From the NCBI GenBank assembly GCA_030141605.1, contig JAQGDQ010000684.1, forward strand, positions 49,147 through 113,146: a stretch of 64,000 bases of DNA, read 5' to 3'. This DNA is from Tubiluchus corallicola. Taxonomy: Eukaryota; Animalia; Priapulida. How positions within the stretch are numbered: the first letter of the stretch is position 1; each line of letters begins with the position of its first letter. A program made the translations under genes and the position numbers. The notes beneath the pieces were generated by a model. The model had not been told where the DNA came from. It searched no databases and worked only from the letters and a program-made list of their open reading frames with translations. Positions 1-64,000 of this stretch are shown here, piece after piece.

Positions 1-770
1 TTTGCTTCGTCGTGACTTTCAGTCAGTTTTTTTTACTCTCTTCCTCATAACTTGGCTACAGTTTTAACTGCAAATTTTCATTGATGTACATTCTAACCTT
101 TCTTAGCTTATTAACATTTGACCCACGTGCAGCCTGCACTGATATATTATGATCTCCATTTTATTGACACATTTTGCTTGACTTTCAAAGTGGTGTTCCG
201 TAGTTCCTCTTCTATTAACTATCCTCATAACTTAACAAACATTAAGTTCATTCTTCTGCAAGTCTTTAAAATTTGCTTCAAAGTTAACCATATATAACCT
301 TTCTTTTATCAGATTGGCATTTTTCAACGTAATTTTTGAAAACTATTATAGTTCTTGAAAACCATTATACAACTGTTTTAAAAATCTTAACTTTATCATG
401 CTTTCTGCTTTATCTTAATTTCCTATAAATGGATTGATTTCATTCTTGATGTACTTCCACCTGTGGGCATTTTAACGTTTGGGGCCTTTAGTCTTTTTTT
501 CATGATTGACAATTTTTTCACAAGTTACCAAAAAGTTTCTTAATGTTTTTAAGCGAGTTAAGTGGCATTTGTATTTTTGACTTAGTATGTGGTTGTTTTT
601 TAATTATTTAAGTCATTCTGAATATAAAAGTATGCTTCAAATTTTTGAATAAAATGCAGACATGAGGTAAAGTAAAACACTGTAGTTTTTTGTTTTTGTG
701 TACGGGTAGTGTGGACTTTCGTGTTTTGGATTTAAGTCAGATAGTGTTCCCAAACTCCAAGGGTTTTAAC

Positions 771-1346
771 CAGGGATGTTACCGAAACAAAATTTTCGTT
801 TTGGTTTGCCAGTAAATGCACTTTCGGTTTTGGCGAAATCTGTTAAATTTTGTAGCCAATAGTTCGGATAATTTTCGGTATCATTTTCCCGCAGTTTTAC
901 TAGTATTTATCCAGTTTTCCTTTTCTCCTAGTTGTCAAAAACCACTGAAAAATCTCAGCTAAATTAGTTCAAATAAAGTGAAGATTTCGTTTACATAACA
1001 AAAGCGGCGTATCTTCAGTGGTGACCACTGTGAAGTTTTGGGATCTCCAGGCCTAATCAACCGAAATATCAAAGCACGTTTTAATTTACTTGTGCAAAAT
1101 CATGTTTAATTTCATAATTTATGAAACATAGACAACAAAATATCTACAAAACAAAATTTGTTTATTTTTAATGAAGCATTTTGATCTTCAAACATTAAAC
1201 AATAAGGATACTTAGATCCAAAAACATTATAACACATTTTCTAAGCCACTCAATCTCACTAGAGGTTCTATACTATAGAACTTCTTTGTCCTTTTTGTAT
1301 TAGAACTTTTTATCGTAACACATCAACAGTTTCGGTAACATTCCTG
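771..1346. mobile_element. Non-autonomous DNA transposon (hAT-like MITE)
   Basis: Terminal inverted repeats CAGGGATGTTACCGAAAC (771) / GTTTCGGTAACATTCCTG (ends 1346); no clean 8-bp TSD, but flanked by a longer direct duplication. Confidence 0.7.
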
Positions 1347-1622
1347 GTTTTTTGTATTTGTGCATGTTAGTGTAAGACTTTTGCGAGGAATGGGATTTAA
1401 GTCAGATAGTGTTCCCAAACTCCAAAGCTTTTAACCCCCCACGACTTTTTGTTCTTTCATGTCACATGGACCTTTTGGATGTAAGGCTGTGCCAGAATAT
1501 AAATAATTGCGGAAATAGTTATCATTTATCAAGAAACTAAAATGGAAAAACCAATAATTGTCACACACTTATTTTCAGGGTCACCAGTTTTAAGAGACGC
1601 CTGCAGTCGGTCATAAGTGAAA

Positions 1623-2969
1623 ATGGAGGTGAAACAACTCGTTTTGCTTGTATTTTTGCTCAACGTCACTTGTCTACTGGCGGAGCAGATAAATTGGAAC
1701 GAGTGCGGAAAGTCTAGAGGATGCTTTTTCAGCCCCAAGGAATGCAATTCCGAAACTTCCTGCAAATACCTCCTCACGTACCAGGAGATGGAGTCTCACA
1801 TTAGCTTCGAGATGAGTGGCAGCGTCGATTTTCCACTACAAAGCTCTTATGTATCCATCGCTTTCTCTGACGACAAGCGAATGGGTGAAGACAGTGTTAT
1901 TGAATGTGTACATGACATTAGTACTGGGGATGTGAATCTTTTTCCTTCGTACAATACTCTGGGCAAAAATAACAATCGTATTAATATTCAACTGGAAGCT
2001 GCAGGATTGGTGTTGCAGAATGCGTCCTATAATGACGGAGTGATCCGTTGTCGTTTCACTCGTGAAAAATTAGTTGATCATGATCTTATCTACGATCTCA
2101 ATAAGCAGTGGTTTTTGTTGATGGCTAACGGCCCTGCCACGTCTTCAAATATAGATCAGCATTTGCTTGATCCACTACCGGTACGATCGGATGATCGTGT
2201 TAGTGTTTTGGGTCTTGGAGTTGGCGGAGGTGCGACTAGCTCGAGCGCATTGGCAATTGCACACGGCTGCCTAATGTTAATCGCCTGGGTATTCTTTGTA
2301 TCGCTTGGAAAAATCACGGCGCGGTATTACAAGGAAACTTGGGAGGAAAAAGTTCTTGACTTGGCCGTCTGGTTTCAGATCCACCGCACGTGTATGGTCA
2401 CTGCTTGGATATGTTTTGTTATTGCTACCATTCTAATAATCTACCAGGTTTCTGGCTGGGTGAGCAACCCCGGAGACTCCTTCTCTCACTCCATTGTTGG
2501 CATCATTGCCGTCTGTTTGGGTATCTTACAGCCCTTCATTGCCCTCTGCCGCTGTCATCCCGGTTCTGCAAATCGGCCTTGGTTCAATTGGATACACTGG
2601 GCCATCGGTACCGTGGCTCATATTCTTGCCGTCTCGGCCATCTTTCTGGCTTTCGCATTCATGCACGCGAAGAATGCTTTGCCGTTCTACATGTTCTGCA
2701 TCATGGGCTCGTACGTCATCTGGCACGTGTTCTGTGAAATTGTCCTGGAGATTCACGCGTGTTGCATCTACAAGAAACGCAAGAGAGCCGAAGAAGTCAC
2801 TCTCCGTCCCGTCAACCAGGGAGCATTTACGGTAGCCGTGGAGAGACCGAGACCGCCAAAAGGTTCCGGTTTCCAGAAGTTTATGCTGGCACTTTATGTG
2901 ATCGTCCTTCTCATCCTTACCATCGCCCTGGTTGTTCTGCTTATTGTAAAGTGGGGGAAAACTTACTAA
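1623..2969 (+). CDS. DOMON + cytochrome b561 ferric-chelate reductase (FRRS1/SDR2-like, no reeler domain), single coding exon, 448 aa
   Basis: Signal peptide; CGKSRGCF..C..C motif; DOMON with SDDKRMG and CRFTR; b561 transmembrane helices with four His (AHG, QIHR, SHS, WIHW). Likely 5'UTR acceptor TTTTCAG ending at 1578; first ATG at 1623. Confidence 0.9.
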   Translation: MEVKQLVLLVFLLNVTCLLAEQINWNECGKSRGCFFSPKECNSETSCKYLLTYQEMESHISFEMSGSVDFPLQSSYVSIAFSDDKRMGEDSVIECVHDISTGDVNLFPSYNTLGKNNNRINIQLEAAGLVLQNASYNDGVIRCRFTREKLVDHDLIYDLNKQWFLLMANGPATSSNIDQHLLDPLPVRSDDRVSVLGLGVGGGATSSSALAIAHGCLMLIAWVFFVSLGKITARYYKETWEEKVLDLAVWFQIHRTCMVTAWICFVIATILIIYQVSGWVSNPGDSFSHSIVGIIAVCLGILQPFIALCRCHPGSANRPWFNWIHWAIGTVAHILAVSAIFLAFAFMHAKNALPFYMFCIMGSYVIWHVFCEIVLEIHACCIYKKRKRAEEVTLRPVNQGAFTVAVERPRPPKGSGFQKFMLALYVIVLLILTIALVVLLIVKWGKTY

Positions 2970-3926
2970 GCTACAAGTAAGCAAGCATTGGTTGTTTAAT
3001 TTTTATGACTAAATTATGCGTTAAATAATGCTACTTTGTTTTATAGTCATTGCACCCACACACATGTACATTCTACCCATGCATGTGTGTACAGGGGCAT
3101 GATTTAGTTTAGTATACTAAAAGGAAAATTTATTTGACCCTTTTTATTAAGTTCTGTTCTATTAAATGAATCTCGCTGTGGTCATCATAGCCAGTATAAA
3201 GTTCTAAGTTCTTAAACGTGTGACAACGAACATGCCAGGCGATGTGTTCACGAGACTAATAAGGTCAGAATTAGTAAGTAACTTTATAGCTACACTTGCT
3301 TACTGTTGCGTTTTTTTGCTAAGTAATTTATTGTGTGCTAGAAAGAATCAACCGTCCACTTTGTAAAAGATCTGCCTTATTGTATTTTCGAATTGAATCA
3401 TCTATGTATTTTCTTAACTAGATTTTTAAATATCTGCTTCTCACAGTTAAGGCACATAATATTAATAAATAATTCTTAATCTGGCTTCCTGTAATGTGTT
3501 TAAGAGGCTGAAAAGGTTCAAACGTAAGCTTTATTAATGTGTGTATACTTCATTTTACGTTGTGTTAGTGGGTGTGGGAATGTATGATTCAATATTTGTG
3601 TGACTATTCCTTCTTTCACTAAAATCAGGGAGAGAGAGGGCAGAGAGAGAAAAAGAACGAGAGAGTGTGTGAGGGAGAGAGAGAGACATGAACCAGTGTT
3701 TTGTCAGATTCTAATACAAGTTTTTGGCAAGAAGTTGGACCTTACCTATCTTGACCTTGCCTTAAATTTGTGTACAATGCAGCTCTGAGTTTATTGTTGT
3801 CTTGCAGAAGTAATACCTTCCTGTAAACGTAACAAAAATTACAGAATCTCATATAGTTACCACTTATTACTGTTTTAGTTATACAAAATTGATGGTTTCA
3901 TATTTTATTGGGGCAAGTGCTGTCTA

Positions 3927-4316
3927 CAGGGCCTATTTCAGCCTAAGCGAGGCCCGGAGAAGTGGGGCGTGTGAGGCCCCCTCGGGGGGGGGGGGTGGTG
4001 TAAGCGCCGGGGGGCGGGCGCCACCATGGTTGACGCCCAGAAAATTTTTGAACTGCTAGAATGCAGGAGAAGCATTTTCGAAGAGAAAATATGGAGTTAT
4101 ACAGTTGTTAAAGGAAAGAATAATTGAAAGAAAAACTGCTTTATTCTCAAGACCAGTCCTTAATACTTGTCAATACTGGCAAATGGCGCGCGTGCGGCAA
4201 GAGAGGGAGAGAAGAGGCAGTATGTTCGCATAAAGCAAAAGAATGCTACCTTGGCGCGAGCCCCCCCCCCCGGAGGGTGAGGCCCCGGGGAAGTATCCCC
4301 CCTGAAATAGGCCCTG
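3927..4316. mobile_element. hAT-type MITE
   Basis: 15-bp TIR CAGGGCCTATTTCAG / CTGAAATAGGCCCTG; perfect 8-bp TSD GCTGTCTA (3919-3926, 4317-4324). Confidence 0.9.
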
Positions 4317-7300
4317 GCTGTCTATGTCGAAAATGATTAGATTAGAATGCTCTAAACGTTGCTACGTAGTTAGTACAATATTTCGACAAACTTGGTCGCC
4401 AGTTCGTTATTTATAATTGACATTTTCTTGTCAGTATGGGTGGATTGGGCGTGACTGGCATAGTCTGTGTAGGTCTAGTTATCCATTTTGACAACCTCAA
4501 CGCAAATAAAACGAATCAACGCAAAAGTAATTATTTTATTCACGTTTATTTCCTGTGGGCATTGAATGGTCTAGCCATTAGGCTGACCTCTAGACCTAAA
4601 CATTCAATTTATTATTCTTATCGATGATAAATGTGGAATGTCGGTTCGTGCTGTACGTACAGTGTCACAAGGTCAAGTTAAGAATCCTACAGTAACCAGT
4701 CTTAACTGCTGTAGTGAGTTTATTATGGCAAGCGCTCATCACTCACTGACTAAACAAGTTTGGGCGTAAATAAAACGGCCAATTTTCGACCTTGTAATGT
4801 TTATATACGCTATTCTCTTTCCTAAAATCCTCGTGTCTTTTGGCGCAGGCTTATTTGCACTGCTAAATAGTGTAGTTCTCCAAACGTAACTATCCAGTCA
4901 CGGGTTTACTTAACATGTAAAACTATAAAGTCGGTTTTTCGTTTAGTGGAGTGACACGTAGGCATAATTTCCATGGTATTTACTAAGCAGCTTTCAGTGA
5001 AAAATGATTGAATATGTATGTATGTGTTTAGAAACCTTGTATTAAACGCAGCTATTGTATATTTACGTGAATTTTCGAAACCTCGTGCATAATAGATCGC
5101 TTTTGTATTTATTGTTTATAACATATGTACGGTTTTCTAACTTATGAATCTTTTAGCGCATTGGACTTTAATATTAAACTAACCGAGTGCGTATATTTTT
5201 GGACGTTTGTAAATTTTTGTGACTAATACCATGCTGTTTTATTTGTATGTTTCTGTACATAATTCATATTTTAACTTTAATAATTGTTTCTCGTTTACGC
5301 ATTTATATATTGTTTAGCGTATAATGAATCATGATAGTTTTCTATTCTATTATGTATCATTGTTTATAAATTGTGCATTTAATAGGGTGTCTTATACCAC
5401 TGAGTTTTTTCCACTTTTCCTTCCACTCTATTGATGGTGTTTAAAATGCAATACAAAAATAGAATGGCATGTTTTTAGCTATAACGGCTGCTGTCAGTTA
5501 CTTTTGTAGCTTACAGTTTTGTCTAAGATGACTAAAACTTGTAAGAATCCATGACACTTCTTACATCTCTTCTTGTCATACAGTGAAGCTGAGTTGTATA
5601 CAGTGTATAAGCTTCCTAGCTTTGTTTGATAGTATCAGTTACTTATCAAAAAATAATCTATACATTTTTTACTAATCATTTATACTCGTTTTTGTACTAT
5701 CCACTGGTTAGTTAGTTAGTTACAGATACAATGTAATCTTTTGGTAGGGAATTCGAGCTAACTTTTGTGTTCTATAAATTTATTTTGTATTGATAAATCA
5801 AGTTATTTGATAATTTTACAAAGTTTATTTTAGGAAAAGATTATATTACACGTTTTTTATTTGTACAGCACACACAAAATCGGGTAGTTGCATTGGTGCC
5901 GTAATTTCTTTTGTACGTAAGCCAAGATAAAGTAGAGATTAGTACCTGTTGTGTATCTATATACTATATCAAATGCAATACCTTTCTACACAATTTATGT
6001 AAAGTTTCATTCTGAGAGTGAAATTGGCATGAATAAAGTTAGAAACAGTTAAAGTAGTAATGAAAATAAAGCAAGTTTGAATTTGTGTCATTTGAGTTGA
6101 AAATTTATGTTGTTCTTGTTGTTTCTACCGGAAGGGTTATGGCTACTACAGGAAGTCAGCTGTTCGATGTTTTGCAAGCCCTAAATCGGGATTCTGTCGA
6201 TATTCTATCTCGCTCCAATGCGCCCGCGTCTAGACGCCTCCTTGCTTATATAAACACCCCCTCCTTGTGTAAAAGAAATACCTCTCCGCTGATGCACCTC
6301 GAGGGATTTACTGTACAGAAGGGAAGGAAAAAAATCAGCAGAAGCTTTAGTCACGATGAATCAACGCATTGAGAATTACCCACTGCTGTTCAAGTATGAC
6401 CGCGCGGTGGTTTATACGGCAAGGGCGTGACTAGGCTAAAGAAAATAGCGCCCAGAAATCGTGCGCGCGGAGTATATAAATAGTCTGCAGCTTACTGCCA
6501 CGGAGAAACATTAATATCCGGTTACATTGTAAAGTGTCCCGCAGGATTTTTGAACCCGGTTTGTACCCTGAGTAATTAACCCGTCAGCCATTCGATAAAA
6601 TATCCACATTGTTTCAGTTCAACGTCCATAACAGCTTGTAGTAAAAATTGCGTTAGAAACTGCTTACAGAAACTTCCGCAATCATTAATAGAAACTGGCA
6701 ACATTGTTACTTTGTATTTAAAGGCCTATTAGCTACAAATGGATGTAGTTTTAAGAGTAAAGTTGATTTTAAAATGAACTGTACACCCCGGGGCGAGGAA
6801 ACGGGGCGTTCACCTATAATTAATATGACGAAATGGTATGTGATTTTCTGCAATTACCGACAGTCACTCACTCGTAATACGATTTTTCATTATCTTTTTT
6901 TGGAAACATACAAAACTTGAATGTTCGAGTCACTGTAAACATTTGCTGTTATTTTAATTATGAATGGTCGTACATGCTGTTGTCCAGCAACCAAGTGTCC
7001 AAGTAGCCATGCAGAATATTTACAGAAGTGGCCAGCCGTCAGTGAAACGAATAATTTTTAACAATACAGTACTGAACAGTTTCATTCCACACAAAAATTC
7101 ACGAAGATTATTTTTAACTGTTAATTTATGAAGGAATATGGTAATTAAAACAATTAGCAGTTATTTTTTAAACGGAAAGAAAAGTCATATATATATATAT
7201 GTATTGTATCTTTATAATCGGTGTGTGTATTGTGTGGTTTGTAATTGTGATTACCCAATAAAATATCTCTAACATACCTGCTAATATAATATTTGTTACT

Positions 7301-7502
7301 ATGCATCTGCCTTAGTTATTACTGGCAGTTTGTTCATTAACTGTTCGCTTACGCCGCAGTATAGTAATTAGTTCAAAATGCGCATAGCTATTACTGTTGA
7401 CAACGTTCTCATTGTATTTGCCGAGCAGGTAATGACAGTACATGTTAAATAGTCATGCCCAGGTTGCCTGAATACACAGAGTTGACAGCAGCAAACGTGT
7501 CT

Positions 7503-8163
7503 TTACAACACTGTCAACATTCACACTTTTAAGAATGCTTCTAACAACACCGTCAACATTCACACACTTAATAATGCTTCTGACAACACCGTCAACATTC
7601 ATACACTTAATAATGCTTCTGACAACACCGTCAACATTCACACACTTAATAATGCTTCTGACAACACCGTCAACATTCACACACTTAATAATGCTTCTAA
7701 CAACACTGTCAACATTCACACACTTAATAATGCTTCTAACAACACCGTCAACATTCACACACTTAATAATGCTTCTGACAACACTGTCAACATTCACACT
7801 CTTAATAATGCTTCTAACAACACTGTCAACATTCACACACTTAATAATGCTTCTAACAACACCGTCAACATTCACACACTTAAGAATGCTTCTAACAACA
7901 CTGTCAACATTCACACACTTAATAATGCTTCTAACAACACCGTCAACATTCACACACTTAATAATGCTTCTAACAACACCGTCAACATTCACACACTTAA
8001 TAATGCTTCCGACAACACCGTCAACATTCACACACTTAATAATGCTTCTGACAACACCGTCAACATTCACACACTTAATAATGCTTCTAACAACACCGTC
8101 AACATTCACACACTTAATAATGCTTCCGACAACACCGTCAACATTCACACACTTAATAATGCT
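7503..8163. repeat. 39-bp minisatellite, ~17 copies
   Basis: Unit ACAACACCGTCAACATTCACACACTTAATAATGCTTCTR. Confidence 0.95.
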
Positions 8164-8747
8164 TTGGTTACTGCATTACCAGTACCGGAAAAATATGAAC
8201 CGATTCAAATGAAATTTTGTCTAAACTGATAAATTTAATCATAACTATATTATACAAATCAAAGTAGATAAACAATATCTTAATTACAATAACTCATTAA
8301 TAATAAAAATGAATTCATATAACAGAATTCTAGTATAAAGCATCAGTCTGTACTTGCATTAAAGCAAAATGTATTACAATGTGTGCATTGGTCAACCTGT
8401 ATTGTAATGTAAATGCATGGAGCTTTTATAAATCCATTTTATCGATTAAGTAGCTAAAGTCACATATGGCAAAGAGTATTATTGAATCAATAACATATTT
8501 AGTAACTTAAGCTTTGAAGTGAATGGCAAATAGCAAATGTACGGGACTCGTTCATAAAATACAAGTCCTTGGGAACTACCCTGCTATGAAGTAAAAAGTG
8601 AGGAATTACACGTTACTAATGCACGGGGTACCTTAACGAGTCAATCTTGAACTTCTGCACAACCAGTTTACGTAATTTTTAAAAGCCCTTAGAGGATAGA
8701 AATTTTAATTAGAGATAATGAAACTTGAAAGTGATACCAACTAATAA

Positions 8748-8940
8748 AAAAATCATGTCGAGAGTAATTCGCCGAGGCATTCACACTAGACAGAAAATCA
8801 TGTCGAGAGTAACTCACCGAGGCGTTCACACTAGACAGAAAATCGTGTCGAGAGTAACTCGCCGAGGCGTTCACACTAGACAGAAAATCGTGTCGAGAGT
8901 AACTCGCCGAGGCGTTCACACTAGACAGAAAATCGACTCG
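8748..8940. repeat. 45-bp tandem repeat, ~4 copies
   Basis: Unit GAAAATCGTGTCGAGAGTAACTCGCCGAGGCGTTCACACTAGACA. Confidence 0.9.
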
Positions 8941-9718
8941 CAGCGACTGTTGGAGAGTTTGCAATAGTTTACCGACAGTAACTCGCAAAGTAGTTCACAC
9001 TTGCGAGTTTGATGCCAGAGAGAAAATGTGTTAGTCTGAACATGCCTTAAGCTTAGAAGCATGTGTTCTTAAGTCAGTCAGCACACTCCATTGTAATAAG
9101 CAATGATATGGTGTGAAAAAAATAATTTAACTGCAATATGAGCCTAGTCAATCTAGAACATTAACAAATAATCCAATGGCAACAGACTATGTGTGCTCCA
9201 GTCAACAGAAAATACATTATAATGAATTCACAAGGAACAATCTAACACTAAGCCTTTTCATAGTTCCAGTGATTAATCATGATCGTGAAAAGGTCAAAGA
9301 TTGAGTGTACAAAGCAACACATCTGTGACTCTTGACAACGCCTCGCAGCCCTAGCTGTTGTAATAGTAACAGTTTTAACAGCTGGCTGGAACGTTACCTA
9401 GGTCATTGTTTCTTGTTCCCAAGCAAGATCCTGCTAGTCAACACACAGAATAATGCACAATTAAGTAAAGTTCACGTAAAATAAGGAAGCTACTGAACGG
9501 ATGGAACAGAGAGCTTTGCTTTACACACGTAACGTGATGGTTGTTGTAAAGACTCGTTGCTGTGGTACACTTAACCTTTGACCTGCAGCAAATGCACATG
9601 CGCACAGCAAATCTTTGAAAAGACTTATTGCTAAGCCAAGTACATTGTCGTGTGAAATAATTACTTATGTACATAGTTTATATTAATACGTAAGACTTAT
9701 GTTTGAAATGAATGGCTT

Positions 9719-9892
9719 CTAACCCGGATCGTCCTTGACTATTTTCTCGTGTACAGTTTTCCGCGGTGTGTGCACAGCGGGTTCTAATTTAACTTCAGTT
9801 CTAGTCAAGGTCACCTTCTCGGCACTTGTAACCAGATTTGCTGGCAATTGTGCTGCAGACGCAGTCGTTATGCCCTGCTCCGAAATTTGTTT
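9719..9892 (-). CDS. NFRKB: NFRKB terminal coding exon (KQISEQG...DDPG*)
   Basis: TTTATTTCAG acceptor, phase 0, TAG stop. Confidence 0.7.
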   Translation of the reverse strand, partial: KQISEQGITTASAAQLPANLVTSAEKVTLTRTEVKLEPAVHTPRKTVHEKIVKDDPG

Positions 9893-12535
9893 CTGAAATA
9901 AAAAGAGCAGAGCGAATTTAACTTTGTCCAAACACTTTTCCTAACAGCGAAATCTATTGCAATTTCAGAAAGTTGTTTTTTAAAGCTGGCAATCTCTGCG
10001 GGACAAAATTTTGGATCAGCGTCTGATGCAATTTATATATATATACGTCTAGAATCTAGAAGAGCTACCTGTATTGTAAAAGACGAAATAACCACTAGTA
10101 GTTGAATGATCTTTATTGCACCTTAGGATTTAGGAAATCGCAAATAGTGCTAGACTAAAACTACTGCCGCATATTTTGCTTAATGGGAGCGAGCATGGAA
10201 CATTCGACTAGAATGAGTTTTTCTTATTTCGATTTCGATTCAAACAAAAATGATGGCTTCTAATAATGTGGCACTTCAACTACATTTGTTCTTTATCATT
10301 AAAACGGTTGAAACATCGTCGTGCAATTAGCGTAATTTAGCTTCAATTTCCGTGCCCAGTTTTTACTGCAGAACAAAATCAAACAATATGCACGATCTTT
10401 GAAAGACTGCTTTTCATTTACGATTTGAAAATCTTAAAAGCTGAGTTTGAGTTTGACTCGGATCCAAATTCACCTTTTGGTAGAGAATGCTCACCCGGAG
10501 AACGCCGAGCCTTGCTGTTTGTTTCCAGAACAAATTTTAGTTGGGAAGATTTTTTTTATACAAGTTCATACACCGCATACCTGAAAACAAGGCCTACTCA
10601 AACAGATGTTTGTGGCGTGACGGAACCTAGCTCATTAGCAAAGATACCCCGTCTAAAGCGAGTTACTGAACCAGCAGATGTGTCTCAGGCACATTTCGGA
10701 AGTACATACATCCTCTGTCCAGCATTCAATTTTTATGCATAATACCACTCAAAGTTAGTAGTGAACCCACACCACTCAGCATGATGTGTGGAAAGTTTAC
10801 CATTAGACTACAAAACACGCTACACTCTCAACCAGTCAACCCTTTCAACTCTCACAAAATACATCGCAGACTTTCATTACCATCTTACATTACAGACATT
10901 CGTCGTTTATAAATATGTGTTTTCAAACCAAAACCGTCCACAAGTCGACACAGTTAAGACAATGTTATGATGCCTCAAAGTAGAATGCATCAAAAGTTTG
11001 GTCACATGTAAATTTTTTGTTTTTTATAAAAACAAACACTAAATATATTGGACTTAACAAAAAACGTTAAAAAATACTAAAAATCTAATTTCATAATCCT
11101 GTACCAACTTTTCTGACTAGAAACTATTACTGCAATTATAAATTTTCAAACTCCAATAGTAGCTCGTGGAAGGAGTCATTTTGCTCTGGTTTTTTTTCTG
11201 TTGCCAAGCCCAGATCTCCGACTGGAAGAGCCATCTACTGGATATAAATGTAACTTCAACATGTTCTTGCAAAGTCCATAGCAACCAATATTTGTTGGGT
11301 TGCTAAGTGTTTCGTAGAAAAGAGATAAAAAACAATGGCTCACTTTAACAGTGATTTCTCAAAAATTTTCAGTGCATAGCCTGCACTTCAACTTCATTGA
11401 GGATTATCTCAGCTTAGAATCAGGATGTGTGAATAACTAGAAAAGCTTAACCGCCGACTTATGGACAATTTTGCTACGTAGGCACACAAATACAAAAATT
11501 CGATCATGTCATTAAGTGAAATCTTTTCTCGATATTGTGCACATCATCTTACCTGTTCAATTTGTTCACTTTTTATTTGCGCTGCTGCTGTTTTCGTAAA
11601 AGCCATTGGCACAACTGTTGGCGGAATACCTTCAGCCAGAGTAGTTTGTCCAGCGTTTAATTTCTAAACAAATACCAAATGATCTACTGAAATAAATTCT
11701 ACATGGTGCAATTCTAGCTGTACCGTTCACATCAACGTTACAGTACGGAATTAGTTTCATTTTCAATTAGATACAACAAGATGCAAAAGGAGTATTATTA
11801 ATTGCATAAATCCAATTTAGCATTTAAAGGAATTTTTCGATATTTTCTTGCAGCACTAATTGTGTTTGGGATTTCAGCCTGTGCGCTACGTATATACATT
11901 TTGTTTAAGGTTCACTGGACTAAAAGCATTTTTATTTTGATACCGTTTGTTTGGCCTGCATTACGTAATCGTTTTTAGTCAATAAATTATCAATTCATCA
12001 ATAAGATTTGCTACACGTCACTACATCGTAATAATTTCTATTTTTTTAACTAGATTTGGAACATACGCATTTAACAACTGACTTTACATTTACATTACAT
12101 AGACCCGATAAACTGGATCGCCATTTTCCAAGAATATCCGGTAAAACAAAGTAATTTACATAAACTATAGAAGATGAAAAATGAGGATTCAAAAACGAAG
12201 AAAGTTCTATGAAACAAGTTACACTACACTATCTTTAAAAATTTAAGTTTAAGTATATAATAAGACAAAAGCCGCAACTAGCTCTCTAGCTAAACAACTA
12301 AGCTAAGTACCTGAACAACTTGAGAAGTAACAGAGGTAGGATTGATAATCCTGGCATAGACTGGTTGTCCTTTCACTGCAGCTAAACAAAATGGAGAAGA
12401 CGACCGTGAAACAGTACACTATTAAAACATTTATCAAGTTTTCTTTAAATAAAAAAAAAGTCAGCAGCCGATATGAAAATTGTACGTTTGTGTTTCCGAT
12501 GTACGTATATTTTCAGTTCCTCTGTTTAGTTACTT

Positions 12536-12616
<81 letters not shown>

Positions 12617-12685
12617 AATAATAATAATAACAATAATAACAACAACAACAATAATAATAATAACAACAACAACAACAACAATAAT

Positions 12686-12718
<33 letters not shown>

Positions 12719-15560
12719 AATAATAATATAATAATCTTTATTAAAAGTCAGTCTTTGGATTAACAATCAACGTAAGCTCATGGAGCTTTTAGTCGACTGT
12801 AAATAACAATTGTACAACTACGTAACAGAGATTACTATTGCTGTACATCAGTACATTAGTACACGCAAATTACTACGCATCAGGCAGGGCAACAGTAGGT
12901 GTACGATTGGAACACGACATTATCACAACTTACGATTGGAACACGACATTATGACAACTTACGTTTGGAACACGACATTATGACAACTTACGATTGGAAC
13001 ACGACATTATAACAACTTACGATTGGAACACGACATTATAACAACTTACGATTGGAACACGACATTATAACAACTTACGATTGGAACACGACATTATGAC
13101 AACTTACGATTGAACACGACTTATACAACTTACGATTGGAAACGACATTATACAACTACGATTGGAACACGACATTATACAACTTACGATTGGAACACGA
13201 CATTATGACAACTTACGATTGGAACACGACATTATGACAACTTACGATTGGAACACGACATTATGACAACTTACGATTGGAACACGACATTATAACAACT
13301 TACGATTGGAACACGACATTATAACAACTTACGATTGGAACACGACATTATAATAACTTACGATTGGAACACGACATTATGACAACTTACGAATGGAACA
13401 CGACATTATGACAACTTACGATTGCAACACGACATTATAACAACTTACGTTTTGCTGTTAAAATTTGCTTGGGATCTGCCACTGTAGCTACCTTCATGCC
13501 CTGAATGGCTCTAAGATTAGCAGGAGTCAACGCAAAACCTACGAAATGAAATGAGAGAAAATATAGGAATACAGACATTTACTTCATGGCTTAACAAAAC
13601 CTTTCACAATTTAAAAATTTTTAACCCTTAAAAATATTGTCCAACACAAATGCAAGAAATCAACACAAAAACATGCAAACAAAGTTTAATCTTTAGTGAC
13701 ACGGTGCAGCGAGTAAGTTGCAGTTCTGGCTTGTCAGGTCTTGATTTTATTGCCTAAGCTTGCATGTTACTAACTATAGACACCAACTATGATGACATAA
13801 ACTGGTTCTAGATCTTGGTTGTAGAACTGGCATTCTTAGCATAGGAACTGCTATTTTAGGGGGAAGGTGAGAGTCTCTTAGTCAACACTCAAAAATGTTC
13901 ACCCCCTCCCATATGTCTTCTTTGCATTGAATGGTACACTATTAGTTCCAGTGATAGGTAAGTTCCATTAAAAATGAACTTGTTCAATTTTTGTATAGAA
14001 GTAAAGTGAACTTTATTCAAGTTCAATTTCATCCCGGCCACAATGAACATTACTCAAGTTCAAGTCCACGATCGGGTTTTGACAAAGTTCAAGTTGCAAT
14101 GAATTAACTGCGTAGGTCTATACATCTAGTTATTTAACTAGCATTGTGGAATTCGCTTTACTAATTTGACTTATTTTCGCTAGTTTTGGCACATGGATTT
14201 GGCTAAATTTGGTTCTGTTTGGCTTAATCTTACCAGGAATTTGGCTTACGAATGACTCCGTCACCGATCGCCCTGCCCAAAGATCTTGCATATTGAGCAC
14301 TAGCATAAATTCACAAGTAACAGAAGTCATTTGTTTTTTGGGTTTTTCTCATTTTAGTTTAGTAGGTGAATTTGAACCTTGAAAATTCAAGTTATTTTTG
14401 TAATAATTGTTAACGTTTCCAAGTTCACAAAAAGTCAAGTTCTTGCAACTCCTTTTTTTGTTTGCGTACTCTGTAAATCAGGGGTGTGCAAATTGCGGCC
14501 CACGGGCCACTTGCGGCCCGCCGAGAGAATCTGTGCGGCCCACAATTTGTCAACCTAATGAAAGTGCGGCCCGGGCGATTAATTGAGTGTATTCAGCTGA
14601 AGTCCGTGCCACGATCCCAATGATAGTGCGGGTAGTTTTTTCTACTAGATCGGATGCCATTAACCCTTACAAGACGGTTGTAGCTTAATGTCACTGTACT
14701 ACACAGACTGTGTGATACACATTACTAATACGCATTGTAATGAAATTACCACTATCTGTCCTGAAAGTAGAAATATATGGTTTGTAATATAAATTTTAAT
14801 AACTTCTAAAATAGTTTCTTGAGTGTAGTAGTAATGATGTACACAGGTCGGATGCAAAAAATCGTTATTAGGCCTTTCTGTAGTTGGCTCCTTGATCAAA
14901 CTGCCTGTGGCCCGCAGGAATTGCGGGAAAGTTTAATGTGGCCCGGCTAGTCAGATAATTTGCACACCCTTGCTGTAAATGAACAGCTCACAGGATAACA
15001 CATTTATGGCTTGAGTTGAAAAGTTCATTAGCATTATTAACTACAATAATATAAGCAAGAAGACGTAAAATTAACCTGCAGGTTTCCCTCCGGTCACTAC
15101 GAATGTTGGATTAGTCTGTCCTGCAAGCACAGTTTGTGGACTAGTGCCCAGCACGAATGTCTGCTGTCCGGGGAGACCAGCTCGAGTTCCTAGAGTGATC
15201 AACTTTGTCTGTGTCGTTCCGCTCTGACCGGGTATTATGAACGGAGCTGCGCCAGCTTGAGAACCTATTCAGAAATAAAAGAATTAAGAATAGAAACCAC
15301 TGCGTCGCCTTCAGACTGATGAGCACAGCAAAGAAATATTAGAAGGAAAGGGAAATATCAAATCAGGTAACTTATGAGGAACAGGGATTGTTGAATCTCT
15401 TCACTGAAGCGCAATTCCAGTAGGGGAAATGTGATATTTACGCTCCCCGCACAAGAGCACGCACACACGCACGCACGTTTTGCTGTATAAAACTAGTCCA
15501 GAATCAAAGCATCAGGTTATCCACTGCCCGCACAGGAATGATAATGATAATGTGATAATG

Positions 15561-15598
<38 letters not shown>

Positions 15599-18500
15599 GA
15601 TACATGAACATTCTACATAGTCTTTGCTCACTGCTTCTGAAATGACGGTAATATATATAAGCTAACTGTTAACAAATACGTGTTTGCGGTTACCATAGAA
15701 ACCAAATTTTCGTAAAATTTAGAATACACATTCTTGTAAAGTTGTTACCTAGGAAGACAGTCTGGCCATGATTTATCTTCATTGCAGGCCCAACGACAGG
15801 CGTTGTCTGTGCCAGTTTCACACCAGATGGCAGGGCTGAAACAACCTGAAAATAACAGTTAAACATTCACTTAGATATACGGCAAAATTTCCTAAGCGAT
15901 AGTATCGAGATTCACTTCATTTCATACTCAGAATTGTAGGAGTTCTACATTGCATCGCGTGACTAAGACAACACAATCATTAACAAGTCACGAGGAATTA
16001 TATTATAATAACTATAGTAGCAGGTACAATCACAGAATCAAATAGCATAATTATTATCAATAGTAAAATACCACTATACTAAAACACAGCGGAAGAATTA
16101 GCCTCGCTAGCCCACAGGTGTAAATGTTCAAGGTAGACCTGTCTTACACAGCTTAAATACAGAAAACTAGAACACTATTAATGTAAAAGGTCATTCAGAA
16201 GCAAATAAGTACAGTAAGATTAGAGCGAAATTTAAGCTATTTCAATGTTATAACAAGCGTAAAAAAGGAGGGAATGAGATGAAAAAATTATGAAAGAGAG
16301 ATGAGCAAGAAGACAAACAATGTAATATTCACAAGTCAAGTTAATCAAACGCCAAGTAAATATAGGAAGCACTTTGCGACAAAAGGAAAGCATACCTTTA
16401 CACCACCCTCGGGTAAAGAAAGATTTTGTTGAGGTTGACTAATCAGTTTAGATGTACCTGAAATAACAAGAAGTAACAAAAATTTAAAAACCACAAAGTA
16501 ATTGCAGGTGACGACCAACGAATGATTACATGTAACATGAAATAAACAATATGATATTGCGAAATTCCATGTACAATTCCAACCTGTTGTCATTTCTGAC
16601 GAAACTGTGGAACTTGACTGTCGTACTAGTCAGATGATGACCGCAAAATTCAGTCCATAGTTACAGCGGCGTTTGCGTTTTGTTATCAGATGTGAGAAGG
16701 TGTCATTTCCGAAGAAACTGTGGAACTTGACAGTCGTACTAGTCAGATGATGACCGCAAAATTCAGTCCATAGTTACAGCGGCGTTTGCGTTTTGTTATC
16801 AGATGTGAGAAGGTGTCATTTCCGAAGAAACTGTGGAACTTGACAGTCGTACTAGTCAGATGATGACAGCAAAATTCAGTCCATAGTTACAGCAGCGTTT
16901 GCGTTTGGTTATCAGATGTGAGAAGGTGTCATTTCTGAAGAAACTGTGGAACTTGACAGTCGTACTAGTCAGATGATGACAGCAAAATTCAGTCCATAGT
17001 TACAGCAGCGTTTGCGTTTGGTTATCAGATGTGAGAAGGTGTCATTTCTGAAGAAACTGTGGAACTTGACTGTCGTACTAGTCAGATGATGACAGCAAAA
17101 TTCAGTCCTTCGTTACAGCAGCGTTTGCGTTTGGTTATCAGGTGTGAGAAGGTGTCATTTCTGAAGAAACTGTGGAACTTGACTGTCGTACTAGTCAGAT
17201 GATGACCGCAAAATTCAGTCCATAGTTACAGCGGCGTTTGCATTTGGTTATCAGATGTGACATTTCGCTGTGTAGCATTGTTTACAAAACCAGCATTGCA
17301 GAAACGGCGTCGTTGTTTATCCAAGGAAGTCGTTGTTCGAAAGTTTCCAGAACAAAACCAAACAAAATATTTTGGGGAAATGCATTTTCGGGGCTCTATT
17401 TCCGTTAGGAAGGAAGCCGCGAAATTTAATAAAATTAGTGTCATATTTCAAGTAATGGTTAGCTATTCTGATTAAATGAAATTGACCAGCTTTATTTTAT
17501 TTCAAGTTATGCTGTAACTCGTTTTTATTTTAAATTTGATTTTTAATTAAAAAAACAGCCTAAAAATTTGAAAAATCTACAAAGGATACGACACAAAATT
17601 ACAAATGTTTCATCTACAATTGCAGTCAATATTATCGACCAAATTGCAAGCAAAAGATTTCACCGATGAGGGAGTTAACACGAGGTTTGATTATCGTTTT
17701 GAAAAGTGAAGATTTTGCGAAGATTTCCCACCTTGTATTTCAGCGCTGGAACTAGAGACAACCTGAAGTGGGGAACTCGTAACGATCCTAGCTATAATTG
17801 GTTTGTTGACACCTCCAGGTGAAGGCGGGGCGGATGATTTTCCACCGGCCGACGGTGGCCGCGACGTCACCACCACCTGCTGATTACCGACTGTCACCAC
17901 TTTAGGAGATGCTATAAATAAATATGTAAAATATGTAAAAGTAAATGCATGGTGTGTATATTTCAGGTGAGCAATTCATTAGCAAAAAACAAGTTACTAC
18001 TTATCATCATTACAAGTCAAAGAGAATTTTTAAAAGGGAAGACAAGGAGATTTTAAAGTATATCTCAAAAAACTGCCCGTACAAAGTTATATTACTTAGC
18101 ATTATGTTTACCTGTTTGAAAGACTTACGTAATTGGAAAAGAAAATTCTTAATAATTTGAAATATTCGCAGGTAAAACTGCATTGCATCAGCATCCCAGC
18201 ATGCACCACTGGCACACCAAAAAAAACATTGTTCTGACTATCAATATAAAGTAATTTAAACTTTTGCTTAGCTAGCGAAAAATGTGCAAAAAATGCCCAG
18301 ATTATTTTTTCGAACATTACGCAATGTTATCTAAACTTGTTTCAAAGAAGTTACCATTAAAATTGGTTGTTGCCTAACAGTCATTACAAGAGTTTTAATT
18401 TACAAATTAGCAAAGGCCACGCAAAAAATTTTGCGTATACACAGACTTATAATCAATAATGCGCGAGCATCCTACCTAGTGTTGGTTTATTTACCTGACA

Positions 18501-21500
18501 CAAAGTCAGCAGCAGCAGCTTTTACTGAATTAAAGTCATAAGCAGAGTGTAATGGATGACGTCAAAACAATGGCTTTGCGTCAGCAGTTTTATAAGCGAA
18601 AATTGCCGAAAATAGAACATCTAATTAACTCGTCGGCACTCCTCTTGGTGTTCTAAAGCATGGCCGACATCAACGTGTAGCCCTGTTCTTCCTGTTTCTA
18701 AAGAGCCGTATATCTCCTTTCAAGAGTCTCACCAGGCGCCGCTAGAACGTTTTTTCTACTTGCCGTTTGACCAAAAGTTTGAAAAAATCGCGACTTGGGT
18801 ACGGGAAAACGCCGTGGCCCTCTCGCGAATTGCAAGTATGCCTACTACACCCACCGCCGAACGGGCTATCTATCCATGGCCAGCACCACCCACGGCTCGT
18901 TCCCGTTCTCTAGAAATAAGAGGTATAAGTTTTGCAAAAAACGGCCGAAAAATGGCCATTTTTGGAGGTTTTTCGCCCCCCGTTCCTCTCGATGGGCCCG
19001 ATTCAAATAATAAACCCCCAACGGCACGACACTAGATCGAGACCTTTCGTTTGGTATATAGATCGACGCAAATGGTGCTGCCGTCGGAGCTGTAGCCTCA
19101 ATATCAAGCCCATACCAGTGAAATTAATATATACGATTTAAACAGCGCTACTACTAATACAAGCTCTATATGCATTAAGTATGAAACTGATACAAACTTC
19201 AAAAAGGATTTTTTAAACTTTATTTACGAAGAACGTTTTCTTGACCTTTAACTAACCTAATTTATAACATACCAGGAGTAGGCGTACGTGGACTCATAAC
19301 TGGACTAGGTGGATTCTCGTGTTTAAAAATCATCTGAGTGGCTTGAGATGAAGACTTAGCAGGGATATACTGTATTCTTGGCTTTCCAGATATAATCTGT
19401 GCTGCAGGTTTCCCACCGGGAGCAGCCTTTACTTGAACAGCAGTTGGTGGTCCAGGCATATACTGCGTCACGTGTTTGGTTGTTATGTACTGAGACGCAG
19501 GTTTTCCACTGGAAATAATCTGCGTTGGTTTTCCCGGAAGAATCTGCGTCGCCTGCGTAACGTGGACGACCTGAGCAGCCGGCTTTCCGGTCAGTAAGTG
19601 CGTAGCCGGCTTGCCGGAGACGACGTTGCGTTTGACCCCGGAGTAAACCGTCGGCTGTTTACCGGGATACACAGCCTGCGGCTGCTTGCCGGCCAGAGCT
19701 TGTGCGGCCGCCGCACGCGAAAGCAGTTGAGTGGCTGGATTTCCAGTTATGATCTGAGAATACTGCACTCCCGATGAACTCGGCGACCCGCTAATGATGT
19801 GAGGTCCATTTTTGCCGGGTATTTGATTAATGATAACAGGTCGCGTTCCGACTTGCTGTAATCCTGGAGCCACTTGCTGAAGTCCGGTGACTATCACCGT
19901 TCCTGGTGAAGATCCGGCGACACCTACAATCAAACCATAATGCTAAATTGAAACAGCTGTGCAGTTTTTGATCTTCTACAATACAGTCAACCCTCGTTAA
20001 ACCGGAACTAATTGGGGGATAGGTGGTCCAGTTTAGCCGATTGTACAATTTATCCGATATGCCTATATATGGTCTATATTATACAGGAATAATCACCTTA
20101 ATAAGGCCTATATACATTGCACTATATACTATACTGTATATTACTTTAAAATAAATTAGTGTGTACGATCACGCAAGTGCACACTAGACCAAGCTACTCA
20201 ATAGGCTAAGTTGGAGTGCATGAAAAGGGCGAAGTTGGAGTGCCCGAAAAGGGCGAAGTTGGAGTGCCTGAAAAGGGCGTGCCTTTCTTAATTTTATCCA
20301 ATTAAATCACTTATTAACGAATAGCACGACTGGATAGCCGATATTCTCCTGAGTGGAACAGTACGTAATTTGTAATATTTAGTTATGTCTGTGTTCATAC
20401 AGTAGTAGAAAAGTCATAGGTCTTATAAGATCTATTCTGAATGGTCCTGAAAGAGTCAACAGCAAAATAACAGCTTGAAAGTGGTAAGTGTTTCAAAATT
20501 ACAGACTGTATTTAGCGGAAAACTCTCACAAAAACTGACAAGAATCTGTGTTAATTTTTTTGCTATAATTTTTAGATACTTAAATACCTGGAGAAGCCGG
20601 TTTTCCAGTGGCGGTGTTAACAGCTGGCTGGTATATTTTAAGTCTCGGTCTTGGCGCAGTTTCAGGTTGTGTCAACGTGAGGGGAAGAGCAGATTCAGTG
20701 CTGATTTTCGCTGCGGTCGAAGTTCCCGATGCAGCCTGTTCGACGACAGCTTGGGAAAGCTTAAACATTAGAAATAAACCCGTTCATTTTTTGCACTAGA
20801 AACAGAATAGAAAAACTATTTCACAACGCACACCACAGATGGTTTGAAGAAACCAAAAAACTTGAAATTTAGTTTTAAGATTTTATTTTGAAATCATAAA
20901 CAGTGAAGTAGTGTCCTGTTGAAAAGCAGAAAACCAAGTGACCAAAAACTACAGGTGAAATCATTTAGGTGTGAAAACAGGTTTAGAGATTATGCATTCA
21001 TAAAGACTGTAGAAGCCAATGAAAATTTAAACAGTAAAGAGAAAGATATAACAATTTTACCAAGAACACCTGAAGGTGGCAGCACTATCCAAAACTCAGA
21101 AAAGTATGATGACAATACACAACATAAATTTAAATTTAGAGTAATTCTGTCCAACAAATGCCACCAAAAACAACATCATTCGTATTATGTGTGGTGCTAC
21201 TTGTATGTAGTAATCTTTAAGCGATAAGAAACGGGAATTTTAAAGTATGTATACTACTTTCTGAACTTTCCATACAAAGCTTTGCTACTTTGCATTAAAC
21301 TTATCTGTTTGAAAGACTTACGTAATTGGAAAAGAAAATTCTTAGTAATGTTTGCTACAGCTGATAAAAACATCACTGGATCATATCCCAGTGTGCACCA
21401 CTGACTTCCCAGAAAATGTATTATTAAAGGAAAAGCCAACGTTTTAGAGAAGTTGAACTTTAATACTTGCGAAAAATGTTAGAAAGTTTCAGGAATAAAA

Positions 21501-24500
21501 TTGTAATAAGCATCGCCTGTAATTAAAAGTGAATTTAAACTTGCAATCACTTCATGTTCGGGCGCGCTCATTTTGAATGAAAAACCGTGTCGTTTCGGTT
21601 ACAGTGGAACACAAACATACAGGTGCGTGAGCAAACTTTTTTACAGCTGCAGTACAAACATTCCAAAATTTTAAACGTAAGATTATTAAAAATTCTCACA
21701 GAATTGCACGCTTGTCTGAAACTCATTCCAGGACGAAATTTTTTAGCATACGTAAAAAATGTGCTTGTCTTGTCCTTTAACAATGGTGCTACTCAACACA
21801 CTTTAATTAACAACAAATTACACTCACCTGAGTAGCTGCTAATCGCGGCTGTCCAATTGGAGGTCTCAGGCTAGGTGAGTTTGGACTTTGCTGACCATTG
21901 GCTAACACTGAAGTCGCAGGTTTACCACCTATGGTAAGCCCGGCTGTCTTTCCAGTCAGCGCCATTTGCAACAACTGCAAGTAAACAAGTTGTCTCAATA
22001 GTATTGTAAGTGAACAAATAATTGTCTTTTTACACAAATCTAACGTTCATTTTAACGTAAATGCGTTAAATTAATAATCGACAATTTTTTTTACTGAATG
22101 TCCATCTTTTTCTGCACTGACAGCAGTAATAGCACAATGATTTATCCTGGAAGTTATAACTCTGCACAATTGATTCTATATTTTTATACAAAGAGATATA
22201 CACGTGGCTACACTGATGTACGTGATGTAAACAAAGTGACGGCCTGCCAACTAGCGGTCAGCTTGTGAAATAATGTACTGGGTCCGTAAGAATTTTCTCA
22301 ATGAATATACGCGATTTACAAAAATGGCACTACTGGTCTTGCAAGAACTCGGAATTCTCATCCCTGCAACTAACTGCCTCAGTACACAACCGGTAGGTTA
22401 AATTCATACCTGCTTTTGCAGAGCGGGACTAAGTGCTCTAGGACTCGGAGGAGCCTGCGGTTGAATGAACAAATCATCAGACTGGGATGCAGCTGCCGTC
22501 ATTTGCTAGAAAAACGATTCGACAACAATGACGATGATAGTGACAGCAATATAAAGAAACGAGTTAAAAATAGAACATAAAATAGTTGAAAAAATTTGTC
22601 AAAATCTAGTGAAAATAATAAAAGTAATTTGTTATTGCAGTTTTCTACAGAATGTAACAGAACTTCTATTCAAATTTCTTTCATTTCCACAAGCAAGAAT
22701 GTCTGTGTTTGCATTCCAGCAGAGAAATAAATTCATTTGGGTTTTCTAACTTAATTTGCTTATGTGAAGTAAAAAACTCTTCTCTTAAACTACGACTCCA
22801 CGTGAGCTTAATGCATCATCCGTAATGCGTGATGCATGATCCGTAATGCGTGATGCACGATCCGTAATGCGTGACGCACGATCCGTAATGCGTGACGCAC
22901 GATCCGTAATGCGTGACGCACGATCCGTAATGCGTGACGCACGATCCGTAATGCGTGATGCACGATCCGTAATGCGTGATGCACGATCCGTAATGCGTGA
23001 TGCATGATGATCAATCAATCAATCAATCAATTTATTTCACTCCAGCAATACATATACAATACATCAACATTCAATATTATTGAGACAAAAAGAAACAGTA
23101 TAGGTAAAAAAACGTTGATGAAGTCAAATTAACCAAATAAAAGAGTTGCTGTATGACACCTTGAAAGCTTGGCTTGTTAAGGTGGCACAAATGAGTGAAA
23201 GAAAGAATGGTTAGGGTTAGTAGACATGATGGAATGGAAGAAACAGTAAGATTAGGGATAGGAAGAAGGAAGAGGAGAAGAAACGACCAGACAATAGTAT
23301 AAACTATTGTATACCCACCACGCATCATTCATTATTTACCACGCATTACGCACCATGCATTACGCATCATGCATCACGCATTACGCATCCATGCATCATT
23401 CATTATGTACCATGCATTACGCACCACGCATTACGCATCATGCATTACGCACCACGCATTACGCACCATGCATTATGAACACATGGAGTCGCACTTTTAC
23501 TGCACTTTACTTTACTGCAACAACAATACATGCACGAAAAATCATTTGTTCTAAAATTAACAAATTGTAAATTTAAAACAATAACTTCAATTATACTGGC
23601 TATTTTAATTTTGAACACTATGGGTTAAGGAAAAATTGGTTAGTTTATCTAATTCATATTCAGAATGCGTAGCTTTGACCATCAAAAAAGTCCAACGTTC
23701 AATAAAATGATTTTCAGAAAACTTACTTGTTGAAGCACTTCTTTAATAGTCTTGGGTGAAGGCTTCATGTTACTCACGGCTGTTTTTTGTGACAATGTGA
23801 CAGAAATGTCACTCATGACTTCATGCGCTTCAGCTTGTAGTGATGTTGGTAATGGGGCAGTAACTGCAGGACTCAACGAACTTGTCTCACTTTTTGTTTT
23901 CTAACAAAACAGAAAATTTTTCCAGTCAGACACAGAAAACTTTAAAAAAACATAAAAAATTGCAAGCAGTCGAATACATTATTACTATGACACGTTTTGT
24001 ATGACACACTTAGAGATTTAACATGAATCTCATATGGACTGAATGAATCTCCATGCAAGCCATATTGTTCTCTATTGTGCAGAAATATGTAACACCTAAT
24101 TAATAACAATCTTGGCAAAGCAACTTCTGAACGGGCTTGCCCCATTCACGCAGGTGTTAAACGGGTTAGCGTCACATTGCGTTAGACAACCAAGATATTC
24201 ATTAGGGTAGATTCACGCTAGTAACTTTGCTCCGAGTCACTTCAAATGCTGTGAAACGGCCAAAGTGCACTAAATAACTACAGACGTTAAAACTGGTATG
24301 TAGACGTATGTGGGATTCGTGGGAAACCGATAAATGACAAAGCGCATAGGAAAACCATTTTACGGCGCAGAGAAGCTAGTTTTAGTTTCACAAAGGAAAA
24401 CCATTTTAGCTCGTTTTAGTCTCTGCTCATTTGCAAAACACTCAAGCTAACAAACTTGTTAAAACAATTACCATACTGTAGCGCCAATTTTTGGTAATAT

Positions 24501-27500
24501 TTTTACACTTCACTAATTGCTAATCCAGCCACTAAGTTTTTTATAATAACGACATCATTAGAGTTAGTAGTGACACGTTTCTCGTGTTCTGAGATGTGAT
24601 TCACATAAAAAAACAGTGAAGAATTCCTCAGCCATAAGCATAGGTCCTCCTGATTACAAGACAGGTACTCTACCAACTAAGCTACTGGAGAGCGATCGTT
24701 TTAACAAAAACGTCTATCTTAACATCTTGAATTGCGATCAAACATTGTGAACGGAGACAGCAGTAGGCAAACGTACAAATATTAGTGAAATGTAATTAGT
24801 TTAACTGCAGTAAATTAGATAATCGGTACAATTGGACGAAAACATATCAGTAATAAGTTGAAGCGTCATCTCCCAGTAATGATTAAATTTCATTAGTAGA
24901 AAACACCCGTTTTTTGTACGTGAAGCAAAATGAAATCACAGTTACTGAAACAATGTTCATAAAGAAGGAAATATGGGAAACCTTTGGTTTGGGTTTGCTC
25001 ATTCCTTTTTTGGCTTTCACTGCAGCTGCTTGGGCAATGTGAAGTCGTTCTGTAAAAAGAAATGGTACGTATTAATAAGCATCTTGTAGTGGTAAAGGTC
25101 TACATATTATGTTACAATCTTAAATATGGCAATGAAGGAAGATGTAATCGAATAAAGGCCAATCTGTTATAGTATCTGTTATAGTGTAGTGTAGTGCAGT
25201 GTAGTGTAGTGTAGTGTAGTGTAGTGTAGTGTAGTGTAGTGTAGTGTAGTGTAGTGTAGTGTAGTGTAGTGTAGTGTAGTGTAGTGTAGTGTAGTGTAGT
25301 GTAGTGTAGTGTAGTGTAGTGTAGTGTAGTAGAGTAGAGTACAGTAGAGTAGAGTAGAGTAGAGTAGAGTAGAGTAGAGTAGAGTAGAGTAGAGTAGAGT
25401 AGAGTAGAGTAGAGTAGAGTAGAGTAAAGTAGAGTAGAGTAGAGTGCTCATGGAATGCTTCTGCCATTAAAAATTATGTTCTGACGTCAACAAAAGCTGG
25501 ATTCACCGCTTGTTAACGAAGCTTATAAGCCATTACTTAATTATCAGAAACACTACAGCTTCATTCTAGGGTTACAATGTATACGTTTCACTGTACTTCA
25601 AAATAGAGCATGGTATGAAAAAACAGCCTGTTTTCCTTTAATAAATTTGTACCCATAAAAGCAGATACAAGCTCCATAAAGTTCAAAATAATCAGTAAAT
25701 TTTAATCCAGTTTACCAAATTCCTCAGCGGATCGATGCCTGTGGAGGTAGATCCACAATTTTCTGTTTCCGTCGTACTTCACGCACGGATCCTTTTCGTA
25801 ATGAAGTCTGTCTAGAGCTCCGCTTACGACAGTATTAATCTGAAATCAAGACGTCGGAGTTTATGATATATTTCCTCAAATATAACCACAATTTGTAGCA
25901 ACAACTCCACCACTCACGAATACACCGCATACATACACAGGGTGGCGCAACTCAAAAGTAGTGTGCTCACTTGGACCCATCCCGGAGGTCGCAGGTTCAG
26001 CTCCCGCGGAGTGTGTACCAAAGACTTAAAAAATTGTACCGCTGGTTCTACGACCAAACCTTCGACCATTATGGGTTTATCGATGCAACGTGCGGGTAAT
26101 AATAATCGGGACCACCTTGAATATAACTACTGATGTACTTAAGGTGATATCCCTTAACTATGTAATAAACGAAATTAATATTATATACAAATGCAGATAT
26201 GTATACAGCAGTGTTAAATGAGATGCAATATTGAGATGAATTGAGATCTACTAACATGTCCTTTGCATCATCACTCACTTCTGATTATTTACTTTTGTTC
26301 AGTCAAATGTTTTGAAGAAAGTAGGTCCTCGCTGCTAATGGGTTAAAAGTTCTACAGCAGGGGTGTGCAAATTATCTGACTAGGCGGGCCACATTAAACT
26401 TTCCCGCAATTCCTGCGGGCCACATGCAGTTTGATCAAGGAGCCAAGTACAGAAAGGCTTAATAACGATTTTTTTGCATCCGACCTGCGTACATCATTAC
26501 TACTACACTCAAGAAACTATTTTAGAAGTTACTAAAATTTATATTACAAACCATATATTTCTACTTTCAGGACAGATAGTGGTAATTTCATTACAATGCA
26601 TATTAGTAATGTGTATCACACAGTCTGTGTAGTACAGTGACATTAAGCTACAACCGTCTTGTAAGGGTTAATGGCATCCGATCTAGTAGAAAAAACTACC
26701 TGCACTATCTTTGGGGTCGTGGCACAGACTTCAGCTGGATACACTCAATTAATCGCCCGGGCCGCACTTTCATTAGGTTGACAAATCTCATCGCGGGCCA
26801 CAAAAATTATTCTCTTGGCGGGCCGCAATTTGCACACTCCTGTTCTACAGCATGGCGGACTGTGACTGTGACAGAGTTTAGACAAAAATAAATAAGATTG
26901 CAAAATATTTACAAAATACTTTTGTGTACAGTAACAAACTGTTTGCTGTTAAGTAAAATGACAGAAATGAATTAAAATTATGTATTTTTGAGAAAATAGA
27001 ATACACTCGTATGTCGGTTTGTTAGACAAAACCGGGGAATTTTTGATATGAATTTGCCGATTGTCCGTATTTACCAATACTAAGCTGATACAGTAGGTAC
27101 CGCATGTGTTAGACTTATGGTACGGTAAGATCAATTGTTTCAAAAATGTGTAGTGAGGGCCGCTCCTATGCAAAAGTATATATAAAAACTGCCGGCAATT
27201 GACTCAAACATAATTGACTCTATATTTTTATATATAGAGATATACGCGTGGTTACACTGATGTAACAATGTAAACAAAGTGACAGCCAGCCAACTAGCGC
27301 AGGGATGAGACTGACAAATTTCAAAAAACTCTGAAACAGGCCGTAGGCAGCAACAAATTGCAATTTTGTGACCATAGAGAGCCTCTAAGTGGACTTAAAA
27401 TATCAGTTACCGTGTTTCATGCATAATTTAAAATACCCAACTATCAAGGATGCATGATACCTAATTGTCTCAAAAACGCCCAAGTACTGGCCACTCCTAT

Positions 27501-30500
27501 GCAAAAGTATATAAAAACTGTCTGCAATTGACTCAAATAACTCCGCACAATTGATTCTATATTTTTATACATAGAAAACAAAGTGACAGCCTGCCAACTA
27601 GCGGTCAGCTTGTGAAATAATGTACTGGGTCCGTAAAAATTTTCTCAACGAATTCACGCGATTTACAAAAAAGGGCACTACTGGTCTTCCAAAAACTCGG
27701 AATTCTGCGTATCCGAGGAAAATTCTCATCCCGGCTAGCGGTCAGGTCTGCGGGACTTTTTAACGGTCAAAATTTCGTCCGATTTTTTCAATATCCGTAA
27801 AAGCGAGGGCAAACCGAGACACGAGTGCATGACTTCTTACAACAAGTAAAACCGAATCACAAAGTCAACATGAGGCGACACCTGTGCATCTGTAGCCGGA
27901 GACAGAAACTGCGAATCTTTTAACAGTTCACAAATATCACTTCTTGTTCCCTGACCATTGGGCAAACGTGCTGCAGCATCACGCACTGAAAGAGAAAACA
28001 CGTAGCAAAGCAAACGACAACATTACAACATCAGTGGTGAGTGAGTTCAAGGCGCTGGAAATTAAATATTAATTATTTACAGCAGACGACTGTACAAATA
28101 CGGAAACAAACTTTAATGAAACCTTTTCGTTCATAATTGCGAGTTACATGAAAAATTATATTATGAATCTCGACTCACATGAATAACCAGTTTCATAAAT
28201 GAACTATAAAGCTAAATCATAATTTTATCAAAACTCAAAAACAATGTGAAACAACAATGAATGAAATATATTTTACATTTATTATTACAATTATATTTTG
28301 ACATACATAATTTTTTATTTTGCACAAATATTTAACTTCTAAATATTACATACATAATTTTTTATTTTGCACAGATATTTAACTTCTAAATATTACATAC
28401 ATAATTTTTTATTTTGCACAAATATTTAACTTCTAAATATTACTTCTTCAACAATATTATACAATTTTTCTTCAAAGCTTAGTATAAAACTGAAAACGTA
28501 TTAGTGATAGCTTTCACAAAAGGAAACAACTTTTAAAAGTTAAAACTTAATCAGAGCTTGTCCAGCAGACCGGACGGCTCAAAGACATAACTCAATCTTA
28601 AACCAAACTGTTCCAATCTTCAAATAAATTTATACGTACCTAAAGACAGGATAGTAACGAACGCTGGCCTATCAGACACCAACAGCGAATGCTCCCTCGA
28701 TTTTTTGGGTGCGCCTTGTTCCGTGCTGTAAATGCCTTTCACGGGACCGACGACGGCTTCATAACCGTGTAACGTGTACGTAAAAGAGAGATGTGGATTT
28801 GCATAGCGAAGTCTTTCCTAAATATAAAATACAACATGAATCATTATGATTAAACATAATCTCTTATATTAATATTCTTGGTATGTATATATATATATAA
28901 ATATATATATAAGATTCGAGGCTACAGCTTCGACGACGGCACCATTTGCGGCGATCTATACATCAAACGAAAGGTCTCGATCTAGTGTCGTCTCATTGAT
29001 GCTATATTTTTCGAATCGGGTCCACCGAGAGGAACGGGGGGCGAAAAACCTCCAAAAACGGCCATTTTTCGGCTGTTTTTTTGCAAAAGTTATACGGCTG
29101 AGATGTGGAGAACGGGAATGGGCCGAGGGTGGTGCTGGGTATGGATAGATAGCCCGTTCAGCGGGGGTGTAGTAGGCATATTTAGAATTAACTTATTAAT
29201 ATAGTTGCACTTCATGCCACTACCCTTCACCCCTTGATCGGAGGTCAGAGGTCAACACACTGTTGTCCTCCCCCCCGCCCACGGCTAACTATCCTGCAAG
29301 TTTCAAGCCCTAGCTTGTAATCCTAACGAGTTATTAAGCGAAAAGTTTGCAGAAAATAAATGAAAATCAAGAAAATCTTGCTACAGCAAAATTTTAATAA
29401 CCCACGCGGACAAAAACTATTTTTCCTGCTAAATTTGGCACATTTATGATTAAAAGTGTATACCAAAACACTGCACGCATGGTTTAAATGTATGTGTACA
29501 GTGCGCTTAAACAAAAATTTACTATTCAGTAATTACAATGACTTATTTTTACACGGAAATTTATCAAAAAATGATAGAAACTTTTTTTACAAAAAAACGT
29601 TAATTTATACTCAGATAAAGAGTAAATACATAACAGCTACTACAAATGTTTAAAAAAATTCGTACCTGAGCCTGAAATTCCATTTTCTCATCTTGAGTTG
29701 TTGGTCTAACAACGTAATCAGTCTGAATTCTTGGAGGTGGCGTGGAAGCAGCGACAACATCAATATTATCGGCACTCTCGGCGCCAATGTTGTTCAGCCA
29801 ATGATTACAGTAAGGAAGAAGTTCTTCGTCAGAATCTCGGTTGTATCCGATCCATTGCCAACATTGAGCTCTCTCTTTGTAATCCACGTACGGTACAAAA
29901 TCTTTAAATATTGGATCAGGCCCTAAACGGTACAAAATCTTTAAATATTGGATCAGGCCCTAAACGGTACAAAATCTTTAAATATTGGATCAGGCCCTAA
30001 ACGGTACAAAATCTTTAAATATTGGATCGGGCCCTAAACGGTACAAAATCTTTAAATATTGGATCGGGCCCTAAACGGTACAAAATCTTTAAATATTGGA
30101 TCGGGCCCTAAACGGTACAAAATCTTTAAATATTGGATCGGGCCCTAAACGGTACAAAATCTTTAAATATTGGATCGGGCCCTAAACGGTACAAAATCTT
30201 TAAATATTGGATCGGGCCCTAAACGGTACAAAATCTTTAAATATTGGATCAGGCCCTAAACGGTACAAAATCTTTAAATATTGGATCAGGCCCTAAACGG
30301 TACAAAATCTTTAAATATTGGATCAGGCCCTAAACGGTACAAAATCTTTAAATCTTTAAAAAATGAAAAAAAGCGATTTATTAAACACAGTAGTAGCAGG
30401 TTAATAAAATCACTACGGGACGAGTAGTAAGCGGTCTTAATAAACAGCAGTTTTGCTACGCCGCGACCTGTTGCAAGCGCGTATTCGGCTGCACTTTAAT

Positions 30501-33487
30501 TAATACCTTATGACAATTTAACATGGGGCAGTCAGCTCACTCGAATGCCTACAGGGTGTCTCAAAAAGAACAACAATGATTCAACAAACTAAAATTGACA
30601 TTAACTTCAATGTGATGTTGACTAGGAAGAGCCAAATCTAGGAAATGGAACTTAAACGTTGCTTTTGTCACCAATTACTGAAAAGCGTGGTCTTATTAAA
30701 CGGGACACTGGTTTTATTAACCAAATTATCTTAACAATAGTTTCTAGGCGGGTAATTGCAAACCGTGCAGAAACAGTTCTAAAATCTAGCTGATCTTATG
30801 GGCGTATGATGATGATGATGATGATACAGTAGTTGCCGCATATTATAAAATTACAGATAATAAAAATAATAATATCCCGTCACATCTATTGTAGACATAG
30901 GGCAAACAATATATACTGTACTTATATTTATATGTACAACTAATATATAACACGTACAGAAAAAAAATCAAGCACGGAAATCTTCAATTTTCGAACACAA
31001 ATTCGATAATTAATTGCAGCAAAATAAAAGGTTTTCAATACAGGTAATGTACCTATAGTGTCACCAGCCAGGAATTTCAGCGCTGATGTTACCAGCTCGA
31101 CCCAATTTGGATGCAAGTGTGACCATTCGCTGAACGAACTGGCGCCCGAATCTTGCCACAACTTTGTCCTTTCTTCAAGCTTACCGGTGCCGACTTTGCG
31201 GTCGTGGCTGTCGATGATCAGGTCACGCAACAATGCAAAGAAACAATTGTACCCCGAGGTCAGGTATTTTGGCGTAATCGGCCTGTAAAAGTAGAAAACG
31301 CAAAATTTAAAAACAAAACAGAGTTGTCGAGAAATGCGCCAACATGTCGTATCTTGAGACACAGCGCTTATTCGTATTTACACGGGTTGCTTGGATCACC
31401 CAGCAAACAGATTTATGAATGAACCATACAACCATTAAAAATTTTATAGAGAAGTACTACTTGGCATTCTGCCTAACTGCCCATTTAATGAACTAATTAT
31501 TTCATAGTAATAGTAATGGTAATGGGTGATGGTGATGGTGATGATGGTAATAGTGATGGTGATGGTGATCATGGTAATAGTAATGGTGATAATCTTCTCG
31601 ATTATCAAATTCAAAAATAAATAAAAATTACAAAGTTCCTGACATGGGTAACTGTCTGCCTGTACAGTTTGCTGCACAAATACGTTTGAAATTAATATCA
31701 GGATTGCTAATGCAGATTCTGAAATGAACACAGGATGACTTTTCATATTCTACCCCATTTTCAAGTCCGATAAAAATTATACATTTTAACACGATTAATA
31801 CTGCAAAAGCGCTTCTGATAATTAAATAATAGATTAAAAACTTAATTTGTGGTGGGCGAGCCTAACTATTGATGACATCACAAACTAGCATAATTTTCAA
31901 AAGGAAAAATATTCCACGAGCGTGTTACAAGTGTTTGAGAAATAGAAAATTGAAGTACAGAGCTACTGTAAGAGATTCAGTGTGTTCTAATAATAAAATA
32001 CTACAAGTTTTAAGATAAAAATTCAAGTTTCAAATATAGATTTTTAAGTAAACTGAGAAAGTAAAACAAACAAATAAGAATTTGAAGACTACTTACCGTG
32101 TAAGGTCTTCCTCAAAATTAAATTTGCCCGGTAAGGTTGCATCGTTGTTTGCGACATCGTCTCCCAAACCTCTCGAGTCTCCGACATCCACTTTTAATTT
32201 CTTTTTCTTTTTCTTCTTTAGTTCTTTCTTAACTTCAACATGCTCCGCCTCTATTTCTTCCTGTACAAAAAGTCAAGCGTGTTTAAACGCCAATAGGCAT
32301 CAAACGAACAAAGTCTTCAGTTCATTGAGTAACTCGCCCATGATGGAATGACATTCTAGGTTACTTAATGACAGGAACTGCAAATGAAGAAGTTAACTTT
32401 ACCTGACACAAAATTGATAATGAGTTAATTTGTAAAAACTGTTAACCCTTTCATACCCGTTGTATCCCGTGGGATACGAGAATATTTTCTGCTTTTAAAA
32501 TTAATAAAATTTTAAAACTGACAGTTATTTGATCTGTTAATAGTTATTTTGATTTAAGCCAATAACAATAGACTAAAAATGGTGATAAAATGTCAAACTA
32601 GAAAATCTACATAGCATAAAAAACTGCGCAAGGTACAGTACTTTAGAGACGACTTTGTACAGATCAGCATAGCATGCATACTAAATGTCTTAAATACTTT
32701 AAAAAATTATCAGCAGTTACAAAATGAAGCACATTTTATGTTTCCATTAAATCCCAATGTATCCCGTGGGATACAGGCTATATTTAGCACGCGGTCACAG
32801 GTAGAAAAAATAATTATTATATGTAAATAAGATGGACATACTGAACAAATGTACCGAGCCAAAAAATTTGGGACTGAAAGGGTTAATTACTTTCCAAACA
32901 TCAGACCTGTACGAACTACATTTCCATTTGAAAACAATGCGAGAAGTTTGACAACTCATAAGCATCTGTCGTTTAGACTATAAGATACTTGGTTTAAAAT
33001 GCAGACACATTTTAGAAGAACAACGTGCATAAGGGTGCGAACACAGCGAAAAATTGTTAAATTGTAATTATTATCAGCGTTTGTTGTTAGTGGTGATTCA
33101 CGCTGATTGATGCACATAATGAAGCTTTGAAGCTTCAGCTAATTTCTCTGCTAGACTGAAACAGCTATTATAGTACCTATTTACAAAAAATAAAAAAACA
33201 GTGTACATTATGCGGAATTTGGCTACCAGCTATACTTTTCCACAGTACATAAGAAATGACCTTTACTGACCTATACTGCAAAAATTACACTATCATCATC
33301 ATCATCATCATCATCATCATCTCCGGAGTCACATGTTCACTGACATGACCCTGCCTATCACTTCAGACCCGCAACCTCCTATATCTCTGTATTTTTGATA
33401 TCTAATGATGTGTTGATAAGATCTTTTTGGATGAAATTGATGTGAGTCAGATGTAATTACGCTAATCATCATCATCATCATCATCAT

Positions 33488-33524
<37 letters not shown>

Positions 33525-36500
33525 TAATGTGTTGATAAGATCTGTTTGGATGAAATTGATGTGAGTCAGATGTAATTACACTAATAATCATCATCATCAT
33601 CATCATCATACGCCCGTCACGTCTATTGTAGACACTGGACAGGCAGAATTCTAAAATAAAAGAAATCTGCCTTCAGACAGATAAACGCAGCAGTAATTGA
33701 GCAAAAAAACTACGCCAGTGGCTTGTCAGCACCATTTCCACTAAATTACACTAAACTCTTTACCCATATTCTTGCAACGTGGGAAATCTTTTCACCTTAC
33801 TTGTTTGTTCAGTAATTAGACAAGCTCTGTCACATGATTTCCCTCATTACCTATAATGATATATGGAGTCTACATGCTTTCTTAGACACAAGTCTGAATT
33901 TCTTTACTTAAGACAGCACATGCCGTCAAATGGCTTCAGAGTATTAAAAGGAAAAGAAACACAAAAAAGACAGAAACACAAAGGAAGAATATTTTCTCGA
34001 AAACCGTTGCCTTCAAGTCGGAAGGTACCTTAATTTCTTGTATCATGTGAGTAAATCCTGTCGGTGAAAGAGATCCGGTATTCTGCTTCTTCGATGGATG
34101 AGTTCTTGCAATCACATCTTTTAAATCAATATTCTTTATGTCTAGATCAGCCGCATCCTACAAACATTCAAACAATGTCAGTTCTGTTAGATGAAATGAA
34201 GGCCATACTCATGCAAATTTCATGGTTTTTAAACAACCAACATTCATTATTGTAAACAGGTGTTAGGAGAATCACAGTAAGAAAATTCCAAATGCTATGA
34301 AGAGCCTTAAATATTACAAAGTAATACAAAGTGAGCCTGAAAGTGAGCCTGGTGGATCATGTAAATGTGCCATTTGTAAATTCAGCAAACTTCCCAATTT
34401 TGTTAAGTCGTAGTTAAATGCTGAATGTGTTGGCAGGAAAATTTTTTATTGACCTAGATAGCTTTTGTGTAAATTTTAGCAAATGTTACTGCCTAAAATT
34501 TTACTGTCTCAAATTTTTACTGTCTTCATGTAGGTGGTATCCAAAAGATTTTAAGAAGTACATATTATTACCATGTTATCGCTCATATACATTATGTTTG
34601 ATATCGGTTGACGAGCTTTAAACTCATGTTCTGCAAATATGTACTGTTTTATATCATACCAATGAAAATAAATATTATCTTATCTTATCTTATCTAGGAA
34701 CCCATACATTGGATGGAGGGTAAAAAGTTTGGAAATGGCGGATTTGTCATGTTACCAATAAAAATTTTCGTGTTTTGCCTAAAGAATTTCTCAAACATGG
34801 CATTATCAGAACCTGCAAGAAAAACAGTTTCTCTACAGGGGAAATAGAGACTGAATCAGGAAATGCTAGATCTCATTCTGAAAAAGATTTAGTACTGATA
34901 GAGAGTAATTCTTACGATAAATCGGTTTCAATTGAAATTCAATCTTCTCTGTTACAATTAGTATAATTCGTCGTATTTGAACATTGTAAGCAGACCTCAC
35001 AGTCCCAGGGATGCCAGCAAGAAATTACAGGGGCGGGGGCAGCACTTATGAGAAGGGGACATTTTGTTTACCCATATTTCTTTTAAAGTGAATAAAAAAT
35101 GAATGACAGATACACGTTTTTAACTAGAATTCAATTTTGATAATGCAAGCTAAAAATCGCAGTTTGACAAATTAAGTACAAACAATTCTTCCATAAAAAA
35201 AGCAAAGTTCTACTTCCGCACTACCCCTCCCCTGGGAAAGGGCGGGCGTGTGGGCACTGCCCCCGTGGCTCTGTCGACCCCTGAAACAGTAATCATTATA
35301 ATTATAATTATTATCAAAATTTTTCGATAAATTCAAATGGCATGCAAGACCAATATTCCACAAAATCGAAATGAATTGATTATTCAACTTACGTCGTTTT
35401 CCAATCGTCTTTTCTTGTGCTTCATTAGCATAAGTCGGTATCTTTCCTCTGTCATCTTCGGTGCCGGCGAGTACTCATTGGAGACGGCGCCACGAGGAGA
35501 GAACGTCGACATGACCTCCATCTCGTCTGAATTGTCTCCATCTTGTCTACACGCAGCTGCACGAAATTTGCCGCGAGGAACCGGGAAACCGGGAAACAAT
35601 TCGTCGTCATCAGATGTATCTTCCTCTCCGCATTCGTCCCGGACTTCTTTGAGAATTCTGTGGATCATTTTTATTGTAAATTAAAAGTCAAACTCTATTG
35701 TGTTACACTGTAGGTAAATTTCAAACTGTATAACAGTAAATAATTCAGTAGATATACACCGTACAAACCACTTAATTTTAAACTGTACTATTTTTCGGGC
35801 GTGTATTACCAATAGCTAACTAGGCCTTACCCAGGGGTGCCAAATTTTACGGGCCCAGTGCAAAAGAATTCGTATTCTCCTTGGAAAATGCATACTCAGT
35901 TATATAAGGTACCTATTTTATAACAGCACACAAGCAATAACTGAATCCGCTTTTACATAAGCACCATATAACAAATAAGTATAAGGCACTACACCACAAA
36001 CAGTTGCAGATAGTTTAGATATAAGAGCATATAAGATATTTATATATCAATACACATAATCAACAATGTGCTAGTGTTACTAATACACCACAAATAATTG
36101 TGCACTATACCAATACACATAATCAACAATGTGCTAGTGTTACTAACACACCACAAATAATTGTGCACCATATTAATACACATAATTATCGTGTTACTAA
36201 TACACCACAAATAATTGTGCACCATAGCAATACACATAATTAACAATGTACTCGGGTTACTAATACACCACAAATAATTGTGCACCATATCAATACACAT
36301 AATTATCATATTACTAATACGCCACAAATAATTGTGCACCATAGCAATACACATAATTAACAATGTACTCGGGTTACTAATACACCACAAATAATTGTGC
36401 ACCATATCAATACACATAATTATCGTATTACTAATACGCCACAAATAATTATGCACCATACCAATACACATAATTAACAATGTACTCGGGTTACTAATAC

Positions 36501-39500
36501 ACCACAAATAATTGTGTACCATACCAATACCCATAATTAACAATGTACTCGTATTACTAATACACCACAAATAATTGTGCACAATACCAATACCCATAAT
36601 TAACAATGTACTCGTATTACTAATACGCCACAAATAGTTGTGTAAAAATTTTATAAATAAACAAACATAAATACGTAATGGAAATGGACGGGGTAGATTT
36701 ATCAGCCTAGGGTTTCATAAAGTCTTGATATGCCCCTGCTAGTCATTCAACTCTATTCTGCGTGCAGTAAATTTCGCTCTGCTATATATAGTTTAGTGCA
36801 ACTCTCATAAAAACGTTAACACTTGACAAAAATGAATGAGATGGATAGTCAGTGAATCACGTATGGTTCAAATGTGCAACTTACTTGTGATATTGCTGAT
36901 AAGTTTGATACTCTAAACTTTGTTCTTTTGGATTATGTTTGTACGTACGTTCCACAACGACGGGCATGTCGGGCGGAGTTTTATACGCCACTTCCAAGTG
37001 TATCTATAGAAGAAAGTTTCATGAAAAAAAAATCCACAACAATCCATTACTTAAAGGCCAAGAAAAGGGGTACCCGAAGCAGGTTTAAGAAAAATCGCCT
37101 TAAAGAATTACAGTCTAGCCTCGTTCTCTCGCCTCTCGTTATGCCGCCAAACTCGTCTTTCAAAATAGAAAGTCCAGGACGGATTTCCTGCTTTGATATT
37201 TACCTCTTTAAGTCGCCACCCTCGCCACGTCATGCTAGGATGAGTGCTTATGTAAACTATATTCGTTATGTCGCCAATTCAATACATATACAGCGTGTCG
37301 ATCAATATAACCACGGTAAGTAGACAATGCTGCTTGTAGACAATGCTGCTGTACTTGGTTAATGCGCAGAGAAACTAAAGCGTCACCGATATACTTACTC
37401 TATAACACCATTTCTGATTTAATGTTGATTGGTATCATAATGCAAAATATATTTTATATGTACATAGAGGAACATTATGTTAATCAACTATTATGTATAT
37501 ACATATAGACTAACTTCGTTATATTCCCGTTATCTCGCCATACTCGCCTCTCGCCAAGTGGCGAGATAACGAGGCTAGACTGTATATTACTTTATAGCAA
37601 TTTTATGTGTACATCGTACTCGCATTGAAATGATTTTTGGTTTGTTTTCATTTTAAATTTCCTGCGACACTGTTCCGAAGTCGCCATTACACGTCATACA
37701 TGCACAACATAAATCAGGGGAAGAAAAGTAAATTTTAAACTAAGTTTAAACTATGTCCCATAAACTTTCCATGCAAAGTTATATTACTTAGCATTTCGCT
37801 TACCTGCTTGAAAGATTTATGTAACTAGAAAAGAAAATTATTAATTATTTAAATGCTTATTTATGGGAAACATGAAAAGCTCACCGTACTTTAAGGGTTA
37901 GGATATGAAAAATCATCCCGTTTTCCTTTAATTATGATCCCCACAAAGCCAACTTTTTAAATTTGTAAACTAAACTAGTAACATTAACTTGTCTTGCACA
38001 TTTTTCACCTGTCTTGCAACAAGAATCTCTTCGAGTAACTTAGAATAGTAACATACACATTTCTCACCTGTCTTGCAACAAGAATCTCTTTGAGTAATTT
38101 GGAATAGTGACATACACATTTCTCACCTGTCTTGCAACAAGAATCTCTTTGAGTAATTTGGAATAGTGACATACACATTTCTCACCTGTCTTGCAACAAG
38201 AATCTCTTTGAGTAATTTGGAATAGTACCATACACATTTCTCACCAGTCTTGCAACAAGAATCTCTTTGAGTAACTTAGAATAGTACCATACACATTTCT
38301 CACCTGTCTTGCAACAAGAATCTCTTTGAGTAACTTAGAATAGTACCATACACATTTCTCACCTGTCTTGCAACAAGAATCTCTTTGAGTAATTTGGAAT
38401 AGTGACATACACATTTCTCACCTGTCTTGCAACAAGAATCTCTTTGAGTAATTTGCAATAGTACCATACACATTTCTCACCTGTCTTGCAACAAGAATCT
38501 CTTTGAGTAACTTAGAATAGTACCATACACATTTCTCACCTGTCTTGCAACAAGAATCTCTTTGAGTAACTTAGAATAGTACCATACACATTTCTCACCT
38601 GTCTTGCAACAAGAATCTCTTTGAGTAATTTGGAATAGTACCATACACATTTCTCACCTGTCTTGCAACAAGAATCCTTTGAGTAATTTGGAATAGTGAT
38701 ATACACATTTCTCACCTGTCTTGCAACAAGAATCTCTTTGAGTAATTTGGAATAGTGACATACACATTTCTCACCTGTCTTGCAACAAGAATCTCTTTGA
38801 GTAACTTAGAATAGTACCATACACATTTCTCACCTGTCTTGCAACAAGAATCTCTTTGAGTAACTTAGAATAGTACCATACACATTTCTCACCTGTCTTG
38901 CAACAAGAATCCTTTGAGTAACTTGGAATAGTGACATACACATTTCTCACCTGTCTTGCAACAAGAATCTCTTTGAGTAATTTGGAATAGTACCATACAC
39001 ATTTCTCACCTGTCTTGCAACAAGAATCCTTTGAGTAATTTGGAATAGTGACATACACATTTCTCACCTGTCTTGCAACAAGAATCTCTTTGAGTAACTT
39101 AGAATAGTACCATACACATTTCTCACCTGTCTTGCAACAAGAATCTCTTTGAGTAACTTAGAATAGTACCATACACATTTCTCACCTGTCTTGCAACAAG
39201 AATCTCTTTGAGTAACTTAGAATAGTACCATACACATTTCTCACCTGTCTTGCAACAAGAATCTCTTTGAGTAACTTAGAATAGTACCATACACATTTCT
39301 CACCTGTCTTGCAACAAGAATCTCTTTGAGTAACTTAGAATAGTACCATACACATTTCTCACCTGTCTCGCAACAAGAATCTCTTTGAGTAACTTAGAAT
39401 AGTAACATACACATTTCTCACCTGTCTTGCAACAAGAATCTCTTTGAGTAACTTAGAATAGTACCATACACATTTCTCACCTGTCTTGCAACAAGAATCT

Positions 39501-42500
39501 CTTTCAGTAACTTAGAATAGTACCATACACATTTCTCACCTGTCTTGCAACAAGAATCTCTTTGAGTAACTTAGAATAGTACCATACACATTTCTCACCT
39601 GTCTTGCAACAAGAATCTCTTTGAGTAACTTAGAATAGTGACATACACATTTCGCACCAGTCTTGCAACAAGAATCTCTTTGAGTAATTTGGAATAGTGA
39701 CATACACATTTCTCACCTGTCTTGCAACAAGAATCTCTTTGAGTAATTTGGAATAGTACCATACACATTTCTCACCTGTCTTGCAACAAGAATCTTTTGA
39801 GTAATTTGGAATAGTGACATACACATTTCTCACCTGTCTTGCAACAAGAATCTCTTTGAGTAATTTGGAATAGTACCATACACATTTCTCACCTGTCTTG
39901 CAACAAGAATCCTTTGAGTAATTTGGAATAGTGACATACACATTTCTCACCTGTCTTGCAACAAGAATCTCTTTGAGTAATTTGGAATAGTGACATACAC
40001 ATTTCTCACCTGTCTTGAAAACAAGAATCTCTTTGAGTAATTTGGAATAGTGACATACACATTTCTCACCTGTCTTGCAACAAGAATCTCTTTGAGTAAC
40101 TTGGAATAGTACCATACACATTTCTCACCTGTCTTGCAACAAGAATCTCTTCGAGTAACTTAGAATAGTAACATACACATTTCTCACCTGTCTTGCAACA
40201 AGAATCTCTTTGAGTAACTAAGAATAGTAACATACACATTTCTCACCTGTCTTGCAACAAGAATCTCTTTGAGTAACTTGGAATAGTGCCGCTGCCGTTG
40301 ATACCTGTACTCCTTTCTCTTGGCACGTTCGCACATTCTCGTGTACTTTGCCACTTTCGGAGAAAAATGACCACCTGCGTAGAATTTTTCATACAAATAT
40401 AGGTTATACAGATACTCGCGGGAAACTGTGTCTTACTAACAAAACAGTTTATCTCGCTATTACTACCAAATCACATTGCACCGCCAAGCTAAAATTGAGA
40501 TGCTTACTTTAAAAAGCAAAATACGAGACTCGCATATACAAATACAAAACAATAAAGTAGTTCAATTACTGGCAATAATTAGGTCTGAACCACAAAATAC
40601 AACCAGCCAAAAATATTTAAACTTACTACATATCAAACGTATGATACGTCAACTACATTATGTACAATTTAGTTCGCAGTAAGGTAAGATCATTTCAGAA
40701 AATAAAGAATATTTAGTAAGGCCAGAATTTCGTTACATTTTGTCAGAATCTGGCTGACTCTCACCGCAACTTTTTACGAGAGTCTGGAGAATCAAGGTCT
40801 AAATTAGTTCAAGTACGATGAATTATAATCACTGAAACAGCAAATTTTGAATTTCACTCAAACTGTTTCAGTATAAGAATTAATTACTATCAGTACTGAC
40901 ATCTTTTTCAAAATGAGACGTAATGTTTCCTGATTCGGTCTCCAAGCCATTTAGAATTTTGTTGATTCTTCTCTTAGTCAGTGAATCGCAATCATCATTT
41001 ATTTCATCAAGAAGTGTAGCACAAGCGCAAACGACTACAGCCACATTGAAAACACTGGTTCTTGTCTGATCATGCTGCAGTTCCATCAATGTGATCAATA
41101 ACTGACTCTCTTGGCTCACACTCCATTGTCTTCTGAGACAGAAGGATGCCAACCAACCATATAGCACAAGCATTTTAAACAAGAATTGCTTTACATTTAT
41201 GGGAAACATGAAAGGCTTTGCTGATAACTTGACAAATCAACCATTTCCAAACTTAAGACACCGTCTGCCTGGCGTTCGCATTCTTGTCGGTTTGGCAACG
41301 AGTGTACATGCCAGTCTGAATGAAAAGCGCAGCTCGCAAGCTGCAATATGGCAACGTACATGCTAGCATAAGCCAAAAAACGAAACAATCAAATTAGTGC
41401 CAATATTTCTTTATTTTTTAGCATTCAGGCAAAACCTGCGCGAATCTAATTAGATGCATCGCAATGGGCATTCGCGCGAATATTTACGCGAGTGGATTCC
41501 GGGATTTGTATCGAAATTCTGACCCTGTTTAGATGCCCTTCTCTGTTTACGTAACAGAACAAGCCAGTAGTGAGTACCTTTCAACTTCCTTTGAAAAACT
41601 TGAACAGGCGATGAAAATTTGAATTCTTCCTGATCAAACAGTCGCCTTGAAAAAAAATTAAATGAGAAGCTAAGATGTTCGCTTGTTTCTGGGTTTATTA
41701 CTATTTTACACTGCAAAAACTGTTGTCAGTCTGATGCACTCATCATCACTAGTGTACACTACGCACATTAAAGTTTGAAAAACACGTTTGTGTGTTTGCA
41801 CGGCAAAAATGTCCAGAAGTCGGCAGCTAAGCTTATTTAGTTATTGATATAGTGAATCTCTATTTCACGAGGAACATTTTCGTACCAAGCTCATTGCTCT
41901 AAGTCATTTCGAATCTGAGATGATCTACACTGAAGTTGGCCTGCAGGCTACACACTGAAAACATAATCTTGAAAAGGTGGCTGTTAAAGTTAGCCATTGT
42001 TTTTTGTCATGCTTCTGAAAAATGCTCAGCCAGCATACGAACATGTGGTTGTTATGGACTTTGTAACAGCACAATGAAGTTCGAATTAAGTCCTGTAGAG
42101 GGCTCTTCGAAACGAAAATCTGGCATTAGGAACAGAAAAAAACTGCAAGCAAAATTACCACTTCCACAAGCTACTATTGGAGCTTGAAAATACGAATTTT
42201 TGACAAATGCAATATTAGTTTTAGTCAGACAAATGGGTGAGGAGTTACGAAGTTAAATTTTGAGTGTTTTCTAAACAATTTTCTGTCATTTTTATGTTAC
42301 AATATAGATGTCCACTTAGTACTTGCCAGAAAAAAATTGATTTTTGACCCAATTCCATTGCACTTTGAAGCAGTTTTAACCACACAAACTTGAGGGCAGT
42401 TTTGGTTTGCAAGCACACATTTAATGGTTAAAATGTTTTAATGCATCTTTCTTTGCAAAAAATATCAAGTTGTACTATATATCTGCTATAGTCAACAACA

Positions 42501-45500
42501 CTGCAGTAAAATTACACGAAGCTCAGGTAAGTACTCCTTTCCGTTTTCACAAACAACGAAAAGAGAATTAAAAATTTCACTACTTACCTCAATGTTTCAC
42601 CTTTTTCTTTGGCATCATCTTGTTCTGGAAACTGCGGCAAAAATTTCTAAAAAAAATTATAAAACAATTCATAAGATAAACTCAAATTCAGAGAACCATT
42701 ATAATCCAATATGACTATTAAACACTTTAAATAAAAACAAAAAATCAGTCGTGTTTTACTAGGAGGGACGAGTGTGGGGTTCCTTCCATATTTACGCAAA
42801 ACCCTCCTCTGTTCAACACACAGGGAACATGTTTCTATTAGGAATTTTTTGCAATTTTCCTGGCCGGATCCTTAAAACATTTAATGAATAAGTTAGGCTT
42901 ATAATTGGAAAATGTTACCATACTGTAGAAATGTACAAAGTTGTTGCATATCCTAGATTTAAAAATAAAGATTCCTTATAAACAATTTTAGAAGGAAACC
43001 TAGCCACTGGGAGGGGGGCAAGCCAGCCCAACTCAGTGCCGGTCCCAAGTCCGGACAAATAGGGAGGGTCAGGGTCAGGAAGGGCATCCGCCTCCAAAAA
43101 CTGCGCCAAAAACCTTCTATGAATGAGTCGGTGAGACTTAAAGGTAAAGTCCGCAAAGAAGTGGTCAGACCCGCTCTAATCTATCGGCTGGAAGCAGCTT
43201 CTCTAAAGAAGACCGAAGAGAAGAAAATGGGTGTGGTGGAGATGAGGATGTTGAAGTGGATAGTGGGAATAACAAGAAGAGATAAAATTAGAAATAATAA
43301 TATCAAAGGAACAGTAAAAGTAGTGGAAGCCTCGCAAGATTGCGATGGTATGGACACCTGAAAAGAAGAGTCAGTGAAGATCTTGTGGGAAGGGAAGACA
43401 TAAATGAAGAGATGGTCAACAACAGGAATGCGTGGAGAAGACTCATTCACAACGGCGACCCCGAACAGGGAAAAGCTGAGAAGAAGAAGAGTCGGTGAAG
43501 GTCATGTGGGAAGGGAAGACATAAATGAAGAGATGGTCAACAACAGGAATGCGTGGAGAGGACTCATTCACAACGGCGACTCCGCAGAGGGAAAAGCTGG
43601 GAAGAAGATAAACAATTTCAGAAGGAACAATCCATAAAATGAACATTGAACAGGTTTCCACAATCAAAAACATTGTGTATGCAGTATACCATCAAATGCA
43701 CCCTTTGTTCTCCGGACAATACAAGATTCCACGTGTCCATACTGAAGACTTCAGCCATGACAGCGGCCTAAAAATGTTATGATAAAAAAGAAATAAAAAT
43801 TAAATTACTGGGTACGACACAAGGGTCTAGCTTAAGATAGTGATACAATGATTTTTTTTCAATTGACACAAAGTTTCTAATGCTAAATGCATGATTAGTG
43901 CAAGATATGTCTAGAAGCCATTTAGGAGAAGCCTGAACAACAAACTGGCTTCTTAGTGCTAGATTTTTGAGCATGCAACATGAATTCATATAGGTAAGAA
44001 CCTACAATTTGTGTGTGTGTGTGTGTGCGCGTGTGTGTGTGTGTGCATGTGTGTGTGTGTGTGCATGTGTGGAAACATAATTCTTTAAATTGGGCTTTAA
44101 TTTTTTATTATAATTTCTCAGAAAAGTTTTTGTACTTCTACAATAAAAGCTGTCGAAAAATTCGTGGATTTTAATAAACGAACAAGTACTGTACCTATAC
44201 TAAGTGATCAGACTACTAAAAAACTTGCATATGGTTAGAAAAGAAAACTATCGAAACAATACACAGAATAGTAAAATTCCTGCAGATAAAAATTATAAAC
44301 ATAATCTTAAGATAACAAAGTGTGAAGGCCACACATTGGTTACTAACAAACTATTGGATAGATTTCTTACTATGTCTTGATACAAGGTGGAATGCGATTC
44401 TCCACTGATAGACTAATATATACGTTTTTGCTTATAGTGTAAATTTCTGAGTCTGAAAAGACAGTGTGCCTCTGTGGTGCAGTGGTTAGCATAGCTGCGC
44501 GGAAAGCATAAGTTCCAAGTTCGAATCTCAGTGAACTACAAAATGTTTTGAGACTTTCTCATTTACTACAGTAAATCCTCGCTCGACAACATGACGTTTC
44601 GTTTCATTTGACACCCTTGTTCCACTTAGCAACACGATTTTTTACTTTACTCAAAGACATTTTTTATTTAACCAATAACATTTTTACCTAATTTAATACA
44701 TTAAAACAGTAGATATTGCATTACTCTGTTCGAAAAATGCATTAGTAACGTAAACAGCGTAACATATTGTAAATGTATGTGTTTTTGCTTCCCAACAGAC
44801 TACTAAATGATAGCCGAGTAGCCGTTTCGTCAAGCAAGATATGGGAGCAAACTTTATGGGAAGGAATTTTGCCTGCAACCTGTTATTATAGCAACCAGAC
44901 TACGGTAAAATTCCCAAGGTCGCCCTAGGGCTTGGCTTTGCAGTGTTTATTGTCTAACCACTGCCTAGACTTAAACGTTAACCAAAGAGAAATTGTTGGC
45001 TAGGTAAGTAAGATACACGGATATACATTTCAAGCAAGCAGAAAGAAATTAATCAGTAGAAGCATGAGTAAAACTCATAAAACATTTAATTTATATGATT
45101 TGAGCAGCATTGATTTTTGGTTCTGGAAAGTATCTCGGTTCTTTTACATTAGTTTCTACGAAAGTCTTGGCTTCACTTAACGACATTTCGCTCAACGTCA
45201 CGTTTTTCTGGAGCCCATTTGCGTCGTTAATCGAGGACTTACTGTATTTGTTTTAATGAGTTCATTGAATTAAATGCAATTTTACAAGTGCATATTAGCC
45301 TTAAAAAATTCCTATTAATATGTCTTAAAAATACAATTTGTTTGGATAGTGTATCAATAATTTTATTTATACCTCTTGCGCCAGTCCCTGTGGAATGAGA
45401 ACTTTTTCCCTTCCAAGTTTACACTTTTCAACGTTCGAGCAGCTGCCAGTCTCAAGGGGATTGTCATCTTCATCGTCATCATCGTCATCTTCATCATCGA

Positions 45501-45555
45501 TGTCGTCCACGTCTAAATCACGAGTGACCTCTTCTGTTTCTTCACCAGTATCCAT
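9719..45555 (-). CDS. NFRKB: Nuclear factor related to kappa-B-binding protein (INO80 complex subunit G), multi-exon
   Basis: Exons traced with GT-AG and matching phases: 45555-45373, 43767-43690, 42646-42588, 41645-41578, 40374-40247, 37003-36885, 35657-35393, 34157-34029, 32260-32097, 31282-31053, 29922-29666, 28817-28640, 27985-27882, 25839-25716, 25049-24982, 23900-23727, 22505-22410, 21974-21828, 20759-20588, 19923-19273, 17911-17732, (16625-16584?), 16457-16396, 15845-15749, 15264-15076, 13538-13449, 12381-12311, 11663-11553, 9892-9719. Peptides FLPQFPE, GHFSPKV..Y, ILKEVRDECG, VVGPVKG, REHSLL.SDRP.FVTILSLVRDAAARLPNG.GTR, VSGALDRLHYEKDPCVKYD..RKLWIYLHR match vertebrate NFRKB as I recall it. 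Start codon uncertain. Confidence 0.93.
12537..12729. repeat. Compound (TAA)n/(CAA)n microsatellite
   Basis: Direct observation. Confidence 0.95.
12902..13449 (-). repeat. 29-bp minisatellite (~19 copies) beginning at an NFRKB 5' splice site
   Basis: Minus-strand unit C|GTAAGTTGTYATAATGTCGTGTTCCAAT; the first copy is the real donor of exon 13538-13449. Confidence 0.92.
13449..13538 (-). CDS. NFRKB: NFRKB exon (GFALTPANLRAIQGMKVATVADPKQILTAK)
   Basis: TTTCGTAG acceptor, AAAC|GTAAGT donor, phase 1-1, fits neighbouring exons. Confidence 0.8.
14479..14972. mobile_element. hAT (Charlie-like) MITE, copy A
   Basis: TIR CAGGGGTGTGCAAATT / AATTTGCACACCCTTG; 8-bp TSD CTGTAAAT; inverted near-identical copy at 26358-26842. 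Confidence 0.92.
16588..17259. repeat. 113-bp tandem repeat, ~6 copies
   Basis: TGTCATTT starts at 16588, 16701, 16814, 16927, 17040, 17153. Confidence 0.95.
18445..19135. mobile_element. Dispersed repeat, possibly non-autonomous Helitron/Helentron-like
   Basis: ~18835-19100 is the reverse complement of ~28915-29185; GC-richer than its surroundings; class assignment tentative. Confidence 0.55.
19273..19923 (-). CDS. NFRKB: NFRKB large low-complexity exon (GKP-x-Q repeats)
   Basis: ORF 19262-19933 bounded by TAG acceptor and G|GTATGT donor; Q/P/G/T/V-rich like the NFRKB C-terminus. Confidence 0.85.
22810..23008. repeat. 21-bp (3x7) tandem repeat, ~9 copies
   Basis: Unit CCGTAATGCGTGAYGCACGAT. 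Confidence 0.92.
23010..23310 (-). mobile_element. LINE-like 3' end fragment (CR1/L2-type tail)
   Basis: Minus strand ends AATAAA(TTGA)n; second copy at ~49370-49725. Confidence 0.65.
23320..23475. repeat. Degenerate 7/14-bp repeat (CATTACGCACCATG-like)
   Basis: Reverse-complement relative of the 22810-23008 array. Confidence 0.8.
24643..24692 (-). pseudogene. tRNA-derived fragment (Thr-TGT-like) or SINE head
   Basis: TAGCTTAGTTGGTAGAGTA D-arm/A box, CCTGT-CTTGTAA-TCAGG anticodon arm; no T arm. Confidence 0.5.
25183..25445. repeat. Compound (GTAGT)n/(GTAGA)n pentanucleotide microsatellite
   Basis: Direct observation. Confidence 0.95.
25716..25839 (-). CDS. NFRKB: NFRKB exon (INTVVSGALDRLHYEKDPCVKYDGNRKLWIYLHR)
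   Basis: Highly conserved NFRKB peptide; canonical splice sites. Confidence 0.95.
26358..26842. mobile_element. hAT (Charlie-like) MITE, copy B (inverted)
   Basis: TIR CAGGGGTGTGCAAATT / AATTTGCACACTCCTG; 8-bp TSD TTCTACAG. Confidence 0.92.
27165..27735. repeat. Dispersed repeat fragments (two partial copies; related copy at ~22158-22365)
   Basis: Shared GTAAACAAAGTGAC..CCAACTAGCG..GCTTGTGAAATAATGTACTGGGTCCGTAA. Confidence 0.7.
27882..27985 (-). CDS. NFRKB: NFRKB exon (VRDAAARLPNGQGTRSDICELLKDSQFL)
   Basis: Conserved peptide; canonical splice sites. Confidence 0.95.
28640..28817 (-). CDS. NFRKB: NFRKB exon (ERLRYANPH...VVGPVKG...REHSLL..DRPAFVTILSL)
   Basis: Conserved peptide; canonical splice sites. 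Confidence 0.95.
28860..29190. mobile_element. Second (inverted) copy of the 18.4-19.1 kb dispersed repeat
   Basis: GAGGCTACAGCT..CGGCACCATTTGCG..CAAACGAAAGGTCTCGATCTAGTGTCG shared in reverse complement. Confidence 0.6.
29666..29922 (-). CDS. NFRKB: NFRKB exon (GPDPIFKDFVPYVDYKERAQCWQWIG...TDYVVRPTT)
   Basis: Winged-helix region peptide; phase-1 start matches the upstream exon. Confidence 0.9.
29891..30352 (-). repeat. 37-bp minisatellite (~12 copies) built from an NFRKB 3' splice site plus exon start
   Basis: Minus-strand unit TTTAG|GGCCYGATCCAATATTTAAAGATTTTGTACCG. Confidence 0.93.
31053..31282 (-). CDS. NFRKB: NFRKB winged-helix exon (CFFALLRDL...NWVELVTSALKFLAG)
   Basis: Resembles the NFRKB winged-helix domain; canonical splice sites. 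Confidence 0.9.
32446..32882. mobile_element. piggyBac-type MITE
   Basis: TTAA|CCCTTTCA...TGAAAGGG|TTAA ends; subterminal GTATCCCGTGGGATAC palindrome present twice. Confidence 0.8.
33293..33610. repeat. (CAT)n microsatellites with a ~65-bp local duplication
   Basis: Three CAT runs; ATGTGTTGATAAGATC..GGATGAAATTGATGTGAGTCAGATGTAATTAC occurs twice. Confidence 0.85.
35393..35657 (-). CDS. NFRKB: NFRKB exon (ILKEVRDECGEEDTSDDDE...)
   Basis: Matches NFRKB VLREVKEECG..SSDEE motif. Confidence 0.9.
36042..36640. repeat. 63/54-bp minisatellite, ~10 copies, intronic
   Basis: Unit TACTAATACACCACAAATAATTGTGCACCATA.CAATACACATAATT(AACAATGTAC). Confidence 0.9.
37111..37582. mobile_element. Tc1/mariner-pogo (Tigger-like) MITE
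   Basis: TA|CAGTCTAGCCTCGTT.TCTCGCC ... GGCGAGATAACGAGGCTAGACTG|TA. Confidence 0.88.
37990..40288 (-). repeat. 59-bp minisatellite (~39 copies) built from an NFRKB exon 3' end plus 5' splice site
   Basis: Minus-strand unit ACTATTCCAARTTACTCAAAGAGATTCTTGTTGCAAGACAG|GTGAGAAATGTGTATG..; occasional 57-bp variants. Confidence 0.95.
40247..40374 (-). CDS. NFRKB: NFRKB DEUBAD-domain exon (GHFSPKVAKY...HYSKLLKEILVARQ)
   Basis: Matches NFRKB GHFNPEVVKY...YFHRLLKQILASR; CAG|GTGAGA donor. Confidence 0.92.
42993..43608 (+). mobile_element. Internally deleted RTE-clade LINE fragment with duplicated 3' end
   Basis: ORF 43119-43361 (LKGKV..VVRPALIY..E...EMRMLKWI.G.TRRDKIRN..I) is typical of the RTE C-terminus; 5' GGAAGGGCATCCG motif; (GAA)n tail; last ~120 bp duplicated. 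Confidence 0.8.
44468..44540 (+). pseudogene. tRNA-derived SINE head or tRNA pseudogene
   Basis: A box TGGTGCAGTGGT, B box AGTTCGAATCT; acceptor stem does not pair. Confidence 0.55.
44569..45244. mobile_element. Tigger/pogo-like MITE
   Basis: TA|CAGTAAATCCTCG ... CGAGGACTTACTG|TA. Confidence 0.7.
45373..45555 (-). CDS. NFRKB: NFRKB first clear coding exon (MDTGEE...CKLGREKVLIPQGLAQE); exon begins at 45600
   Basis: Acidic N-terminus plus C-x-LG-x-x-V-x-I-P motif; the frame is open back to the acceptor, so the true start may lie upstream. Confidence 0.75.
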
Positions 45556-47079
45556 TTTTCCATTTGTAATCAAGTCTCGCGATTCATGTAACGCCAGGGC
45601 CTGTTAAAAATCAATAAATAAAATACGCATTGTAATAATAGGGCAGATACAGAATGCGAAATCGCTAAAAAAAATTCACTCTAAAATTTTAGTATGAAAA
45701 CCAAGAATCAGATTTGCTAGTGATAACCATAACACAAAGTTCTTAATAATAAATTCAATTCAAGCAACTTTTGCGCGTAATTCTTATGCAAAACTTGAAC
45801 AATTCATGCATTCGTAACATTAAAATGCTCTTGACCGTACAAATGCTCTTGACCGCACTGTGTAAAACAGGTAAACCCTGAAGTCAAAAAATCGCGTATG
45901 CAGTGCAGGACGTAATTAGAAGGAGCTTTAGAAATTTACACGCGTATAAAAGTAGAGAAGGGACATACATTCCTTCTATTATTGAAGTAAAGAGGTAATT
46001 TGTTCAGTCACGAATGATCCTATTAAGTGAAATAATTTTTGCAAAAAAAACAAAAGAGCATGTAGCATTGTAATTATGCGACACTGTATGGCCATTCTGG
46101 TAAAACCACAACAGCAAGGTACGCTACTTTCCACATCAAGAAAGAAAATTTGTGAGATTATGCTTAAACCTTATCTTGAATACTCTGCCCATTTCTTTGG
46201 CAAGAACTACAGTTTCCGTTTCCATTGATAGACTGAACAGTCAAGTAGTCTGCACGCGTTTCATTTCATTCATTTTTACTGATTATAATCATTGTGACAA
46301 ACCAATAACATATTTTTCCGTATAAACGTTTCAAAATTAGCAATGGGCATTTTAAATTTAGTGGAAGTCAGCATAGTTCAAAGCTGCAAGGCTATAACAT
46401 AACAAAGCTATAACAAGGTTATAAGGCATATACGTCAGATTTCAACTGATAACAGAGAATTTAAACTTTAGGTTTAATTATCACATCTCGTCTTATGACA
46501 GTGAACATGTACACCATTTTATGCAAACATGTCAGCTAATTGGAAAGTTTTGCTGCAATTTATTTATAGTCACTTTTTGTTCGAAATTCCAGAATACCAA
46601 CTTTTTTAAAATGTGTATTTTTCAAGTAAACGTGAATTTAATCCAAAAACACACTAAGACGTCAGCTGACAACAGAAGTAACAAAAAGAATTCAAAGACA
46701 CCTAAAATCTTACGAAATAAATACTAAGTTAGCTGCTTTACTGTCGAATTGATTTCATCACAATCGTTGATGAAATTACAGCAAAGCTGTTTGCATTTCA
46801 CAACCTGGAACAGACGTAGATAGGCTACTTTAACTCAATCACAATACAAAATAGATTATACTAGCCACAGAATTCGCGAAAGTTACACTTTGGACTTCGG
46901 AGCTAAATATTTCGAAACTTAGATTAATAATTCGAAGTAACGAGCACAAACTATCTACACAGTATCACTAAGTTTTAAAGAAGACAAAAAAATCGGCATT
47001 TTGCGTGAATGAGGCAATTAATTTAAATTATTTCCGCGATGATCAAAAGCCAACTGAATGTGTAAAACCTCCATTTTAC

Positions 47080-47220
47080 CTTGCGCTTCGAATACACTCG
47101 AAAAATATGGCGAATGTCGCGTATGCGCCTTGCTACACAAATATTTCAAACGCGATCCTTCTTCATTGCAGCTAAACGTGGGAACCATAATTATTGTTTG
47201 CGCCCTCTAGCCGGAAATAA
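47080..47220 (-). promoter_or_regulatory. Putative NFRKB promoter and non-coding first exon
   Basis: CpG-richer patch; CGCCATATTT (YY1-like) then AAG|GTAAAA donor at 47080; CCGGAAAT ETS-like site at ~47211. Confidence 0.5.
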
Positions 47221-47931
47221 AGAAAGAACCCAGCTAAGGTTTTTATCCGCGACGTGGTTTCTTGCCATTCATAGTTCGGATGGTTTGAAGGATAATGGAC
47301 CATTAATGGTTTGAACGTAGATTGACAATAATTTTAAAAATGTGAGCATTGACAAAAGGTAATGTAATTGAATTGAATTGAATTGATCTTAGCTGAGATC
47401 ACAGAATTGATCAGCTAGAGAAATGCTTTCAACAGAGCGTTTTTTGCAAAGTTTTCAGAGTAGTAGAAAAACCCATTATTATTATTATTATCATAAAATA
47501 ATAATAATAATAATAATAATAATATTAATAATAATAATAATAACAACAACAACAATAAGAATAATAATAATCATAACACGTACTCATTTTATGTACATCG
47601 TAAATGTTACGTTTGCACTTCACATTAATATAGTAGCAAGATTGTCAGGAGCACAAATGTAATACTTATATCTGCAACAATTTTCGCACATGTTTCCGGT
47701 TCTAAATTAAACAAATCATCTGTACAGTTATATTTTATTCACACTCTTTCCGTTACTCTGCACCTTGTCATTACATGTTCCCCATAAGGTACTTCATCTT
47801 CGCAACTATCACATAATATCTATGATAATGGTAACCGGAGCCATCATCTCCTTGTTTCAATTTTCTGGTTAAGTGCAAAGATTAATCAAACCCCCTAAAA
47901 TTAATACTGAGCGAATCAGTCACATTAGCAC

Positions 47932-48318
47932 TAGGGGTGAGCATCGAACATTCGAGTTCGAACATTCGAATCGAATTCGAACGAGTTTTTTAGTTCGAAC
48001 TCGATTCGAATCCAAAACTATAGATTCGAATAATTCAGCACTTCAATCACATATGTTCCTGATCACTAAAGCGATTGAAACAACATGCAATTAACATAAT
48101 TTAGTTGTTATTTCTGCGCACAACTTTAAGCAAATTACTAGTCGTTTTATTGCAGAACAAAATCTTGTGATATGCATGATCTTTGTAAGACTTATTTTTA
48201 CTGGTGGTTCGCAAACTAGTTCGAATTCGAAACAGTGAAGTTCGGTTCGATTCGAATTCGAAAGTCACAAATTCGGTTGGATTCGAATTCGCTTTCTGGT
48301 ATAGAATGCTCATCCCTA
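47932..48318. mobile_element. hAT-type MITE with TTCGAA subterminal repeats
   Basis: TIR TAGGGGTGAGCAT / ATGCTCATCCCTA; 8-bp TSD ATTAGCAC/ACTAGCAC (1 mismatch). Confidence 0.85.
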
Positions 48319-48640
48319 ACTAGCACTATATGCTTGTTGCTAAGAGATACACACGTTGCAAAATTTTTCATTCTGAGCATTGATCACCTTGCATCACATG
48401 GATATAATCAGAATTAGACATAATATACTGCTACCTTGAGGCGAATTTCTTTCTACTGGTTGTCCATTTATTACTGGTTTTATCGTTTTGAGATCCATTG
48501 GTTATGATCAGTTACTTGTTGCCTTGAAACGAACACAAACGATTGATTTGTCATTGATGGCCAGAACACAAAAACAGATGGCAAAGGTTCTTTCCTTTGC
48601 CTACGAGACAATAGTCTTTTAGTATCAAATATTTGCAACC

Positions 48641-48920
48641 ATGATCAGATACTTGGTATGTTTAATAGCCGCAATCGGTTCAGCGACATGTTTCCGATAT
48701 CAGAAGCAAGAAGCGAACAAGGTTATCAGAGAATCTATGTTTGAAACGGCTAATCTCGTCAACGCAGTGAAATGTGCTCACTTGTGTTCAATGAGAGGTT
48801 CAACTTGTGTTGGTTTCAATGTTGGACCAGCAGCTGAGGGCGTTACCTGTGAGCTCAGTGCTTGTGGTGTGGATGACAAAACTCCAACAAGGGTCAACAA
48901 TTTTGACTACTACGAGAGAG
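48641..48920 (+). CDS. PAN/apple + C-type lectin gene copy 1: intact exon 1 only (signal peptide + PAN/apple-like domain)
   Basis: MIRYLVCLIAAIGSATC..KCAHLC.....CVGFN......CELS..FDYYER G|GTAAAT, phase 1; no own exon 2. Confidence 0.7.
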
Positions 48921-49369
48921 GTAAATAAACAGTTAATTAACCTTTTATGACGTAATTTTACCTCACTTAATAGTTCCTATACCCTCTTGGAAAGATGGAA
49001 CGTATCACACAAATTTTCACTAGAAAATCTAGATTGTCTCTGATTTGCTTTGGAATCAAATCACTCACAAAGACAAAACTCCAACAATGGTTAACAATTT
49101 TGACTAAACAAGCAGTTCACGACAAGACAAACAACATAATTTTATTTATTTAATAAACACACAACTAATTTGTTAATTGATTATTGCAGTAATGCTAGTA
49201 AGTAAGTGATAAGAGTATACGAGTCCAGAAGCTGAAAAGGTTTCACAGTCAGTTTTCTATTAACGCTCCTAATAGCTTCTGCGCTGATACAGAATCTTGG
49301 AAAAGTGCAAAACTTGATTTCGTGAAAGTTCACCAAAAATTCTTGACAAAAATTATCGTTTTTTAGTTC

Positions 49370-49725
49370 CTCAATCAATTCATTTCACTCTAGCAATACA
49401 TATACAATACATCAACATACAATATTATTGAAACAAAAAGAAACAGTATAGGTAAAAAACGTTGATGAAGTCAAATTAACCAAATAAAAGAGTTGCTGTA
49501 TGACACCTTGAAAGCTTGGCTTGTTAAGGTGGCACAAATGAGTGAATGAAAGAATGGTTAGGGTTAGTAGACATGATGGAATGGAAAAAAATAGTGAGAT
49601 TGGTGATAGGAAGAAGGGAGGGGAGGATGAGTGAATGAAAGAATGGTTAGGGTGAGCAGACATGATGGAGTGGAAAAATAGTAAGATTAGGGATAGGAAG
49701 AAGGAAAAGAGGAGAAGAAACGACC
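49370..49725 (-). mobile_element. LINE-like 3' fragment, same family as 23010-23310
   Basis: Near-identical sequence with an internal ~60-bp duplication. Confidence 0.65.
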
Positions 49726-50510
49726 ACAGTGTATGTTTATACGACCTCTTAAAAAATCACTAGTAATTTATAAACTAAAAACTTCTTCAAGACGCACAAA
49801 AATGTATTTGAAAACATCACTGAGGCAAAGTAAAGAATGTATAGTTCTCAGTTACAAAATGTGACGATTTACCTGTATGTTCTACTAGGACAATTATGTA
49901 GCATAATAGGTAATTTTTGTTACGTAAGCTTGAGCTGTTCCTCTCTCACGAACGTGATGCGTCGTTTTCTGTTTCTTCTTGTGTGTTCGGTCGTTGGGCA
50001 TTTGTCATTAAAGGTGACGAGCATTTGGGGCATAAAGGAGCTTTTGTATATTATGGCAGAGTAATCGCCACACATCGATTTTTCTGTTCAGAGAGAATAT
50101 GAATGATTGTTATAGTACTTAACTCAGCACAATACAGTCTGAGTGCTAATAAAAGGTTATAATCTGTCAATAATAATGGCAGCGACATTACTGGTTGTCC
50201 ATTTATTACTGGTTTTATCATTTTGACATCCATTGCTTACTATGATCAGTGACTTGTTGCCTGGAAACTAACGCAAAACATCGTTTTGACATTCATAGGT
50301 TACTATGATCAGTGACTTGTTGACTGGAAACTAATACAAAAGATTGGTTTGTCATTGATAGCCGGAAGGGAAAGACAGACGATAAAGGTACTTTCGTTTG
50401 CCAAAGGCCTTTCCAGCGTTCACCCAGTATCGCTACTCATGCTGCTTGAGCAATTCAATTTTAATCTCAACAAAAGAGTAGGACATACCAAACTAAGAAT
50501 ATTTGCAACC

Positions 50511-51816
50511 ATGATCAGGTACTTGGTGTGTTTAATAACCGCAACAGGTTCAGAGACATGTTTTCGATATCAGAAGCAAAAAGCGAACAAGGTTATCAGA
50601 GAATGTATGTTTGAAACGGCTAATCTCGTCAGTGAAGTGAAATGTGCTCACTTGTGTTCAATGAGAGGTTCAACTTGTGTTGGTTTCAATGTTGGACCAG
50701 CAGGTGATGGTGTTACCTGTGAGCTCAGTGCTTGTGGTATGGATGAAAAACTCCAACAACAGTCAACAATTTTGACTACTACGAGAGAGGTAAATAAACA
50801 GTTAATTAACCTTTTATGACGTAATTTTGCCTCGCTAAATAGTTCTTATACCATCTTGGAAAGATGGAACGTATCGCACAAATTTTCACTAGAAAATCTA
50901 AATTTTCTCTGATTTGCTTTGGAATCAAATCACTCACAAAGAAATATATGACTCAATTAACACGTTGCCTAAACACTTGCCTAGCAAGTAGATTTAAAAT
51001 GATCCAAAATGATTTCTTTTTGTAGTTGACAGCGGAATGGTGGTGACAATAAAACTTGCAAGTGCAATAAAATCCACAATGATATTACAATGATAATGGT
51101 AATGATAAAGACAATAACCATTACAATGACAATAAAGGTAGTGACAATAGCAAGGGTAACAACAGTCACACTGAACATGACACTGACGTGATGATGACAT
51201 AGATGATGACGACAATGATATAAAAATGACGATGCGACGACGACGATGACGATGATGACGACGATGACGATGACGACGATGATGATGATGATGATGACAA
51301 CAATGACGACGATGATGACGATGAAGATGATGAAAACACGGCATAGTTAATGATATTTGTCAACTGTGATATTAGTACACTGATCGATCATTGTCATTTT
51401 CTCTTCTCTTTGCAGTTAACATTGGAAGATGCCCGGAGGAGTTTGAAGAATTTGGAGGAGCCTGCTACTTCTTTAGTTCTGATAAGGCGACTAACTGGGA
51501 CACGGCACGTGAAGAGTGCATTAGCAAAGGGGCAGATCTTGTAAGCGTTGAGTCACTGGCAGAATTCACATACTTGAATGGCACGATTACAGATCTTGGT
51601 GTTTCCTTCTGGACGAGTGGAAGCGATGAATCTGAAGAAGGAACGTGGGTTTGGGAGGCCACAGGAAGATTGGCTAATGAGTTCATCCCCATTGCATGGA
51701 ATCAGGGTCAACCGAACAACACTAACCTTGAAAACTACATGTTATTTCTACCAGGTGGATATGACGATGTCCTATATCAAAAAAATAGACGTTTCATTTG
51801 TGAGACAACACTGTAA
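50511..51816 (+). pseudogene. PAN-C-type lectin copy 2 (exons 50511-50789, 51416-51816); 1-bp deletion in exon 1
   Basis: Exon 1 is 279 rather than 280 bp (one base missing at the A-run near 50746-50750; could be a sequencing error); CTL exon intact with QPN. Confidence 0.75.
51416..51816 (+). CDS. C-type lectin domain exon (copy 2)
   Basis: CP..F..FGGACYFFS...NW..AR..C...GADL...FWTSG.D...EG.WVW..QPN..FICE; TTTGCAG acceptor. Confidence 0.85.
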
Positions 51817-53270
51817 AGCGATCTAAGCACATTTACTGCTTGTATTCGTTTTTCATGGGGTGTAATTTAGTCTTACGTGTGCTACATAGTATTCTTGCAA
51901 GGCAAAATGACTTGCAATATAACACTAACATGACAAAAATTACACCAACTTTCACTCATGTAATAATTGTCATAAGTGTAATAAGGGGTCATGTTTTAAG
52001 AATCAAATATGAAATTTTAAATTTATTTTCAACAAAAACATCACGAGACTCATAATATATGCATCTTATATATGCAAATATAAATTTTAGTATATCTTAG
52101 AATAATAATTGAAGGCGACTGGGCCAAAAGTTAATTAATCACTGAATGAATATCAGAAAGTGTTTGGTTCTTCAAAGCGTTTGGTGCCTTCTGGCTGGTA
52201 CTTGTAATTGTAACATCCATTTAGCTGTGCATTTTAAGAGCTAATTAAATCAATTAAAACTGATTTATTTTAAATTTTTGTCTTGTCATTATACACCAGC
52301 CACGCATAGCCTGACCAAACATTTGATTAGGTTTAGTTTATTTGTCTCATTGTGTATACATAACTTAACCATATACAATTCACTATAATTATTGTTGAGA
52401 AGGTGTGGCGAATGACTTCATGATAAGTTGCCTTTTCTAGACAAGGTAGCTAGTGTATTTATCTGCTGCAGAGCCCTCTAAGGTAAACTATAATAATGAT
52501 GCACAAGGCACATACACTTATTACACTTATGTACTAAGTACAAGGTACTTTTTTACTAAGTAAGTAAGAAGACATGAGTGTGCTAAGTGTCTACATTCAT
52601 GTCTACACTTTTCACACTAGACCTTCACGTTTTGCATGCTTTGTCGTTCATGTTTGGCTGACTCAAGTAGCTGCTGAGGCTGAGTTAGGTGCCTGCTTAG
52701 GCTGACTTAGGTGTCTGCTTATGAGACCTCTGGTATTTCATCACCCTGTTCTTAGTTTCATTTACTACTCGGTGTTTTTGTAAATTTCTTTATTATGCAA
52801 GAAAAAGGGGCAAATAAATTTATTAAATTGAATTGAATTTAAATGAAATGAATTGAATTGAATTGAACTGCAAATGATTACAAGATCGTGTGTTTGTTTA
52901 GACTGTTTATATGTACTAAATTACAGTTGATTTTATTTACTACGGCTTTTGTTTATAAATTTTCTGGCCACTGCCTTTTGGCAGCAGAACAAAACATCGA
53001 TTTAATATCCATTAGTTACTATGATCAGTGACTTGTTGGCTGGAAATGAACATAAAAGATTGATTTGATATCAATTAGTTACTATGATCAGTGATATGTT
53101 GCTTGGAAACTAACACAAAAAATTGTTATGTCATTGATAGCCGGAACTCAAAGACAGACGACAAAGGTTCACCCTGCGTTCACCCAGTATCGCTACTCAT
53201 GCTGCTTGAGTAATTCAATTTTAATCTCAACAAAAGAGTAGGACATACCAAACCAAGAATATTTGCAACC

Positions 53271-53995
53271 ATGATCAGGTACTTGGTATGTTTAATAGCT
53301 GCAATAGGTTCAGTGACATGTTTTCGATATTAGAAGCAAGAAGCGAACAAGGTTATCAGAGAATGCATGTTTGAAACGGCTAATCTCGTTAACGATGTGA
53401 AATGTGCTCACTTGTGTTCAATGAGAGGTTCAACTTGTGTTGGTTTCAATGTTGGACCAGCAGCTGAGGGCGTTACCTGTGAGCTCAGTGCTTGTGGTGT
53501 GGATGACAAAACTCCAACAATGGTCAACAATTTTGACTACTACGAGAGAGGTAAATAAACAGTTAATTAACCTTTTATGGCGTAATTTTGCCTCGCTAAA
53601 TAGTTCTTATACCATCTTGGAAAGATGGAACGTATCACACAAATTTTCACTAGAAAATCTAAATTTCCTCTGATTTGCTTTGGAATCAAATCACTCACAA
53701 AGAAAAATATGACTCAATTAACACGTTGCCTAAACACTTGCCTAGCAAGTAGATTTAAAATGATCCAAAATGATTTCTTTTTGTAGTTGACAGCGGAATG
53801 GTGGTGACAATAAAACTTGCAAGTGCAATAAAACCACAATGATATTACAATGACCGTGGAAATGATAAAGACAATAACCATGACAATGACAATAAAGGTA
53901 GTGACAATTGCAAGGGTAACAACAGTCACACTGAACATGACACTAACGTGATGATGACATAGATGATGACGACAATGATATAAAAATGACGATGA

Positions 53996-54027
<32 letters not shown>

Positions 54028-54576
54028 TGACGACGACGACGACGATGATGATGATGACAACGATGACGACGATGATGACGATGAAGATGATGAAAACACG
54101 GCATAGTTAATGATATTTGTCAACTGTGATATTAGTACACTGATCGATCATTGTCATTTTCTCTTCTCTTTGCAGTTAACATTGGAAGATGCCTAGAGGA
54201 GTTTGAAGAATTTGGAGGAGCCTGCTACTTCTTTAGTTCTGATAAGGCGACTAACTGGGACACGGCACGTGAAGCGTGCATTAGCAAAGGGGCAGAGCTT
54301 GTAAGCATTGAGTCACTGGCAGAATTCACATACTTGAATGGCACGATTACAGATCTTGGTGTTTCCTTCTGGACGAGTGGAAGCGATGAATCTGAAGAAG
54401 GAACGTGGGTTTGGGAAGCCACAGGAAGATTGGCTAATGAGTTCATCCCCATTGCATGGAATCAGGGTCAACCGAACAACACTAACCTGGAGAACTACAT
54501 GTTATTTCTACCAGGTGGATATGACGATGTCCTATATCAAAAAAATAGACATTTCATTTGTGAGACAACACTGTAA
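53271..54576 (+). pseudogene. PAN-C-type lectin copy 3 (exons 53271-53550, 54176-54576); premature TAG at codon 21
   Basis: CAG>TAG at 53331-53333; CTL exon intact with QPN. Confidence 0.8.
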
Positions 54577-56046
54577 AGCGATCTAAGCACATTTACTACG
54601 TGTATTTGTTTTTCATGGGGTGTAATTTAGTCTTAGTGTGTTACGTAGTATTCTTGCAAGGCAAAATGACTTGCAATATAACCCTAACATGACAAAAATT
54701 ATGTCAACTTTCACTCATGTAATAATTGTCATAAGTGTAATAAGGGGTCATGTTTTAAGAATCAAATATGAAATTCTAAATTTATTTTCATCAAAAACAT
54801 CACGAGACTCATAATATATGCATCTTATATATGCAAATATAAATTTTAGTATATCTTAGAATAATAATTGAAGGCGACTGGGCCAAAAGTTAATTACTCA
54901 CTGAATGAATATCAGAAAGTGTTTGGTTCTTCAAAGCGTTTGGTGCCTTCTGGCTGGTACTTGTAATTGTAACATCCATTTAGCTATGCATTTTAAGAGC
55001 TAATTAAATCAATTAAAACTGATTTATTTTAAATTTTTGTCTTGTCATTATACATCAGCCACGCATAGCCTGACCAAACATTTGATTAGGTTTAGTTTAT
55101 TTGTCTCATTCTGTATACATAACTTAACCATATACAATTCACTATAATTATTGTTGAGAAGGTGTGGCGAATGACTTCATGATAAGTTGCCTTTTCTAGA
55201 CAAGGTAGCTAGTGTATTTATCTGCTGCAGAGCCCTCTAAGGTAAACTATAATAATAATGCACAAGGCACATACACTTATTACACTTATGTACTAAGTAC
55301 AAGGTACTTTTTTACTAAGTAAGTAAGAAGACATGAGTGTGCTAAGTGTCTACATTCATGTCTACACTTTTCACACTAGACCTTCACGTTTTGCATGCTT
55401 TATCGTTCATATTTGGCTGACTCAAGTAGCTGCTGAGGCTGAGTTAGGTGGCTGCTTAGGCTGACTTAGGTGCCTGCTTAGGCTGACTTAGGTGTCTACT
55501 TATGAGACCTCTGGTATTTCATCACCCTGTTCTTAGTTTCATTTACTACTCGGTGTTTTTGTAAATTTCTTTATTATGCAAGAAAAAGGGGCAAATAAAT
55601 TTATTAAATTGAATTGAATTTAAATGAAATGAATTTAATTGGACTGCAAATGATTACAAGATCGTGTGTTTGTTTAGACTGTTTATATGTACTAAATTAC
55701 AGTTGATTTTATTTACTACGGCTTTTGTTTACAAATTTTCTGGCCACTGCCTTTTGGCAGCAGAACAAAACATCGATTTAATATCCATTAGTTACTATGA
55801 TCAGTGACTTGTTGGCTGGAAATGAACATAAAAGATTGATTTGATATCAATTAGTTACTATGATCAGTGATATGTTGCTTGGAAACTAACACAAAAAATT
55901 GTTATGTCATTGATAGCCGGAACTCAAAGACAGACGACAAAGGTTCACCCTGCGTTCACCCAGTATCGCTACTCATGCTGCTTGAGTAATTCAATTTTAA
56001 TCTCAACAAAAGAGTAGGACATACCAAACCAAGAATATTTGCAACC

Positions 56047-57380
56047 ATGATCAGGTACTTGGTATGTTTAATAACCGCAATAGGTTCAGTGACATGTTTT
56101 CGATATTAGAAGCAAGAAGCGAACAAGGCTATCAGAGAATGCATGTTTGAAACGGCTAATCTCGTTAACGATGTGAAATGTGCTCACTTGTGTTCAATGA
56201 GAGGTTCAGCTTGTGTTGGTTTCAATGTTGGACCAGCAGCTGAGGGCGTTACCTGTGAGCTCAGTGCTTGTGGTGTGGATGACAAAACTCCAACAATGGT
56301 CAACAATTTTGACTACTACGAGAGAGGTAAATAAACAGTTAATTAACCTTTTATGGCGTAATTTTGCCTCGCTAAATAGTTCTTATCCATCTTGGAAAGA
56401 TGGAACGTATCACACAAATTTTCACTAGAAAATCTAAATTTTCTCTGATTTGCTTTGGAATCAAATCACTCACAAAGAAATATATGACTCAATTAACACG
56501 TTGCCTAAACACTTGCCTAGCAAGTAGATTTAAAATGATCCAAAATGATTTCTTTTTGTAGTTGACAGCGGAATGGTGGTGACAATAAAACTTGCAAGTG
56601 CAATAAAACCACAATGATATTACAATGACCGTGGAAATGATAATGGTAATGATAAAGACAATAACCATGACAATGACAATAAAGGTAGTGACAATAGCAA
56701 GGGTAACAACAGTCACACTGAACATGACACTGACGTGATGATGACATAGATGATGACGACAATGATATAAAAATGACGATGCGATGACGACGATGATGAT
56801 GATACGACGACGACGATGACGATGATGACGACGATGACGGTGACGACGACGATGATGATGATGATGACAACAATGACGACGATGATGACGATGAAGATGA
56901 TGAAAACACGGCATAGTTAATGATATTTGTCAACTGTGATATTAGTACACTGATCGATCATTTTCTCTTCTCTTTGCAGTTAACATTGGAAGATGCCCGG
57001 AGAAGTTTGAAGAATTTGGAGAAGCCTGCTACTTCTTTAGTTCTGATAAGGCGACTAACTGGGACACGGCACGTGAAGAGTGCATTAGCAAAGGGGCAGA
57101 TCTTGTAAGCATTGAGTCACAGGCAGAATTCACATACTTGAATGACAGGATTACAGATCTTGGTGGTTGGTTCTGGACGAGTGGAAACGATGTATCTGAA
57201 AAAGGAACATGGGTTTGGGAAGCCACAGGAAGATTAGCTAATGAGTTCAACCCCATTGCATGGAGGCCGGGTCAACCGGACAACACTAATCTGGAGAACT
57301 ACATGTTATTTCTACCAGGTGGATATCACGATGTCCCAAGTACTCAAAATAGACACTTTATTTGTGAGACAACACTGTAA
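56047..57380 (+). pseudogene. PAN-C-type lectin copy 4 (exons 56047-56326, 56980-57380); premature TAG at codon 21
   Basis: TAG at 56107-56109; CTL exon intact with QPD. Confidence 0.8.
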
Positions 57381-58822
57381 AGCGATCTAAGCACATTTAC
57401 TGCGTGTATTCGTTTTTCATGGGGTGCAATTTAGTCTTAGTGTGTTACATAGTATTCTTGCAAGGCAAAATGACTTGCAATATAACCCTAACATGACAAA
57501 AAATATGTCAACTTTCACTCATGTAATAATTGTCATAAGTGTAATAAGGTGTCATGTTTTAAGAATCAAATATGAAATTCTAAATTTATTTTCAACAAAA
57601 ACATCACGAGACTCATAATATATGCATCTTATATATGCAAATATAAATTTTAGTATATCTTAGAATAATAATTGAAGGCGACTGGGCCAAAAGTTAATTA
57701 CTCACTGAATGAATATCAGAAAGTGTTTGGTTCTTCAAAGCGTTTGGTGCCTTCTGGCTGGTACTTGTAATTGTAACATCCATTTAGCTATGCATTTTAA
57801 GAGCTAATTAAATCAATTAAAACTGATTTATTTCAAATTTTTGTCTTGTCATTATACACCAGCCACGCATAGCCTGACCAAACATTTGATTAGGTTTAGT
57901 TTATTTGTCTCATTGTGTATACATAACTTAACCATATACAATTCACCATAATTATTGTTGAGAAGGTGTGGCGAATGACTTCATGATAAGTTGCCTTTTC
58001 TAGACAAGGTAGCTAGTGTATTTATCTGCTGCAGAGCCCTCTAAGGTAAACTATAATAATGATGCACAAGGCACATACACTTATTACACTTATGTACTAA
58101 GTACAAGGTACTTTTTTACTAAGTAAGTAAGAAGACATGAGTGTGCTAAGTGTCTACATTCATGTCTACACTTTTCACACTAGACCTTCACGTTTTGCAT
58201 GCTTTGTCGTTCATGTTTGGCTGACTCAAGTAGCTGCTGAGGCTGAGTTAGGTGGCTGCTTAGGCTGACTTAGGTGTCTGCTTATGAGACCTCTGGTATT
58301 TCATCACCCTGTCCTTAGTTTCATTTTCTACTCGGTGTTTTTGTAAATTTCTTTATTATGCAAGAAAAAGGGGCAAATAAATTTATTGAATTGAATTTAA
58401 ATGAATTGAATTGAATTGAACTGCAAATGATTTCAAGATCGTGTGTTTGTTTAGACTATTTATATGTAATAAATTACAGTTGATTTTATTTAATACGGCT
58501 TTTGTTTACAACTTCTCTGGCCACTGCCTTTTGGCAGCAGAACAAAACATCGATTTAATATCCATTAGTTACTATGATCAGTGACTTGTTGGCTGGAAAT
58601 GGACATAAAAGATTGATTTGATATCAATTAGTTACTATGATCAGTGATATGTTGCTTGGAAACTAACACAATAGATTGATTTGCATTGATAGCCGGAACA
58701 CAAAAACAGACGACAAAGGTTCACCCTGCGTTCACCCAGTATCGCTACCCATGCTGCTTGAGTAATTCAATTTTAATCTCAACAAAAGAGTAGGACATAC
58801 CAAACTAAGAATATTTGCAACC

Positions 58823-60042
58823 ATGATCAGGTACTTGGTAGGTTTAATAGCCGCAATCGGTTCAGCGACATGTTTTCGATATCTGAAGCAAGAAGCGAAC
58901 AAGGTTATCAGAGAATGCATGTTTGAAACGGCTAATCTCGTTAACGATGTGAAATGTGCTAACTTGTGTTCAATGAGAGGTTCAACTTGTGTTGGTTTCA
59001 ATGTTGGACCAGCAGCTGAGGGCGTTACCTGTGAGCTCAGTGCTTGTGGTATGGATGAAAAAACTCCAACAACGGTCAACAATTTTGACTACTACGAGAG
59101 AGGTAAATGAACACTTAATTAACCTTTTATGACGTAATTTTGCCTCGCTAAATAGTTCTTATACCATCTTGGAAAGATGGAACGTATCACACAAATTTTC
59201 ACTAGAAAATCTAAATTTTCTCTGATTTGCTTTGGAATCAAATCACTCACAAAGAAATATATGACTCAATTAACACGTTGCCTAAACACTTGCCTAGCAA
59301 GTAGATTTAAAATGATCCAAAATGATTTCTTTTTGTAGTTGACAGCGGAATGGTGTTGACAATAAAACTTGCAAGTGCAATAAAATCCACAATGATATTA
59401 CAATGACCGTGGAAATGATAATGGTAATAATAAAGACAATAACCATGACAATGACAATAAAGGTAGTGACAATTGCAAGGGTAACAACAGTCACACTGAA
59501 CATGACACTGACGTGATGATGACAATAATATAAAAATGACGATGCGACGACGATGATGAAAACACGGCATAGTTAATGATATTTGTCAACTGTGATATTA
59601 GTACACTGATCTATCATTGTCATTTTCTCTTCTCTTTGCAGTTAACAGTGGAAGATGCCCGGAGGAGTTTGAAGAATTTAGAGGAGCCTGCTACTTCTTT
59701 AGCTCTTATAAGGTGACTAATAGGGGCACGGCACGTGAAGCATGCATTAGCAAAGGGGCAGATCTTGTAAGCGTTGAGTCACAGGCAGAATTCACATACT
59801 TGAATGACAGGATTACAGATCTTGGTGGTTGGTTCTGGACGAGTGGAAACGATGTATCTGAAAAAGGAACATGGGTTTGGGAAGCCACAGGAAGATTAGC
59901 TAATGAGTTCAACCCCATTGCATGGAGTCCGGGTCAACCGGACAACACTAATCTGGAGAACTACATGTTATTTCTACCAGGTGGATATCACGATGTCCCA
60001 AGTACTCAAAATAGACACTTTATTTGTGAGACAACACTGTAA
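58823..60042 (+). CDS. Secreted PAN/apple + C-type lectin, copy 5 (exons 58823-59102, 59642-60042), intact, 226 aa
   Basis: Open across the phase-1 intron; QPD motif. Confidence 0.85.
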
Positions 60043-62139
60043 AGCGATCTAAGCACATTTACTGCGTGTATTCGTTTTTCATGGGGTGCAATTTAGTCTT
60101 AGTGTGTTACATAGTATTCTTGCAAGGCAAAATGACTTGCAATATAACCCTAACATGACAAAAAATATGTCAACTTTCACTCATGTAATAATTGTCATAA
60201 GTGTAATAAGGGGTCATGTTTTAAGAATCAAATATGAAATTCTAAATTTATTTTCAACAAAAACATCACGAGACTCATCATATATGCATATTATATATAC
60301 AAATATAAATTTTAGTATATCTTAGAATAATAATTGAAGGCGACTGGGCCAAAAGTTAATTACTCACTGAATGAATATCAGAAAGTGTTTGGTTCTTCAA
60401 AGCGTTTGGTGCATTCTGGCTGGTACTTGTAATTGTAACATCCATTTAGCTATGCATTTTAAGAGCTAATTAAATCAATTAAAACTGTTTTATTTTAAAT
60501 TTTTGTCTTGTCATTATACATCAGCCACGCATAGCCTGACCAAACATTTGATTAGGTTTAGTTTATTTGTCTCATTGTGTATACATAACTTAACCATATA
60601 CAATTCACTATAATTATTGTTGAGAAGGTGTGGCGAATGACTTCATGATAAGTTACCTTTTCTAGACAAAGTAGCTAGTGTATTTATCTGCTGCAGAGCC
60701 CTCTAAGGTAAGCTATATGTGAAAGTCATGTTTGAGGTTGTAGATGAATCACTTGGTAGAAAAAGAATAATACACTATACTACATATCTGCACAAAACTG
60801 AAACGCGTTTATTGACTACACATACATATGTAGAATGACTGCTACACTGAACACTGAGAACAAGAGTGTCCTGCACTGATCACTGAGAGTTAGACAGTAG
60901 TAACATGAGTATCACGACTGCTACACTGCACTGAGAGTATACTGACTGCTTAGGCTGGCTTAGGTGGCTGCTTAGGCTGACTTAGGTGTCTCCTTAGGCT
61001 GACTTAGGTGGCTGCTCAGGCTGATTTAGGTGGCTAAGGGAAACTAATGGTCTAATAAGTATCTGCCTTATTGACCAATTTAATTTTTTCATCTGACTAG
61101 AATGTTGTAACATAATTTTGATGTCGCCAGATTCAACGGAACCCCTCACAAGATTAAGTGCGCGAAAAATTTTCACTGATTATTAACATGTAGAATAAAA
61201 TAATGAACATCAATAATTAAAGCATTTTCGTTCATTCTGAACTAATCGCATTCACTAGGACAAATTTTCCAAATAAAATACACCGAGGAATTGTGTTAAC
61301 TGTAGTATAATCGTTCGACTGTGTTTACACTTCAGTTGAGATTCCTATTCTGTATGCAACACTCTGTCTTCTTTCCCGTACTCATGCGACCCTCTTCATA
61401 CTACCGAGGCATTGTATTGAAAATTTTACGAAATACCAATATTAGATGTTCGCAGTTGCACACACGAAAAATATTTTGTGTCTATACCAACCAGTTAAAA
61501 GAAAATGCGATTTTCAACAGTTTGAAAGCGAAGTTAGTGAATGCAGTATATATATATATGGTTAACAACTCGCCTTTACTCGTATTATTTATATTATAAA
61601 CGTGGCGTCTTATAAGCCGTGCTAATTTCGAGAACAAAACTGGAGTTACAAAATCTCAGCTAAATTCCTTCTCGGTTTCAACACTAAACGTACGGAACAC
61701 CATCACTCGCTCACTATCCGTGATACCAGAAAGAATAGAATGAGAACAGAATGGGTAACATTTGGAATTTTTTGTGCCAAGCGAATGACATATTAGAAAG
61801 ATGACAGATGGGATGTAAAACAGCTACAAGTGTGACCACGCATGCGCACCTTGTGTCTTGCGATGATTAATTTTTTGTAAGTCACCTAATGGTGCTTAAT
61901 TTACAAATTGGTGGTTTACAGAAATAGTTATAAACGTTGTAAGCCTTCACGTATTTAGAGAGACTTAATAAAGAGATTAATAAAGAGGTTAAAGACGCTA
62001 CAGATTCTGGGTAGAACATTGGAGAAAATTTAAGAGAAATGAATAATGATGAAAAGACTACTTACACAGGTTACAGAAACAGTTTATTTACAAGAAAATA
62101 GTTCATGATTATTATTTACATTTCATTACATTTGTCATT

Positions 62140-63726
62140 TTAATACAATGATTCGATATCGACCGCATTCGGATTTTTTATAACAAGTTCACGATCACAT
62201 ATTTGCGACAGCATCACATTGATCAGAAGTGTAACAATGTCGGGCGGAATCCGAGCTGATTGGTTAGGATAGTCATTATCAGGCTCAGTGTTCTGCCATT
62301 TGAGATAGCGTAACTGCCTCCAGTTTGCCATGGCCCTGAAATGGATATTACTGATATCTCCTTCCCCGGGGTAGAACTCTATTAAGCCTGCATGTGGAGG
62401 TAGGAATAACGTGTGCGATAGCCCAGCACCGTGCATTCCCATTAGGATGTCGGTTTGAGAGACCAGTTCAAGCTGCTTTTTCATGCTATAAAGGTCAATC
62501 TGCTCAGCCTTAACACTCAACTCAGGGAATTGTAACAATGTCTTCAACACTTCGTCTTCGTTATGAATTTTTCTACTGACAACACCGCTGGGGTTTCTTG
62601 GATGTGCAATGTAATCATGCCTCCAGATCACTAGAACATTCACTCGAGAGCAGTTTAATTGGTGATGGCCGTCCACTTTGTGTCTTTCGAGGTAAAAATT
62701 CTTAAATTCTGTAACTAATGGAAGGCTAGGCAAATCATGTTTGTTCATAAGGTTGTTGTAAGATAGGGTGGCCCACAGAAGTTCGTCAAAGATAACACAG
62801 CCTTTCAAGTGCCCCAACCGTGTAACAGCACCAAATAGTGTCGACCATGTTCCATCTAGAGAACCTTCCGGGTGGCTGTCCATTAATAGCACCCTGGACT
62901 TACTGGGATCTTTCCCAAGGAAAGACACGAGCAGGAAAATGTTGTAGAAATCTGTCATTGTGTGGTACAGATTTGCATACTCGTAGCGATTTATTGCCAC
63001 AGTAAAGCCAGAAATTCTCCTGCAAAGTTTTTCGTAATTTCTCCCAGAGCACTTTGTATCAAAAGCGGCCATGTAAGTGTTCAAATGGCTGTTATCACGA
63101 AACTGAATCACTGGTTTCCTGTTGCATTGTAAGCAAAATAAACCCAAATACAATTTCATGTATTCGTCCTCCTCTCTTTGATTAAAAACTGTTTGTAATT
63201 TTTCGCCCCCTCTCGGTCCCCTGGCATACTTCGTGTTTACAGTAAGCCCTTTGAAGAAAGCAAAATCGTCTTTGTACGTAGTAAACTTGTTGTTACAATA
63301 CCTGGATGACGACAAATTCCAGGATTCGAACATATCACGTGGTGTAAGCGCTTCTTCATTCGCTGGTTTTTCAACAATATCACTCACGTTCAAGTCTTCC
63401 CAGTCAAAGTTCCAACCCTGAACACCATCACCATCATCATCATTGTCAGGGTGTTCTGCCTGTTTCGAAGGACTAAGACCGTCTAAAGAAAATCTTTTTA
63501 GTTTTTTTGGAAAACTCGCCTGGTTTGAGGATATTAACGAGCCATCTGCACTAAGAACTTTTACGTTCAGTTGTCTCGATTTAGCAAAAGTAAGGTATTG
63601 GTGATTGTGTCGTTTGTTACTGAGTACAGTAGCGAGTAGAGTGAAGCATATCGCTGGTATTATGAGCACGACACAAATGAAGTTGTATCTGTGAAGTAAG
63701 TAATGTCTGCACTTTCGTAGTTTCAT
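62140..63726 (-). CDS. Glycosyltransferase family 61 protein (EOGT / beta-1,2-xylosyltransferase-like), type II membrane, single coding exon
   Basis: N-terminal TM helix, acidic stem, RYEYANLYH...D.YN, R.I.NE.E, QL..V..TD.L.GMHGAGL.H.LFLP motifs. ATG at 63777 lies in a likely acceptor (TTATGTTTCAG), so MKLRK at 63726 is preferred. Confidence 0.88.
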   Translation of the reverse strand: MKLRKCRHYLLHRYNFICVVLIIPAICFTLLATVLSNKRHNHQYLTFAKSRQLNVKVLSADGSLISSNQASFPKKLKRFSLDGLSPSKQAEHPDNDDDGDGVQGWNFDWEDLNVSDIVEKPANEEALTPRDMFESWNLSSSRYCNNKFTTYKDDFAFFKGLTVNTKYARGPRGGEKLQTVFNQREEDEYMKLYLGLFCLQCNRKPVIQFRDNSHLNTYMAAFDTKCSGRNYEKLCRRISGFTVAINRYEYANLYHTMTDFYNIFLLVSFLGKDPSKSRVLLMDSHPEGSLDGTWSTLFGAVTRLGHLKGCVIFDELLWATLSYNNLMNKHDLPSLPLVTEFKNFYLERHKVDGHHQLNCSRVNVLVIWRHDYIAHPRNPSGVVSRKIHNEDEVLKTLLQFPELSVKAEQIDLYSMKKQLELVSQTDILMGMHGAGLSHTLFLPPHAGLIEFYPGEGDISNIHFRAMANWRQLRYLKWQNTEPDNDYPNQSARIPPDIVTLLINVMLSQICDRELVIKNPNAVDIESLY

Positions 63727-64000
63727 CGTAAGTTGTGATGCCTGAACGACTATAAGTTCAGACCATTTCTGAAACATAATAAAAAGATTGTGGTAATTGT
63801 ATGAACCACCCGTTTAAAGTTCAGAAATAAAGAGCGTTGTTTTTGTTATTTTTCCTCATAAAACTTGAACAAACATTATACTCCAAATTGAGGCGCGTGA
63901 AGCAAGTAAAATTACACAACACAATTTCTGGTAGATGCCATAAAATGCAGAGTACTGCTTAGCAGCATAGTACATGGTAATTTTTTTTACTGTATGTCTC

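What the first reader, a model, noticed from the sequence alone, without database searches (positions are those of the whole stretch)
12902..40288. Recurrent splice-junction minisatellites: NFRKB tandemly amplifies its own exon-intron boundaries
Seen: three unrelated arrays (29 bp x ~19, 37 bp x ~12, 59 bp x ~39), and possibly a fourth (113 bp x 6), each contain a genuine NFRKB splice site in the unit. Each leaves the exon intact and extends only into the intron. Junctions are a small fraction of this 37 kb gene, so this looks enriched. Inference: either a mutational process targets junctions (for example co-transcriptional R-loop or spliceosome-pause-linked slippage), or the decoy arrays tune splicing and NMD, or both. 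Tandem duplication of splice-site-containing sequence is also a proposed route to intron gain. I know of no named system of this kind.
Basis: partly seen in the sequence, partly recalled or inferred. Interest (0 to 1): 0.85.

Follow-up and report, generated by a model that had tools for sequence, protein, structure and literature searches.

The report
Three "mirage" minisatellites in invertebrate NFRKB
Three short DNA repeats in an invertebrate NFRKB gene have copied one of the gene's own splice sites 12 to 39 times into the neighbouring intron; this is a known kind of repeat ("mirages" in lancelets, "exon stuttering" in chicken, the human F7 repeat), likely made by ordinary local duplication and likely tolerated because only the copy next to the exon is predicted to give a full protein.

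Summary
Three of the four arrays are confirmed at splice sites of a 28-coding-exon NFRKB model: 59 bp x 39 (donor), 29 bp x 19 (donor; one exon base in the unit) and 37 bp x 12.5 (acceptor). The 113-bp array lies 131 nt from the nearest modelled junction. The 59-bp array is real (short-read depth fits the assembly) and recent: a relative at about 91-93% identity has one copy, and likely lacks the 37-bp array too. All 79 decoy sites tested predict premature stops. "No named system" is wrong: these are mirages / exon stuttering / F7-type VNTRs, and this scan logged the pattern 44 times in at least 16 genomes. "Extends only into the intron" follows from duplication geometry plus selection. Junction excess is nominal (3 of 15, P 0.12-0.17; 3 of 6 high-copy arrays, P 0.007), post hoc, and untested genome-wide (no genome held). 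Splice-site use is untested: no RNA covered these junctions. Residual interest: the gene's three highest-copy arrays are the junction ones, and the 37-bp array stranded the strongest-scoring acceptor 431 nt upstream of a weak functional one.

The parts
9718..47150 (-). NFRKB (INO80G) gene model: 5' UTR exon (donor 47080; start approximate), 28 coding exons 45600-9718, two candidate microexons; about 1455 aa predicted
   Evidence: open frame, length; identity; not RNA-verified except one intron (28818-29665, inferred)
37997..40288 (-). 59-bp donor-spanning minisatellite, 39 copies; unit = last 42 exon bases + first 17 intron bases; 38 decoy donors, 35 identical in the 9-mer to the real one
   Evidence: read depth; single copy in relative X5
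40247..40374 (-). Exon whose 3' end seeds the 59-bp array (end of the UCH37-binding DEUBAD region; domain name recalled)
   Evidence: match to PDB 4UF5/4WLP
29890..30353 (-). 37-bp acceptor-spanning minisatellite, 12.5 copies; unit = 4 intron + 33 exon bases; 24 upstream AG decoys, 2 in-frame AGs in the last unit (29922, 29901)
   Evidence: reads; linker length in homologues
30353..30373 (-). Stranded pyrimidine tract with AG at the far end of the 37-bp array; likely the ancestral tract; highest acceptor score in the region (11.8 vs -0.4 for the functional site); its use predicts a premature stop
   Evidence: ancestry inferred
29666..29922 (-). Exon whose 5' end seeds the 37-bp array (second half of the NFRKB winged-helix domain)
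   Evidence: X5 alignment ends at 29926
12902..13449 (-). 29-bp minisatellite starting at a donor, 19 copies; unit = 1 exon base + 28 intron bases; 17 decoy donors, 16 scoring below the real one
   Evidence: not checked in reads
13449..13538 (-). Exon whose donor seeds the 29-bp array
   Evidence: frame only
16588..17260 (-). 113-bp x 6 intronic minisatellite, 131 nt from acceptor 16457; ends inside an unproven 12-nt microexon candidate (16595-16584)

Best explanation
Three minisatellites contain NFRKB splice sites, and they likely arose as ordinary local tandem duplications in a repeat-prone gene that happened to include a junction and likely persist because splicing is predicted to use only the copy next to the exon. 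Shown: unit anatomy; no copy of the units elsewhere in the window; the 59-bp array's copy number; a single copy in a close relative; a premature stop for every decoy in the gene model. Inferred: seeding by slippage or repair at short shared ends (4 bases for the 29- and 59-bp units, a 20-base templated copy for the 37-bp unit, read by eye), growth by slippage or unequal exchange, first-donor choice as in human F7, last-acceptor choice by exon definition, and removal of leaked products by nonsense-mediated decay. The one-sided look needs no directional mutation: the copy that is spliced defines which copy counts as the exon.
For: The gene is rich in tandem repeats regardless of junctions: 15 intronic arrays of period 10 or more, in 12 of 30 introns, 5713 of 37432 bases; 12 of the 15 touch no junction. 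Over all 15 the excess is not significant (3 observed, 1.26-1.45 expected, P 0.12-0.17). The three units have no match elsewhere in the window. X5, a relative, aligns over 40241-40376 and then leaves with a 126-nt loose end that by eye resembles the intron behind the array; its contig over the other exon stops at 29926 with 96 unaligned letters (side inferred). All 38 + 17 + 24 decoys predict stops at least 197 nt before the last junction. Published cases report normal splicing: F7 uses only the first donor (PMC1557585); lancelet mirages on both donor and acceptor sides do not disturb the mRNA (PMC3087553, PMC3902484).
Against: The three highest-copy arrays of the 15 are exactly the junction ones (1 in 455 by rank; 3 of 6 arrays with 9 or more copies, 0.47 expected, P 0.007). 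Dropping five transposon-borne or microsatellite-like arrays and masking dispersed repeats leaves 3 of 10 (P 0.068) and 3 of 4 (P 0.005). The null ignores selection against junction duplications, which would lower the expectation. The functional 37-bp acceptor scores poorly (rank 28 of 30) while an unproductive site scores 11.8, so clean splicing there is not assured. Human 6-16 and CBS arrays do use one or two decoys (as summarised in PMC1557585).
Confidence: 0.68

Rival explanations
1. Junction-biased origin or growth: tandem duplications arise, expand or survive preferentially at exon edges (for example through recombination or repair concentrated at exons, transcription-coupled slippage, or because deletions that would erase an array are constrained next to an exon). 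The arrays would still be neutral by-products.
For: Top three arrays by copy number are all at junctions; nominal P 0.05 to 0.0005 for the higher-copy subsets. Junction seeds fold no better than shuffles (z +1.3, +1.6, -1.25) while 2 of 5 other seeds tested do (z -2.5, -2.3), a weak hint of a different route. A fourth case is possible if the 12-nt microexon is real. Mirages recur in four lancelet genes.
Against: One gene, chosen for the pattern, with thresholds set after seeing the data; not significant over all arrays (P 0.11-0.19). A 39-bp x 17 array at 7505-8164, outside the coding span, shows that high copy number needs no known junction. In chicken, exon stuttering sits where intronic repeats are dense in general (190 of 236 introns on dot chromosomes). 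No G-clusters for R-loop seeding.
Confidence: 0.25
2. The decoy arrays are selected regulators that tune NFRKB output by diverting transcripts into nonsense-mediated decay.
For: All 79 decoys predict premature stops, and 35 of 38 donors in the 59-bp array equal the real 9-mer, so leakage would lower output; the 37-bp array offers a stronger unproductive acceptor.
Against: Absent from a relative at about 91-93% exon identity; frameshifts and stops are the default for units that are not multiples of three; identical units are expected from recent expansion and homogenisation.
Confidence: 0.05
3. The arrays are assembly artefacts.
For: The 29-bp array has three short, error-like units in its middle and was not checked in reads; copy number of the 37-bp array could not be fixed from depth.
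Against: Depth fits assembly counts for the 59-bp array (36 vs 34, 32 vs 28, 1.9 vs 1.7); its far-end junction is a loose end in X1; a second sample X4 has an 89-nt contig across the unit-to-unit joint; units carry ordered variants.
Confidence: 0.02

Closest known systems
Lancelet 'mirage' minisatellites (Adh3, globins BflGb6 and BflGb9, troponin C, PGBD5; PMC3087553 and PMC3902484, passages read; the original Adh3 paper not seen)
   Same: [quoted passage not shown]
   Different: Another animal group; up to 39 copies here against 3-6 reported for BflGb6; harmless splicing and allele or somatic length variation were shown there and are untested here.
Human F7 intron 7 37-bp VNTR, with 6-16, CBS intron 13, lamin B2 and PDGF intron 4 minisatellites (PMC1557585, abstract, introduction and discussion read)
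   Same: First unit spans the donor, the donor is repeated into the intron; the 29-bp array (1 exon base) resembles F7 (4 exon bases), the 59-bp array carries more exon.
   Different: Those are donor-side, one array per gene; here three arrays share one gene and one is acceptor-side with a displaced pyrimidine tract.
Chicken 'exon stuttering' on dot chromosomes (bioRxiv 10.1101/2025.09.16.676548; passages and section 6 part 1 read)
   Same: A lateral part of an exon with its donor or acceptor is copied locally into the adjacent intron, 1-44 copies, recent, coding exon intact, amid purely intronic arrays.
   Different: GC-rich avian microchromosomes and imperfect tandems there; about 36% GC and 95-99% matching units here.
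Rogers-type intron gain by tandem duplication of AG/GT sequence (as described in PMC3087553 and PMC2812944, passages read)
   Same: The 59-bp unit has AG directly followed by GT, so each unit reads GT...AG.
   Different: No new intron was made: the donor position is shared with the relative; the array only lengthens an existing intron.

Membership tests
Mirage minisatellites | Tandem unit spans an exon-intron boundary | tested here: met
   59-bp and 37-bp units clearly; 29-bp unit by one exon base; 113-bp not met under the model
Mirage minisatellites | Minisatellite-size unit (10-160 bp in the described cases) | tested here: met
   29, 37 and 59 bp
Mirage minisatellites | Most units keep AG/GT splice signals | tested here: met
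   38 decoy donors in the 59-bp array, 17 in the 29-bp array, 11 further copies of the functional acceptor context in the 37-bp array
Mirage minisatellites | Normal splicing is kept | tested here: inconclusive
   No RNA holder of this genotype was listed; the one RNA-like run stops at 29860 and has nothing on 40180-40560
Mirage minisatellites | Length instability between alleles or individuals | tested here: inconclusive
   Single copy in relative X5; X4 has at least two units of the 59-bp repeat but its depth cannot be scaled
Exon stuttering | Local origin: exon edge copied only into the adjacent intron, exon left intact | tested here: met
   Units match nowhere else in the window; frame open; rest of genome not searchable
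Exon stuttering | GC-rich dot-chromosome setting | tested here: not met
   GC 0.33-0.43 in 2-kb bins; setting of the chicken cases rather than part of the structure
Rogers-type intron gain | A new intron formed between duplicated exonic copies | tested here: not met
   X5 has the same donor (alignment runs 6 bases into the intron) and likely the same acceptor
Recursive splice sites (recalled) | Intronic AG/GT used as acceptor then donor | not testable with these tools
   Motif present in 36 of 38 full units of the 59-bp array; units are 58-60 nt while the shortest modelled intron is 435 nt; no nascent RNA

The most novel reading that the evidence does not exclude
In this animal, exon edges are preferred seeds or growth sites for minisatellites, so that a housekeeping gene gains three large splice-site arrays within a short divergence time; and the 37-bp array, which left the strong pyrimidine tract 431 nt upstream of a weak acceptor, is a natural acceptor-side counterpart of the F7 experiment that forces last-copy choice or a copy-number-dependent loss of NFRKB message.
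Probability: 0.22. Interest if true: 0.6.

Novelty: new member of a known kind. Interest (0 to 1): 0.24.

Why it matters
As it stands, a clean new instance of a described repeat type, with its recent origin shown against a relative. It would matter more if a genome-wide test showed a real junction bias, because both papers that name the phenomenon say its mechanism is unknown (PMC3087553, 10.1101/2025.09.16.676548). The acceptor array is a ready test of how a cell chooses among 12 equal acceptors plus one stronger stranded site. Practically, such arrays can mislead gene annotation and read mapping.

Tried and rejected
No whole genome is held, so no genome-wide test was possible. No RNA holder listed. 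X6, guessed RNA from a diverged relative, likely joins 29665 to the exon at 28817 (inferred from depth bins and 32 unaligned letters; the joint row was not displayed) but does not reach any array junction. X4 has no contig over 29725-29960; X1 also has a hole at 29700-29877, so this shows nothing. I tried to derive zygosity of the 37-bp array from bin depths; no simple model fitted both bins. The word-indexed protein search found nothing (0 of 19 candidates); the HMMER search did. A screen for further short duplications at the 60 junctions found none outside the known arrays. Hairpin seeding of junction arrays: not supported. R-loop G-clusters: one GGG run in three units. The acceptor at 29901 as the main site: disfavoured, since it gives a 4-residue linker, 29922 gives 11, and 72 of 150 homologues that had both motifs give 8 (51), 9 (17), 12 (3) or 5 (1); minor use is not excluded. 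113-bp array as a fourth case: unproven. Rfam gave only one weak tRNA-like hit. Paper searches for a genome-wide test of junction enrichment or an R-loop link found none (open-licence library only, listings seen), which does not show that none exists. Supplements of the papers were not read; the alignments of mirages and the chicken hit list lie there.
Full report
Observation. Tandem Repeats Finder confirms the four arrays at the stated sizes. I read the window from 1 to 55999 and built a minus-strand gene model by hand. Its 28 GT-AG coding exons join into one frame with a single stop at the end. Three single exons match human NFRKB structures (3U21 at E 3e-10 and 3e-4; 4UF5 at 8e-7), and three of four exons scanned hit NFRKB Pfam domains. 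The four best homologues looked up come from two bivalves, a nemertean and an octopus at 48-57% identity; the organism itself is not identified. For the tests I added a 5' UTR exon and two candidate microexons, giving 30 introns and 60 junctions.

Anatomy. The 59-bp unit is the last 42 bases of exon 40374-40247 plus 17 intron bases; it has 38 decoy donors, 35 with the same 9-mer as the real one. The 29-bp unit begins at donor 13449 with one exon base; 16 of its 17 decoys score below the real site. The 37-bp unit is 4 intron bases plus the first 33 bases of exon 29922-29666. The 113-bp array is 130.5 nt from the nearest modelled junction. It ends inside a possible 12-nt microexon, but 35 pseudo-exon pairs of similar score exist in these introns, so the fourth case is unproven. 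By eye, the 29- and 59-bp arrays are bounded by 4-base shared ends and the 37-bp array by a 20-base partial copy, which fits slippage or templated repair; this is inference.

Are they real, and how old? Run X1, possibly the assembly's own sample, has unit contigs at depth 5800 and 5100 against 159.5 in the flank (8 of 23 X1 records displayed). That is 36 and 32 times, where the assembly predicts 33.8 and 27.9. The tool warns that contig depth is not a copy number, but the fit on three records is close. The 37-bp unit has raised depth too (939 and 461 against 128-176). X4, a second near-identical sample, has an 89-nt contig across the 59-bp unit joint. X5, same species label but about 91-93% identical in exons, aligns over 40241-40376 and leaves with a 126-nt loose end whose displayed 30 letters resemble, by eye, the intron behind the array. 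Its contig over the other exon stops at 29926, the four bases before the acceptor, with 96 unaligned letters that I infer lie on the intron side. So the 59-bp array, and likely the 37-bp array, arose after that split, at splice sites that already existed. No intron was gained.

What the decoys would do. In the model all 38, 17 and 24 decoy sites give a stop at least 197 nt before the last junction; only the real donors and two AGs in the last 37-bp unit (29922, 1455 aa; 29901, 1448 aa) give full protein. Homologue linker lengths (72 of 150 proteins had both motifs) and the X5 alignment favour 29922. With a crude matrix from the gene's own 30 sites, that acceptor ranks 28 of 30 (-0.4), while a pyrimidine-rich AG at the far end of the array scores 11.8. 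That tract is likely the ancestral one, displaced by the array. This is the only place where correct splicing is not the obvious expectation. No RNA covered any of the three junctions, so site use is untested.

Enrichment. I collapsed each array to one unit, placed it at random in the gene and rejected wholly exonic placements. Of 15 intronic arrays with period 10 or more, 3 touch a junction against 1.26-1.45 expected (P 0.12-0.17); including microsatellites 3 of 20 (P 0.19); with 3 or more copies 3 of 10 (P 0.046); with 9 or more 3 of 6 (P 0.007); with 12 or more 3 of 3 (P 0.0006). After dropping five arrays I judged transposon-borne or microsatellite-like and masking dispersed repeats: 3 of 10 (P 0.068) to 3 of 4 (P 0.005). 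But the gene was picked for this pattern, the thresholds were chosen afterwards, and a 17-copy array lies outside the coding span with no known junction. No genome is held. The claim that arrays extend only into the intron carries no weight: a duplication across a junction is symmetric, and the spliced copy defines the exon. Junction seeds are not hairpin-prone and lack G-clusters.

Comparison with what is known. PMC1557585 (abstract, introduction, discussion) describes the F7 VNTR whose first unit spans the donor, lists 6-16, CBS, lamin B2 and PDGF, and shows by mutation that the most upstream donor is chosen. Earlier scan notes (44 findings in at least 16 genomes, unchecked) pointed me to 'mirages' and 'exon stuttering', which I then read: PMC3087553 (passages) defines mirages on both boundaries, reports normal splicing, calls the mechanism unclear and proposes intron gain; PMC3902484 (passage) adds PGBD5 and troponin C; 10.1101/2025.09.16.676548 (passages and section 6 part 1) reports 236 chicken introns with 1-44 copies. 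PMC2812944 (passages) covers repeats at human exon-intron boundaries. My searches found no genome-wide test of junction bias, within an open-licence library.

Verdict. Three real, at least partly recent mirage-type minisatellites in one gene. Most likely neutral local duplications filtered by selection (0.68); junction-biased origin or growth remains open (0.25); a selected regulatory role is unlikely (0.05); artefact 0.02. New member of a known kind; interest 0.24.

Noticed in passing
window 22790-23500: The 21-bp and 14/71-bp arrays are inverted relatives (70-85% complementary) around a 256-bp piece that recurs at 49371-49625 (94.5%): likely a miniature transposon with tandem repeats in its arms and a nested insert.
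   Followed up: partly
window 28909-29189 and 18828-19099: Very high-copy dispersed element: summed contig depth about 1.1-1.8 million against about 145 for single-copy DNA in X1; two copies in NFRKB introns, 86% alike, inverted.
   Followed up: partly
window 14511-14977 and 26353-26828: Two inverted copies (94%) of a 470-bp dispersed element in NFRKB introns; three copies of another at 18052, 21226 and 37721.
   Followed up: no
window 18495-18524 and 14234-14299 (-): Candidate frame-preserving microexons of 30 and 66 nt in the low-complexity C-terminal half of NFRKB, with good splice scores (scored with themselves in the matrix); no RNA support.
   Followed up: partly
window 9180-9720 (-): Possible alternative 3' exons of NFRKB behind the modelled stop at 9718-9720; seen by eye and 11 translations.
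   Followed up: no
window 1623-2969 (+): Intronless 448-aa DOMON plus cytochrome b561 gene, ferric-chelate-reductase-like (name recalled).
   Followed up: partly
window 48600-64000 (+): Tandem cluster of about 2.8-kb repeats, each with a short first exon and a C-type lectin exon (Lectin_C); at least one copy has an early stop near 54195.
   Followed up: partly
window 7505-8164 and 8749-8935: 39-bp x 17 and 45-bp x 4 arrays behind the NFRKB stop; the 45-bp unit has acceptor-like sites scoring 4.6-5.3 on the minus strand but no exon was found behind them.
   Followed up: partly
window 29525-29699: X1 shows two alleles differing by 7 letters and 8 gap positions in 175 bases: a highly heterozygous individual. 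X5 and X6 carry the same species label yet differ by about 7-12% in exons, suggesting cryptic species or mislabelling.
   Followed up: no
window 24624-24691 (-): Weak tRNA-like match (35 bits) inside an intron, likely a tRNA-derived repeat head; a similar stretch is seen by eye near 44470-44540.
   Followed up: no
window 42990-43620 (+): 121-bp x 2 repeat inside what looks by eye like the 3' end of a retrotransposon reverse-transcriptase remnant (recalled resemblance, not searched).
   Followed up: no
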